Assembly: GCA_965368975.1 (NCBI GenBank)
Contig: CBDUPA010000019.1
Coordinates: forward strand, 84,154-148,153
DNA: 64,000 bases
DNA from: an uncultured bacterium
Lineage (GTDB): Bacteria > Acidobacteriota > Thermoanaerobaculia > Multivoradales > JAHZIX01
Direction: 5' to 3'
Part shown: positions 1 to 64,000 of the stretch, piece after piece
Numbering within the stretch: position 1 is the first letter of the stretch
Layout: each line of letters begins with the position of its first letter
Notes under the pieces: generated by a model
What the model was told of the DNA's origin: nothing
Seen by the model: the letters and a program-made list of their open reading frames with translations, nothing else
Databases searched by the model: none
Program-made: the position numbers and the translations under genes

Positions 1-2600
1 AGGCGGACTCCGGCCAGGGGGTGTCCCAAGCGCAGGTTGCCCTGGCTTGCCGGAGCGGCGCCAGCGGAACGGCGCAGCACGTCCAGGTTGCGCGCCTCGA
101 TGGCGGTCGCGGTGACGGTGGTTTCGGTCGGGCCATAGGACGACAAGAAGTCCATCGGCCAGGGTGCCAGCCCGGCCCAGGTGCGCAGGTGCGCGTGTGG
201 CACGCTCTCGCCACCGGTCAGGCACAGGCGCAGACGGCGCGGCAGCGGCAGGCCGTGGGCCGCCGTGTCGTCGACCCAGGCGCGCCACAGCGCAGCCGGC
301 AGGTCGAGCACCGTCAAGCCATGGCGCGCGGCGTAGCCGAGCAGAGCCCGCCCGACCAGCAGGCGCGGCTGGCGCGGGATCAGCAACCCGGCACCGGCGC
401 CGAGCGCCGGGAAGGTCTGCAGAACCGAGGCGTCGAAGCTGAGCGGCGCGAAGAGCATCAGGCGGTCCGCGGGAGTGAGCGCGAGCTGCCGGCGGAAGGT
501 GGCGGCGAAGCCACCGGCGGAGGCCTGGCTGATCACGACGCCCTTGGCGGCACCCGTGGTGCCGGAGGTGTAGATCACGTAGGCGGCCGCCTGCGGATGG
601 ACCAGGCCCTGCTCCACCGCGACCGCCGCCGCATCCACCTCGTCGGCATCGTCCTGAGGAGCGTCGTCCGACGTGGCATCCTCCAAGCGTGCCACCGTGG
701 CGACACCCAACTCGGCCGCGAGAGCGGCATGCTCGGCGTCGGTCAAGACCACGGCGAAGGCGGCGTCGGCGGCGAGCTGCTGCAAGCGCGACGGCGGAGC
801 TTGGGGATCCACCGGCACGTACGCGGCGCCCGCCATGAGCACGCCGAGAATGCCGGTGAGGGCCCGCGGCGTGCGCTCGGCGAGCAGGCCGACGCGATCG
901 TCCAGGCCGACCCCGGCCGCGCGCAGTCTGCCGGCGACGGCACGCGCGCCACAGACGAGCGCGGCGAAGCTGAGGTGGTGACGACCGGCGAGCAGGGCCA
1001 CGGCGTCCGGACGCTGCGTCGCCTGCGCCACGACCGGCCCGTGTAGGCTGGGGCCGTGTAGGCTGGGGTCGGGCGAGTGAGGTACCGGGAGACCCTGGTA
1101 TTCGAACAACAGTGCCTGGCGCTCGGTCGGCGGCAAGGCAGGCAGTGCCCCGAGTCGTGTCTCGCTGTCGACCGCCGCCGGCAACACCGTCCCGAGCAGC
1201 CAGTGCAGCTGGTGCAGCAGGGCACCGACCGCGACCGGCTCGAAGGCCTGCCACTGCGCGTCCAACTTCAGGTGCAAGCCCGCCGCCGCGCCGTCGGCAC
1301 CCGCCGCCGGCTCGGCGATCAGGGTCAGGGGATAGTTCGTCTGCTCGCGCATGTGGGCGCGCCGGACGCGCAAGTCCTGCCCAGCCTGCTGGCTGGCGAG
1401 ACGGTCGACCGGGTAGTTTTCGAACACCAGCAAGGTGTCGAACAGCTGCTCACCGGCAGGCAGGGGGCTCCAGCGCTGGACGTCGGCGAGCGCGACGTAC
1501 TCGTGCTCGCGCACCTGCGCCTGTCGCGTCTGCTGCTGGTGCAGCCACGACGTCACACGCTGGCTCGGTGCCAGGCTCAGGCGCACCGGCAAGGTGTTGA
1601 TGAACAGCCCGACCATCTGGTCGATGCCGGACAGGTCAGCCTCGCGTCCCGACGACACGGCGCCGAAGACGATGTCCCGGTCGCCGCTGAAGCGTCCCAG
1701 CACCAGGCCCCAGGCTGCCTGCACCCAGGTGTTGAGCGTGACCCCGGCGTGGCGCGCGGCGGCGCTGACGGCCTCGGCCTGAGCGGCGCTCAGGTGCACC
1801 GAGCGCGCGAAATGGCCACCGTCTTGCTTGCCGGTCTCGGAACGGTCGTCCGTGCCCGCTTCCGCGGTGCTTGCTTCCACGGGCCGCTGTACAGCCAGCC
1901 GCGTGGGGGCACGCAAGCCGTCCAGGGTCGTGCGCCAGAACGTCTCCGCGGCGGCAGGATCACGCTCGGCCAGATCGCGCTCAGCCAACCAGGCGATGAA
2001 GTCGCGGTACGGACGAGCCGGAGCCAGGGACGTCGATGCGCCTCTCCGGCCTTCGCCCGTGGCGCGGGCACGACTTCCTGCCGCATAATGGGCAAGATCA
2101 CCCGCCAGATCCCGGATCAGCAGGGCCATGGACCAGCCATCGAGCAGCAGGTGGTGGTGACTGCACAGCAACGCCGGTCCTTCCTCAGCGCGCGAGATCC
2201 ACAGTAGGCGCAGCAAGGGCGGTCTCTGCAGGTCGAAGCCATGGCGGCGATCGGCAGCCAGCAGCTGGTCGAGTGCCCACGCGCAATCGTCGGTGCGCAG
2301 ACCGTCGAGTTCGATACGGCTCCAGGGCAGCGGCACCTGGCGGTAGACCGCCTGCAACGGCTGCGACCGATCCAGCCCCAGGATGCCGGTGCGCAACATC
2401 GGCTGCCGCGCCAGCAGTCGACGCCAGGCGGCAGCCATTGCGAGAGGAAGCGCCGCGGCGTCGAAGCTACCGTCGGTTTGCGGCTCCAGTTCGAGCAACA
2501 TCTGCCCGACGTAGGCACCGTCGGTGGGGGCCTGCAGGCTGTGAAAAATCATGCCGCGCTGCATCGGTGCCAGCGGATACAGATCCTCGATCGCTCCCCC
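1..2600 (-). other. DCL-type C domain and a partial A domain
   Basis: IEDLYPLAPMQRGMIFHSL and HHHLLLDGWS (DCL-like). A motifs YVIYTSGTTGAAKG, FDASVLQ and SSYGPTETTVT. Confidence 0.85.
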
Positions 2601-5600
2601 CGCACGCTCTTGCAGCGACAGCAGCTGCGCGGTCTCGGCGGGATTGTCCGCGAAGCCCGCCAGCGGCACGTCCTCGGGCCACAGGCGCAGAGCCTGGGCC
2701 GAGTCGCCGTACTGCACCAGCTCGGCCAGGCGCTGACGGAAGCGCTCGGCACGCGCCGGCATGCTCGCCCCGGCTTCAGCGCCGTCCGGATAGGTCCAGC
2801 GCAAGCACAGCCGGCCTTCGATCACCGCGCCGTTGATCTCGTACGCGTGCGGACGCGGCTGCCGTGGGCTGCGCAGGCTCCGCACGGGTCGATCCAGAGG
2901 CTGCCACCGTCCCGCCTCTCCGGAACCGGACTGGCCGGAACCGGCCCGGCCGCTGCCCGTCAAGCCAGCGCCACCTGCCTGGCCGAGATAGTTGAACACC
3001 AGGTGCCGGGGCGGCAGGTTGGCCAGTGCCTTGGACGCGTGCGGCGGTCCCAGGTAGCGCACGATGCCGAAGGGAATGCCCCCCTCCGGCAGGGCTCGCA
3101 GCTGCCGCCGCACGCTGCGCAGGTCCGCGGCCGCCTCCGGCGCTTCATCCAGGGGCAGCAAGACCGGGAACAACGCGGTGAACCAGCCGGCGACGTCGCT
3201 GCACTCGACACCGGGCAGATCGCGCCCGTGCCGCTCCAGGTCCAGCCAAAGAGCTGTGCTTTCGGCGCGGTCGGGCCAGGCGCGCGCCAGCACAGCGAGC
3301 AAGACCTCGTCGACCTTCATGCGCAGACGGCTGCTTACCGGACCGAGCAGACGCGTGGTCAGCTCGCGGTCGAACTCGACGTCGAGACTGGCGGTGCGCT
3401 GTGGCTCGGCGGCTTCGACCGCCGTGGGCAGAATCGTCGACGGACGTGACCCCAACCACGGCTCCAGCCAGCACAGCGCGCCGTCCAGGGTGCGGGAATC
3501 GTGCGCCAGACGGACCTGGGCCTGCGCCCAGTCGCGGAAGCTCGCCGACGACCGTGCCGCAGCCCCGAACTCGCTGCCTGCCGCGGAGGCCAGAGCCGCG
3601 TAGCCCGCAGCCACATCGGAGAGCAGCAGACGCCAGGTCACGCCATCGACCACCAGGTGGTGGGCACACCACAGCAGCTCGGCCGGCGCGGTGCCGTAGG
3701 TGAGCAAGAGCACGCGCAGCAGCGGCCCGCGCGCGAGGTCGAAGCGACCCTGAAGGGCCTCGCCCAGGCGCCGGGCTTCCGACTCACGCGCGGCCGGCGC
3801 CAGGCGTTCGAGATCGACATGCACCAGGCTGTCGAGCTGGCGCGCTTCAGCTCGCGACGCGTAGCGCTGCTGCCAGGTGCCACCGTCCTTGCCCGGACGC
3901 TGATCGAAGCGCAGACGCAGCGCGTCGTGACGTTCGGGCAGCTGCCGCAAGACCCGTCGCAGCAACGCCGGATCGAGCGGCGGATCGCCAGCGTCGCGCA
4001 GCCACCACGCCTGGTTGAAGTGGTGCGGGTCGCGCACGCCGGGACGCAGGAACCAGTGCTGGATCGGCGTCAGCGGAACCGGCCCCTCGAGCAGCCTGTC
4101 GGAACTGGGAGTGGTGGCGAAAGCTGGACCGGACTCGGCGACAGCGACTCCCCCGCTACCCTGCTCCACGCCACTCTGCTGCAGGAGGGCCGCCAGCGCT
4201 CCCAGCGTCGGGTGCTCGAAGAGTTGACGCGGCGTCAGCGTGAGGCCGGCCTTGCGCGCCTGCGACACGACCTGGATGCTGAGGATCGAGTCGCCACCCA
4301 GCTCGAAGAAATGGGCATCGGCTCCCGGCAGGGTCTCCAGCCCCAGAACCTGCTGCCACACTTCGGCCAGGCGAGCCCCCGTCGAGCCGAGCGTCGCAGA
4401 GGCCTCGGCCGTTCGCTCGAGGGCCGTGTCCTGCGCAGCTCCGTCCATGGCCGTGCCTTCCATGGCCGTGCCTTCCATAGGGAGTGACCGCCGCGCCAGT
4501 TGGCTGCGGTCCACCTTGCCGTTGGGCAGCTGCGGCAAGGTCTCCAGCATCTCGATGCGCGACGGCACCATGTAGACCGGTAGACGGGTCCCGAGATGTG
4601 CCAGCAGGCGTCGACGCAGGCCATCCTCGTCCGGACTGTTCGCGACGCTGTCGCCTCGCTCCGCGGCCGGCTCGACGTAGGCGACCAAGCGCGTGCCCGC
4701 GTGCACCACGGTCACCGCGCGGCGCACCTCCGGGTGGCCGGCCAGCAGCGACTCGATCTCGCCCAGCTCGATGCGGAACCCGCGCAGCTTCACCTGGTGG
4801 TCGAGACGGCCCAGGTAGTCGAGTCGACCGTCGGCCAGGCGCCGCACCAGATCGCCAGTGCGGTACATCCGCGAACCGCCTATTCTCAGCGCGGCACCAT
4901 CACGGTCCGATTCGTGCCTGCACGGGCGTCCAGCGGCCAGCCCGGTGGCCAGCCCAGCGGCGAGTGCCGTAGCAAGTACTGGCACCGCGGGCAGGAAACG
5001 CTCAGCGGTCAGTGCCGGCCGCCCCAGGTAGCCGCGAGCGAGTCCGCCACCACTGAGATGCAGATCTCCCGCGACGCCGACCGGCTGCACGCGCGCATGG
5101 CGATCGAGAACGGCGGCGGTGGTCCCGGGCAGCGGCAGACCGAGTGTCACGCGCACGCCGTCTGGCGTGGACTTCAGCCGCGTGCCGGTCGAATAGGTCG
5201 TGTCTTCGGACGGGCCGTAGAGGTTGCGCAGCTCGACCCGCGGACGCAGCTGCAGCAGCTGCCCCGCAAGCGTCGGCGGCAACGGCTCTCCCGCCAGGTT
5301 GACCGCAGCCAGCGCCGGCGGCAGTGCGGCTTCTCCGTCTTGCTCCAGCGCCACCAGGGCGGTGAGTGCCGAGGGCACCGTGTTGACCAGCGAGACGCGC
5401 GCGGCGGCACGCAGGTGCGGCAGCTGCAAGGCGTTGGCCGCGAGCACGACGCTGCCGCCGTGGACCAGCGGCGTGAAGAGTTCGAACACCGACAGGTCGA
5501 AGCACACCGACGTCGCCGCCAGGGTGCCCGCGAGCTGCGCCGCCGTGAAGGTCTGCCCGGCCCAGCGCATGCGCGCCACGGCCCGCCTGTGCTCGATCGC

Positions 5601-8600
5601 CACTCCCTTGGGCTTGCCGGTCGAGCCCGAGGTATAGATGACGTACGCTAGGCGCTCCGGACGGCTGTGATCCGGGAAGTTGTCCAGAGAATCGGCCAGG
5701 CTCGCCCCGGTCCGCTGCTCCTCCTCTGCGAGCGACACCTCTGCGAGCGACACCTCCACCAGCAACGCCGGATCCACCACCTCCACACCCGACGAACTCT
5801 CGCCACCGTCGCTGATCAGCAGCAGCGCGGCACCGGAGTCCTGCAGCATGAAGACGGTGCGCTCGGCCGGATAGGCCGGATCGAGGGGGACATAGGCCGC
5901 CCCGGCGCGCAGCACGCCGAGCAGGCTCTCGACCAGCAGCGGTGTTCGCGGCAAGGCGACGCCGACGCGGGGCTCCGCCTCGGAACCCGTCAAGGCCTCC
6001 GCTGGCGCGATTCGGTCTGCGACCCCGGTAGCAATGCGGCCGGCACGGCGCCACAACTCGCGGTAGCTCACGTGCCGGGAACCGGCGACCAGGGCCACGG
6101 CCTCCGGCACGCGTCCAGCACTGGCGGCGACCAGCGAGGCGAGAGTCTCGCTAGCAAGAATGTCGCCGGTAGCCTTCCGCAGCGAGGCGGGGCCGTGCCA
6201 CTCCTGGGCGAGCTGATGGCACTCGGCCGGGCTGAGCAGCTCGAGCCGTCGCAGGCGTTGTTGCGGCTCGGCCGCGAAGCCGGCAAGCAGCTGTCGATAG
6301 TGACCGAGCAGGCGCCGGATCGTCGTCGCGTCGACAAGGGCCGGCCGGTACTCGGCATCGAGACGCAGCGTACGAACACCGGCACCGTCCCGCAGCGGCG
6401 TGACGCTCAGACTGAGGTCGTACTTGGCGCCTCCAGCCGCGACCGACAGCGGTCTCACTTCGACGCCCGGCAAGCCCACCGGAGCCGCCGACGGTGCCTC
6501 GGTGTTCTGCAGCACCAGCAGGGTTTGGATCAGGGGCTCGCGGTCGAGTCGACGTTCCGGCTGCAACGCCGCCACCAGCTGACTGAAGGGCAGATCCTGG
6601 TGGGCGTAGGCTTCGAGCGTCACGGCGCGCACGCGCTCTAGCACCTCGGCGACCGTCGGTCCGCCGGACGTCGTCGAGCCACCGAGATCGAGGCGCAGAG
6701 GCAAGGTGTTGACGAACACACCGAGCAGCGGTTCCAGCTGCTGCTGCGTGCGTCCCGCCACCGGCGTGCCGACGGCCAGGTCGGTCGCGGGATCGCCAGC
6801 GCCGCCGTGGCGGCTGAGCAGTTCGCCGAAGGCAGCCAGCAGCACCATGAAGACCGTCAAGCCAGAACCAGTCAAGCCCGACGAGCGTGTCAGCTCTTCG
6901 ATGGCAGCGGTCTCGGCCGGCGTCAGCGTCTCCAACAAGCGAGCACCACGCGCCGCCTCAGCCGTGTCGACCGTCGACCGTGGACGATCGACCGGCAGTT
7001 CGACCGGCGGCGGCGGCGGATCCAGCCGGCGGCGCCAGACGCGCAACAAGTCTTGCAGCCGTTCGCCCTGGAGCTGGCGGCGCTGAGCGACGGCGAAGTC
7101 GGCGTACTGCAGAGGCAGGGGTGGGATGGAGGCCGCTTCGTCGCCATAGAAGGCACCGACCTCAAGCCACAGGCGATGCCACGACCAGCCGTCGGCGACG
7201 GTGTGGTGCAGCTCGATCAACAAGCGGTGCTTCGGCTCAGAGAGGTGCTTTGTGGCGGAGTCAGGAGCCGAGGGCAAGCGCAGCAACACAGTGCGCAGCA
7301 AGGGACCGCGCGAGAGATCGAAGCGACGCCCGGCCGCGCGGGCCAGCAGCTGGTCCGCGAGTGTGCCCACTGCGATAGCCGCCACTTCGGAACTGCTCCC
7401 CGCCAGCGCCCCTAGGTCGACGACAGGCAGCGCGGTACTCGCGCGCACGATCGGCGACGAGGCGGGCAGGATCTCCTGGTAGGGACGCCCGTCCAGTTCG
7501 GGCAAGCGCGTGCGCAGCACTTCGTGCCGCTCGACGACCCGCCGCAACGCCGCGCGCAAGCGCGCCACGTCCAGACGGCCGCGCAGCTCCAGGGCCGCCG
7601 GCAAGTTGTACGCGGTGCCACTGTCTTCCAGGCGCTCCAGGAACCACAGGCGCTCCTGGGCAAAGCTCAGGGGCGGATGCTGGGGTCGCGGCGGTAGCAG
7701 GTCCAGATCGAGGTCGACCGCATCGAGAGGGATGACTCGATCGGCCTCGGCTGCGGCCGACAAGCCAGGGTCCCGCGCCTCGAGCAAGCCCGCCAGGGCG
7801 TGGGGCGTCGACGCCGTGAACAGCTCAGGCAACGACAGCTCGGCCCCGATTTCGTCGCGCAGCAGCGACAGGAAGCGGGTGGCGAGCAGGGAGTCGCCGC
7901 CCAGCTCGAAGAAGTCATCCTGCGCACCGACCTCGGGCACGCCCAGCAAACGGCCGAGCAGCGCGGCGATGCGGCCGGCGACAGTATCGTCGATGTCCGA
8001 GGGCGCAACGGCCGACGAAGCGACCTCCACCTCCGCGTCGACTCGCAGGGGCATTGAAGGGGCCGAATGGGGCTGGGCGGGGCCCGTCTCGCCAGCCCAC
8101 AGCGGTGCTATGCCGTCCAGCTCGACCCAATGACGCTGCCGCTGGAAGGCGGTTCCCGGCAGGTGCCGGCGCCGCGGTGTCTGGGTCGCCGAGCCGTCGA
8201 AACGCTGCCAATCGACATCGGCGCCCGCCAACCACAGACGTCCCAGCGCCTCCAGTGCACGGGCTCGATCGTCCTCCTGGGCCTCGGCAGCATCGCTTTG
8301 CCGGCGCATCGACGCAATGGCGGTCACCGGCTTTCGGCTCGGGACATCACTCTTGGGTTGCAGGCCATCCTGTCGCAGCGTCTGGCGCGCCAGGCTGCCG
8401 AGGGTGCGGCCCGGTCCGACTTCCAGTAGCACCAGGTCCTCGAGTTGACTCAGGCACTCGACGCCGTCGGCGAAGCGTACGGACCGGCGCAGGTGACGGG
8501 CCCAGTAGTCCGGATCCTGGGTCTGCTCGGCGGTCACCCAGTCGCCGGTCAGGTTGGAGATGTACGGCAGGGTGGGTGGACGCAGCTCGACGCGGCCGAC

Positions 8601-11600
8601 CGCTTCGGCGAAGGCAGCGCAAATCGGCTCCATCATCGCCGAGTGGAAGGCGTGGTCGGTCGGCAGGCGGCGGCAGCTGATGCCGTCCGCTTCGAGCCGC
8701 GCCTGCATCGCTTCGACCGCCGCGACCGGCCCGGTCAGCACGCACACGGACGGTGCATTCACGGCCGCGACTTCGACCCGCTCGCCTGGGTTACCAGCTT
8801 CGTCCTGGGACGCTTGCAGGTAGCGCGCTTCGATGTCGCTGCCGGCAGCCGCCACGCTGACCATGGCACCACCGTCCAGCGGCTCCATCAATTCTCCACG
8901 CAGCGCCATCAGGTCGAGCGCGTCGCGCAAGCTCAGCACGCCGGCCAGCGTCGCAGCCGCGTACTCGCCGACGCTATGGCCGAGCAGCGCTACCGGTTCG
9001 ATCCCCCAGTGCTGCCACAGTCGCGCCAGTGCCACCTCGACCAGCAGCAACGCTGGCTGCGCCCAGCGCGTGCGCCGCAGCTGTGCCGCGGCCTCGCTGT
9101 CGTCGGCGGGCGCGTGCAGCAGGGTGCGCAGATCAAGCCCCAGGCGCGAGCGCAGGTGCTCGGCTCCCTCGTCGATCCAGCGCCGGTACTCGGGCTCGGT
9201 CTCGTACAGGGCCGCGCCCATGCTGGGGAACTGGCTCCCCTGCCCCGGCAGCAGGAAGGCGACGCGCGGCCGGGCACTGCCGGCGGTGATCGCGCGCAGG
9301 TGTGCAGGCACGTCGCGGCTGCGCAGCGCGCGCATGGCTCCGGCCACATCGCGGCACACCACCAGGCGACGTGTCGGCCAGCGTGGACGGCCGCTGCGCA
9401 GCGTATGCGCCACATCCGCCAGATCGGGGGCGGCCAGATCGGGGGCGATGCGCTCGGAGACGACCTGCTCGTCCAGCCAGGTCGCCAAGTCCTCGCAAGT
9501 GGTGTGCAGGGCCGCCGGTGTGTGCGCCGATAACAGCAGCAGGTGCCAGGCGTCCCCGGCGGCGCTCTCGGCGGGTGGCTTCGGCTCGTCGGCGACAGCT
9601 CCGGCGATCGCGGAAGGTGCCTGCTGCAGCACGACGTGCGCGTTGGTGCCGCCGAGCCCGAAGGCACTGACACCCGCACGGCGCGGCAGCTCGGAGGACG
9701 GCCAGGACTCGGCCTGGCCGCTGACGTAGAAAGGCCCCTCCTCGAAGGGAGCCGCCGGATTGGCCGTCTCGAAGCCGGCGGTCGGCGGTACGACGCCATG
9801 ACGCAGCGCCAGCACCGTCTTGATCAGGCCAGCGATCCCCGCCGCCGCGCCCAGGTGACCGATGCTCGCCTTGACGGCACCCAGGGGTCGCCGGTCGTCG
9901 ACCTCGGCGAACGCCCGGTTGAGCGCCGACACTTCGATCGGATCGCCCAGCTGCGTGCCCGTGCCGTGCGCCTCGACATAGCCGATCGTGGCCGCCTCGA
10001 CCGCAGCGTCGGCGTGCGCGGCCGCGATCACGCGGGCTTGGGCCTCGATGCTCGGGGCGGTGAAGCCGGCTTTGTGCTTGCCGTCGTTGTTGACCGCCGA
10101 GCCCAGCACGAGGGCATGAATCGGGTCCCCCGAGGCCAAGGCATCATCGAGCCGACGCAAGGCCACCAAGCCAGCACCACTACCCCAGACGGTGCCGTCG
10201 GCCGCCGCATCGAAGGCTCGGCAGCGACCACTCAGCGCATCGATGCCGCCTTCTTCGTACAGATAGCCCGTGACCTGCGGCACCTTGATCGACACACCAC
10301 CGGCCAGGGCCAGGTCGCAGTCACCCGCGCGCAGTGCACGGCACGCCAGGTGCACCGCCACCAGGGCGGTGGAACACGCCGTCTGGACGCTGACGGCGGG
10401 GCCGCTGAGCCCCAGGCGGTAAGCCAGCTGGGTGACGAAGTAATCACGGTCCGCGCCCATCGCCAGCTGGTAGGCGCCCACCTCGCGCAGCAGGTTGGGA
10501 TCGCGTTGCAGGTAGTGCAAGAAGTAGGTGGAGAGCGTGCCACCGGCGAAAACGCCGATCGAGCCGGCAAAGCGTTCGGGATCGACCGCAGCATCGTCGA
10601 GAGCGAGACGCGCGGTCTCGAGCAACAACCGCACCTGCGGATCGAGCAGCTGAGCCTGACGCGGCGTCAGCCCGAAGTGCTCGGCGTCGAAGTCCTCGAC
10701 ACCGTCGAGCACGCCCCGACCGCGCACCAACTTCGGATGCGTCACCAGCTCGGCAGGCAGGCCCGCCGCCAGCAACTCTTCGTCGGTGAAGCGGCGCACC
10801 GCCTCGCGACCGTCGAGCAGCTGCCGCCAGAAGGCGTCGACATCGGGCGCACCCGGGAACCGGCCCGCCATGCCGACGATGGCGATCGGTACGGCACTCT
10901 CGCCAACACCGGCACTGGCACTGGCACTGGCACCGGCCGGCCGAGACGCTTGCAGCACCTGGGCTCGGACCGCCGGCTCCGACGTCTCCAGCAGGCGTGC
11001 CAGGTAGCGAGCCTGCCCGCGCACCGTCGGATGCGCGAACAGCTCGACCAGCGGCAGCTCACGGCCCGCCAGCTGCTGCAAGCGCGCGTGCAGACGCACC
11101 AGCAGCAGCGAGTGACCGCCGAGGTCGAAGAAACTGGCTTCCGGGTCGACCGCTGGCACTTCGAGCAACTCGGCCCACAACGCCTCGATGTCGCGCTCCA
11201 GCCGTTCTTCCGGCGTCGAGCCGGGCAGCAGCGGCGCGGCGGCCAGTTCGGCTCCAGAAACGGCTCCAGGCACTACCTGTGCCGACGAAGCCAGTACCGA
11301 CGAAGCCAGTACCGACGAAGCCAGTGCCGACGAAGCCAGCGCCGGCAGACGCTGGGCCAGGGCGCGGCGATCGACCTTGGCGTTGGCGGTCAGCGGTAGT
11401 CGATCGAGGACCTCGAAGGCCGCGGGCACCATGTAGGCCGGCAGACGCTGCAGCAACGCGGCGCGTACCGCTCCGGGGTCGATCCCGCCCGTGGCAACGG
11501 CCCCCGCCGATCCCGCCTGGGGCACAAGGAACGCGACCAGGCGACTGGCCACTCCCAGCTGCGGTCCCCTCAGCCCAGTACTACTGCTCGGGCCCTGCGC

Positions 11601-14600
11601 CAGCACCACCGCCTCGCGCACCTCTGGCAGGGCCACTAGGACCGCTTCGATCTCCGCCGGTTCGACGCGGAACCCGCGAATCTTGATCTGCTTGTCCCGG
11701 CGACCGGCGAACGCGACTTCGCCATTGGGTAGATAGCGGCCGAGATCGCCGGATCGATAGAGGCGAATCTGCGACTGGGTGCGGGCAGCGTCAGGATGGA
11801 CTACATCCGGTGTGAACGCCAGAGCCGTGGCGCGGGGATCGTCCAGGTAGCCGCGCGCCAGGTGCGGACTGCGCACGGCGATCTCGCCCAATTCGCCGAC
11901 GCCCGCCGGGCGGTGGTCGCGATCCAGCACCAGCAACTGCACATCGCGCATGCCGTGCCCGAGCGGCAGCACGGGACGCGCAACATCGGCCGCCGAGGCG
12001 ACGTGGTACGAAACCGCTCGCTGGGTCTCGGTCGAGCCGTAGAGGTTGACCACGGTGACCGACGGCGCCAGCTGCCGCAGGCGCTCGACATCGCGACCAC
12101 GCAGCGCCTCTCCCACCAGCAGGACTCGGCGCAGCGCGGGCAGGCGCACTGGTTGCGCACGGACAGCCTGCGCACGGACAGCCTGCGCACGGATCGTGTC
12201 GCCTTCGCACAAGACCTGTCCCAGCGCTGGCGTCAAGTGAGCGACCGTCACCCCGACCTCGGCCATCCAGGCGGCCAGCCGACCGGCAGCGGTCAAGTCT
12301 CGGGGATCGGGAACGGCGAGCTCAGCGCCCAGGAAAATCGGCGTGAACAGGTCGCGCTGCAGCGGATCGTGACCAAGGCCAGAGAGCAGGCTGAAACGGT
12401 CGTCCGGTCCCATTTCCAGCGTCGCGCACTGCCAGGGCAGGAAGTGAGTCAGCGGTCCGTGGCGCCCCTCGATTCCCTTGGGGACGCCAGTGGAGCCGGA
12501 GGTGAAGGCGACCAGCGCCAGGTCTTCGGGACCGATCTCGACGTCGGGCACGGCGGTTCCGGTCGTCGGTAGGCCTGTCGTCGGCAACTTCTGGACGAAG
12601 TCGAGGGTCTCGGCTTGGCTGCCGACCGGCAGCTGCAGCAGGGAGGCCGTGCGCTGCTGGCACCAGGTCGCGACACTGGGACCCTCTTCGTCGCGCGCCG
12701 GCGCCAGGCTAGACAGCACCGCGGTTTCTGCCGCTGGTGGCAAGAGTTCCAACACGGCGCTCGGTCGCGCCGCATCGAGCATCTGAGCACGACGCACGGC
12801 TGGCCACGCCGGGTCGAGCAGGACCAGCGCGGCCCCCGCCTTGAGAACGCCGAGGACCGCCGGCAGCAACACCGCGGCACGCCACGTCAGGATCGCCACG
12901 CGGTCGCCGCGCCGTACCTCGTGCGCCACCAGCCAAGCCGCCAGCGCGTCACTGACGACCGCGACCTCGCCATAGCTCCAAACGCCGTGTCGATCCCGCA
13001 CCAGGGGCCTCTCCGGCTGGCGACGCGCGTGCTCGGCGAAGTGCTGGTGGATCGGGCCGTGCCAGCTGGTCTCCAGGATCTGTCGTGGGTCTGGCAGCAG
13101 CTGCGCCGCCTCGACAGTGCGCAAAGGCAATGCCGCCAGCTGCTGATCAGGGTCCGCCACTGCCGCCGTCAGCAGCGTTGCCAGCTGGCGGGGCCAATCC
13201 TCCATGCGCGCGGCGTCGAACAGCGCGGCGTCGTAGTGTAGCTCCCAGCGCAAGCCGCCATCCGCCAGTTCCTCAATGTAGAAGGTGACGTCGAACTTGG
13301 CCGGCAGTTCCGGCGGCGTCAGCAGGTCGACCTCCAAACCGGCCAGCGTCGGCGTCACCGGCGGCAGGTTGAGCAGGTTGACGAAGACCTGGAACAGGGG
13401 CGTTCGAGCCGGGTCCCGCTCCGGGCGCAAGCGCTCCAGCAGCGCCTCGAACGGGACGTCCTGATGCCCGAAGGCCCCGATTGCGGCGGAACGGACGCGT
13501 TCCAGGAGTTGCAGGAAGCTCAGCCGAGGCGTCACCTGGGCCCGCAGCACCAGGCTGTTGAGAAATAGGCCCACGATGCTCTCGGTCTCGACGTGCTGGC
13601 GCCCGGCCACCGGCGTGCCGATCGCGATGTCCGTCTGACCGCTGTGGCGGGCCAGCAAGACCTGGATCGCCGCCGTCAGCACCATGAACAGCGTCGCTCC
13701 GCCGCGCCGCGCCAGCGCCCGCACGCCATGGACCAGGGTCGCGGGCCAGTGTTGATGAACACTGCCACCCGAGGCATCGGGGTCTCGTCGCGGCGGTCGT
13801 GGACGGTCGGTGGGGAGTTCGAGGACTTCCAGCCCCTCCAACGTCTCGGACCACCAGTCGAGCTGTGCCTGTGCCCGCCGGGCGACAAAGCCGCGCTGCC
13901 AGAGCGCGAAGTCGGGGTACTGCAGGCGCGCGGGCGATTCCGTGTGCCTCGCGCCCTGTCGCTCTCCTGGGCGCTCGCCTGGCTGGTCGTTTGGCTGGTC
14001 GCCTGACTGGTCGCCTGGCTGGCCCGCCTGCCAGCCCGCCTGCAGATCACGCATCATGAGCCCGAGCGACCAGCCGTCGGCGGCGATGTGGTGAACGTTG
14101 AGGTGCAGGTGGTGCCGGTCACTAGCCAACCGCAGCAGCAGTGCCTTCAGCACCGGGCCGCGCGACAGGTCGAACGACCGGCCACCATGCGCCGCGCCCA
14201 GTTGCCGCGCCACGGCGTCGGCTTCGGCGGCATGCGCATGAGAAAGCGTCAAGCGGCGCAGATCGATCACGGGCAGCCGTAGCGCCGCCGGCTCCTGCAC
14301 GATCTGCCGAGGCTCATCGCTGGTATTGGACACGAAGACCGTGCGCAGCGCCTCGTGGCACGCCACCAGGTGGTCGAGCGCGGCGCTCAGCCTGGCGACC
14401 TGGAAGGTCCCGATCAGTCGCAGACCCGCGGCAATGTTGTACGCCGCGGACCCGACCTGGAGTCGGTCGAGCAACCACAGACGTTGCTGCGAGTACGACA
14501 GGGGAAGTTCGCGCAGCCCTGGCGGCCGGACGGTAGGGGCTTCCTCGTAGGTTACCTCTTCGATGGAGGCCTGCTCGATGCCCACTTCCCCGATAGGGAC

Positions 14601-17600
14601 CTGCTCGACGGATGCCTGCTCGATGGCTACTGGCGGCGCTGGCACGGAGAGCGGCAGCTCGGACCAGCGCAGCAAGGCTTGTCGCCGCGCGCCGGCCGGC
14701 AGGCTAGGGAGTTGGAGATGGGGTAGCTGCTCGAGCGGCGTGTCGGGCTGCGCCAGAATCACCTCGAGCAGGTTGGCGATGTCATCCACCCAGCGCAGTG
14801 CCGTCGCGTCGTCGAACAGGTCACGAGCGAAGGTGAGCTCACCGCGCAAGCCCTCGGGCCAGCGCTGCACCATCAGGGTGAGGTCGAACTTCTCCGCCGG
14901 CAGGACGGGCGCGGCCGAGACGTCGAGGCCATGCAAGGCAGGTGGCTCGAGCACCCGGTCATTCCACGCCAGCATGGTCTGGAACAGGGGCGAGCGGCTG
15001 CGCTCCGGTCTGGTTTCGAGCGCCTCGGCCAGGCGTTCGAAGGGCAGCAGGCCGTGCGCAAAGACGTCGAGCACCCGGCGGCGGACCGTCTCCAGCAGGG
15101 CGGCGAACCCATCGCCCTCAGGGTTTCCTTGCGCCGGTACCCGCACCACCAGCGTGTTGGCGAAGTAGCCGATCAACGGCTCGAACTCGGGGCGTTCGCG
15201 TCCCGCGATCGGGAAGCCGATGGCCACTTCCGCCTGCCCAGCATGACGCCCGAGCAACAGCCCCCAGGTAGCCAGTAGCACCATGAAGGGCGTCGCGTCT
15301 TGCTGGGCCGCGAAGCGTTCCAGGCGCTCCAGCAGCTCTGGCGACCAGCCGAGCGGCAGCAAGCTGGAACGGTGGCTCGGCCGCGCCGGCCGTGGCCGAT
15401 CGGTCGGCAGGTCGAGGACCGGCAAACCGGAGAGTCGCGGACGCCACCAGGCCAGTTCGTGCTCCACCACGTCGGAGCTCAGCAAGCGCCGCTGCCAGAC
15501 CGCATAGTCAGCGAACTGGAACTGCAAGGCCGGCAGCGCCTCGGAACCGCCATGACAGAGAGCGTTGTAGAACCACTCCAGTTCCTGCAGCAACACCGCC
15601 ACCGACCAACCGTCCGCGGCAATGTGGTGCAGGTTGAGACCCAGCACACAGTCGTCGCTCGCCGTGCGCCAGACGGTGGCCCGCATCAGGGGACCGGCGG
15701 CCAAGTCGAAGGGCTGGCGTGCCGCCGCTGCCAGAGGCGGAGCAACACCGGGGACCTCGGTCAGGTCGACGACCTGCACGGGAAACCGGGCCGGCAGCGC
15801 GCCGGCAGGCTGAATCACTTGTACCGGCGAACCGCCGGCGGTGCGCATGACGGTTCGCAGACTCTCGTGCCGAGCGACCACGAGGGCCAGAGATCTCTCC
15901 AGGACCCGCACCTTCAGGTCCCCGCGCAGGCGTAGCCCCACGGGGATGATGTAGGCCCCGGTTGCCGAGCCCAGGCGGTCGAGCAGCCACATGCGTTCCT
16001 GACCGAACGACAGCGGCGGCAGGTCCTCCGGCACACCGCTGGCACCTCGACTCAGTGCGACCAAGGGCGTCGCCGCCAGGCTGGCGGCACTGTTGGTTCT
16101 CGAGGCGGTTCTCTCAGTACCCGCCTCAGCCTCAGTGATCGCTCCCGACGCCGCGTGATCGACTCCCGGGATCGTTGCCAGGGTGGCCGCCAGGTCGGCG
16201 ACCACGGGCGCTTGAAAGATCGTCTCGAGCGGTACCTCGACGTGGAGTTCGAGCCGCAGCCGCGCGGCCAGGCGTGTCGCCAGCAGCGAGTGTCCACCAA
16301 GCTCGAAGAAGTCGTCGCCGCGCCCCACGTGCTGGCGCTGCAGAACCTCGCCGACGGCCCGGGCCACCAGAACTTCCAGCCCTCCACGCGGAGCCTCATA
16401 GGCCTCGCCCACTGTCTGCATGGCGCGCGCGGCCAGCAGCTTGCGATCGACCTTGTGATTGGCGGTCAGCGGCAGCGCATCGAGCCGTTGCAAGGCGGAC
16501 GGCACCATGTAAGGCGGCAGCCGCCGGCCGAGCTGGCTGCGCAGGAGTGTCTCGTCGAGATTGCCAGCGCCGGGTGCCGGCACCACGAAAGCCACCAGGC
16601 GCGCGTGGTGTTCCTCCCCCACCACCAGCACGGCCGCCTCGTCGACGCCCTCCTGCTGGCGCAGGGCCGCCTCGATCTCGCCCAACTCGATGCGAAAGCC
16701 GCGGACCTTGACCTGGTGGTCGAGGCGGCCGAGGAAGTCGAGCCGCCCATCGGCGCGCAGGCGGCCCAGGTCGCCGGTGCGGTACATGCGGGCCCCCACC
16801 TGGCGCCTGCCGCACGCGAGCTCACTGGTGGACACCGCCGCCGGCACGTCGAGCTGTGGCACGAAGGCCATGGCCGTGGCCGCCGCCCGTCGCAAGTAGC
16901 CGCGCGCAACGCCGGCACCCCCGAGCACGATCTCGCCCGCAGCGCCCAGCAGCACCGGCCGCTGCGTCCGATCCAGCAAGTAGATTGCCACGCCATCGAC
17001 CGGCCGGCCGATGGGCGGCACGCCTACAGCGCCTTCGGGCACCCAGCCATAGGAGGCCACGACGGAACTCTCCGTCGGCCCGTAGTTGTTGACCAATTCG
17101 AACGGCAAGCCAGGCCGTGGCGCCGCGTGCAGACGATCGGCTCCGGTCAACAGCAGGGACAGTCGCGCGCCACGCGGCCACGACAAGCGCATCAGCTCTT
17201 CAGCCAGCGGTGACACCAGGAAGGTCGACTCGGCACCGCGCGTCAGGAACCAGTCGCGCAGTCGCGGAGGATCGCTGACCGCAGCGTCGGAGGGTACCTG
17301 CAAGGTCGCGCCGCAGGTCAACACCGACCACAGGTCCCAGACCGCGACGTCGAAGCCCAGGCCCGAGACGAGCGTGGCGCTGCGGCGGGCGCCCGGCTGG
17401 TCTGGCCCCCCGATCGCATACCGGCGCTGGTGCCAGTCGATCAGGTTCGCCAGCCCAGCGTGGTGCACCTGCACGCCCTTGGGTCGCCCGGTGGAGCCGG
17501 AGGTGAAGATCATGTACGCCAGCTGTTGGGGCTCCGGGGCCTGTAACTGAGGGGCCTGTAACTGAGGGGCCTGTAGCTGAGGGGCCTGTAGCTGAGGCGT

Positions 17601-20600
17601 TGGGCCTCGCCACGGTGTACCTTCCGGTTCGACCGCGGTCAGCACGCGAGCCGGCAGCTTCCCGGGCATCTCATCGAGCCGAGCCTCGGTCGTGATCAGG
17701 ATCGGGTCGCGCCCGTCGAAGGCCGCCAGGTCCTCCAGCACCGCCTGTAACCGCTCGACCGGCAAGGCAAAGTCGAGCGGCACATAGGCTCCGCCGGCGT
17801 AGAGGACGGCCAGGGCGGCCGTGACGTAGTCGGCACCGCGCGGCAGTAGCACGGCGACCGGGGTTTCAAAGCCGACATCCAATACACGCAGTCGCCCGGC
17901 CAGCGCCTGCGCGCGCTGGTCCAGGCAACGGTAGGTGACGCCCAGATCGAGCCCCCGGCCAGCGCCCGCCACCGCAGTATCGACCGCGTCCGTGCCTGCG
18001 TCCGCGACCCAGACGGCTACCGCGTCCGGGACTTGACGCGCAGCAGCTGCCACGCGCTGCGGGATGGCCTGGAAACGAGCACCATCATCGCGGGGTCTCG
18101 GCTCGAAGGCAGCGTGGTTCCACTCCAGCAGCCACTGGTGACGCTGGGCCACCGTCAGCAGCGGCAAAGCGGCAACCGGGGTCGAGGGTGCGGTCAGCGC
18201 CGCCTGCAGCAGGTGCTCCCAAGCCCCCAGCCAGCGCTGCACGGTGCTGGCATCGAACAGGTCGCTGGCCGCGAGCAGCGACGCGGCGAGGCTGGACCTG
18301 GGCCCGGACGGCACCATGGCCAACCGCAGCACCAAGTCGAAGGTGGCCGACCGCTCCGGCAGTTCGATGGATTCGAGAGTCAGGCCGCCATCCCCGGGGC
18401 CACCCATCTTCAAGGTTCCCCCGGCCAACCCGAGCGCGAAGGCGGCGAGGCCGGCGTCTTGCGCCAGTCGTGGACGCTGCAGCGTCAGCATGGTCTGGAA
18501 CACCGGCGAGCGCCCCGGGTCGCGTTCCGGATGCAGCACTTCGGCCAGGCGTGGGAACGGCAGCTCCGCGTGCGCCAGGGCCGCGACGACGCGGTCGCGT
18601 ACCTGCCGCAACAAGCCGCCAAAGTCGAGCCCTTCCGAGCTTGTACCCAGATCCACCGCGATCGCCAGGGGGTTGACGAAGTAGCCCACCAACGGTGCCC
18701 ACTCGCCCCGGCGACGACCCGCCGAAGGGATGCCGACAATCAACCGCCGCTGGCCAGTGAGGCGACCCAGCAAAACGGCCCAACTGGCCAGCAGTACCGT
18801 CAGCGGCGTCGCTTCGGCGGCGCGCGCAACAGTACTCACCGAAGACTCTTCGAGGGCCAAGCGGCGCGTCACCGCCAGCCCGCGCTGACTCGGCTGTGCC
18901 GGTCTGGGGCGATCAGTCGCCAGGTCGAGCACCAGCGGCACGTTCGCCAGGCGCTGTCGCCACCAGGCTTCCAGCTCTTCGCCCTGGTCGACGAGACAGC
19001 GTGTCTCATCGCGCACGAAGTGACCGTAGTCCGCGGGGAGCGGCGCAAGCTCCAGAGGCAGTACCTCGGCGGCGCACAGCTCACCGAGCTCACGAACCAG
19101 CACGCTCAAGGACCAGAAGTCCGCGATGAGATGGTGAATGACCAACACCAGCACGGCCGAACCGTCCGCCGTCGAGGCCCCCTCCTCCTCGAGCAGGGCG
19201 ACGCGTACCAGGGGCCCTGCCTCGAGATCGAAGGGCCGGTCAATCAGAGCTTCGAGCGCCTCGGGAGTGGCCCGGGGAGTAGCCCCGGCACCGACGACCA
19301 GCTCCGGTACCACCTGTCGTCGCACCCGTCGCAGGTCTCCCTCAGGAGCCGTGAAGGTGGTGCGTAGCTCGCCGTGACGCTGGGCCAAGAGCGCCAGGAT
19401 CCCTCGTAGGCGGGGCTCGCTTGGCGCAGGGGAAATCCGAGCCGCGGCCGCGATGTGATAGGCAGCGGCGCGCGGTGCCTGGCGCGCTAACAACCAGAGG
19501 GCGCGTTGGCCGTAGGAGGGGTCTTCGTCTTCGTCGCCGAGATCGTCCTTGCTCGACGCCGGCGTCTCAGCTTCCCGACCCTGTCCCGGCCCCGGTTGGA
19601 TCGCCGCCAGCAGTCGGGAGGCCAGACCCTTGAGATCCAGATCGCCGAGTAGCACATCGACCGGAACCTCGACACCGAAGTCTTGCTGCACCCCATGCTG
19701 CAGCTGCACGACATCCAACGAGTCCAGGCCCAAAGAGGTGAGCGGCTGATCCGCGCGCACAGCACTCAGCGGCTGATCCGCCGCCGCCGCCAAGCGACGC
19801 TTGAGTTCCAGGCGCAGCAGCGGACCGCGTTCGTCCTCGTCCATGGCCAGGAGCAGCGCGCGATCGATGCGCAGCTCATCCCCGTCGTCTGACACGGTGT
19901 CGCTCTGCCGAGTACCGTCCTGCGGCGTCTCGGACTGCACCGCCGCGGGACGCGCCGCACCGCTCCGTGCCACCACGTTCAAGCTCTCGTCGAGGTAGCC
20001 ACGGCGGCAGGCATGACGCTGGATCTTGCCGCTCGACGTCTTGGGCACGCTGCCGGTGCGCAGCAGCACGATTTCGTGCAAGCGCACCTCGTGCCCCTCG
20101 GCCAGGGCCTGCCGCACGGCGTCGAAGATCTCCTCGTTGGACGCGTCGGGATGGCGCACCACCTCCGCGACATAGACCAGTGCCTCGCCGCCCGCGGCTT
20201 CGTCACCCGTCGGATCGACCGCGAAGGCGGCGGAACAACCAGCCCGCAGGGCACTGTGCGCCGCCTCGGCGGTGGCTTCCAGATCCTGTGGATAGTGGTT
20301 GCGCCCGCGCAGGATGATCAGGTCCTTGAGCCGGCCGGTGACGTAGAGTTCACCGTCTCGCAGGAAGCCGAGGTCACCTGTGCGCAGCCAGCCGTCCCTC
20401 TCTTGGGAAGAGCCGGCTAGATTTGCGTCGAAGGTCTCGGCGGTCACCTCCGGCCGGCGCCAGTAACCACCCGCGACGCTCGGACCGCGCACCCAGATCT
20501 CCCCGACGGTGCCTTCGGCCACGGGTTGCGCGGTCTCGGGATCGACCAGGCGCACGTCCTGCGCGTGACGGTCGACGCGGCCGCTGCTGACCAGGGAGCG

Positions 20601-21818
20601 TGCCGTGCCGGCGTCCGCGCTCGCCGATGTACTTGGCTCGTCTCTGCCCTGCTTCGCCTGCCCCTGCTCCAGCGCCGCGGCGTCGAAGTCTCCGCGCACG
20701 AAGCCGCGTCCGGGCACCGCGCCGGTGACGAAGAGCGTCGCCTCGGCAAGTCCGTAGCACGGGAAGAAGATGTCGCGCCGGAAACCGCAGTCGGCGAAAG
20801 CATCGGCGAAGGCGTCAAGGGTGGCGGCACGCACCGGTTCGGCACCGTTGAAGGCCAGACGCCAACTCGACAGGTCGAGACCCGCTTTCTCTTCGTCGCT
20901 GACCTTGCGCGTGCACAACTCGTAAGCGAAGTTGGGGCCGCCGCTGGTAGTCGAACGGTACTTGCTGATCGCCTGCAGCCAGCGCACCGGCCGCTGCAAG
21001 AATGCGACGGGCGACATGAGGACACAGGAGGTCTGCAGATACAGCGGCTGCAGCACGTTCCCGATCAGCCCCATGTCGTGGTACATCGGCAGCCAGCCGG
21101 CGACGTGGACCTCCTCGCCATGGTCGAAAGCCCGGCGAATCAGTTCCTGATTGTGCAGCAAGTTCCCGTGACTCACCTGTACGCCCTTGGGCGCCGAGGT
21201 CGAGCCAGAGGTGTACTGCAAGAAGGCGAGGTCAGCAGCCTGCAGACCGGGATCCCGCCAGACCTCCGGGGACGCTGGCGTCGGCTCGTCTTCGCCAACC
21301 GCATCGATGTCGAGCAGCGGCAAATCAGCGGGCCAGCCGTCGAACTTGGAGGTCAAGCGCTCAAGGCGCTGGTGCAACGCCGAGGTGGTCAGCGCCAGGG
21401 CCGGCTCGGAGTCCCGAACGATCGACAGTAGGCGCGGCAGGTGGTGCTTGGACCCCGGAGGATAGGCCGGAACGGCGACGGCACCCACGTACAAACAAGC
21501 AAAGAAACCGGTGATGAAGTCGAGCCCCGGCGGGCACAACAGCAGCACGCGCTGCCGGCCCGCGTCGACCGCGAGCAGGCGCTGCGCCAGCGCCCGAGCT
21601 CGGCGATCCAGCTCGGCAGCGCCCAGCGTCTCTTCCACCATTTCCTGCTCGCCGGGACGCGGATCGCGCAGGAACGTGTAGAGCGCACGGCCGCTTTCCG
21701 GAGCATCGCTCTCCCCCGGAACATGGATATCCGCGGCCGCGCGCGTGCGCAGCAGCTCGACCAGGGTGCCACCCGTGAAGGCAGCCCCCTGATCCTTGTC
21801 TACACCTTTCCTAGCCAT
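1..21818 (-). CDS. Hybrid FAAL/NRPS/PKS megasynthase, 3'-truncated at the window edge (>7,200 aa): FAAL-ACP-C-A-T-C-C-A-T-KS-AT-ACP-C-A-T-E-C-A...
   Basis: ATG at 21818 (MARKGVDKDQGAAFTGGTLVELLRTRA) follows a purine-rich GGGAGA RBS. The same minus frame holds at the C-C linker (~14700), the KS cysteine (10376) and the last A3 motif (~542). The track lists no long minus ORF here, consistent with no stop before position 1. Domain motifs were translated by hand. Confidence 0.92.
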   Translation of the reverse strand, partial: MARKGVDKDQGAAFTGGTLVELLRTRAAADIHVPGESDAPESGRALYTFLRDPRPGEQEMVEETLGAAELDRRARALAQRLLAVDAGRQRVLLLCPPGLDFITGFFACLYVGAVAVPAYPPGSKHHLPRLLSIVRDSEPALALTTSALHQRLERLTSKFDGWPADLPLLDIDAVGEDEPTPASPEVWRDPGLQAADLAFLQYTSGSTSAPKGVQVSHGNLLHNQELIRRAFDHGEEVHVAGWLPMYHDMGLIGNVLQPLYLQTSCVLMSPVAFLQRPVRWLQAISKYRSTTSGGPNFAYELCTRKVSDEEKAGLDLSSWRLAFNGAEPVRAATLDAFADAFADCGFRRDIFFPCYGLAEATLFVTGAVPGRGFVRGDFDAAALEQGQAKQGRDEPSTSASADAGTARSLVSSGRVDRHAQDVRLVDPETAQPVAEGTVGEIWVRGPSVAGGYWRRPEVTAETFDANLAGSSQERDGWLRTGDLGFLRDGELYVTGRLKDLIILRGRNHYPQDLEATAEAAHSALRAGCSAAFAVDPTGDEAAGGEALVYVAEVVRHPDASNEEIFDAVRQALAEGHEVRLHEIVLLRTGSVPKTSSGKIQRHACRRGYLDESLNVVARSGAARPAAVQSETPQDGTRQSDTVSDDGDELRIDRALLLAMDEDERGPLLRLELKRRLAAAADQPLSAVRADQPLTSLGLDSLDVVQLQHGVQQDFGVEVPVDVLLGDLDLKGLASRLLAAIQPGPGQGREAETPASSKDDLGDEDEDPSYGQRALWLLARQAPRAAAYHIAAAARISPAPSEPRLRGILALLAQRHGELRTTFTAPEGDLRRVRRQVVPELVVGAGATPRATPEALEALIDRPFDLEAGPLVRVALLEEEGASTADGSAVLVLVIHHLIADFWSLSVLVRELGELCAAEVLPLELAPLPADYGHFVRDETRCLVDQGEELEAWWRQRLANVPLVLDLATDRPRPAQPSQRGLAVTRRLALEESSVSTVARAAEATPLTVLLASWAVLLGRLTGQRRLIVGIPSAGRRRGEWAPLVGYFVNPLAIAVDLGTSSEGLDFGGLLRQVRDRVVAALAHAELPFPRLAEVLHPERDPGRSPVFQTMLTLQRPRLAQDAGLAAFALGLAGGTLKMGGPGDGGLTLESIELPERSATFDLVLRLAMVPSGPRSSLAASLLAASDLFDASTVQRWLGAWEHLLQAALTAPSTPVAALPLLTVAQRHQWLLEWNHAAFEPRPRDDGARFQAIPQRVAAAARQVPDAVAVWVADAGTDAVDTAVAGAGRGLDLGVTYRCLDQRAQALAGRLRVLDVGFETPVAVLLPRGADYVTAALAVLYAGGAYVPLDFALPVERLQAVLEDLAAFDGRDPILITTEARLDEMPGKLPARVLTAVEPEGTPWRGPTPQLQAPQLQAPQLQAPQLQAPEPQQLAYMIFTSGSTGRPKGVQVHHAGLANLIDWHQRRYAIGGPDQPGARRSATLVSGLGFDVAVWDLWSVLTCGATLQVPSDAAVSDPPRLRDWFLTRGAESTFLVSPLAEELMRLSWPRGARLSLLLTGADRLHAAPRPGLPFELVNNYGPTESSVVASYGWVPEGAVGVPPIGRPVDGVAIYLLDRTQRPVLLGAAGEIVLGGAGVARGYLRRAAATAMAFVPQLDVPAAVSTSELACGRRQVGARMYRTGDLGRLRADGRLDFLGRLDHQVKVRGFRIELGEIEAALRQQEGVDEAAVLVVGEEHHARLVAFVVPAPGAGNLDETLLRSQLGRRLPPYMVPSALQRLDALPLTANHKVDRKLLAARAMQTVGEAYEAPRGGLEVLVARAVGEVLQRQHVGRGDDFFELGGHSLLATRLAARLRLELHVEVPLETIFQAPVVADLAATLATIPGVDHAASGAITEAEAGTERTASRTNSAASLAATPLVALSRGASGVPEDLPPLSFGQERMWLLDRLGSATGAYIIPVGLRLRGDLKVRVLERSLALVVARHESLRTVMRTAGGSPVQVIQPAGALPARFPVQVVDLTEVPGVAPPLAAAARQPFDLAAGPLMRATVWRTASDDCVLGLNLHHIAADGWSVAVLLQELEWFYNALCHGGSEALPALQFQFADYAVWQRRLLSSDVVEHELAWWRPRLSGLPVLDLPTDRPRPARPSHRSSLLPLGWSPELLERLERFAAQQDATPFMVLLATWGLLLGRHAGQAEVAIGFPIAGRERPEFEPLIGYFANTLVVRVPAQGNPEGDGFAALLETVRRRVLDVFAHGLLPFERLAEALETRPERSRSPLFQTMLAWNDRVLEPPALHGLDVSAAPVLPAEKFDLTLMVQRWPEGLRGELTFARDLFDDATALRWVDDIANLLEVILAQPDTPLEQLPHLQLPSLPAGARRQALLRWSELPLSVPAPPVAIEQASVEQVPIGEVGIEQASIEEVTYEEAPTVRPPGLRELPLSYSQQRLWLLDRLQVGSAAYNIAAGLRLIGTFQVARLSAALDHLVACHEALRTVFVSNTSDEPRQIVQEPAALRLPVIDLRRLTLSHAHAAEADAVARQLGAAHGGRSFDLSRGPVLKALLLRLASDRHHLHLNVHHIAADGWSLGLMMRDLQAGWQAGQPGDQSGDQPNDQPGERPGERQGARHTESPARLQYPDFALWQRGFVARRAQAQLDWWSETLEGLEVLELPTDRPRPPRRDPDASGGSVHQHWPATLVHGVRALARRGGATLFMVLTAAIQVLLARHSGQTDIAIGTPVAGRQHVETESIVGLFLNSLVLRAQVTPRLSFLQLLERVRSAAIGAFGHQDVPFEALLERLRPERDPARTPLFQVFVNLLNLPPVTPTLAGLEVDLLTPPELPAKFDVTFYIEELADGGLRWELHYDAALFDAARMEDWPRQLATLLTAAVADPDQQLAALPLRTVEAAQLLPDPRQILETSWHGPIHQHFAEHARRQPERPLVRDRHGVWSYGEVAVVSDALAAWLVAHEVRRGDRVAILTWRAAVLLPAVLGVLKAGAALVLLDPAWPAVRRAQMLDAARPSAVLELLPPAAETAVLSSLAPARDEEGPSVATWCQQRTASLLQLPVGSQAETLDFVQKLPTTGLPTTGTAVPDVEIGPEDLALVAFTSGSTGVPKGIEGRHGPLTHFLPWQCATLEMGPDDRFSLLSGLGHDPLQRDLFTPIFLGAELAVPDPRDLTAAGRLAAWMAEVGVTVAHLTPALGQVLCEGDTIRAQAVRAQAVRAQPVRLPALRRVLLVGEALRGRDVERLRQLAPSVTVVNLYGSTETQRAVSYHVASAADVARPVLPLGHGMRDVQLLVLDRDHRPAGVGELGEIAVRSPHLARGYLDDPRATALAFTPDVVHPDAARTQSQIRLYRSGDLGRYLPNGEVAFAGRRDKQIKIRGFRVEPAEIEAVLVALPEVREAVVLAQGPSSSTGLRGPQLGVASRLVAFLVPQAGSAGAVATGGIDPGAVRAALLQRLPAYMVPAAFEVLDRLPLTANAKVDRRALAQRLPALASSALASSVLASSVLASSAQVVPGAVSGAELAAAPLLPGSTPEERLERDIEALWAELLEVPAVDPEASFFDLGGHSLLLVRLHARLQQLAGRELPLVELFAHPTVRGQARYLARLLETSEPAVRAQVLQASRPAGASASASAGVGESAVPIAIVGMAGRFPGAPDVDAFWRQLLDGREAVRRFTDEELLAAGLPAELVTHPKLVRGRGVLDGVEDFDAEHFGLTPRQAQLLDPQVRLLLETARLALDDAAVDPERFAGSIGVFAGGTLSTYFLHYLQRDPNLLREVGAYQLAMGADRDYFVTQLAYRLGLSGPAVSVQTACSTALVAVHLACRALRAGDCDLALAGGVSIKVPQVTGYLYEEGGIDALSGRCRAFDAAADGTVWGSGAGLVALRRLDDALASGDPIHALVLGSAVNNDGKHKAGFTAPSIEAQARVIAAAHADAAVEAATIGYVEAHGTGTQLGDPIEVSALNRAFAEVDDRRPLGAVKASIGHLGAAAGIAGLIKTVLALRHGVVPPTAGFETANPAAPFEEGPFYVSGQAESWPSSELPRRAGVSAFGLGGTNAHVVLQQAPSAIAGAVADEPKPPAESAAGDAWHLLLLSAHTPAALHTTCEDLATWLDEQVVSERIAPDLAAPDLADVAHTLRSGRPRWPTRRLVVCRDVAGAMRALRSRDVPAHLRAITAGSARPRVAFLLPGQGSQFPSMGAALYETEPEYRRWIDEGAEHLRSRLGLDLRTLLHAPADDSEAAAQLRRTRWAQPALLLVEVALARLWQHWGIEPVALLGHSVGEYAAATLAGVLSLRDALDLMALRGELMEPLDGGAMVSVAAAGSDIEARYLQASQDEAGNPGERVEVAAVNAPSVCVLTGPVAAVEAMQARLEADGISCRRLPTDHAFHSAMMEPICAAFAEAVGRVELRPPTLPYISNLTGDWVTAEQTQDPDYWARHLRRSVRFADGVECLSQLEDLVLLEVGPGRTLGSLARQTLRQDGLQPKSDVPSRKPVTAIASMRRQSDAAEAQEDDRARALEALGRLWLAGADVDWQRFDGSATQTPRRRHLPGTAFQRQRHWVELDGIAPLWAGETGPAQPHSAPSMPLRVDAEVEVASSAVAPSDIDDTVAGRIAALLGRLLGVPEVGAQDDFFELGGDSLLATRFLSLLRDEIGAELSLPELFTASTPHALAGLLEARDPGLSAAAEADRVIPLDAVDLDLDLLPPRPQHPPLSFAQERLWFLERLEDSGTAYNLPAALELRGRLDVARLRAALRRVVERHEVLRTRLPELDGRPYQEILPASSPIVRASTALPVVDLGALAGSSSEVAAIAVGTLADQLLARAAGRRFDLSRGPLLRTVLLRLPSAPDSATKHLSEPKHRLLIELHHTVADGWSWHRLWLEVGAFYGDEAASIPPLPLQYADFAVAQRRQLQGERLQDLLRVWRRRLDPPPPPVELPVDRPRSTVDTAEAARGARLLETLTPAETAAIEELTRSSGLTGSGLTVFMVLLAAFGELLSRHGGAGDPATDLAVGTPVAGRTQQQLEPLLGVFVNTLPLRLDLGGSTTSGGPTVAEVLERVRAVTLEAYAHQDLPFSQLVAALQPERRLDREPLIQTLLVLQNTEAPSAAPVGLPGVEVRPLSVAAGGAKYDLSLSVTPLRDGAGVRTLRLDAEYRPALVDATTIRRLLGHYRQLLAGFAAEPQQRLRRLELLSPAECHQLAQEWHGPASLRKATGDILASETLASLVAASAGRVPEAVALVAGSRHVSYRELWRRAGRIATGVADRIAPAEALTGSEAEPRVGVALPRTPLLVESLLGVLRAGAAYVPLDPAYPAERTVFMLQDSGAALLLISDGGESSSGVEVVDPALLVEVSLAEVSLAEEEQRTGASLADSLDNFPDHSRPERLAYVIYTSGSTGKPKGVAIEHRRAVARMRWAGQTFTAAQLAGTLAATSVCFDLSVFELFTPLVHGGSVVLAANALQLPHLRAAARVSLVNTVPSALTALVALEQDGEAALPPALAAVNLAGEPLPPTLAGQLLQLRPRVELRNLYGPSEDTTYSTGTRLKSTPDGVRVTLGLPLPGTTAAVLDRHARVQPVGVAGDLHLSGGGLARGYLGRPALTAERFLPAVPVLATALAAGLATGLAAGRPCRHESDRDGAALRIGGSRMYRTGDLVRRLADGRLDYLGRLDHQVKLRGFRIELGEIESLLAGHPEVRRAVTVVHAGTRLVAYVEPAAERGDSVANSPDEDGLRRRLLAHLGTRLPVYMVPSRIEMLETLPQLPNGKVDRSQLARRSLPMEGTAMEGTAMDGAAQDTALERTAEASATLGSTGARLAEVWQQVLGLETLPGADAHFFELGGDSILSIQVVSQARKAGLTLTPRQLFEHPTLGALAALLQQSGVEQGSGGVAVAESGPAFATTPSSDRLLEGPVPLTPIQHWFLRPGVRDPHHFNQAWWLRDAGDPPLDPALLRRVLRQLPERHDALRLRFDQRPGKDGGTWQQRYASRAEARQLDSLVHVDLERLAPAARESEARRLGEALQGRFDLARGPLLRVLLLTYGTAPAELLWCAHHLVVDGVTWRLLLSDVAAGYAALASAAGSEFGAAARSSASFRDWAQAQVRLAHDSRTLDGALCWLEPWLGSRPSTILPTAVEAAEPQRTASLDVEFDRELTTRLLGPVSSRLRMKVDEVLLAVLARAWPDRAESTALWLDLERHGRDLPGVECSDVAGWFTALFPVLLPLDEAPEAAADLRSVRRQLRALPEGGIPFGIVRYLGPPHASKALANLPPRHLVFNYLGQAGGAGLTGSGRAGSGQSGSGEAGRWQPLDRPVRSLRSPRQPRPHAYEINGAVIEGRLCLRWTYPDGAEAGASMPARAERFRQRLAELVQYGDSAQALRLWPEDVPLAGFADNPAETAQLLSLQERAGGAIEDLYPLAPMQRGMIFHSLQAPTDGAYVGQMLLELEPQTDGSFDAAALPLAMAAAWRRLLARQPMLRTGILGLDRSQPLQAVYRQVPLPWSRIELDGLRTDDCAWALDQLLAADRRHGFDLQRPPLLRLLWISRAEEGPALLCSHHHLLLDGWSMALLIRDLAGDLAHYAAGSRARATGEGRRGASTSLAPARPYRDFIAWLAERDLAERDPAAAETFWRTTLDGLRAPTRLAVQRPVEASTAEAGTDDRSETGKQDGGHFARSVHLSAAQAEAVSAAARHAGVTLNTWVQAAWGLVLGRFSGDRDIVFGAVSSGREADLSGIDQMVGLFINTLPVRLSLAPSQRVTSWLHQQQTRQAQVREHEYVALADVQRWSPLPAGEQLFDTLLVFENYPVDRLASQQAGQDLRVRRAHMREQTNYPLTLIAEPAAGADGAAAGLHLKLDAQWQAFEPVAVGALLHQLHWLLGTVLPAAVDSETRLGALPALPPTERQALLFEYQGLPVPHSPDPSLHGPSLHGPVVAQATQRPDAVALLAGRHHLSFAALVCGARAVAGRLRAAGVGLDDRVGLLAERTPRALTGILGVLMAGAAYVPVDPQAPPSRLQQLAADAAFAVVLTDAEHAALAAELGVATVARLEDATSDDAPQDDADEVDAAAVAVEQGLVHPQAAAYVIYTSGTTGAAKGVVISQASAGGFAATFRRQLALTPADRLMLFAPLSFDASVLQTFPALGAGAGLLIPRQPRLLVGRALLGYAARHGLTVLDLPAALWRAWVDDTAAHGLPLPRRLRLCLTGGESVPHAHLRTWAGLAPWPMDFLSSYGPTETTVTATAIEARNLDVLRRSAGAAPASQGNLRLGHPLAGVR
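2700..7670 (-). other. NRPS module C-A(Ala)-T-E, predicted D-Ala
   Basis: C motif HHTVADGWS. A code DLFNNALTYK (Ala). T motif GGDSI, typical before E domains. E motifs PLTPIQHWF, HHLVVDGVTW, LERHGRD, GWFT and FNYLGQ. Confidence 0.85.
7780..10900 (-). other. Minimal cis-AT PKS module KS-AT-ACP (malonyl-CoA, no KR/DH/ER)
   Basis: KS triad motifs VQTACST, EAHGTGT and KASIGHL. AT motifs PGQGSQ, GHSVGE and TDHAFHS. ACP motif FFELGGDSLL. There is no room for reductive domains between AT and ACP. Confidence 0.88.
11000..13080 (-). other. A-T didomain with an alpha-aminoadipate reductase (Lys2)-like A domain
   Basis: AFTSGSTGVPKGIEGRHGPLTHFLPW, SGLGHDPLQRDLFTPIFLGA, VTVAHLTPALGQVL and VNLYGSTETQRAVS. 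Code read as DPRHLVLRAK. T motif FFDLGGHSLL. Confidence 0.8.
11281..11340. repeat. 15-bp in-frame tandem repeat x4 (LASSA/LASSV) in an A-T linker
   Basis: gccgacgaagccagt accgacgaagccagt accgacgaagccagt gccgacgaagccagc. Confidence 0.9.
13150..16020 (-). other. Tandem condensation domains (C-C) with no A or T domain between them
   Basis: LSFGQERMWLLDRL...HHIAADGWS (~15615), a short linker, then LPLSYSQQRLWLLDRL...HHIAADGWS (~14080). Confidence 0.85.
16180..18100 (-). other. A-T didomain, probably Leu
   Basis: YMIFTSGSTGRPKG. Code read as DVWFLGNVVK, close to the Leu code DAWFLGNVVK. T motif FFELGGHSLL. Confidence 0.7.
17536..17597. repeat. 15-bp in-frame tandem repeat x4 (PQLQA)
   Basis: ggggcctgta(a/g)ctga repeated just before the A3 motif. 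Confidence 0.9.
18150..19830 (-). other. ACP followed by the first condensation domain (lipo-initiation)
   Basis: ACP motif LTSLGLDSL (~19720). C domain begins PSYGQRALWLL and has active site HHLIADFWS (~19120). Confidence 0.85.
20000..21818 (-). other. Fatty acyl-AMP ligase (FAAL) starter domain
   Basis: Motifs AFLQYTSGSTSAPKGV, GWLPMYHDMGLIG, SGGPNFAYELC, FNGAEPV, PCYGLAEATLFVTG, RTGDLGF...GRLKDLIILRGRNHYPQDLE and PKTSSGKIQR. Confidence 0.9.
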
Positions 21819-21890
21819 CTGAAATCTCTCCCATCTCCCCGACACACCCCTACTCCGTGAATCAAATAGAAAGAGAACGCGAAAGGATTA

Positions 21891-22898
21891 TCAGCCCTTG
21901 TGCCTTTGGTGCGCCGCGAGCGCCGACTTGGCGATACCTGCGGCGTCGAGGCCAAAGTGCGCCAAGTGCACGTCGTGCGTTCCGAGAACCGGCGAGAAGG
22001 TATCCGGAATTCCGAGGATCTTCATCGGTGTCGGCCGGCGCGTGGCCAGAGTCTCGGCCACCGCACCACCCAGGCCGCCATAGACGTTGTGCTCCTCGAC
22101 GGTGAGGATCAGGCCGGTCTCCTCTGCCGCCTGCTCCAGCAACTCGGCGTCGATCGGCTTGATGCTGTACATGTCGATGACGCGTGCGTCGATACCCTGC
22201 TCGGCCAGCTTGGCCGCCGCCTTCAGGCTCTCCGGCACCACCGCGATGCCGGCGGCAACCAGCGTCAGGTCCTTGCCGTCGCGCAGTACATGGCCCTTGC
22301 CGATCTCGAAGCTGGCGTTCTCGTCGTAGACCTGCTCAGCATCGTCCATACCGATGCGCAAGAAGGTCGGCCCCTCGTACTCGACGCAGGCCATCGTCAG
22401 GTGGTAGGTCGCCACACCGTCGGCCGGTGCCACGACGGTCATGCCGGGCAGCGCACGACCAATGGCGATATCCTCAATGGCGTGGTGGGTCGGACCTGAG
22501 AAGCCCGACTGCATGCCGGCGAAAGTGCCGAAGATCTTGACGTTGGTGTTGTGGTAGCAGATCTCCAGGCGCACCTGCTCACAAGCACGCATCAAGGCGA
22601 AGTCGGCGAAGGTGTTGACCATCGGAATCTTGCCGCGCAACGCCAGGCCCGAGGCGACGCCGATCAGGCTGGCCTCGGCGATGCCGACGTCGATCCAGCG
22701 GTCCGGGAACTCGTCGCGAAAGTCGAAGCCGAAGAAGTCGCCCAGGTCGGCCTCGACCGACCACACGCGTTCGTCCTGCTGGCCGGCGTGCAGCTGGCCC
22801 AGACGGTTGGTGCGCACGGTCGACAGGCCGTACTTCTCGATCCACGCGGCACTGCCGGGTGCCGGCTCCGTTGTAGGAGGTGTCAGACGGCGACTCAT
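21891..22898 (-). CDS. Transketolase C-terminal (pyrimidine-binding) subunit, paralog 2
   Basis: GIAEASLIGVASGLA, FADFALMRACEQVR, GPTHHAIED, IKPID and TVEEHNVYGGLG. Its start overlaps the upstream stop (ATGA, 22895-22898). Confidence 0.92.
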   Translation of the reverse strand: MSRRLTPPTTEPAPGSAAWIEKYGLSTVRTNRLGQLHAGQQDERVWSVEADLGDFFGFDFRDEFPDRWIDVGIAEASLIGVASGLALRGKIPMVNTFADFALMRACEQVRLEICYHNTNVKIFGTFAGMQSGFSGPTHHAIEDIAIGRALPGMTVVAPADGVATYHLTMACVEYEGPTFLRIGMDDAEQVYDENASFEIGKGHVLRDGKDLTLVAAGIAVVPESLKAAAKLAEQGIDARVIDMYSIKPIDAELLEQAAEETGLILTVEEHNVYGGLGGAVAETLATRRPTPMKILGIPDTFSPVLGTHDVHLAHFGLDAAGIAKSALAAHQRHKG

Positions 22899-23755
22899 GA
22901 TGCACTCCGCGGCCGGATGGCCTCCAAATCCTTGAACGCCTGCTCGCGCTGCTCGGCATTCATCTTGCCATAGTGCCAGGCGTGGTTACCCTCGGCGTAG
23001 GAGATGGACTTGCCCTTGACGGTCTGCGCGATGATCACCGACGGCTTACCGGAGGTGAACGGAATGTCGTGCAGCGCGGAACTCAGCGCCTCGACATCGT
23101 GGCCGTCGATCTCGCGCGCGTCCCAGCCGAAGGCGCGCCACTTCTCGGCGAACGGCTCCAGCGACATGATGTCCTCGGTCTTGCCGTCTTCCTGCACGAA
23201 GTTGCGGTCGACGATCGCCACCACGTTGTCCAGCTTGTAGTGTGCGGCGGTCATCGCGGCCTCCCAGATCGAGCCTTCCTGGCACTCACCGTCGCCCAGA
23301 ACGACGTAGACACGCCGGTCTTCGCCGTCGTGCTTGGCGGCCAGCGCGATGCCGTTGCCTACGCCCAAACCGTGGCCCAGCGAACCGGTCGCCAGCTCGA
23401 TGCCCGGAATCGCCTTCGACGGATGGCCAGCCAGACGGCCGCCGGTCTTCTTGTACTCCTTCAGCTCCTCCACCGGGAAGAAGCCACGCTCGGCCATGGC
23501 GGCATAGAGCGACGCGCTGGAGTGCCCCTTGCTGAAGATGAAGTAGTCGCGGTCTTCCCACTTCGGGTTGCTGGGATCGACGCGCACCACGCCGTCGAAG
23601 AGCAGCACGGTGAGGATCTCTACCGACGACATCGAGCCGCCCAGGTGGGCGCCCGGCGAGTCGGCGCACATCCGGACGATGTGTTCGCGCAGGGTATAAG
23701 CGATGGCGCGCAGGTCGTCCGCGGAGGCGGCATTGGTGGCGCTGGCGGTAGGCAT
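22895..23755 (-). CDS. Transketolase N-terminal (ThDP-binding) subunit, about 286 aa
   Basis: AHLGGSMS, SKGH, LAGHP, TGSLGHG and the ThDP motif GDGECQEG...DRN. ATG at 23755 follows AAGGAG. The track's longer 24106 start overlaps the aminotransferase and was rejected. Confidence 0.92.
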   Translation of the reverse strand: MPTASATNAASADDLRAIAYTLREHIVRMCADSPGAHLGGSMSSVEILTVLLFDGVVRVDPSNPKWEDRDYFIFSKGHSSASLYAAMAERGFFPVEELKEYKKTGGRLAGHPSKAIPGIELATGSLGHGLGVGNGIALAAKHDGEDRRVYVVLGDGECQEGSIWEAAMTAAHYKLDNVVAIVDRNFVQEDGKTEDIMSLEPFAEKWRAFGWDAREIDGHDVEALSSALHDIPFTSGKPSVIIAQTVKGKSISYAEGNHAWHYGKMNAEQREQAFKDLEAIRPRSAS

Positions 23756-23846
23756 AGGTTGCTCCTTCAGGCGTATATTGACGATGCTCTTTCGATATGT
23801 TTCTTCAGCAATTCCGGACCAGATTAGGCAGTTCAGAACAGCCAGG

Positions 23847-25181
23847 TCAGAACAACACGACCTCGCCCTCCCAGGGCTCGCGGTACTCGATCGACTTGGC
23901 GTAGCGCACGAACTCATCGCGGTTGGCGAACACCTTCTCGAACGCCGCGGCGTACAGGTCGACGTTGGCCGGCTCCATGAAGCTGGCCATACACAAGCGC
24001 TTGCCAACCAGCATCGTGCTGCGAATGACGTCCAACGTCTGCGGGTAGTCGTGGATGTCGTACTGAATGTCGCGCGAGTTGTGGCCACACGACCACGGGC
24101 AGCCACGGCCGTACCCGTCCTTGTTCTGGAACAGGTGCTGCCCCGGCAGTGGACGCGTCTGGTAGTGGATCAGCGGCACGCCCTCGGCCGCCATCACGTC
24201 GTCCAACGCCTTGCGCATCACGCCGGCATCCAGATCGAGGCCCGCCTCCTCCGGCTTCACGCGGAAGCGGAAGTGGTGGTAGACGTGGGTGCTGCCCTCG
24301 GGCACGTGGGGCGCTTCGAGTCCCGGTATGGCATCGAAACAAGCACGCAGCCGATCGGCGCCGGCTTGAACCCGCGCGATGTAGTCGTCGTAGCGGTCGA
24401 GCTGGCTGAGCGTGAACGCCGCCAGGATGCTGCTGAAACGGTAGTTCCAGCCCATGGTCATGGCGTTGTAGTCTCGCTCCTGCCCCTTGACCACCTTCTC
24501 ACCGAACATCTTGACCATGTCGGCTCGGTCGCGCAGATCGCTGTCGTTGGTGGTGAACAGACCACCCTCGCCGGCCGTCGCGAGGTTCTTGCCGGCCATG
24601 ATGCTGTACGTGCCCATGTCGCCGACATTGCCGGCCTGCTTGCCCTTGTAGAGGGCACCCGGTGCCTGTGCGTTGTCCTCGATCACCTTGACGCCGTGGC
24701 GGTGGGCGATCTCGATGATCGGATCCATGTCCGCCGGTAGGCCGTGGAGATGCACCGCGATGATCGCCTTGGTGCGATCGGTGATGTGCTGCTCGAGCTT
24801 CGTCGGATCGAGGGTATAGGTGCGCGGATCGACATCGGCGAACACCGGTAGGCCCTGGTGGTGGATGATCGCCGAGGCCGAAGCCAGGAACGACAGCGCC
24901 GGCACGATGACCTCGTCACCCGGCTCCACTCCCGCCGCCACCACCGCCGCGTGCAACGCCGCGGTACCGCTGTTGACCGCGATGCAGTACTTGCTGCCCA
25001 CGTAGTTGGCCCAGCGCTCTTCGAGCGCCGGCACGTCGTGCGTGTTGATCCAGCTCAAGTTGCCGGTACGCAGGCTGTTCGAGACGGCTTCGATGTCAGC
25101 TTCATCGACGATCGGCCAGGTCTCGGTGATCGCACCCGTGGCGACAGCGGGCGAGCCGCCGTGAATCGCTAGTTGACTCAT
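23847..25181 (-). CDS. DegT/DnrJ/EryC1/StrS family PLP-dependent aminotransferase
   Basis: NSGTAALH, GDEVIVP, TKAIIAVHLHG, VIEDNAQAPGA, PLP-lysine motif SIMAGKNLATAGEGG and GWNYR. AGGAG RBS upstream. Confidence 0.93.
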   Translation of the reverse strand: MSQLAIHGGSPAVATGAITETWPIVDEADIEAVSNSLRTGNLSWINTHDVPALEERWANYVGSKYCIAVNSGTAALHAAVVAAGVEPGDEVIVPALSFLASASAIIHHQGLPVFADVDPRTYTLDPTKLEQHITDRTKAIIAVHLHGLPADMDPIIEIAHRHGVKVIEDNAQAPGALYKGKQAGNVGDMGTYSIMAGKNLATAGEGGLFTTNDSDLRDRADMVKMFGEKVVKGQERDYNAMTMGWNYRFSSILAAFTLSQLDRYDDYIARVQAGADRLRACFDAIPGLEAPHVPEGSTHVYHHFRFRVKPEEAGLDLDAGVMRKALDDVMAAEGVPLIHYQTRPLPGQHLFQNKDGYGRGCPWSCGHNSRDIQYDIHDYPQTLDVIRSTMLVGKRLCMASFMEPANVDLYAAAFEKVFANRDEFVRYAKSIEYREPWEGEVVLF

Positions 25182-25192
25182 TCCATGTGCTC

Positions 25193-26197
25193 CTAAGCTG
25201 ACTTTCGTTCCAGCACCTGCTTGGCGGTGGCGGCGATCGAAGCCGCGTCCATGCCGTACCAGGGCAACATCTCTTCTTGCGGACCAAACTTCTCGGGGAA
25301 GGCGTTGTCGAGCCCGACACGTGCCAGCGGCACCGGAGCGTGCTGCATCAGCACCTCCGCGACCGCGCAGCCCAACCCCGCGTAGATGTTGTGGTCCTCC
25401 ACCGTCACCGCCGCGCCGCAGGCCGCCGCCGCTTCGGCGATCGCCTCGCCATCGAGCGGCTTGAGCGTGTGCACGTTAACCAGCCGAGCCCCGATACCGT
25501 CGGCTCGCAGCTGCTCGACCGCCGCTTGCGCCTCGGCCACCATGAGGTTGCCGGTGGCGAAGATGGCAATGTCGTCACCGTCGCTCAGTTGCACGGCCTT
25601 GCCGATCTGGAAGTCGTAGTCGTCCTGGTACACCTGCGGCGTCTCGGCACGGCCGACCCGGATGTACACCGGACCGTCGTGCTCAAAGGCTGCTCGTGTC
25701 GCCTTGTACGTCTCGATCGAGTCAGCCGGCGACAGCACCACGAAGTTGGGCAACGCCCGCGTGATCGCGTAGTCCTCGATGCAGTAGTGCGTGCTCGCCG
25801 CCAGGCCACCCGAAGTGCCGGAGTAGTAGCCGATCAGCTTGACGTTCGAGTTGTGGTAGGCGATGGCCAGTCGCACCTGCTCGCAGGCGCGCATGATCAG
25901 GAACGAAGCGAAGGAATTGACGAAGGGAACCTTACCGCGTTTGGACATGCCCGCAGCGCAACCAACCAGGTCGGCCTCAGAAATACCCAGTTGCACCCAG
26001 CGCTTCGGGAACACCTCGTGGAAGGGAACCGACGGCATGCCGAGGTCACCTTCCAGCGAGTAGAGGCGCTCGTCCTCGTAGGCCAGTTCCAGCTGTGCCA
26101 TGCGGCACACTTGGCGGCTGGAAAGCCCATAGTGGTCGAGCCATGCCCCGGAGCCGGGACGCAACTCTTCCGGCCGAGACCAGTTGGTCTGAATCAT
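25193..26197 (-). CDS. Transketolase C-terminal (pyrimidine-binding) subunit, paralog 1
   Basis: GISEADLVGCAAG, FASFLIMRACEQVR, STHYCIED, LKPLD and TVEDHNIYAGLG. ATG at 26197 follows GGAGGA. Confidence 0.9.
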   Translation of the reverse strand: MIQTNWSRPEELRPGSGAWLDHYGLSSRQVCRMAQLELAYEDERLYSLEGDLGMPSVPFHEVFPKRWVQLGISEADLVGCAAGMSKRGKVPFVNSFASFLIMRACEQVRLAIAYHNSNVKLIGYYSGTSGGLAASTHYCIEDYAITRALPNFVVLSPADSIETYKATRAAFEHDGPVYIRVGRAETPQVYQDDYDFQIGKAVQLSDGDDIAIFATGNLMVAEAQAAVEQLRADGIGARLVNVHTLKPLDGEAIAEAAAACGAAVTVEDHNIYAGLGCAVAEVLMQHAPVPLARVGLDNAFPEKFGPQEEMLPWYGMDAASIAATAKQVLERKSA

Positions 26198-26260
26198 CAC
26201 TGCTCCTCCAATTGTAGATGCCCGATAGCGGACCAAAGTAAATCAAGGGAAACGGCGGCC

Positions 26261-26288
26261 ATTGTATCGCTTCGCGGAACGAGTTCAA
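26261..26288 (-). promoter_or_regulatory. Candidate sigma70-type promoter for the transketolase/aminotransferase operon
   Basis: The minus strand reads TTGAAC-N16-TACAAT about 64 nt upstream of the 26197 ATG, in the divergent intergenic region. Confidence 0.4.
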
Positions 26289-26610
26289 GCTTCAGACTAC
26301 CGATTCGCGCTCAACTGCCATTCCGGATCCCCGAAAGACACGAGCTGATACGGAGATCGAGGTCGGAAGTTGGGTCCGTAGACCAGTCCCTCGTCCTCGA
26401 GCACGGACCACTCTTCACGCCAGCCCAGCCGTCGAAGACAGCGACGGCCGGAGCCGGAGCTCACCGTATGGGCCGTCGGCGGCCCGTGCACCGGCGGTGG
26501 ATGCCCAAGGATCTCGAGAACCGCGACCTGCCTGTAACGGCGTCACATCCGGCGAAGTCCCATGAGCGAGCCAATCGGATAGACTCGAGGCCTCTCAACC
26601 GAGACCGAAA

Positions 26611-27427
26611 ATGAAACCGATCTCAGCACCGGAGTCTCCCGACATGCCGGCCGGCCAGCCCGCCTGGGCGACTCCTGTCTCGCACGACGCTCACGGAACG
26701 TTCGCCGACCTGGACCTCGACGGCATGCGGCACCGCCTGCGCTGGATTCCACCGGGAACCTTCCTGGCAGGATCTCCCCCCAGCGAAGGCGGCCGCTATG
26801 CCTGGGAAGGGCCACAGACCGAAGTGACGCTACAAGGCTTCTGGCTGGGGGAAACCCCCTGCACGCAAGACGTCTGGCAAGCGGTGACCGGAGACAATCC
26901 GAGCAAGTTCGTCTCTCCGCGACGCCCGGTCGAACAGGTCAGCTGGGACCAGTGCGTCGCCTTCCTGGAGCAGTTGAAGACCCGAGTGCCGTCGCTAGAG
27001 CCGCGCCTGCCCACCGAGGTGGAGTGGGAATATGCCTGCCGTGCCGGAACCTCGACCAGCACCTATGCCGGCGAGTTGGAGATCCTGAGCCCGTACAACG
27101 CGCCACTGCTCGATGAGATCGCCTGGTACGCGGGCAACAGCTGCCACGACTTCGACCTGGACGCTGGTGTCGACGCGACCCGCTGGGCAGACAAGCAATA
27201 TCCGGGCGACCAGGCCGGTACACGCCTCGTCGCGTCGAAGCGGCCCAACCCCTGGGGTCTCTATGACATGTTGGGCAACGTCCTGGAGTGGTGCCAGGAC
27301 ACGGTCGGCTCCAAGCGCGTCAGCCGTGGTGGTTCCTGGAGCTACAGCGCTCGCTGCCTGCGCGCCGCCTACCGTGGCTGGTGGCCACCCAACTCGCGCT
27401 TCTGCGATCTCGGCTTCCGGCTCGCGC

Positions 27428-27435
<8 letters not shown>
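26611..27435 (+). CDS. Formylglycine-generating enzyme (FGE-sulfatase/SUMF1) domain protein
   Basis: RWIPPGTFLAGSP, ETPCTQ, PVEQVSWD, RLPTEVEWEYACRAG, PNPWGLYDMLGNVLEWC and RGGSW...GFRL. It lacks the two-cysteine catalytic loop of true FGE. Confidence 0.88.
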
Positions 27436-52458
<25,023 letters not shown>

Positions 52459-52462
<4 letters not shown>

Positions 52463-55400
52463 GACTCACCTCCCTCGTCGTCGCCTTCGCTCAGCAACAA
52501 CGCCTCTTCGTCCGACAAGTCTTCCAGCTCCGCCAGCAACGCCTGCAACTCTTCGTCCTCTTCCCCTTCCAGCTGGGCCTCCCAGATCGCCGCCGCCATG
52601 GTCTCGAGCACCGGTGCCTGGAAGACCGCGCGCAGTTCCAGATCAACGCCGAAAGTGTCGCGCACGCGCGACAGCAGACGTGTGAGCAAGAGAGAGTGCG
52701 CACCGAGTTCGAACAAGTTATCGTAGACCCCTACCTGGTCGATTTCCAGAATTTCTTGCCACAATTCGGCGAGCGATTCCTCGACCGGGTTGCGCGGCGC
52801 CACGTACTCGCGGCCGCCCGAAGCGTCCGGCGCCGGCAGTGCCTTGCGGTCCACCTTGCCGTTGGGGCTGACCGGCATGGCGTCCAAGATCGTGAACAGG
52901 GTCGGCACCATGTACACCGGTAGACGCTGCTGCAAGAACGTCTGCAACTGCGGGACGCGCAAGCTCTCGCCTTCCTCCAGCACCAGGTAGGCCACCAGCT
53001 GCTGTCCGCGGCCGCCCTCGACCACCATCGCCGCCGCCTCGCGCACCTGCTCGTAGGCGGTCAGAGCCTTCTCGATCTCGCCCAGCTCGATGCGCAGCCC
53101 GCGCAATTTGACCTGGAAGTCAGCGCGGCCAAGGAAATCCATGTCGCCGTCCGGCAAGTAGCGCACCAGGTCACCGGTGCGGTAGATGCGCGCGCCCGCC
53201 GGGATCGAGCCACGGCCAGCGAAGGGATGCGGCAGGAAGCTCTGCGCCGTGCGCGCCGGCCGCCGGTGGTAGCCGCGCGCCAGGCCGGCGCCGCCGACGT
53301 AGAGTTCACCCGTGACGCCGACGGGCACCGGCTCGACACCGCCCGCGGGCGTCGGCGCCAGCAGGTGGATGTCGCTGTTGTCGAGCGCTCGGCCGATGCT
53401 CGGCAGCTCCTTGCCACCGGCCGGAATGCGGCCCTCGGCATGCACCGGCACCGCGGTACAGGTCACCGAGTACTCGGCCGGACCGTAGTGGTTGTAGGCG
53501 GTGAAGACGGCGTCCGGCGACGCTCGGCGACGCAGGCGGTCGGCACCGATGATCAGCGCGCGCACCGCCAGGCGCGGATCCTTGTGCGCCTCCTCGGCCA
53601 TCACGCCCTCCGCCAGCAGCACCATGAGGAACGCCAGCGTGATGCGCTCGCGCCGCCACCAGTCGACCATGCCGGTCGACGACAAGCGCGTCTCGCCGCT
53701 CGGGATGTGCACCGACGCACCAGCCGCCAGGTACGGCCACAGCTCCCACACTGCGGCGTCGAAGGCCGGGCTGGCGATCTGGGTAGCACGGTCGTCGCGG
53801 GTCACGCCGTAGTAGCGGCAGTGCCAGCGCACCAGGTTGGAGAGGCCAGCGTGCGGCGTCTGGACACCCTTGGGACGGCCGGTCGAGCCGGAAGTGAAGA
53901 CGACGTAGGCCAGGTTGTCGGCCGACACCCGCGGCACCTCGTCCAGCGGTCGCGCCGCCGGCAGATCGCTGTCGACCTTCCACCAGTGGCTGTCCAGGCA
54001 CAGGGTCTCGTAGCCCTCGGGCAGCTGGCCGGCGATCGACGCCTCGGTGAGCACCAGAGCTTGCTCCAGGTCTTCCAGCTGCAGAGCCAGGCGCTGCGGC
54101 GGGTGCGTCGGGTCGAGCGCGGCGTAGGCGGCGCCCGTCTTGAGCACCGCCAGACAGGCGATCGGCCGCTCGGGCGAATCGCGGCGCAGGCACAGCGGCA
54201 CCACCGACTCCGGGCCGATGCCACGGCCGCGCAGGTAGCGCGCCAGGCGCTCGGAGCGCTCGTGCAGGGCGCCGTAGCTGAGCGCCCCCGCGTTGGCTGA
54301 CGCCGGGAGCGGTCCCAACGCAGGCGACAGCTCGGACGAAGGCTCCCAGCTGACCGCGACGGCGTCCGGACGCGCCAGCGCCTGCGCGGTCACCAGCTCG
54401 TGCACCGGCGGCTCGTCCCATACATCCGGCCCGACGGCGCTGTCGTTCCATTCGTGAATCGCGGCCAGGCGCTCGGCGTCGGTGAGCAGCGGCAGGCTGT
54501 CGTAGGCGCGCTCGGGCTCGGCCAGCGCCGCCTGCACCAGCACGTGCAGATGACGCACCATGCGCTGCACGGTGGTGCGATCGAAGAGACCGTCGTTGTA
54601 CTCGGCGGAGCCCGCGAGGACCGGCCGGCCATCCTCGCTGCCGCCCTCGTTGAGGGTCAGGGTGAGGTCGAATTTGGCCGTGCCGGTGGCGGCCTGCAAG
54701 CCCTCGATCTTCAAGCCCGGCAGTTCCAGACGGCCGGCGGGAGTGTTCTGCAGCGCGAAGACGACCTGGATCATTGGCGCCCGGCTGACGTCACGGTCGC
54801 GGCTCATCGCCTCCACCAGGCGCTCGAAGGGCACGTCCTGGTGCGCATAAGCGTCGAGCGTGACGTCGCGCACCCGGCGCACCAGTTCCAGCAAGCCGGG
54901 AGCTGCTTCATCCGCCGCCGGGCGCAGGTCGCCGCGCAGCATCAGCATGTTGACGAAGAAGCCGATCAGGCCCTCGATCTCGGCACGGTTGCGACCGGCG
55001 ACAGGGGAGCCGAGCAGCATGTCGCGCTGGTTGGCGTAGCGGCCGAGCAGCACCTGGAAGAGCGTCAGCAGGACCATGAAGGGCGTGGCGGTGAGCTGAC
55101 GGCACAAGCGCGTCAAGCCTTCGGGGCGCGGCCACTCGAAGAGCACGCGGTCGCCGCTGACGTCGACATCCGCCGTGCGCGGACGGTCCATCGGCAGTTC
55201 GAGCGCGCGCGGCACACCTTCCAGGCGGCCTTGCCAGTGCTCCAGCTCGGCCTCCAATGCTTCGCCTTGCAGCCAGTCGCGCTGCCAGACGGCAAAGTCA
55301 GCGTACTGCAACGACAGGGGTTCGAGCACGCTGGCGGGCTCGGGGGCGTCTGGATCCTCGGCGCGGCGTAAGAAGGCACGGTAGAGCGCCACCAGTTCGC

Positions 55401-58400
55401 GCACCAGGATGCCGGTCGACCAGCCGTCCCCGACGATGTGGTGGAAGCCGGCAAGCAACGCCTGATCTTCAACAGCCAGCTCGACCAGCACAGCGCGGAA
55501 CAGTGGTCCACGCCGCAGGTCGAAGGGCAAGCGTGCCTGCGCTTCCACCAGGCGCTGCAGCTCGGCGGCGCGCGCCACTGCCGTCAGGGCCCGCAGATCG
55601 AGTCGCGCCAGCGCCAGCGACTCGGCCGGGTGGATGCGCTGCTGCGGCGCCCCCGCTACCTCGACGAAGGTGACGCGCAACGCCTCGTGGCGACGGCGGA
55701 TCTCGTCTAGCGCCAGCGCCAGGGCTCGGCGATCGAGTCGACCGCGTAGGCGCAGTGAGGCGGGAATGTTGTAGAGCGGGCTGCCCGGGATCAGGCGGTC
55801 GAGGAACCACAAGCGCTGCTGACCAAAGGACACCGGCAGCGTCGAACCGTCGCGCGGCAGCGCCCGCATCGGCGGCACGGCTCCCCCAGCGGCCCCGCCC
55901 ACCCCAGCGCCCGCGGCCCGCTCGGCCTGGCGAGCTTCGACCGCCGCCGCCAGCTCGGCCAGCACCGGCGCCTCGAAGACCACGCGCACCGGCAACTCGA
56001 CCGCCAGCTGTTCGCGCAAACGCGACACCAGCTGCGTGGCGAGCAGGGAGTGCCCGCCGAGTTCGAAGAAGTTGGCGCGCCGTGGCACCTCGGGCACCGC
56101 CAGCAAGTCCGACCAGACGCCCGCGATCAGCTGTTCCATCGGCGACGCCGGCAGCTCCTGGTCGCCCGTCAGGACGACCGCCGGCAGCGGCAGCGCCGCC
56201 AGGAAGCGGCGGTCGACCTTGGCGCTGGAGGTCAACGGCAACTCCTCGAGCACGGCGAGCAACGCCGGCACCATGTAGGCCGGCAAGCGCTCGCCCAGCC
56301 AGGCACGCAGCTCGCTTGGCTCGATTTCGATCCCGCCCTCCTCCTCGACCGGCGCAGTATCGGAGGACCCGATCTGCAGCGCGACGTAGGCGACCAGTTG
56401 CGCGGGTGCGGTGTCCTCCACCTTGGGCACCACGACGCCGGCACGCCGCACCGCCGGATGCGTCTCCAGCACCGCCTCGATCTCCTCTAGCTCGATGCGG
56501 AAGCCGCGGATCTTGACCTGGTGATCAATGCGGCCGAGGTATGCGACCGTGCCGTCCGGACGCCAGCGGACCAGGTCACCGGTGCGGTAGAGACGGTCCC
56601 CGGCACGGGACATCGACAAGGTCGCTGTGCAGGAAACCGGCGTCAAGGGATCCGGCACGAAGACCTCGGCCGTGCGCGCCGGCTGGCCGAGGTAACCACG
56701 CGCGACGCCGGCACCCCCGATCGCCAGCTCACCGGCGGCGCCGGCGGGCTGTGGCTCGAAGCCCGGGCCGAGGACGCGCAGCGCGGCGCCGGGCAACGGG
56801 CGACCGAGGTGCACAGCCGTGCCGGTCATGCGCGCGGCGGTGGCGTCGACGGTGGTCTCGGTCGGTCCATAGACGTTGACGCCGGTCAAAGCCGTGCCCG
56901 CAAGCTTGCTTCCCGAAAGCCGGCGCCACAGCTCCGGCGTCACCGCTTCACCACCCACCAGCAGGCGGCGGCTGGGACCGCGCTGCAACTCGGCGAGCGC
57001 CGGCCCGAGTGCCGTCAGCTGACTGGGCGTGGCGTCGACGGCCTGCAGACCACCATGCTGTAGCCACGCTGCCCAGGCACGCGGCTCCAGGCGGTCAGCC
57101 TCGTCGACCAGGTAGAGGGTGTGGCCGTCGGCCAGCTGTAGCCACTGCTTGACCGAGGCGTCGAAGGCGACGGAAGCGTTGAGCCCGACGCGCAGGCCCG
57201 CGCCGTCGCCAGCCGCCGCTACGGGTATCCCTGCCCCGTCGCGCGCCAGGCCGGCATAGACGGCCGCGCGCAGGGCCGTGCGTAGAAAGTCGAGACCGCC
57301 GTGGCGTACCATCACGCCCTTGGGACGGCCGGTAGAGCCCGAGGTGTAGAGCACGTAGGCCAGCTGGTACGGAGAGCTCACCGGCACGACAGCCGAGGCG
57401 AGCGGCAACGGTGCCAAGCCAGCAAGGGCGCGGCGGTCGTCGAGCACGACGGCGGGCGCGGCTTCGTCCAGCACCTGGCGACGTCGTTCCTCGGGCCAGC
57501 CGGGCTCCAGCGGCACATAGGCGGCGCCGGCGGCAAGCACGCCGAGCAGTGCCACCATTAGCTCCGGCGAACGCTCGAGGCTGATGGCGACCAGCGGTTC
57601 ACGGTGGCTCTGCGCCTCTTGCGCCCGGCGCTCCGCGATCTGCCGGGCAAGCTGCCGAGACAGGGCCGCGGCCCGACCGGCGGTGGCGGCGAAGCTGAGG
57701 TGGTGGTGACGGTGCACCAGGGCGACGGCGTCGGGACGGGCGGCGGCAGCAGCGAAGAAAGCGGCGGGCCAGGACTCGAAGCCGCTCGTGGTGGCGATGC
57801 CAGGCTCGGCAGGTGACGCGACGTCGTTCCATTCCCTCAGCGTCTGGTGCCGCTCGGCCGGAGCCAGCAGTGGCAAGGCGCTCACGTCGGTCTGCGGCGC
57901 CGCCGCCAGCTCCACCAGCAAGCGACCGAGACCGGCTTGCAGGCGCCGCGCGGTGGTGGCGTCGAAGAGATCGCTGTTGTAGCCCAGACGGCCGCTCCAG
58001 CGCGTTTCGCCCGCCCCGATTGGCGCCCCAGCTGGCGTCTCGGTTGGCGTCTCGGCGAGGTTCCAGATCAGCTCGAACTTGGTCTGCCGGTTCTCCACCT
58101 CGAACGGGCGCAGCTCCAGCTGGTCGAGTTCCAGGCCCTCGACCGGCGTGTTCTGCAGCACCAGCATGACCTGGAACAGCGGCGTGCGCGCCAGGTCGCG
58201 CTCGGTCTGCACTTCGTCGACCAGACGCTCGAAGGGCACGTCCTGGCGGGCCAGTGCTTCCATCGCCCGCTCGCGTGCCTGGCGCAGCAGCGCCGCGCCG
58301 CTCAGCGCACGGCCGTCCTCGGTCAGCTGGCCGCGGAAGACCAGCGTGTTGATGAAGAAACCGATGAGCGGTTCGATCTCGGCGCGCGTACGGCCGGCGA

Positions 58401-61400
58401 TCGGACTGCCGATGCTGACGTCGGAGGCGCGGCTGAAGCGACCGAGCAGCAGTTGCAGCGCCGCCAGCAGCACCATGAACGGCGTCGCCCGGAAGTCACC
58501 GCTCAGGCGGCCGAGGGCCGCGCTTGCCGCGCCGTCGAGGGAGATCGGCAGCCAGGCGCCGCGCGTGCTCAGCCGCGGCGGGCGCGGCCGATCGGTCGCC
58601 AGGCTGAGCGGTTCGGCGCCGCGCAGACGCTCCCGCCAGTAGCCGAGCTGCTCGTCGAGCACCGGACCTTCGAGGTAGCGGCGCTGCCAGACGGCGTAGT
58701 CGGCGTACTGGAGCTCCAGCTCGGGCAGCTCGGGCACCGTACCCTCGCCGCCGACGGCCACTTCGCGAGCGTAGAGCGCACCCAGCTCGCGCACCAGAAT
58801 GCCCATCGACCAGGCATCGCTGACGATGTGGTGCATGCTGCCGACCAGGACGTGATTCTCAGGGCTCTCGGTGATGACCACGGCGTGCAGCAGCGGCGCG
58901 CGGCCGAGGTCGAAGGGACGCTCGACCTCGCGGCGCGCCAGGCGGTCGGTCTCGGCGGCGCGTTCCCCGTCGTGCAGGCGGCCGAGGTCGAGGCAGCTCC
59001 ACTGCCGCGCCAGCTGCCGGCGTGCCGCCGACGGCCGGGAGATCACCTGCGCCGGCTGGCCGTCGCGGCTGACAAAGTGGCTGCGCAGGGTCTCGTGGCG
59101 GCGCACCACGCCGACCATGGCGGCGAACAGCGCACCGCGATCGAGCACGCCGTCGAGACGCAGAGTCACGGGCACGCTGTACAGTGCTCCCCCGTCGGGC
59201 AAGTCGTCGAGCAGCTGGTCGAGGAACCACAGGCGTTGCTGTGCGAAGGACAGCGGCAACGGTTCCGACACCTCGCCGCTCCAGGTTCGAGGCTGTGGCT
59301 CGGGCGGCGGCACGCGCACGGCACCGGCGGCGCGACCTTCGTCGGTCGCCCGCGTCACCACCGCCGCCAGGCCAGCGACGGTCGGATTCTCCATCACCGC
59401 GCGCAGCGAGATCTCGACGCCTGTCGCCTGTTCCAACCGGTTGTTGAGACGGGTGGCAAGCAACGAGTGGCCGCCCAGGGCGAAGAAGTCGGCGTGACGA
59501 CTGACACCCGCGACACCGGCACCCTCGAGGCCCAGCAGCTCGACGAACAGCGCCGCCACCTGTTCTTCGACAGCCCCGCGCGGCGGCTCGTCGACTTCAC
59601 CACCGGCGCCAGCACCCAGCGATGCTGGCGCCGGCAGCGCGGCCAGCGCTTTGCGGTCCACCTTGCCGTTGGGGCTCAGCGGCAAGGCTTCGAGCAGCTC
59701 CCAGGCCACCGGCACCATGTAGGCGGGCAGCTTCTCGCGCGCCAGTTCGGTCAGCTCGGCGACCAGGCGCGTGCGCGTCGAGTCGTCGGCAAGTTGCTCC
59801 GCGTCGACCGCCAGGTAGGCGACCAGGCGCTGGACCGCCGCTTCTCCGGCGGTATCCTCGCGCACCAGCGCCGCGGCGTCGCGCACCGACGGATGGCGAC
59901 TCAGCGCCGACTCGATCTCGCCCAGCTCGATGCGTAGCCCTCGCAGCTTGACCTGGAAGTCGGCACGGCCCAGGAAGTCGAGATCGCCGTCCGGCAGGGC
60001 GCGCACCAGGTCACCCGTGCGGTAGATGCGCTCGCCGACGGCCGTGCCGGCGCTGCCGGAGAACGGGTGCGGCAGGAAGCTCTGCGCCGTGCGCCCGGGA
60101 CGCTGGTGGTAGCCACGTGCCAAGCCGAGGCCGCCCAGGTACAGCTCTCCGGTGACACCGATCGGTACCGAGCGGCCAATACCGGTGGCGGATGGCACGA
60201 ACAAGTGGATGTCGGTGTTGTCGATGGCGCGGCCGATGGTCGGCAGGCCACTGCCGGAACGGCCGTCGCCGAAGGGCGGTACCGCCACGACGGTGCAGGT
60301 CACCGAGTACTCGGCCGGACCGTAGTGATTCATCGGTACGAACACCGCCCGGGGGTGCGGCCGACGTCGCAGGCGGTCGCCGCCCAAGATCAGCGCGCGC
60401 GCCGCCAGGTTTGGATCCGCGTGCAACGGTGACGGCTCCGGGTCGTCCGCCAGATCAGAAGCCGTGTGGCCCAGCACGCCCTCGGCCAGCACTCCCTCGG
60501 CCAGGGGTGTCATCAAGTACGGCAGCGTGATGCGCTCGCGCCGCCACCAGGTGAGCATGCCCGGGGCCGACAGGCGCGTCTCCTCGTCCGGAATGTGCAC
60601 CGAGGCGCCGGCCGCCAGGTAGGGCCACAGCTCCCATACCGAAGCGTCAAAGGCCGGGCTGGCGACCTGGGTGGCGCGGTCGTCCGCGGTCACCGTGTAC
60701 TGACGCTGGTGCCAGTAGGCCAGGTTGCTGAGGCCGAGGTGCGGCGTCTGCACGCCCTTCGGCTTGCCGGTCGAGCCCGAGGTGTAGACGACATAAGCCA
60801 GATTGGCCGGCGAGACCTGCACCGGCGGCAAGGCTTCCGTTCCAGTTCCAGCGGCATCGGGTGGGTCGGCGACCAGGGCCTGCCAGTCGCGATCCAGAAC
60901 CACCGCCTCGACCTCCGCCGGCACAGCGTCGCGGTAGCGCATCTCGGTCAACACGATCGGCCGCCGGAGCTGGCCTTCACTCTGCTCGCCACTCTCTGGC
61001 AGCTGGGCCAGACCTTGCAGCTGGACCAGACCTTGCAGCTGGGCCAGATCTTGTAGCTGAAAAGCCAGGCGCTCGGCGGGATGCGAAGGGTCGAGCGACA
61101 CGTAAGCGGCGCCCGCCTGCAACACACCCAGGCTGGCGATCACGCGCTCGGCGCTGTCCCGGCCGAGCATCAGGGCGACCAGCGACTCAGGCCCGAGACC
61201 GCGCCGGTGCAGGGACCAGGCCAGGCGGCCGGCGCGTCGCTGCAACTCACCGTAGCTGAGCACGCCACGCCCACCGGGGCCAAAGCCGCTGAGCACGACC
61301 GCGTGCGGGCGCTGCCGTGCCTGTTCCAGCGTACGCTCGTGCACCAACGGGCGGACCGGATCGCGTACCAGGGTGTCGTTCCACTCCCGTGCCAGCTGGT

Positions 61401-64000
61401 GCTGCTCGGCGAGGCTCAGCAGCGGCAAGCGATCCAGCGGATCTTGCGGCGACGCCAAGGCGGCTTCGAGCAGAACCCGCAGGTTGCCGAGCAGGCGCCG
61501 GACGGTGACGGCGTCGAAGAGATCGCTGTCGTACTCGGCGAGCCCCTGTAGGCGGGCAGGGCCGGCCTCACGGGCCGCGGGCACTTCCTGCAAGTTGACC
61601 GTGAAGTCGAATTTGGCGGTGCCCGTGGAGGCGGTCAGCGCCTCGATCCGCAAGTCGGGCAGCTCGAAGTCGGGCACCGGCGTGTTCTGCAACGAGAACA
61701 CCGCCTGCACCAGCGGCGCGCGGCTCAGGTCTCGCCCCCCACCAGCAGCACCAGTAGCACCAGTAGCACCAGTAGCACCGACAGGACGAGCATCGGTCAG
61801 GGTCTCGACCAGGCGTTCGAAGGGTACGTCCTGGTGCGCGTAGGCGTCGAGGGTGGTTTCACGGGCACGCGCGACCAAGTGGCGCAAGCTCGGCGCCGAT
61901 CCGGCCTCGTCACGGGCTTCGTCGCCGCGCAGGTCGCCGCGCAGGATCAGCAGGTTGACGAAGAAGCCGATCAGGTCCTCGGTTTCGGCCCGATTGCGTC
62001 CCGCCACCGGACTGCCGACCAGCAACTGGCGCTGGTGGCTGATACGGCCGAGCAGCCCCTGGAAGACGGCCAGCAGCACCATGAACGGGGTCGCGGCGAG
62101 CTGCCGGCACAGCTCATCCAGGCCCTCGGGCCGAGGCCACTCGAAGGGAATCAGGCCGCCTTGGAAGCGCTGGTCGGCGCCGCGTGGACGGTCCGTGGGC
62201 AGCTCCAGCGTACGCGGCACGCTGTCCAGTGCCTGCCGCCAGTGCTCGACTTCGGCATCCAGCGCCGCACCCTGCAGCCAACCGCGCTGCCAGCGGGCAA
62301 AGTCAGTGTATTGCAGTCCCAACTCGGCCAGCTCGACCCGTTTGGGCGACTCCGCCGAGGCAGCACTGAAGTGGCGGTAGAGCGCCACCAGCTCGCGCAC
62401 CAGCACGCCGGTCGACCAGGCGTCGCCAACCACGTGGTGGAAGCCAGCGACCAGGGCGTGCTCGAGCGCGTCCAGAAGCACGAGCGTGGTGCGGAACAGT
62501 GGGCCACGACGCAAGTCGTAGGGACGCCGCGCGTCAGCGACGACCAGGCGGTCGAGTTCAGCTCGGCGGGCTGGCTCGGGCAGTCTCCCCAAATCGACCA
62601 TGGGCAGCTCGAGCATGGGCAAGGCGGTGGTTGGAGGCGCGACGCGTTGCACTGGCTCGTCGCCGTCCAGATGGAAGGTGATGCGCAGCACGTCGTGACG
62701 CCGGCGCAGCGCGGCCAGGGTGCGCGCGAAGGCGCGGCGGTCGAGCTGGCCGAGCAGACGGAAGGAGGCCGGGATGTTGTAGAGCGCGTTGCCCGGCAGC
62801 AGGCGGTCGAGGAACCACAGGCGCTGCTGCCCGAACGAGACCGGCCAGCCCTCGGCGTCCAGGCGCGCGCGCTCGGTAGTGCTCACCGGCCGCAGGGGTA
62901 GTGCGGTGCCAACCCCGGTGATACCGGCACCGTCAATGCCGGCTTCCAGCACCGACGCCAGCTGCGCCACCGTCGGCCGGTCGAAGAGCACACGTAGCGG
63001 CAACTCGCGACCGAGAGCGGCGCGCACCTTGGCGACGACGCGCGTGGCCAGCAGCGAGTGACCACCGAGGCGGAAGAAGTCGTCCCACGGCGCCACCATC
63101 TCGACACCCAGCACATCGGCGAAGATTCCGGCCAGCACCGCCTGCATCGGCGTCAGCTCAGCAGCCCCACCTCCCACGGCCTGCAGCGCCGACGCCTCGG
63201 GCGCATAGCGCGCCGCCGCCAGAGCCTTGCGGTCGACCTTGCCGTTGGGGCTCAGCGGCAGCGCGTCGAGGGCGACGTAGGCTACCGGCACCATGTACGC
63301 CGGCAGTCGTGTCTCGAGGAAGCGGTTCAGGTTGGCGGCGAGCGCGTCGTCAGTCTCGTCCTTCAGGGTCACATCTCTGAGAGCGACATATCCGACCAGC
63401 TGTTGCAGCCGACCTCCGCCCGGCGTCTCCTCCTCGCGCACCAGCACCGCGCAGTCGACGACGTCGGGATGCTGCGCCAGCGCCGACTCGATCTCGCCCA
63501 GCTCGATGCGCAGCCCGCGCAGCTTGACCTGGAAGTCGGCGCGACCGAGGAAGTCGAGATCGCCGTCGGGCAGGGCACGCACCAGGTCACCGGTGCGGTA
63601 CAGCCGCGCTCCGGCCGACGCAGTACCGCGCCCCGCATAGGGATGGGGAACGAAGCTCTGCGCCGTGCGTCCCGGACGCCGGTGATAGCCGCGCGCCAGG
63701 CCGACGCCGCCGACGTAGAGCTCACCCTTCACACCGATCGGCACCGGCTGGCCCTGCTTATCCAGCAGATGGATCTCAGTGTTGTCGAGCGCGCGGCCGA
63801 TACTGGGCAACCCGAGGCTCGCCTGCTCGGCACCCTCGCCGGGCTCCGGCTGCACCCGCACCACCGTGCAGGTCACCGAGTACTCGGCCGGACCGTAGTG
63901 GTTCATCGCCGCGAATACCGCGTCCGGGTGCGGCCGTCGACGCAGGCGGTCGGCGCCGATGATCAGCGCGCGTGCGGCCAGCTTTGGATCGACATGCCCG
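52459..64000 (-). CDS. NRPS, 5'-truncated: ...A-T-C-A-T-C-A(Glu)-T-C-A-T with an acidic C-terminal docking tail
   Basis: The frame stays open past the track's 63906 start to the window end (GHVDPKLAARALIIGADRL...). C motifs HHVVGDAWS, HHIVSDAWS and HHIVGDGWS. T motifs GGHS x3 and GAHS. Ends EELQALLAELEDLSDEEALLLSEGDDEGGES. Confidence 0.94.

What the first reader, a model, noticed from the sequence alone, without database searches (positions are those of the whole stretch)
7780..26197. Candidate new pathway: three-subunit transketolase plus DegT aminotransferase feeding a FAAL-NRPS-PKS lipopeptide line
Seen: a tight operon (TK-beta1, DegT aminotransferase, TK-alpha, TK-beta2) ends 72 bp upstream of the co-oriented megasynthase, with no obvious terminator between them. 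Known: a split transketolase plus an aminotransferase builds the diamino-dihydroxy acid DADH from a carrier-bound glutamate semialdehyde in vazabitide/azinomycin-type pathways, and two-component ThDP enzymes deliver sugar-derived C2 units in naphthyridinomycin/quinocarcin pathways. Unlike those, no LysW-like carrier is visible in this window, there are two beta subunits, and the partner line has a Lys2-like A domain, a spare C domain and an unreduced keto module. Inference: the operon makes an amino-polyol or chain-extended amino acid (ketol transfer, then transamination) for an undescribed lipopeptide-polyketide.
Basis: partly seen in the sequence, partly recalled or inferred. Interest (0 to 1): 0.88.

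Follow-up and report, generated by a model that had tools for sequence, protein, structure and literature searches.

The report
Carrier-free three-subunit transketolase–aminotransferase cassette beside NRPS
Four small genes at the head of a giant lipopeptide synthetase operon encode a transketolase with one alpha and two different beta subunits plus an aminotransferase; they most resemble the enzymes that build the unusual amino acid DADH for azinomycin-type antibiotics, but they lack the carrier protein those pathways need.

Summary
TK-beta1, a DegT-fold aminotransferase, TK-alpha and TK-beta2 form a tight minus-strand cassette (21891-26197). It has its own promoter-like site and ends 45-72 bp upstream of a 13,272-aa synthetase that starts FAAL-ACP-C-A-T.

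The aminotransferase's best solved relative is Fic25, the ficellomycin DADH aminotransferase (E 4.9e-107). Two Streptomyces plasmid relatives sit in canonical LysW/LysX/ArgC/ArgB/TK operons beside NRPS genes.

This genome, and the five other cassette genomes tested, have no LysW match. The two beta subunits are conserved sister paralogues. Beta1 keeps the two arginines that the Streptomyces DADH beta also has. Beta2 replaces both with hydrophobic residues but keeps the cofactor Glu and a His.

Orthologous cassettes occur in 16 of 300 genomes of the same order, mostly beside NRPS/PKS genes. By contig-length proxy they also occur in Actinomycetota and a Geminicoccaceae MAG. Here the racemase-like pair that elsewhere follows beta2 lies right after the last synthetase gene, so the synthetases sit inside the cassette.

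Best reading: a carrier-independent, DADH-like ketol-transfer and transamination pathway that feeds the NRPS. The acceptor aldehyde and the product are unknown. The proposed link to the Lys2-like A domain is not supported. This is a new variant of a known kind.

The parts
25193..26197 (-). TK-beta1: transketolase Pyr + C-terminal domains. This is the catalytic-type beta and resembles the Streptomyces DADH beta.
   Evidence: Pfam. It keeps both Arg, the Glu and the His that the Streptomyces DADH TK-beta also has. It lies in the beta1 clade (SH-aLRT 95).
23847..25181 (-). DegT-fold PLP aminotransferase of the Fic25/DADH-aminotransferase type, 444 aa
   Evidence: Pfam 6.4e-85. PDB 8GYH/8GYI/8GYJ (= Fic25): E 4.9e-107 over residues 1-425. 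Lys198 in the AGKNL motif is invariant in 30 orthologues.
22895..23755 (-). TK-alpha: ThDP-binding N-terminal domain, 286 aa
   Evidence: Pfam 1.3e-45. GDG...N ThDP motif and GHP histidine seen in the sequence. 50.9% identical to the Streptomyces DADH TK-alpha, against 33% to the genome's own full-length TK on contig C20.
21891..22898 (-). TK-beta2: paralogous beta subunit without the two arginines
   Evidence: Pfam. Signature V/E/H/M at the four checked columns. It lies in the beta2 clade (SH-aLRT 100). Its ATG overlaps the TK-alpha stop.
26261..26288 (-). Promoter-like site (TTGAAC-16-TACAAT) in the 413-bp divergent intergenic region upstream of beta1
   Evidence: This is a consensus match only: 1 found, against a mean of 0.8 in shuffles.
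21819..21890 (-). Short spacer between the beta2 stop and the megasynthase start, with no terminator-like site
19974..21632 (-). FAAL domain of megasynthase M3 (whole gene = contig C19 66225-106040, 13,272 aa)
19617..19805 (-). Loading ACP
   Evidence: PP-binding.
16167..19523 (-). Module 1: C-A-T. The A-domain code DVWFLGNVV reads as Leu-like; known codes are recalled, not from a call.
13128..16016 (-). Two consecutive condensation domains, both with HHIAADG
10986..13040 (-). Lys2-like A domain plus T domain
   Evidence: TIGR03443 412.5 bits. The best PDB match is the second A domain of LgrA.
7773..10889 (-). PKS module KS-AT-ACP without KR/DH/ER

Best explanation
The four genes encode a carrier-protein-independent relative of the DADH building-block module of azinomycin, ficellomycin and vazabitide pathways.

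Step 1 (inferred from homology). TK-alpha with TK-beta1 forms a ThDP-dependent split transketolase. It moves a two-carbon ketol unit from a ketose phosphate, or from hydroxypyruvate, onto an aldehyde. The product is a 1,3-dihydroxy-2-ketone.

Step 2 (inferred from homology). The Fic25-like PLP aminotransferase converts the ketone to an amine, giving a 2-amino-1,3-diol end group.

Acceptor (inference). It is not LysW-bound or N-acetyl glutamate semialdehyde, because the genome shows no LysW, ArgB or ArgC. My lead candidate is a free aldehyde that does not cyclise, such as aspartate 4-semialdehyde. An alternative is an aldehyde made by the acyl-CoA ligase and aldehyde dehydrogenase of the accessory gene set on contig C29.

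TK-beta2. It is a conserved paralogue that has lost both arginines but kept the cofactor Glu and a His. It either gives TK-alpha a second, non-phosphate-binding active site or acts as a non-catalytic partner.

Fate of the product (inferred). It is tailored by the racemase-like pair and the Fe-alcohol dehydrogenases. It is then taken up by the FAAL-initiated NRPS-PKS line, with which the cassette appears to be co-transcribed.

Shown here: gene identities, homology, conservation, absence of the carrier, and gene order. Not shown: substrates, product, subunit stoichiometry, and incorporation into the peptide.
For: 1. Closest solved relative. Fic25 (PDB 8GYH/8GYI/8GYJ): E 4.9e-107, 361.6 bits, full length. 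The next hit is Ser5 at 225.5 bits, then perosamine synthetases at about 216 bits. Fic25 converts the transketolase product ADOH to DADH (passages of PMC11726168). AziC5/C6 carry out the two-carbon extension of a protected glutamate semialdehyde (passage of PMC9570651).

2. Streptomyces relatives. Loci L210 and L211 carry a DegT (43-45% identical), TK-alpha (51-54%) and a single TK-beta, together with LysW, RimK/LysX, ArgC, ArgB and an M20 hydrolase, beside NRPS genes.

3. Specificity of the pairing. 16 of 17 places with a DegT orthologue (61-71% identity) have TK-alpha next to it. All 9 loci long enough to judge have both beta types. None of 160 loci with distant DegT homologues (46% identity or less) has a transketolase subunit gene.

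4. The alpha subunit keeps the GDG...N ThDP motif and the GHP histidine. A passage of PMC13663882 says this histidine is typical of transketolases and is replaced in DXS.

5. Beta1 and the Streptomyces DADH beta share the Arg/Glu/His/Arg signature.

6. No carrier. The LysW family gives 0 matches in G000 (99.3% complete), while the same search rings in 4 of the 14 control genomes. It gives 0 of 5 in other cassette genomes. There is no ArgC-level match and no tblastn hit for LysW, ArgC or ArgB.

7. Link to the NRPS line. Beta2 is followed after 45-72 bp by M3, with no terminator-like site. The racemase-like pair follows beta2 directly in 5 other loci (L091, L194, L197, L198, L199). Here it starts 76 bp after the stop of the last synthetase gene, M1. 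9 of 11 orthologous loci of at least 9.9 kb hold NRPS/PKS domains.
Against: - No biochemical or expression data were available.
- NRPS/PKS genes are so dense in this genome (299 of 1,238 20-kb windows, 24%) that adjacency alone is weak evidence. The related genomes are kin, not independent samples.
- No A domain could be assigned to the product. The only lead is the first A domain of M2, whose code DIESMGTVV looks Lys-like and resembles DTEDIGTIV beside the G676 cassette. It rests on recalled specificity codes.
- The FAAL line ends in a T domain with no TE. Which line uses the product, if either, is therefore open; the upstream line ends in a TE.
- Both beta subunits lack the residues that I recall as the phosphate-binding His and Ser and the stereo-determining Asp of canonical transketolase. 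Donor and acceptor may therefore differ from the textbook ones.
- The cassette has lower G+C (0.64-0.65) than the flanking synthetase genes (0.69-0.72), so it may be a separate acquisition.
- The accessory genes (DoeA-like M24 hydrolase, SSADH-like ALDH, racemase-like pair) resemble ectoine-catabolic sets. A non-NRPS small-molecule role is possible.
Confidence: 0.55

Rival explanations
1. The cassette makes a free small molecule or serves a salvage or catabolic route together with the DoeA-like hydrolase, ALDH, racemase-like pair, Fe-ADHs and ThrC-like enzyme. It lies beside NRPS genes only because such genes are everywhere in these genomes.
For: 24% of 20-kb windows in G000 carry NRPS/PKS domains. 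The accessory proteins resemble ectoine-utilisation enzymes: ectoine hydrolase model at 336.6 bits against a cut-off of 575, SSADH-like ALDH, and PRK07475 racemase-like proteins. Locus L202 (about 10 kb) shows no NRPS domain. The cassette's G+C differs from its neighbours.
Against: The cassette and the racemase-like pair bracket the three synthetase genes in one orientation with short gaps. 9 of 11 longer loci have NRPS/PKS domains. Both Streptomyces relatives examined sit in NRPS clusters. The characterised homologues feed NRPS lines (passage of PMC9570651). MacB-type exporters accompany the cassette.
Confidence: 0.15
2. The transketolase acts on an aldehyde presented on, or released from, the assembly line or another carrier (T or ACP domain). 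Beta2 would be the partner that recognises that carrier. This parallels the inactive Ser4 subunit of the SerTA aminotransferase.
For: Beta2 is a conserved paralogue, always encoded directly after alpha (16 of 16 loci where the sequence continues), and it lacks the arginines. PMC11726168 describes an inactive paralogue that contributes to carrier recognition in a related pathway. Type II loci have an NRPS that begins with a T domain, plus a stand-alone adenylating enzyme.
Against: No reductase (R) domain or other aldehyde-releasing domain was seen in the parts scanned. Beta2 keeps the cofactor Glu and the His in more than 100 of 119 homologues, which suggests catalysis rather than pure scaffolding.
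Confidence: 0.12
3. The split transketolase delivers a glycolyl (C2) extender unit to a carrier protein, as in the naphthyridinomycin and quinocarcin pathways. The aminotransferase would act elsewhere.
For: There is a two-component ThDP enzyme next to an NRPS-PKS, with a spare C domain and a PKS module nearby.
Against: No lipoyl/E2-like acyltransferase partner or free ACP is encoded among the window's genes. The aminotransferase-TK pairing is the conserved unit (16 of 17 places) and matches the DADH type. I could not compare with Nap/Qnc sequences, because none was available from a tool.
Confidence: 0.05
4. It is an ordinary sugar-modifying pair (a nucleotide-sugar DegT aminotransferase plus split TK), as seen in exopolysaccharide or O-antigen loci.
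For: Split TK plus DegT genes do occur in an Actinoplanes EPS cluster (passage of PMC13390465). NCBIfam's best hits for the DegT are sugar aminotransferase models, all far below their cut-offs.
Against: No glycosyltransferase, nucleotidyltransferase or Wzx/Wzy gene turned up among the neighbours scanned in G000, G036 and G677. None of 160 distant DegT loci has TK genes. Fic25 scores far above perosamine synthetase.
Confidence: 0.03

Closest known systems
AmCP-mediated DADH module (Vzb27/28 + Vzb9 of vazabitide A; AziC5/C6 + AziC7 of azinomycin; Fic25 of ficellomycin)
   Same: A split transketolase next to a long (about 440 aa) DegT-fold aminotransferase. Fic25 is the best solved match. The beta1 signature equals that of the Streptomyces DADH beta. 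The location is beside NRPS genes. The chemistry is ketol transfer followed by transamination (passages).
   Different: No LysW, LysX, LysZ/ArgB or LysY/ArgC. There is a second, arginine-less beta subunit. Identity is only 43-51%. The accessory genes differ: a racemase-like pair, Fe-ADHs, ALDH, an M24 hydrolase and an acyl-CoA ligase. No sulfotransferase is present in this genome.
AniP/AniQ of anisomycin biosynthesis
   Same: A transketolase-type C-C bond formation is followed by transamination of the product, which builds an amino-alcohol scaffold (passages of PMC11387542).
   Different: AniP is a single 603-aa polypeptide that uses aromatic keto acids as donors. No sequence comparison was made here.
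NapB/NapD and QncN/QncL two-component ThDP systems (recalled; no paper read here)
   Same: Two-component ThDP enzymes encoded in NRPS clusters.
   Different: As I recall, those systems pass a glycolyl unit through a lipoyl/E2-like domain to an ACP. No such partner is present here, and there the aminotransferase is not part of the unit.
SerTA (Ser4/Ser5) hetero-oligomeric aminotransferase of a Serratia AmCP cluster
   Same: A paralogous partner that has lost key residues, sitting beside the catalytic one. This is an analogy for beta2 (passages of PMC11726168).
   Different: A different enzyme class. Beta2 here keeps its cofactor Glu and a His.
Split TK + DegT genes in the Actinoplanes missouriensis wps-2 EPS cluster
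   Same: The same Pfam families lie side by side (passage of PMC13390465).
   Different: That context is a Wzx/Wzy polysaccharide locus with a single beta. No sequence comparison was made here.

Membership tests
AmCP-mediated DADH pathway | Fic25/Vzb9/AziC7-type DegT-fold aminotransferase | tested here: met
   E 4.9e-107 to 8GYH/8GYJ (= Fic25) over the full length; 42.8% identical to the Streptomyces operon aminotransferase.
AmCP-mediated DADH pathway | Split transketolase (N and C subunits) encoded beside the aminotransferase | tested here: met
AmCP-mediated DADH pathway | LysW-type amino-group carrier protein | tested here: not met
   TIGR01206 gives 0 matches in G000, while the same search rings in 4 of the 14 control genomes. 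It gives 0 of 5 in other cassette genomes. No tblastn hit.
AmCP-mediated DADH pathway | LysX ligase, LysZ/ArgB kinase and LysY/ArgC reductase to make the carrier-bound semialdehyde | tested here: not met
   No ArgB or ArgC tblastn hit. The only RimK-like hit is 28% identical and lies on contig C13. The ArgC family gives only a 32.8-bit match against a cut-off of 233.6.
AmCP-mediated DADH pathway | Product is DADH, taken up by an NRPS | not testable with these tools
   Needs chemistry.
Canonical transketolase (EC 2.2.1.1) | ThDP/Mg motif GDG...N in the PP domain and the cofactor-activating Glu in the Pyr domain | tested here: met
   Sequence of alpha. The Glu column is conserved in beta1 and beta2.
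Canonical transketolase (EC 2.2.1.1) | Sugar-phosphate site: two Arg, plus His, Ser and Asp (residue roles recalled, not from a call) | tested here: not met
   Beta1 keeps both Arg, but the His, Asp and Ser positions are changed. Beta2 lacks both Arg as well.
Nap/Qnc-type glycolyl-ACP system | Lipoyl/E2-like acyltransferase partner and a dedicated ACP | tested here: not met
   None among the window's ORFs and Pfam hits. The rest of the genome was not searched for it.
Nucleotide-sugar aminotransferase locus | Neighbouring glycosyltransferase, nucleotidyltransferase or Wzx/Wzy genes | tested here: not met
   None in the neighbours scanned.
FAAL-initiated lipopeptide NRPS-PKS | N-terminal fatty-acyl-AMP ligase, then ACP, then C domain | tested here: met

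The most novel reading that the evidence does not exclude
A carrier-free, three-subunit transketolase (alpha, a beta1 that keeps the two arginines, and a hydrophobic beta2) is paired with a Fic25-type aminotransferase. Together they form a widespread and so far undescribed module, present in Acidobacteriota and, by contig-length proxy, in Actinomycetota and Alphaproteobacteria.

The module would turn free aldehydes, such as aspartate semialdehyde, into 2-amino-1,3-diol amino acids for NRPS lines. Beta2 would create a second kind of active site within one enzyme. In the sulfotransferase-bearing sister loci the same module would lead to aziridine warheads without any LysW machinery.
Probability: 0.3. 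Interest if true: 0.8.

Novelty: new variant of a known kind. Interest (0 to 1): 0.62.

Why it matters
DADH-type building blocks underlie the aziridine warheads of azinomycin, ficellomycin and vazabitide. All characterised routes protect the amino group, either with the LysW carrier or, in the earlier N-acetyl proposal for azinomycin (passage of PMC9570651).

A conserved version without that protection, and with a second, chemically different beta subunit, would be useful in three ways:
- It would show another way to make amino-diol amino acids.
- It would give a compact four-gene handle for genome mining of NRPS clusters in little-studied phyla.
- It would offer new transketolase/transaminase pairs for biocatalysis of chiral amino-diols.

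It also marks a very large, unexplored lipopeptide locus in a genome unusually rich in NRPS/PKS genes.

Tried and rejected
1. Both collection scans for related loci (genome contigs, metagenome contigs) returned only distant DegT homologues (46% identity or less), because the peptide patterns chosen were generic. I used them only as a negative control. Close orthologues came from the genome search instead.

2. The phylum-wide sample gave no orthologue besides G000: 1 of 401 genomes.

3. I could not see the gene context of the Amycolatopsis, Lentzea, Jatrophihabitans and Geminicoccaceae orthologues. Co-location there rests on equal 'longest contig' lengths, which is a proxy and not proof.

4. 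The link between the cassette and the Lys2-like A domain is rejected.

5. My first attempt to read A-domain specificity codes by fixed offsets failed, because the spacing varies. I replaced it with an alignment. The meaning of the codes is recalled, not tool-derived.

6. Expression: no RNA holder was listed for the stretch.

7. Complex prediction, structure prediction, fold search, the search of protein representatives and the protein-atlas search were not used. Sequence matches to solved structures were already strong, and a complex of split-gene halves would pass by likeness.

8. Literature. Searches for DegT + transketolase + gene cluster, 'split transketolase', Thermoanaerobaculia + nonribosomal peptide, and transketolase + aminotransferase + nonribosomal peptide + two-carbon found no description of a two-beta transketolase or of this cassette. 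The primary Fic25, vazabitide and azinomycin transketolase papers are not in the library. I saw only passages of PMC11726168, PMC9570651, PMC11387542, PMC13390465 and PMC13663882. Supplements were not opened.

9. MIBiG, antiSMASH and cblaster comparisons could not be run.

Full report
**What is there**

The window is the last 64 kb of a 148-kb contig (C19) in a 7.1-Mb assembly of about 70% G+C. Every large gene lies on the minus strand. In order of transcription:
- A synthetase that runs off the contig end (more than 3,846 aa).
- An 8,344-aa NRPS that ends in a thioesterase domain.
- A divergent FGE-sulfatase-family gene on the plus strand (26611-27435).
- The four small genes of the finding.
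- A synthetase that leaves the window on the left.

The four genes are TK-beta1 (25193-26197), a DegT-fold aminotransferase (23847-25181), TK-alpha (22895-23755) and TK-beta2 (21891-22898). Their Pfam E-values run from 1e-24 to 6e-85. The junctions are tight: 11 bp, about 91 bp, and a 4-bp ATGA overlap, each with a Shine-Dalgarno-like sequence. A promoter-like site lies about 65 nt upstream of beta1. No terminator-like site lies between beta2 and the next gene.

**The wider locus**

In the whole contig the downstream synthetase (M3) is 13,272 aa. It is followed by synthetases of 2,347 aa (M2) and 12,957 aa (M1).

M3 reads FAAL-ACP-C-A-T-C-C-A-T-KS-AT-ACP-C-A-T..., with epimerisation-type domains further on. 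M1 ends in a T domain, and no TE was seen.

Two Asp/Glu-racemase-superfamily genes begin 76 bp after the M1 stop. An Fe-alcohol dehydrogenase that is 66% identical to one in the G036 cassette locus lies 7 kb further on.

A second contig, C29, carries an acyl-CoA ligase, an aldehyde dehydrogenase, a DoeA-like M24 hydrolase, a second Fe-ADH, a protein with a LeuRS editing domain and two MacB-type permeases, all between NRPS genes. C29 breaks off at the A3 motif of an A domain. C19 begins just after the A4 region of the same A-domain type. The two contigs may therefore be neighbours across a repeat-induced gap. This is plausible, not shown.

**What the enzymes are**

The aminotransferase's best solved relative by far is PDB 8GYH/8GYI/8GYJ: E 4.9e-107, 361.6 bits, residues 1-425 against 1-424. 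The next hits are Ser5 at 225.5 bits and perosamine synthetases at about 216 bits.

PMC11726168 names 8GYJ as Fic25 (passages read). Fic25 converts the transketolase product, carrier-bound amino-dihydroxy-oxoheptanoate, to DADH in ficellomycin biosynthesis.

PMC9570651 describes AziC5/C6 as the transketolase that adds two carbons to a protected glutamate semialdehyde, before an aminotransferase gives DADH (passage read).

On two Streptomyces plasmids the 43-45% identical aminotransferase lies with TK-alpha, one TK-beta, LysW, RimK/LysX, ArgC, ArgB and an M20 hydrolase beside NRPS genes.

The window's alpha is 51% identical to that Streptomyces alpha, against 33% to the genome's own full-length transketolase. 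Alpha keeps the GDG...N ThDP motif and the GHP histidine. According to PMC13663882, that histidine distinguishes transketolases from DXS (passage read).

**Conservation**

Orthologues of the aminotransferase (57-74% identity) are numerous in public data. Among whole genomes:
- 1 of 401 in a phylum-wide sample, and that one is G000 itself.
- 16 of 300 in the same order, G000 included: 13 of 92 in one family, 2 of 8 in another, and 0 of 5 in G000's own family.

I fetched 17 places.
- 16 have TK-alpha next to the aminotransferase. The exception is an extra copy in G668.
- All 9 loci long enough to judge have both a beta1-type and a beta2-type gene.
- 9 of the 11 loci of at least 9.9 kb contain C, A, T or AT domains.

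As a control, none of the 160 loci with distant DegT homologues has a transketolase subunit gene.

Two layouts occur.
- **Type I.** The full order, seen in G036 and G592, is acyl-CoA ligase, MacB, ALDH, M24, DegT, alpha, beta2, two racemase-like genes, Fe-ADH, beta1, a second Fe-ADH-like gene, a ThrC-like gene and DJ-1. G597 shows the stretch from MacB to beta1.
- **Type II.** This is the compact form: DegT, alpha, beta2, beta1, with a PF03567 sulfotransferase directly after beta1 in G677, G678, G674 and G681. A further copy of that sulfotransferase follows the extra DegT in G668. In G677 the cassette also sits beside a stand-alone adenylating enzyme, a MacB permease and an NRPS that starts T-C-A.

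G000 has the type I gene content but in a rearranged order. Beta1 sits in front, and the three synthetase genes lie between beta2 and the racemase-like pair.

Contig lengths that coincide between and tie these genomes to NCBI labels of Thermoanaerobaculia/Acidobacteriota. The same proxy suggests that DegT, beta1 and beta2 share a contig in a Geminicoccaceae MAG. It also suggests that DegT and beta2 share a contig in Amycolatopsis acidicola and in a Jatrophihabitans MAG.

**The two beta subunits**

In a maximum-likelihood tree, beta1 (SH-aLRT 95) and beta2 (100) are sister clades (96). Together they are sister to the two Streptomyces DADH betas. The root rests on one very long outgroup branch.

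At four checked columns:
- Beta1 and the Streptomyces DADH beta read Arg-Glu-His-Arg.
- Beta2 reads Val-Glu-His-Met in G000.
- More than 100 of 119 database homologues closer to beta2 show a hydrophobic residue, Glu, His, hydrophobic residue. They include the Amycolatopsis, Lentzea, Jatrophihabitans and Geminicoccaceae proteins.

In type II loci beta2 has decayed further: the Glu is lost in 2 and a loop is deleted in 2.

Aligned with the Carboxydothermus split TK and with human TK, both betas lack the positions that I recall as the phosphate-binding His and Ser and the Asp that reads the acceptor's hydroxyl. Beta2 is therefore a conserved and distinct subunit. Whether it is catalytic is open.

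**No carrier**

The LysW family gives no match in G000 (99.3% complete), while the same search rings in Thermus, Deinococcus, Haloferax and Sulfolobus. It gives none in five other cassette genomes. ArgC is not found at family level. LysW, ArgC and ArgB give no tblastn hit in G000 or in the fetched loci. Neither the LysW route nor the N-acetyl route to glutamate semialdehyde is visible.

The Lys2-like A domain is real (TIGR03443, 412.5 bits). However, this domain type has 3-11 matches per genome at E <= 1e-60 in 9 of 10 cassette genomes, all at places other than the cassette. Most are 45-61% identical and a few are 37-39%. G036 has none. It is not tied to the cassette.

The tandem C domains and the reductase-less PKS module are present. 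Nothing tested here connects them to the cassette.

**How it most likely works**

By homology, alpha with beta1 transfers a ketol unit onto an aldehyde, and the Fic25-like enzyme aminates the new ketone. The result is a 2-amino-1,3-diol end group.

No amino-protecting machinery exists here. The acceptor is therefore most simply an aldehyde that does not cyclise. Aspartate semialdehyde is my lead; this is an inference, about one chance in four. An alternative is an aldehyde made by the acyl-CoA ligase and ALDH of the accessory set.

Tailoring by the racemase-like pair and the Fe-ADHs, and uptake by the co-oriented NRPS line, are inferred from gene order only.

One weak lead for the accepting module is the first A domain of the 2,347-aa synthetase. 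Its pocket residues, DIESMGTVV, resemble those beside the G676 cassette, DTEDIGTIV, and look Lys-like by codes that I recall.

**Limits**

- No expression data were available; no RNA holder was listed.
- No chemistry and no MIBiG comparison were possible.
- The related genomes are kin.
- NRPS/PKS density is high: 24% of 20-kb windows in G000.
- I could not see gene context outside this order, apart from three plasmid records. The third, a Mesorhizobium plasmid, shows DegT, TK-alpha, a TK-beta-like gene and a radical SAM gene, with no LysW in the 13.5 kb shown.

**Verdict**

This is a real, conserved and apparently undescribed variant of the DADH-type transketolase/aminotransferase module. It is carrier-independent and has three transketolase subunits. 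It heads a giant FAAL-NRPS-PKS operon. Its product and its target module remain unknown.

Noticed in passing
whole genome G000: 299 of 1,238 20-kb windows (24%) contain an NRPS/PKS domain hit, spread over 28 contigs. This is an unusually large biosynthetic load for a 7.1-Mb genome.
   Followed up: partly
contig C19 20263-106040 (window 3-21845 is its first part): Three consecutive synthetase genes of 13,272, 2,347 and 12,957 aa give about 22 amino-acid modules plus one PKS module after a FAAL start. They end in a T domain, and no TE was seen. The upstream 8,344-aa synthetase (window 27428-52462) does end in a TE. The order in which the lines act is unclear.
   Followed up: partly
L190 13649-14392 (G677); also L192, L193, L195, L196: In the compact sister loci a PF03567 sulfotransferase (73-82% identical among them) directly follows TK-beta1. 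In L196 it follows an extra DegT copy instead. Azinomycin-type pathways form the aziridine by sulfation of DADH (passage of PMC9570651). G000 has no homologue.
   Followed up: partly
contig C29 25165-26907 (L207 5165-6907, minus strand): A 580-aa protein with a LeuRS editing (CP1) domain lies between the Fe-ADH and the MacB genes of the accessory set. It may guard against mischarging by a non-proteinogenic amino acid.
   Followed up: no
contig C29 left end and window right end (63999): C29 ends at an A3 motif. C19 starts after the A4 region of the same repeated A-domain type (pocket DAWYIGHVT, at least 7 copies). This suggests that the two contigs adjoin across an assembly gap of roughly 300 bp.
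   Followed up: partly
window about 12400-12450 (Lys2-like A domain) and contig C19 M2 first A domain: Short in-frame peptide repeats sit between the A4 and A5 motifs of two A domains: AQAVR AQAVR AQPVR in one and GSVSP x3 in the other.
   Followed up: no
window 26611-27435 (+): An FGE-sulfatase-family gene is divergent from the cassette. The genome has at least 7 paralogues on contigs C13, C12 and C7. None is seen beside the cassette in other genomes.
   Followed up: partly
window 22001-28000: The cassette region has G+C of 0.64-0.65, against 0.69-0.72 in the flanking synthetase genes.
   Followed up: no
whole genome G000: There is no ArgC-level match (the best TIGR01850 match is 32.8 bits against a cut-off of 233.6). 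There is also no ArgB or ArgC tblastn hit with the Streptomyces queries. The usual arginine pathway may be absent or divergent.
   Followed up: no
contig C19 222-4890 (outside the window): Two tandem 768-aa ORFs lie side by side. The one scanned has a Ser/Thr kinase domain plus TPR repeats.
   Followed up: no

What the first reader, a model, noticed from the sequence alone, without database searches (positions are those of the whole stretch)
11000..13080. Fungal Lys2-like adenylation domain embedded in a bacterial elongation module ahead of a KS
The motifs GRHGPLTHFLPW, HDPLQRDLFTPIFLGA, AHLTPALGQ and YGSTETQRAVS match alpha-aminoadipate reductase A domains and differ from every other A domain in the window. 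The code DPRHLVLRAK resembles Lys2 (DPRHFVMRAK), and its DPRH start also occurs in the gamma-Glu-activating McyE domain. Such domains adenylate the side-chain carboxyl. Here the domain is followed by T-KS rather than a reductase. Inference: Aad or Glu is tethered through its side chain and extended with malonate, giving an iso-linked long-chain beta-keto amino diacid with a free alpha-carboxyl.
Basis: partly seen in the sequence, partly recalled or inferred. Interest (0 to 1): 0.8.

Follow-up and report, generated by a model that had tools for sequence, protein, structure and literature searches.

The report
Lys2-like loading domain feeding a ketosynthase
One amino-acid-loading domain in a giant bacterial lipopeptide assembly line resembles the fungal lysine enzyme Lys2, belongs to a large unstudied bacterial branch, and probably attaches an acidic amino acid by its side-chain acid before a polyketide step lengthens it.

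Summary
All four motifs lie on the minus strand at window 12009-12467, inside a 13,258-aa FAAL-primed NRPS/PKS gene. By my mapping the specificity code is DPRHLVLRAK. The best NCBIfam match is the Lys2 model TIGR03443 (402-446 bits). None of nine other A domains of the window reaches E 1e-60 on that model. The domain is followed by T-KS-AT-T-C with no reductase.

"Fungal" is wrong. It belongs to a large bacterial clade of C-A-T modules, with over 414 relatives in species genomes, mostly Acidobacteriota MAGs. The same code recurs 51 times among 240 homologous proteins. In 79 related loci, 39 of 81 such domains are also followed by T-KS.

KS after A-T is not special here. This genome has 200 A domains and 14 A-T-KS junctions, 13 of them with ordinary codes.

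Side-chain tethering is plausible but unproven. Zmn16 A1 of zeamine (DPRHLALLAK) matches a side-chain-linked Asp found by NMR. Lys2 and ACVS module 1 use the delta-carboxyl of aminoadipate. Asp must be added to Aad and Glu as a candidate.

The scan has already met this bacterial branch on other DNA. Verdict: a real member of an uncharacterised clade, with inferred chemistry. Interest is moderate.

The parts
14772..16046 (-). First of two tandem condensation domains (ORF1 residues 1934-2358), LCL-like, with HHIAADG intact
   Evidence: Own C-domain profile, 543 bits. No T domain lies between it and the next C domain.
13176..14519 (-). Second tandem condensation domain (residues 2443-2890), directly upstream of the A domain, with HHIAADG intact
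   Evidence: TIGR03443 also aligns its ADA region (model positions 2-232) here.
11346..13082 (-). Lys2-like adenylation domain A* (residues about 2922-3500), code DPRHLVLRAK. Core motifs A3, A5, A7, A8 and A10 are intact.
12154..12193 (-). 15-bp in-frame tandem repeat (2.7 copies) inside A*, between the AHLTPALGQ motif and the VGE stretch. It encodes the repeated VRAQA stretch.
10995..11219 (-). Carrier (T) domain of the A* module (residues 3543-3617), with GGHSL serine motif
9606..10910 (-). Ketosynthase (residues 3646-4080) with Cys (TACST), EAHGTGT and ASIGHLG motifs present
8286..9257 (-). Acyltransferase (residues about 4197-4520) with GHSVGE and HAFH motifs. No KR, DH or ER lies before the next carrier.
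   Evidence: About 100 residues separate the AT end from the T start.
7776..8000 (-). Carrier domain of the PKS module (residues 4616-4690), GGDSL motif
6291..7694 (-). Downstream condensation domain (residues 4718-5185). It passes the chain to an A domain with code DLFNNALTYK.

Best explanation
A* is an active member of a large, uncharacterised bacterial branch of adenylation domains. That branch is the closest bacterial kin of the A domain of fungal Lys2.

Proposed mechanism:
1. A* adenylates an acidic alpha-amino diacid at its distal (side-chain) carboxyl and loads it on the following carrier. My order of likelihood is 2-aminoadipate first, then Glu or Asp.
2. An upstream condensation domain acylates the free alpha-amine with the fatty-acyl-Leu chain. 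That chain is made by the FAAL and first module.
3. The KS-AT-T module then adds one malonate unit to the side-chain thioester and leaves the beta-keto group.
4. The next C domain joins the chain to an Ala-type residue.

The result would be an iso-linked 2-amino-omega-oxo diacid residue with a free alpha-carboxylate.

Shown:
- domain identity and order
- intact catalytic motifs
- Lys2-likeness
- clade membership
- recurrence of the A*-T-KS arrangement

Inferred:
- the substrate
- side-chain regiochemistry
- the product
For: 1. The Lys2 model TIGR03443 is the best NCBIfam match. It matches 8 of 8 aligned clade members at E <= 1e-60. It matches none of nine other A domains of the window at that level.
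2. The pocket has Arg239, His278 and Arg330, which fits an anionic distal group.
3. Characterised DPRH or Lys2-type enzymes use a side-chain carboxyl:
   - Zmn16 A1 has code DPRHLALLAK (PMC3547906 Table 2). It corresponds to an N-terminal "gamma-aspartate" found by NMR in prezeamine (PMC5811116, passages).
   - PARAS notes two A domains that tether Asp by the side-chain carboxyl (PMC13126170, passage).
   - ACVS module 1 adenylates Aad on the delta-carboxyl (PMC7884236, passages).
4. The same assembly line already uses conventional codes for alpha-Glu (DAKDLGVVDK, four times) and for Asp/Asn types. A* therefore does something else.
5. A sister sub-branch lacks Asp235 but keeps Arg239, His278 and Arg330 (NHRHFGFRAK 24 times, SHRHFGFRAK 10 times). 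This hints that the wider branch does not need the alpha-amine contact.
6. All A, T, KS and AT core motifs are intact.
Against: 1. No call tests substrate or regiochemistry.
2. Asp235, the usual alpha-amine contact, is retained in A*.
3. Code similarity within a clade partly reflects ancestry. D-P-R-[HN] and R-A are nearly constant across 175 domains.
4. Chain length is therefore undetermined.
5. In this genome 13 of 14 A-T-KS junctions have ordinary alpha-activating codes. Extension of alpha-tethered residues is the local norm.
6. I found no aminoadipate supply pathway. There is no LysW, and the LysX-like gene is RimK. No supply gene lies in the cluster.
7. The phylogeny with Lys2, ACVS, McyE and Zmn16 could not be run, because no tool returned those sequences.
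Confidence: 0.5

Rival explanations
1. A* activates the alpha-carboxyl of an acidic or otherwise polar amino acid, for example alpha-tethered aminoadipate or another non-proteinogenic residue. The module pair then makes an ordinary gamma-amino-beta-keto acid, as other NRPS-PKS junctions do. The basic pocket residues would bind the side chain.
For: - Asp235 is retained.
- 13 of 14 A-T-KS junctions in the same genome use ordinary A domains.
- 34 of 81 clade members sit in plain C-A-T-C modules.
- In the tree, the C and KS contexts interchange at least 6 times and up to 11, with the same code.
Against: - Every characterised enzyme I could tie to this signature uses the side-chain carboxyl.
- Conventional Glu and Asp/Asn codes are present in the same assembly line.
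- A sister sub-branch has lost Asp235.
Confidence: 0.3
2. The substrate is not an amino diacid at all. The Lys2-like code would reflect shared descent only, and the clade loads some other building block with an amine and an anionic or polar distal group.
For: - The clade has no characterised member among the 240 proteins and 79 loci retrieved.
- The PARAS authors list 2-aminoadipic acid among hard-to-predict, under-represented substrates (PMC13126170, passage).
- NRPSpredictor called Zmn16 A1 as Aad, and the residue found was Asp.
Against: - Two Arg and one His in the pocket.
- The very narrow code variation across 175 domains points to one conserved anionic substrate class.
Confidence: 0.15
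3. A* is a degenerate or skipped domain. The module would be served in trans, or the tandem C-C marks a broken module.
For: - The unusual C-C didomain upstream.
- The long terminal branch of A* in the tree, 0.82.
- An in-frame repeat lies inside the domain.
Against: - A3, A5, A7, A8 and A10 motifs, the carrier serine and the KS Cys-His-His are all intact.
- The 13,258-aa frame is open.
- TIGR01733 scores above its cut-off, 343.6 against 317.4.
Confidence: 0.05

Closest known systems
Lys2 / alpha-aminoadipate reductase (NCBIfam TIGR03443; fungal ADA-A-T-R)
   Same: - The A-domain core is the best family match, 402-446 bits over model positions 233-733.
- The motifs HDPxxRD and YGxTETQRA are shared.
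   Different: - The score is far below the 1030-bit cut-off.
- There is no reductase: T is followed by KS-AT-T-C.
- A full condensation domain stands where Lys2 has the ADA half-domain.
- It sits inside a multimodular bacterial lipopeptide line, not a primary-metabolism enzyme.
Zmn16 A1 of the zeamine NRPS (Serratia plymuthica), and by report the fabclavine counterpart
   Same: - A bacterial NRPS A domain with a DPRH-type code, DPRHLALLAK, 8 of 10 identical (PMC3547906).
- Its product residue is a side-chain-linked Asp (PMC5811116).
- A PKS module acts later in the same line.
   Different: - Zmn16 A1 is in the loading module, so its amine stays free.
- Position 330 is Leu, not Arg.
- The PKS module follows the sixth residue (Val), not the DPRH residue.
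- Its sequence could not be fetched, so its kinship to A* is not measured.
ACV synthetase module 1
   Same: It activates 2-aminoadipate on the delta-carboxyl and makes an iso-peptide bond. It carries a C-like N-terminal domain, and an origin from an elongation module has been proposed (PMC7884236).
   Different: - It is an initiation module, followed by C and not KS.
[quoted passage not shown]
- It belongs to a different A-domain lineage according to PMC2823734.
Bacterial sister group of fungal AAR A domains (Bushley and Turgeon 2010)
   Same: Bacterial A domains that group as sister to the fungal Lys2 subfamily with high bootstrap support (PMC2823734, passages). This fits the clade found here.
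   Different: That paper had only pseudomonad sequences and assigned no function. The clade seen here is dominated by Acidobacteriota MAGs. I could not see its additional files.

Membership tests
Lys2 / L-aminoadipate-semialdehyde dehydrogenase (TIGR03443 equivalog) | Whole-protein score at or above the curated cut-off of 1030.1 bits | tested here: not met
   445.9 bits for A-T. 516 bits with flanks in the genome search.
Lys2 / L-aminoadipate-semialdehyde dehydrogenase (TIGR03443 equivalog) | A-T-R architecture with a C-terminal thioester reductase | tested here: not met
   The carrier is followed by ketoacyl-synt, Acyl_transf_1, PP-binding and Condensation domains.
Lys2 / L-aminoadipate-semialdehyde dehydrogenase (TIGR03443 equivalog) | A-domain core more like Lys2 than like generic NRPS A domains | tested here: met
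   TIGR03443 scores 401.8 bits against 343.6 for TIGR01733 on the same cut. Nine control A domains have no TIGR03443 match at E <= 1e-60.
Bacterial Lys2-like A-domain clade (code DPR[HN]..R[AS]K) | HDPxxRD (A4 region) and YG[STA]TE[TS]QR (A5 region) motifs | tested here: met
   Both motifs are present. 105 of the 120 best longer homologues carry the second motif.
Bacterial Lys2-like A-domain clade (code DPR[HN]..R[AS]K) | Groups with clade members apart from ordinary A domains | tested here: met
   A FastTree of 84 rows gives a 100* branch separating 82 clade rows, A* among them, from two ordinary A domains of ORF1. A* sits on a long branch, so its place inside the clade is unresolved.
NRPS amino acid adenylation domain (TIGR01733 / PF00501) | Score above the curated cut-off, with core motifs A3-A10 | tested here: met
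   343.6 bits against a cut-off of 317.4. Motifs are located.
Side-chain (omega) carboxyl-activating A domains (Lys2, ACVS M1, Zmn16 A1) | The thioester forms on the distal carboxyl, leaving the alpha-carboxylate free | not testable with these tools
   Only the pocket signature and literature precedent bear on it.
Hybrid NRPS-PKS elongation junction (C-A-T-KS-AT-T-C) | A-T directly followed by a condensation-competent KS, an AT and a second carrier | tested here: met
   There are 14 such junctions in this genome, and 39 of 81 clade domains in related loci have one.

The most novel reading that the evidence does not exclude
The bacterial DPR..RAK clade as a whole is a family of omega-carboxyl-activating, iso-linking modules. 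It has hundreds of C-A-T modules, about half of which feed a KS. The modules would install delta-linked aminoadipate or a close diacid.

This would make the clade the elongation-module stock from which Lys2-type reductases, and perhaps ACVS module 1, were proposed to derive. In this gene it would yield a lipopeptide residue not described before: an iso-linked 2-amino-oxo-diacid with a free alpha-carboxylate, made by PKS extension of a side-chain thioester.
Probability: 0.3. Interest if true: 0.75.

Novelty: new variant of a known kind. Interest (0 to 1): 0.5.

Why it matters
[quoted passage not shown] Predictors handle that substrate poorly (PMC13126170).

If this clade loads a diacid through its side chain, then hundreds of uncharacterised modules make iso-linked residues. 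Most are acidobacterial. Current tools would mispredict those residues.

The clade would also supply the missing elongation-module relatives of Lys2.

One assay on one domain would settle this. If the domain is an ordinary alpha-activating one instead, the finding reduces to a poorly predicted building block in a very large lipopeptide cluster.

Tried and rejected
It could not be run. Two homology searches returned only bacterial proteins that were unnamed or generically named. The PDB holds no close relative. The one genome-contig scan returned only MAGs.
2. **Literature search for the ten-letter codes.** The first try was swamped by ADPRH gene names. The second found 0 papers.
3. **Aminoadipate supply through a LysW-type lysine pathway.** This was a dead end.
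   - No LysW was found.
   - The LysX-like match is RimK.
   - Homocitrate-synthase-like matches fall below the cut-off.
4. **KS after A* as evidence of acyl-type loading.** Rejected. The same genome has 13 other A-T-KS junctions with ordinary codes.
5. **Tandem C domains as a recent duplication.** Rejected. Neither is the other's nearest relative.
6. **ESM Atlas look-up.** It returned only generic adenylation clusters.
7. **Earlier notes of the scan by place.** None were found.
8. **Literature search for Acidobacteria, aminoadipate and nonribosomal together.** It returned one irrelevant paper.
9. **Not done.** I did not predict or compare a structure, and I did not search for expression data.
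Full report
**Observation**

The window's minus strand carries an open frame from 21845 down to 3. In the genome it continues to 13,258 aa.

Pfam and my own domain profiles give this order for the gene's first part:

| Domain | ORF1 residues | Note |
|---|---|---|
| FAAL | 68-643 | |
| carrier | (after the FAAL) | |
| C | 770-1211 | |
| A | 1230-1800 | code DVWFLGNVVK |
| T | | |
| C | 1934-2358 | first tandem C |
| C | 2443-2890 | second tandem C |
| A* | about 2922-3500 | the domain in question |
| T | 3543-3617 | |
| KS | 3646-4080 | |
| AT | about 4197-4520 | |
| T | 4616-4690 | |
| C | 4718-5185 | |
| A | | code DLFNNALTYK |
| T, E and onward | | |

I read the ten specificity positions from a profile alignment. 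I placed them from the recalled PheA numbering, not from an alignment to 1AMU. They give DPRHLVLRAK for A*. The same columns give familiar codes for the other A domains, which argues that the mapping is sound.

The A, T, KS and AT catalytic motifs are all present. The AT has HAFH, which I recall marks malonyl-CoA. Only about 100 residues separate the AT from the next carrier, so there is no KR.

**Is A* Lys2-like?**

Yes.
- Its best NCBIfam match is the Lys2 equivalog TIGR03443: 445.9 bits for A-T and 401.8 bits for a 586-aa cut. This is ahead of the generic A-domain model TIGR01733 at 343.6 bits.
- Nine other A domains of the window, cut the same way, have no TIGR03443 match at E <= 1e-60.
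- In the whole genome A* is the top TIGR03443 match.
- It is the only DPR..RAK domain among 200 A domains.

It is not Lys2. The score is far below the 1030-bit cut-off and there is no reductase.

**Is it fungal?**

No.
- Two homology searches gave 240 proteins. Every one that bears a name is bacterial, with at most 54% identity.
- 105 of the 120 best longer hits carry YG[STA]TE[TS]QR.
- Among 494 A-domain hits in those proteins and the window's three ORFs, 235 have Arg at position 330.
- 52 of them have exactly DPRHLVLRAK, the window's own included.
- 175 of them, the window's own included, are of the DPR..RA type.
- Of 41 genomes of the window's order, G000 included, 11 hold a match at E <= 1e-80. 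The best foreign match is 57% identical, so no orthologous cluster was found in those searched.
The best 79 loci are all MAGs: Thermoanaerobaculia, other Acidobacteriota, Holophagales and two Herpetosiphonaceae.
- All 8 aligned members match TIGR03443.
- Bushley and Turgeon had already seen bacterial (pseudomonad) A domains as sister to the fungal Lys2 subfamily (PMC2823734, passages).

**Context**

In the 79 loci, the 81 DPR-type domains are followed as below:

| Next domains | Count |
|---|---|
| T-KS | 39 |
| T-C | 34 |
| other or cut off | 8 |

None of the 188 other A domains in the same loci is followed by T-KS. Those loci were centred on the DPR domain, so this contrast is partly built in.

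On a FastTree of 84 rows the KS and C states change 11 times, and starred branches force at least 6 changes. The same code occurs in both contexts. A* sits on a long branch of 0.82.

The control in the window's own genome matters most. It has 200 A domains, 34 KS domains and 14 A-T-KS junctions, 13 of them with ordinary codes. So a KS after A-T is routine here and says nothing about how A* holds its substrate.

**Mechanism**

The pocket has Arg239, His278 and Arg330, which fits an anionic distal group. The literature I could read ties this signature to side-chain activation.
- Zmn16 A1 has code DPRHLALLAK and was predicted to load Aad (PMC3547906, Table 2).
- NMR of prezeamine then showed an N-terminal "gamma-aspartate" (PMC5811116, passages).
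- PARAS mentions two A domains that tether Asp by the side-chain carboxyl (PMC13126170, passage).
- A review lists DPRHLALLAK for aminoadipate and DPRHVSLLAK for Asn domains (PMC12283262, passage).

Two further points favour a special role for A*.
- The same assembly line uses conventional codes for Glu (four times) and for Asp/Asn types.
- A sister sub-branch has lost Asp235.

Several points count against the side-chain reading.
- A* keeps Asp235.
- Much of the code is constant across the clade and may reflect descent.
- The code is equally close (8 of 10) to the Asp-linked Zmn16 A1 and to the quoted Lys2 code.
- No aminoadipate supply route was found.

I therefore put side-chain loading of an amino diacid at about 0.5. 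Ordinary alpha-loading of an acidic residue is at about 0.3. Another substrate is at 0.15, and a dead domain at 0.05.

**Comparison and novelty**

A* works most like Lys2, ACVS module 1 and Zmn16 A1, but it is a member of none of them. It belongs to an uncharacterised bacterial clade whose existence was glimpsed in 2010.

Three things are new here:
- the size of that clade
- its frequent coupling to a KS
- its position in an elongation module, so that the loaded residue would be acylated on its amine and extended on its thioester

This is a new variant of a known kind.

**Limits**

- No sequence of Lys2, ACVS, McyE or Zmn16 could be obtained, so the requested phylogeny was not run.
- No structure was predicted.

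Noticed in passing
window 13176-16046 (minus strand): Two full-length LCL-type condensation domains stand in tandem before A*, with no carrier between them. Both have an intact HHIAADG motif. Neither is the other's closest relative (about 40% identity to other C domains of the cluster), so this is not a recent duplication. Among 175 clade domains in homologous proteins, only one other (P0211) shows C-C upstream.
   Followed up: partly
window 1039-17597, e.g. 17536-17597, 12154-12193, 11279-11344: ORF1 is peppered with perfect or near-perfect 15-bp (five-residue) in-frame tandem repeats, 2-4.5 copies each. They lie in A-domain loops and linkers (QLQAP, VRAQA, SALAS-type). An earlier scan note (e1-4618606) reports in-frame repeats in A-domain loops of an acidobacterial NRPS.
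   Followed up: no
window 21891-26236 (minus strand) and 26611-27435 (plus strand): Several small genes lie between the two megasynthase operons. They are two transketolase C-terminal-type genes, one transketolase N-terminal-type gene and a DegT/DnrJ/EryC1-family aminotransferase. A formylglycine-generating-enzyme-like gene sits on the other strand. GC drops to 0.65 here against about 0.70 elsewhere.
   Followed up: partly
G000:C19:20260-148153: The assembly line is enormous. ORF1 (13,258 aa) is followed by ORFs of 2,347 and 12,957 aa that end in a carrier with no thioesterase. The upstream pair, ORF3 (cut by the contig end) and ORF2 (8,344 aa), ends in a thioesterase. They may be one non-colinear line or two products.
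   Followed up: partly
whole genome G000: The 7.1-Mb genome encodes about 200 adenylation domains and 34 ketosynthases in frames of 500 aa or more. It has 14 C-A-T-KS junctions. This is an unusually large share of a genome for NRPS/PKS.
   Followed up: partly
whole genome G000 (99.3% complete): I found no match to diaminopimelate decarboxylase (TIGR01048) or to Pfam PF00278. There is no LysW, and the only LysX-like gene is RimK. DapF is present. The last step of lysine synthesis is therefore not accounted for with these queries.
   Followed up: partly
G000 contigs C3, C23 and C8: Three further A domains start their code with DPRH but have Gln at 330 (DPRHIATQIK, DPRHVGAQIK, DPRHFGFQVK). They are only 32-36% identical to A*. 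The DPRH start therefore also occurs outside the tight Lys2-like clade.
   Followed up: partly
proteins P0008-P0060 and others: A sister sub-branch has codes NHRHFGFRAK, SHRHFGFRAK and SLRHFAFRAK. It forms the last A domain of about 2,800-aa NRPS proteins. It has lost Asp235 but keeps Arg239, His278 and Arg330.
   Followed up: no

Follow-up and report, generated by a model that had tools for sequence, protein, structure and literature searches.

Gene organization between two megasynthases

The window, i.e., the whole stretch of 64,000 nucleotides analyzed here, contains a small set of genes between two megasynthase genes. The features are listed below, with alpha denoting the N-terminal half of a split transketolase, and beta and beta' denoting its two C-terminal halves.

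3..21818 (-), start of an NRPS-PKS megasynthase (FAAL-ACP-C-A-T...KS-AT...), called from the translation and Pfam and extending beyond the window
21891..22898 (-), beta, transketolase Pyr + C-terminal domain subunit, 335 aa (Pfam PF02779/PF02780)
22895..23755 (-), alpha, transketolase N-terminal (ThDP diphosphate-binding) subunit, 286 aa (Pfam PF00456, E 4.1e-46)
23847..25181 (-), aminotransferase of the DegT/DnrJ/EryC1 family, Fic25-like, 444 aa (Pfam PF01041, E 6.4e-85)
25193..26197 (-), beta', transketolase Pyr + C-terminal domain subunit, 334 aa (PF02779/PF02780), first gene of the operon
26198..26610, intergenic region between beta' and the divergent FGE-like gene, presumed promoter region of the operon
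26611..27435 (+), FGE-sulfatase/EgtB-C-like protein, 274 aa (Pfam PF03781, E 6.2e-35)
27428..52462 (-), NRPS of 8344 aa upstream of the cassette, called from the ORF and its translation

Pfam detected Transketolase_N in alpha (frame 22895-23743(-)), as well as Transket_pyr and Transketolase_C in both beta (E values of 2.9e-28 and 5.2e-31; frame 21891-22898(-)) and beta' (3.6e-24 and 1.2e-24; frame 25193-26236(-)). The initial annotation described two C-terminal halves flanking one N-terminal half; both kinds of halves are indeed present, but the aminotransferase gene also lies between beta' and alpha. We regard beta' as the 334-aa form, since a Shine-Dalgarno-like GGAGGAG precedes the ATG at position 26197. 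Alpha starts with the ATG at 23755, its stop codon and the start codon of beta overlap by 4 nt (ATGA), and the megasynthase gene begins with its FAAL 72 nt downstream of beta (C19:66222-105971 on the full contig, C19). No terminator-like site was found from beta' through to the FAAL gene. A single sigma-70-like site was found between beta' and the FGE-like gene (26288-26261(-)), which is no excess over shuffled sequences (mean of 0.9).

The NRPS region around the cassette spans at least about 140 kb on the contig, and the gene cluster around the transketolase trio is a giant lipopeptide cluster. When judged by eye from the translation, the C-terminal residues of the 8344-aa NRPS are thioesterase-like. 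No homologue of the FGE-like gene was found beside the related cassettes described below, and its belonging to the system is only putative. The aminoshikimate (AHBA) pathway, with Rif15A/B and a RifK-type aminotransferase, finds no match in this neighbourhood: the genes for beta', the aminotransferase, alpha, beta, and the FGE-like protein are the only ones between the megasynthases, and none of them codes for an aminoDAHP/aminoDHQ synthase, dehydratase, kinase, or phosphatase.

A single N-terminal half and two C-terminal halves

The genome searched for split transketolases is 99.32% complete and comprises 59 contigs. In searches of all contigs with PF00456 and with the alpha protein, alpha was the sole split Transketolase_N gene; these searches otherwise matched a full-length transketolase (contig C20) and, weakly, an E1-like protein (C3) and a DXS-like protein (C4). 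Of the seven Pyr domains detected in the genome with PF02779, only the two in the window lie in frames of the size of a split subunit (364 and 349 aa). The initial annotation described a single N-terminal half and named a second alpha gene nearby outside the window as evidence against its reading; the genome-wide search found no further split alpha. Among the solved structures, alpha is closest to the split transketolase 6YAK (E value of 1.2e-82). The GDGE...N motif of alpha (G150-D151-G152-E153 and N181) is invariant in 23 of 23 aligned alphas, and so are H33, H74, H107, and H257 in the motifs GAH, SKGH, GH, and WH, which correspond to the catalytic/donor-binding His26, His66, His100, and His261 of E. 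coli transketolase.

Beta and beta' share 44% identity (142 of 322 residues) with an E value of 1e-100, and the best solved relative of beta' is the C-terminal chain of the Carboxydothermus hydrogenoformans split transketolase (6YAJ; E value of 4.1e-69). In the phylogeny, the clade uniting beta and beta' received support of 99/95, while the beta and beta' clades individually received 100/100 and 89/80, with their sub-clades mirroring each other. As the two are sister clades, the duplication is old. For four genes compared over 6 cassette pairs (24 comparisons in all), the dN/dS values ranged from 0.10 to 0.46, and by this measure both beta and beta' are under purifying selection, akin to alpha and the aminotransferase. 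The beta of the window has a long terminal branch (0.60-0.73) and departs from the clade-conserved residues at 8 of 104 sites, all by mild or conservative changes; the corresponding figure for beta' is 5 of 96, with all changes mild. Altogether, the old duplication with both copies kept, as proposed in the initial annotation, agrees with the sister clades, the dN/dS values, and the cofactor residues retained in both (see below). On the other hand, the N-terminal motif, found as PGSGAWLDHYGLS and PGSAAWIEKYGLS in the two beta translations, turned out not to be private to this genome: dozens of uncultured bacteria share it in both clades, and a one-beta enzyme of the DADH type has it in part. 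Thus, the motif is no marker of alpha-sharing but a family signature of the beta and beta' clades.

Equivalent residues in the two clades were assigned by alignment to generic split enzymes, and the sites are named by E. coli transketolase numbering. The cofactor-activating Glu is retained in 33 of 33 beta and 43 of 43 beta' sequences, the Phe434/437-equivalents in 32/33 and 43/43, and the His473-equivalent in 30/33 and 43/43. The five contacts to the sugar phosphate (equivalents of Arg358, Ser385, His461, Asp469, and Arg520) are complete in all six generic split enzymes compared, but none of them is left in beta, and only the two arginines are left in beta'. The Arg358-equivalent is Arg in all 43 beta' sequences but Val (30) or Ile (2) in beta, and the Arg520-equivalent is likewise Arg in 43 of 43 beta' sequences, with Val (17), Met (10), Leu (3), Arg (2), and Gln (1) in beta. 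The window sequences follow this pattern, with Val and Met at the two sites in beta and both arginines in beta'. The His461-equivalent is mostly Phe in beta (30) and Tyr in beta' (37), and the Asp469-equivalent is Ser in beta (29) and Ala in beta' (43). Across the clades, beta' thus systematically retains two arginines for binding a phosphate or another anion, whereas beta has hydrophobic residues there. These clade-specific residues match one of the options raised in the initial annotation, namely two enzymes with different acceptors. The loss of the sugar-phosphate contacts speaks against a pentose-phosphate reaction but not against ketol transfer.

The active site of a transketolase is formed by a diphosphate-binding domain and a pyrimidine-binding domain. 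As the former would come from alpha and the latter from either beta or beta', two pairings with two channels can be expected. We lean towards the reading that one alpha pairs with each of the two betas to generate two active sites with different channels, likely for two steps of a single pathway: the channel of alpha+beta' would carry two anion-binding arginines, and that of alpha+beta would be hydrophobic at both arginine sites. It is very improbable that only one beta is catalytic and the other is a non-catalytic or regulatory paralogue, e.g., a scaffold or an alpha-titrating decoy. The canonical contacts corresponding to Ser385, His461, and Asp469 are gone from both betas and the beta of the window sits on a long branch, both of which would suit such a paralogue, but nearly all members of both clades retain the activating Glu, the two Phe, and the His473-equivalent, both betas are constrained to a degree similar to alpha and the aminotransferase, and the window copies deviate from their clades only mildly.

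The complex predicted for alpha+beta' had a median ipSAE of 0.56 (0.53, 0.56, and 0.68 in individual runs), against 0.00 for the best of three controls, with a partner pLDDT of at least 92 and a contact agreement between runs of 100%. Of 157 solved complexes, 116 passed the ipSAE mark, as did 2 of 215 mismatched pairs; scores no higher than 0.60 were given by only 18 of the 157 and by both of the passing mismatches. These counts calibrate the value only roughly, because the alignments for alpha+beta' were self-made. As a like complex has been solved (6YAK/6YAJ), the pass may reflect likeness only, and we take the prediction as weak support for an alpha+beta' complex.

Related cassettes in uncultured bacteria

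A DNA pattern specific to the family, with 0 matches in 127 loci from other genomes, retrieved 94 metagenome stretches. Before counting, 5 loci were removed as duplicates and 10 because they belong to other transketolase clades. Where at least 0.9 kb of DNA is available upstream of beta, alpha was found directly upstream in 18 of 18 cases, and where the downstream DNA extends for at least 3.7 kb, beta' was present in 11 of 11. Conversely, beta was found in 9 of 10 cases in which the DNA upstream of beta' covers at least 3.7 kb. All of the 11 contigs containing both betas and DNA upstream of beta yielded exactly one alpha match, even at a tblastn E value of up to 1. Thus, the proposal of one alpha for two betas holds for the genome studied here as well as for all 11 related contigs that allow the check, breaking the one-alpha/one-beta ratio of split transketolases.

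The cassette of approximately 11 genes is conserved among dozens of uncultured soil and sediment bacteria, in the order of ligase/ALDH, M24, aminotransferase, alpha, beta, racemase-like, Fe-alcohol dehydrogenase, beta', and a second Fe-alcohol dehydrogenase or MFS gene. Each cassette has one aminotransferase and one ligase/ALDH, and a gene resembling the LeuRS editing domain is also found within it. The conserved pairing of beta and beta' (11/11 and 9/10), their mirrored tree topologies, and the single alpha gene per pair of beta genes would also suit an obligate asymmetric alpha2-beta-beta' heterotetramer, in which two unlike active sites reside in one particle and the two steps are physically coupled. 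The C. hydrogenoformans split-gene transketolase has been reported as a functional heterotetramer with active sites at the subunit interfaces (PMC13663882). Nevertheless, co-inheritance is equally expected from two enzymes of one pathway, each forming a homotypic tetramer. Furthermore, beta always adjoins alpha in the related cassettes while beta' is located 0-3 genes off, and one locus (L170; ligase/ALDH-M24-aminotransferase-FeADH-beta') has neither alpha nor beta within 4.8 kb upstream, implying that beta' is not always beside alpha. We thus regard the obligate heterotetramer as somewhat unlikely.

Most of the related cassettes are free-standing, with no NRPS genes in their 10-kb flanks and frequently with an MFS transporter. 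In NCBIfam, the accessory enzymes best match DoeA (336 bits vs. 575), GbsB (336 vs. 550), and a carnitine-CoA ligase-like (CaiC-like) family, all far below the cut-off. As DoeA (ectoine hydrolase), GbsB (choline dehydrogenase), and the CaiC-like family are catabolic enzymes for compatible solutes, the free-standing cassettes might have a catabolic role, in which an amino-polyol or compatible-solute-like compound would be degraded by deamination, ketol cleavage, oxidation, and CoA activation, and the NRPS neighbourhood would be incidental. We consider this reading improbable. In the genome studied here, the cassette genes are split over three places, including contig C29 and a site upstream on C19, and each of the three is directly beside NRPS genes (a link from C29 to the end of C19 is putative: it would be consistent, but the two ends do not overlap exactly, and open frames of >3 kb are also found at 10 further contig ends). 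Beta/beta' are coupled to MacB in two related loci (L197 and L198), the latter of which also couples them to FAAL-ACP-C-A. Among characterised enzymes, those closest to the aminotransferase and to the transketolase lineage serve biosynthesis of the DADH type, and the LeuRS-editing-domain-like gene would better suit self-protection against an amino-acid analogue. That the cassette is shared by dozens of uncultured bacteria and, in the genome studied here, lies within an NRPS region points to an as yet undescribed amino-acid building block.

Relationship to DADH biosynthesis and a proposed route

DADH is 2,6-diamino-5,7-dihydroxyheptanoate. The best solved relative of the aminotransferase in the window is 8GYH/8GYI/8GYJ (E value of 4.9e-107 over residues 1-425), while its match to the AHBA synthase 1B9H is far weaker (4.4e-38). 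8GYJ has been named as Fic25 (PMC11726168), and AziC5/C6 followed by an aminotransferase has been described as leading to DADH (PMC9570651), with an amino-acid semialdehyde gaining two carbons prior to amination (PMC9570651, PMC11726168). The azinomycin, ficellomycin, and vazabitide systems (AziC5/AziC6 and AziC7/Fic25/Vzb9) likewise place a split transketolase beside a DegT-family aminotransferase. A Streptomyces locus (L047), which stands in for the Azi, Vzb, and Fic transketolases by its gene context, shares the aminotransferase-alpha-beta order with our locus, is likewise followed by FAAL-ACP-C, and contains LysX-like, LysW-like, LysY-like, and M20 genes. Its beta is the probable sister to the clade of beta and beta' with support of 92/84, albeit with a long branch of 1.17 and with L047 as the only representative, picked by gene context. 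The hint of the initial annotation at the Vzb/Azi transketolases therefore proved apt, given both this probable sister position and the adjoining Fic25-like aminotransferase.

In contrast to the Azi/Fic/Vzb systems, which have one beta and carrier-protein genes, the cassettes studied here have two betas and, instead of the carrier-protein genes, those for an acyl-CoA ligase, an aldehyde dehydrogenase, two Fe-alcohol dehydrogenases, a DoeA-like M24 hydrolase, and racemase-like proteins. TIGR01206 found no LysW-like carrier in the genome studied here at an E value of up to 0.01; the same profile matched 4 of 14 reference genomes and the LysW-like gene of L047 (1.9e-11). Neither ATP-grasp nor semialdehyde dehydrogenase was found among the accessory genes scanned. 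The cassette can be seen as an uncharacterised relative, free of an amino-group carrier protein, of the DADH pathway, from which azinomycin and ficellomycin obtain the precursors of their aziridine warheads.

In the proposed route, the acyl-CoA ligase and the aldehyde dehydrogenase would make an aldehyde with no amino-group carrier protein, a transketolase would attach a two-carbon ketol unit to it, and the Fic25-like aminotransferase would convert the new ketone to an amine, as in the biosynthesis of DADH for azinomycin, ficellomycin, and vazabitide. The most likely order, as read from the Fe-alcohol dehydrogenase gene between beta and beta' in the related cassettes, would begin with a first extension followed by amination; the new primary alcohol would then be oxidised to an aldehyde, on which a second extension would take place. 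Which beta would act first is likewise read from gene order. The two successive C2 additions suggested in the initial annotation thus gain circumstantial support from that dehydrogenase gene. The resulting amino-polyol acid would go to the neighbouring lipopeptide synthetases. If the two betas instead extended two different aldehydes into two building blocks for the two flanking assembly lines, the difference in channel residues would be accommodated, as would the position of the cassette, on one side of which a megasynthase ends while on the other side the next one starts with its FAAL. Such parallel routes are unlikely, however, as each cassette has a single aminotransferase and a single ligase/ALDH, and the two-beta set also occurs in free-standing cassettes with no NRPS. 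Coming back to the shared pathway, the common alpha likely gains two different substrate pockets from the two betas, with which an unusual amino acid would be built. A bolder version, doubtful but conceivable, is that alpha is time-shared by the two betas as an iterative two-step chain extender, with ketol transfer to an aldehyde, amination, re-oxidation, and another ketol transfer. Uncultured Acidobacteriota would then widely possess a route to long amino-polyol amino acids that needs no carrier protein, and this would be the first ThDP enzyme in nature to swap its substrate-binding half.

To our knowledge, split transketolases have been treated as fixed one-to-one pairs. The C. hydrogenoformans enzyme (6YAK/6YAJ), the closest solved structure for both alpha and beta', has the same domain split but is of the housekeeping type, with one alpha and one beta and without the N-terminal G-S-x-x-W extension of beta and beta'. 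Rif15A/B, DesAB, and SqwGH, the substrates of which differ from those proposed here, are likewise known with one alpha and one beta each, and none of them is known to have a second beta. These three are two-gene transketolases outside central metabolism, acting in rifamycin biosynthesis, as a steroid desmolase, and on sulfoquinovose, respectively (PMC6002545, PMC3735941, and PMC11659671). Our literature searches found no ThDP enzyme in which a common subunit serves two paralogous partners. The same logic is seen in an unrelated enzyme family, as a single glutamine amidotransferase is common to the anthranilate and aminodeoxychorismate synthases of Bacillus subtilis. If true, the conserved one-alpha/two-beta set would mean that the substrate-binding half is exchangeable in nature while the cofactor-binding half stays constant, providing a ready template for modular carboligase engineering, and the approximately 11 genes are a compact set suited to expression and assay.

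The natural pocket changes coincide with the positions that engineers mutate for non-sugar aldehydes. Variants of E. coli transketolase at R358 and R520 reportedly alter the acceptor scope, and the changes of Asp469 to Ser, Arg358 to Val, and Arg520 to Val/Met in beta and of Asp469 to Ala in beta' are at engineered acceptor-scope positions of that enzyme. PMC13663882 links L382A and D469L of EcoTK to aromatic acceptors and notes that a natural split enzyme carries both. The engineered E. coli variants are single enzymes, whereas the locus studied here combines two natural pocket variants with a common alpha in one operon.

The operon and its split transketolase subunits

Megasynthase genes on the minus strand occupy nearly the whole window, and a four-gene operon sits between the gene for an 8344-aa NRPS (27428-52462) and a megasynthase gene opening with FAAL-ACP-C at 21818. 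The operon encodes the thiamine-binding N-half of a split transketolase (alpha), two partner C-halves (beta and beta') and an aminotransferase (AT), and is listed here in transcription order together with the divergent gene upstream of it.

25193-26197, minus strand: beta', 334 aa, transketolase Pyr and C domains (first)
23847-25181, minus strand: AT, DegT/DnrJ/EryC1 aminotransferase, 444 aa (second)
22895-23755, minus strand: alpha, 286 aa, Transketolase_N (third)
21891-22898, minus strand: beta, 335 aa, Pyr and C domains (fourth)
26611-27435, plus strand: FGE-sulfatase/EgtB-C-terminal-like gene, PF03781 (upstream of the operon, divergent)

The genes for beta' and AT are separated by 11 nt, those for AT and alpha by 91 nt, and that for beta from the FAAL gene by 72 nt, while alpha and beta share a 4-nt ATGA overlap. 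The terminator scan found no terminator-like site inside the operon, and the promoter/terminator scan did no better than chance. A look for expression data found none; in the six RNA runs listed, only 0.08-0.11 of the sampled words were present. The initial annotation described two C-halves flanking a single N-half; the two betas and the one alpha are indeed there, but AT, which it did not mention, also lies between beta' and alpha. Beta and beta' are 44% identical over 322 residues, and the N-terminal motif reported as common to the two was found in both translations.

The G+C content of the window is about 70% and dips to 0.643-0.652 across 22001-28000, against 0.67-0.73 elsewhere in the window. 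This dip, which takes in the cassette as well as the FGE-like gene, may reflect acquisition of the cassette independently of the NRPS genes. At its 3' end, the FGE-like gene runs 8 nt into the end of the gene for the 8344-aa NRPS, and no counterpart of it was seen beside related cassettes.

The genome carrying the window (7.13 Mb, 59 contigs, 99.32% complete) was searched with PF00456 and the alpha protein. Besides alpha, Transketolase_N was matched by one full-length transketolase (contig C20), and weak matches fell within two other frames, one E1-like (943 aa, C3) and one DXS-like (730 aa, C4). PF02779 retrieved seven Pyr domains, of which only the two in the window belong to frames of split size. 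As these searches gave no other split alpha, the objection foreseen in the initial annotation, a second alpha gene nearby, does not hold.

The predicted complex of alpha and beta', run on alignments of our own making, had a median ipSAE of 0.56 (0.53, 0.56 and 0.68 in individual runs; 0.00 in the best of three controls), with a partner pLDDT of at least 92 and the runs agreeing in 100% of contacts. Of 157 solved complexes, 116 reach the mark applied, as do 2 of 215 mismatches, and the range of 0.60 or under holds only 18 of those 157 along with both passing mismatches. The model weakly suggests that alpha binds beta'; since a like complex has already been solved, the pass may show likeness only. 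The solved split transketolase is described as a heterotetramer (PMC13663882). An obligate alpha2-beta-beta' particle, in which each beta would form an active site with alpha, appears somewhat unlikely to us.

Recurrence of the cassette and age of the beta duplication

A protein search with beta' recovered 77 clusters at 56-76% identity, mostly metagenomic, and a second group at about 44-52% identity. Several members of both groups reside on contigs of the same size (79094, 64046, 67505 and 17559), which hints that they are beta/beta' pairs, and four more such size matches were found. The names among the family members include Thermoanaerobaculia, Acidobacteriota and one Geminicoccaceae MAG. 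When genome contigs were scanned with the beta' alignment, the matches listed were generic split transketolases at 37-46% identity, none of them close, with a Streptomyces locus (L047) being the useful one. No close relative was found in 401 genomes of the phylum of the window (best non-self match, 44% identity), and 400 genomes from the phylum of a Bryobacteraceae MAG, a sample that may overlap with the former, gave 0 matches at E<=1e-85. As the phylum samples held no close relative, the beta/beta' family is rare among the reference genomes searched.

We used as a family probe the DNA pattern encoding N-x-F-x-x-F-x3-R-[AG]-C-E-Q, which both betas carry. The pattern occurred twice in the window (0 expected), in none of 127 loci from other genomes, and in 94 stretches of metagenome contigs, many of which had two matches on the same strand 2.9 or 3.6 kb apart. 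Mapping the window proteins onto 76 loci revealed the recurring order AT-alpha-beta-...-beta'. With 5 loci left out as duplicates and another 10 as members of other transketolase clades, every beta gene followed by at least 3.7 kb of DNA (11 of 11) had a beta' on its contig, and every beta gene preceded by at least 0.9 kb (18 of 18) had alpha directly upstream. Conversely, where at least 3.7 kb preceded a beta' gene, beta was present in nine of 10 cases. Each of the 11 contigs with both betas and DNA upstream of beta had a single alpha match (tblastn, E<=1). The exception among the beta' genes, the 6475-bp metagenome contig L170, has the order ligase/ALDH-M24-AT-FeADH-beta', in which alpha, beta and the racemase-like gene are missing from their normal position; either these genes are elsewhere or beta' is used differently in that lineage. 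In the full-text literature available outside subscription journals, neither a transketolase combining one alpha with two betas nor this cassette turned up.

Two trees were inferred, one of 90 rows by a quick method (restricted to sequences of 290 aa or more with a complete 3' end) and one of 46 rows by a careful method. Beta and beta' together formed one clade with support of 99/95, in which beta (100/100) and beta' (89/80) were separated from each other. The same sub-groups of contigs, namely L135/L148, L152/L207, and L142/L163/L168 with the window, recurred in both clades, from which we infer that the duplication is older than the spread of the cassette and that the two copies travelled together. 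For all four genes, dN/dS ranged from 0.10 to 0.46 across six pairs of related cassettes, with dN usually lowest for alpha where the pairs were more diverged. Altogether, the clades, the mirrored sub-groups and the dN/dS values support the earlier proposal of an old duplication kept under selection. The window beta has a long end branch (0.60-0.73) and departs at 8 of the 104 positions conserved in at least 95% of its clade, all mildly (A/T, A/S, A/G, L/I); the window beta' departs at 5 of 96 clade-conserved positions. Two actinomycete 'transketolase family proteins' of the Lentzea type (P0096 and P0098) fell inside the beta clade and are without the N-terminal G-S-x-x-W motif.

Predicted substrate channels and a probable DADH link

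The best solved relatives of AT are the 8GYH/8GYI/8GYJ group (E 4.9e-107, residues 1-425 of 444), followed by 8Y96. 8GYJ is described as Fic25, the ficellomycin enzyme that forms DADH from the transketolase product ADOH, and 8Y96 as Ser5 (both PMC11726168). In the azinomycin pathway, the AziC5/C6 transketolase is reported to extend N-acetylglutamate semialdehyde by two carbons, and amination then gives DADH (PMC9570651). An AHBA/aminoshikimate reading was rejected, as the interval separating the two megasynthase genes of the window contains nothing besides the four operon genes and the FGE-like gene, and AHBA synthase 1B9H matches AT far more weakly (E 4.4e-38) than Fic25.

L047 (Streptomyces sp. 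NPDC006450) is unique among the generic loci listed in that an AT homologue adjoins alpha and beta.

5582-20978: L047 cluster, comprising M20, LysX-like, AT, alpha, beta, BtrH_N-domain protein, LysW-like, LysY-like and second M20 genes
about 14189-14344: L047 LysW-like ORF

On account of the LysX-like, LysW-like, LysY-like and M20 neighbours, we regard L047 as a putative carrier-protein DADH-type cluster with one beta. The cluster then continues with FAAL-ACP-C, and owing to this adjacency a lipopeptide may incorporate a DADH-like residue. In contrast to L047 and the known DADH systems, which use an amino-group carrier, no LysW-like gene was found in the genome carrying the window, and other cassette genes occur instead. 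The L047 beta was placed as the sister of beta plus beta' (92/84, long branch) and has R, H, Y and R at four channel positions.

The beta/beta' family was aligned with generic split transketolases, and the aligned positions were given what we take to be the E. coli residue numbers. In ordinary transketolases, two arginines (Arg358 and Arg520) hold the substrate phosphate. Arg occupies both positions in all 43 beta' sequences, whereas beta has Val/Ile at the first (32/33) and Val/Met/Leu at the second (30/33). The Ser385 equivalent is deleted in both clades, the His461 equivalent is replaced by Phe in 30 beta and Tyr in 37 beta', and the Asp469 equivalent by Ser in 29 beta and Ala in 43 beta'. 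The activating Glu is kept in 33/33 beta and 43/43 beta', the two cofactor-side Phe in 32/33 and 43/43, and the His473 equivalent in 30/33 and 43/43; that one of the betas is non-catalytic seems highly improbable to us. Alpha is a conservative Transketolase_N (280 bits to the split enzyme of C. hydrogenoformans), and its GDGE...N motif and four His are invariant over 23 alphas. The simplest reading is that alpha would be a constant cofactor half and the betas two different substrate channels. Because beta' resembles the DADH-type L047 enzyme at the two arginines, the carboxylate-bearing acceptor more likely goes to beta'. In a study of ten split transketolases, a natural D469L-type substitution is described as going with the use of aromatic acceptors (PMC13663882).

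The motif G-S-x-x-W-[VIL]-x-x-[YH]-x-L-S is located just N-terminal of the generic 'ATR' motif. Its G, S, W and L are each found in 31/33 beta, its W in 42/43, Y in 37/43 and L in 39/43 beta', and generic split enzymes have a gap there. Thus, the motif is a family signature and not, as initially suggested, private to this genome. A role as a docking device specific to alpha-sharing was discarded, since the Trp and Tyr are shared by the L047 enzyme, which has one beta.

A third clade of alpha-beta pairs (L153, L156, L165, L166, L201, L203, L204 and L205) has the N-terminus M-x-N-S-I-R-E-A-Y-G-K-H and has the R-A-C-E-Q motif in common with beta and beta'. The Arg358 and His461 equivalents are kept, and Ala occupies the Asp469 and Arg520 equivalents in five of six scored rows, which cover five of the eight loci, the sixth row being the separate long-branch L206. 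This clade looks like another specialised transketolase group.

Accessory genes and a possible pathway

The 5' part of related cassettes reads (GNAT-like/unknown)-(LeuRS-editing-domain-like)-acyl-CoA ligase/aldehyde dehydrogenase (ALDH)-M24 hydrolase-AT, and the 3' part alpha-beta-one or two racemase-like genes-Fe-ADH-beta'-second Fe-ADH or MFS. The genome carrying the window has homologues of all these accessory genes, beside NRPS genes. On C19, the contig of the window, the last megasynthase is followed downstream by two racemase-like genes and an Fe-ADH; C29 carries, between NRPS genes, the ligase, ALDH, M24, second Fe-ADH, LeuRS-editing-like gene and two MacB genes. The NRPS fragment of C29 stops at the A3 core motif, whereas the terminal fragment of C19 begins further along an adenylation domain, consistent with the two being neighbouring contigs; no exact overlap between their ends was found, and 10 other contig ends of this genome also carry long open frames. 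L198 and L197 have a compact version, beta-beta'-unknown-MacB, which in L198 is followed by FAAL-ACP-C-A. In their first modules, the megasynthases of the window and of L198 are collinear (FAAL-ACP-C-A, 41% identity), which says nothing on substrate.

A sequence search found no solved relative for the racemase-like protein, and its sole NCBIfam match is a 'hypothetical protein' subfamily. The best, sub-threshold family match of the Fe-ADH is choline dehydrogenase, an amino-alcohol enzyme.

The analysis shows which genes are present and in how many copies, how they are related, how selection acts on them and which residues they keep; all of the chemistry that follows is inference. Alpha would pair with each of beta and beta'. 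The acyl-CoA ligase and ALDH would produce an aldehyde, to which one alpha/beta pair would add a ketol unit; the Fic25-like AT would aminate the resulting ketone, the Fe-ADH would re-oxidise the new primary alcohol, and the other alpha/beta pair would extend the chain a second time. The final product would feed the lipopeptide synthetases. That the betas serve two parallel routes is quite unlikely in our judgement, and a catabolic role of the cassette very unlikely. We favor the reading in which one alpha serves two betas at two steps of a DADH-like pathway.

One conserved member of the cassette is a stand-alone protein (C29:25165-26907 in this genome, 3688-5016 in L142) in which a LeuRS/ValRS editing (CP1) domain is the sole recognisable region. 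It could deacylate tRNA mischarged with the amino acid of the pathway.

The open frames on one strand comprise about 13,250 aa (with the FAAL start), 2,346, 12,943, 8,344 and more than 3,847 aa. The giant frames occupy C19:20260-105971 and positions 27428-63999 of the window, and the NRPS-PKS region extends over at least about 140 kb on C19. The 8344-aa NRPS protein (27428-52462, minus strand) has tandem repeats of short peptides, for example ASGVPAQ x4, and the FAAL megasynthase has APQLQ repeats within an adenylation domain region.
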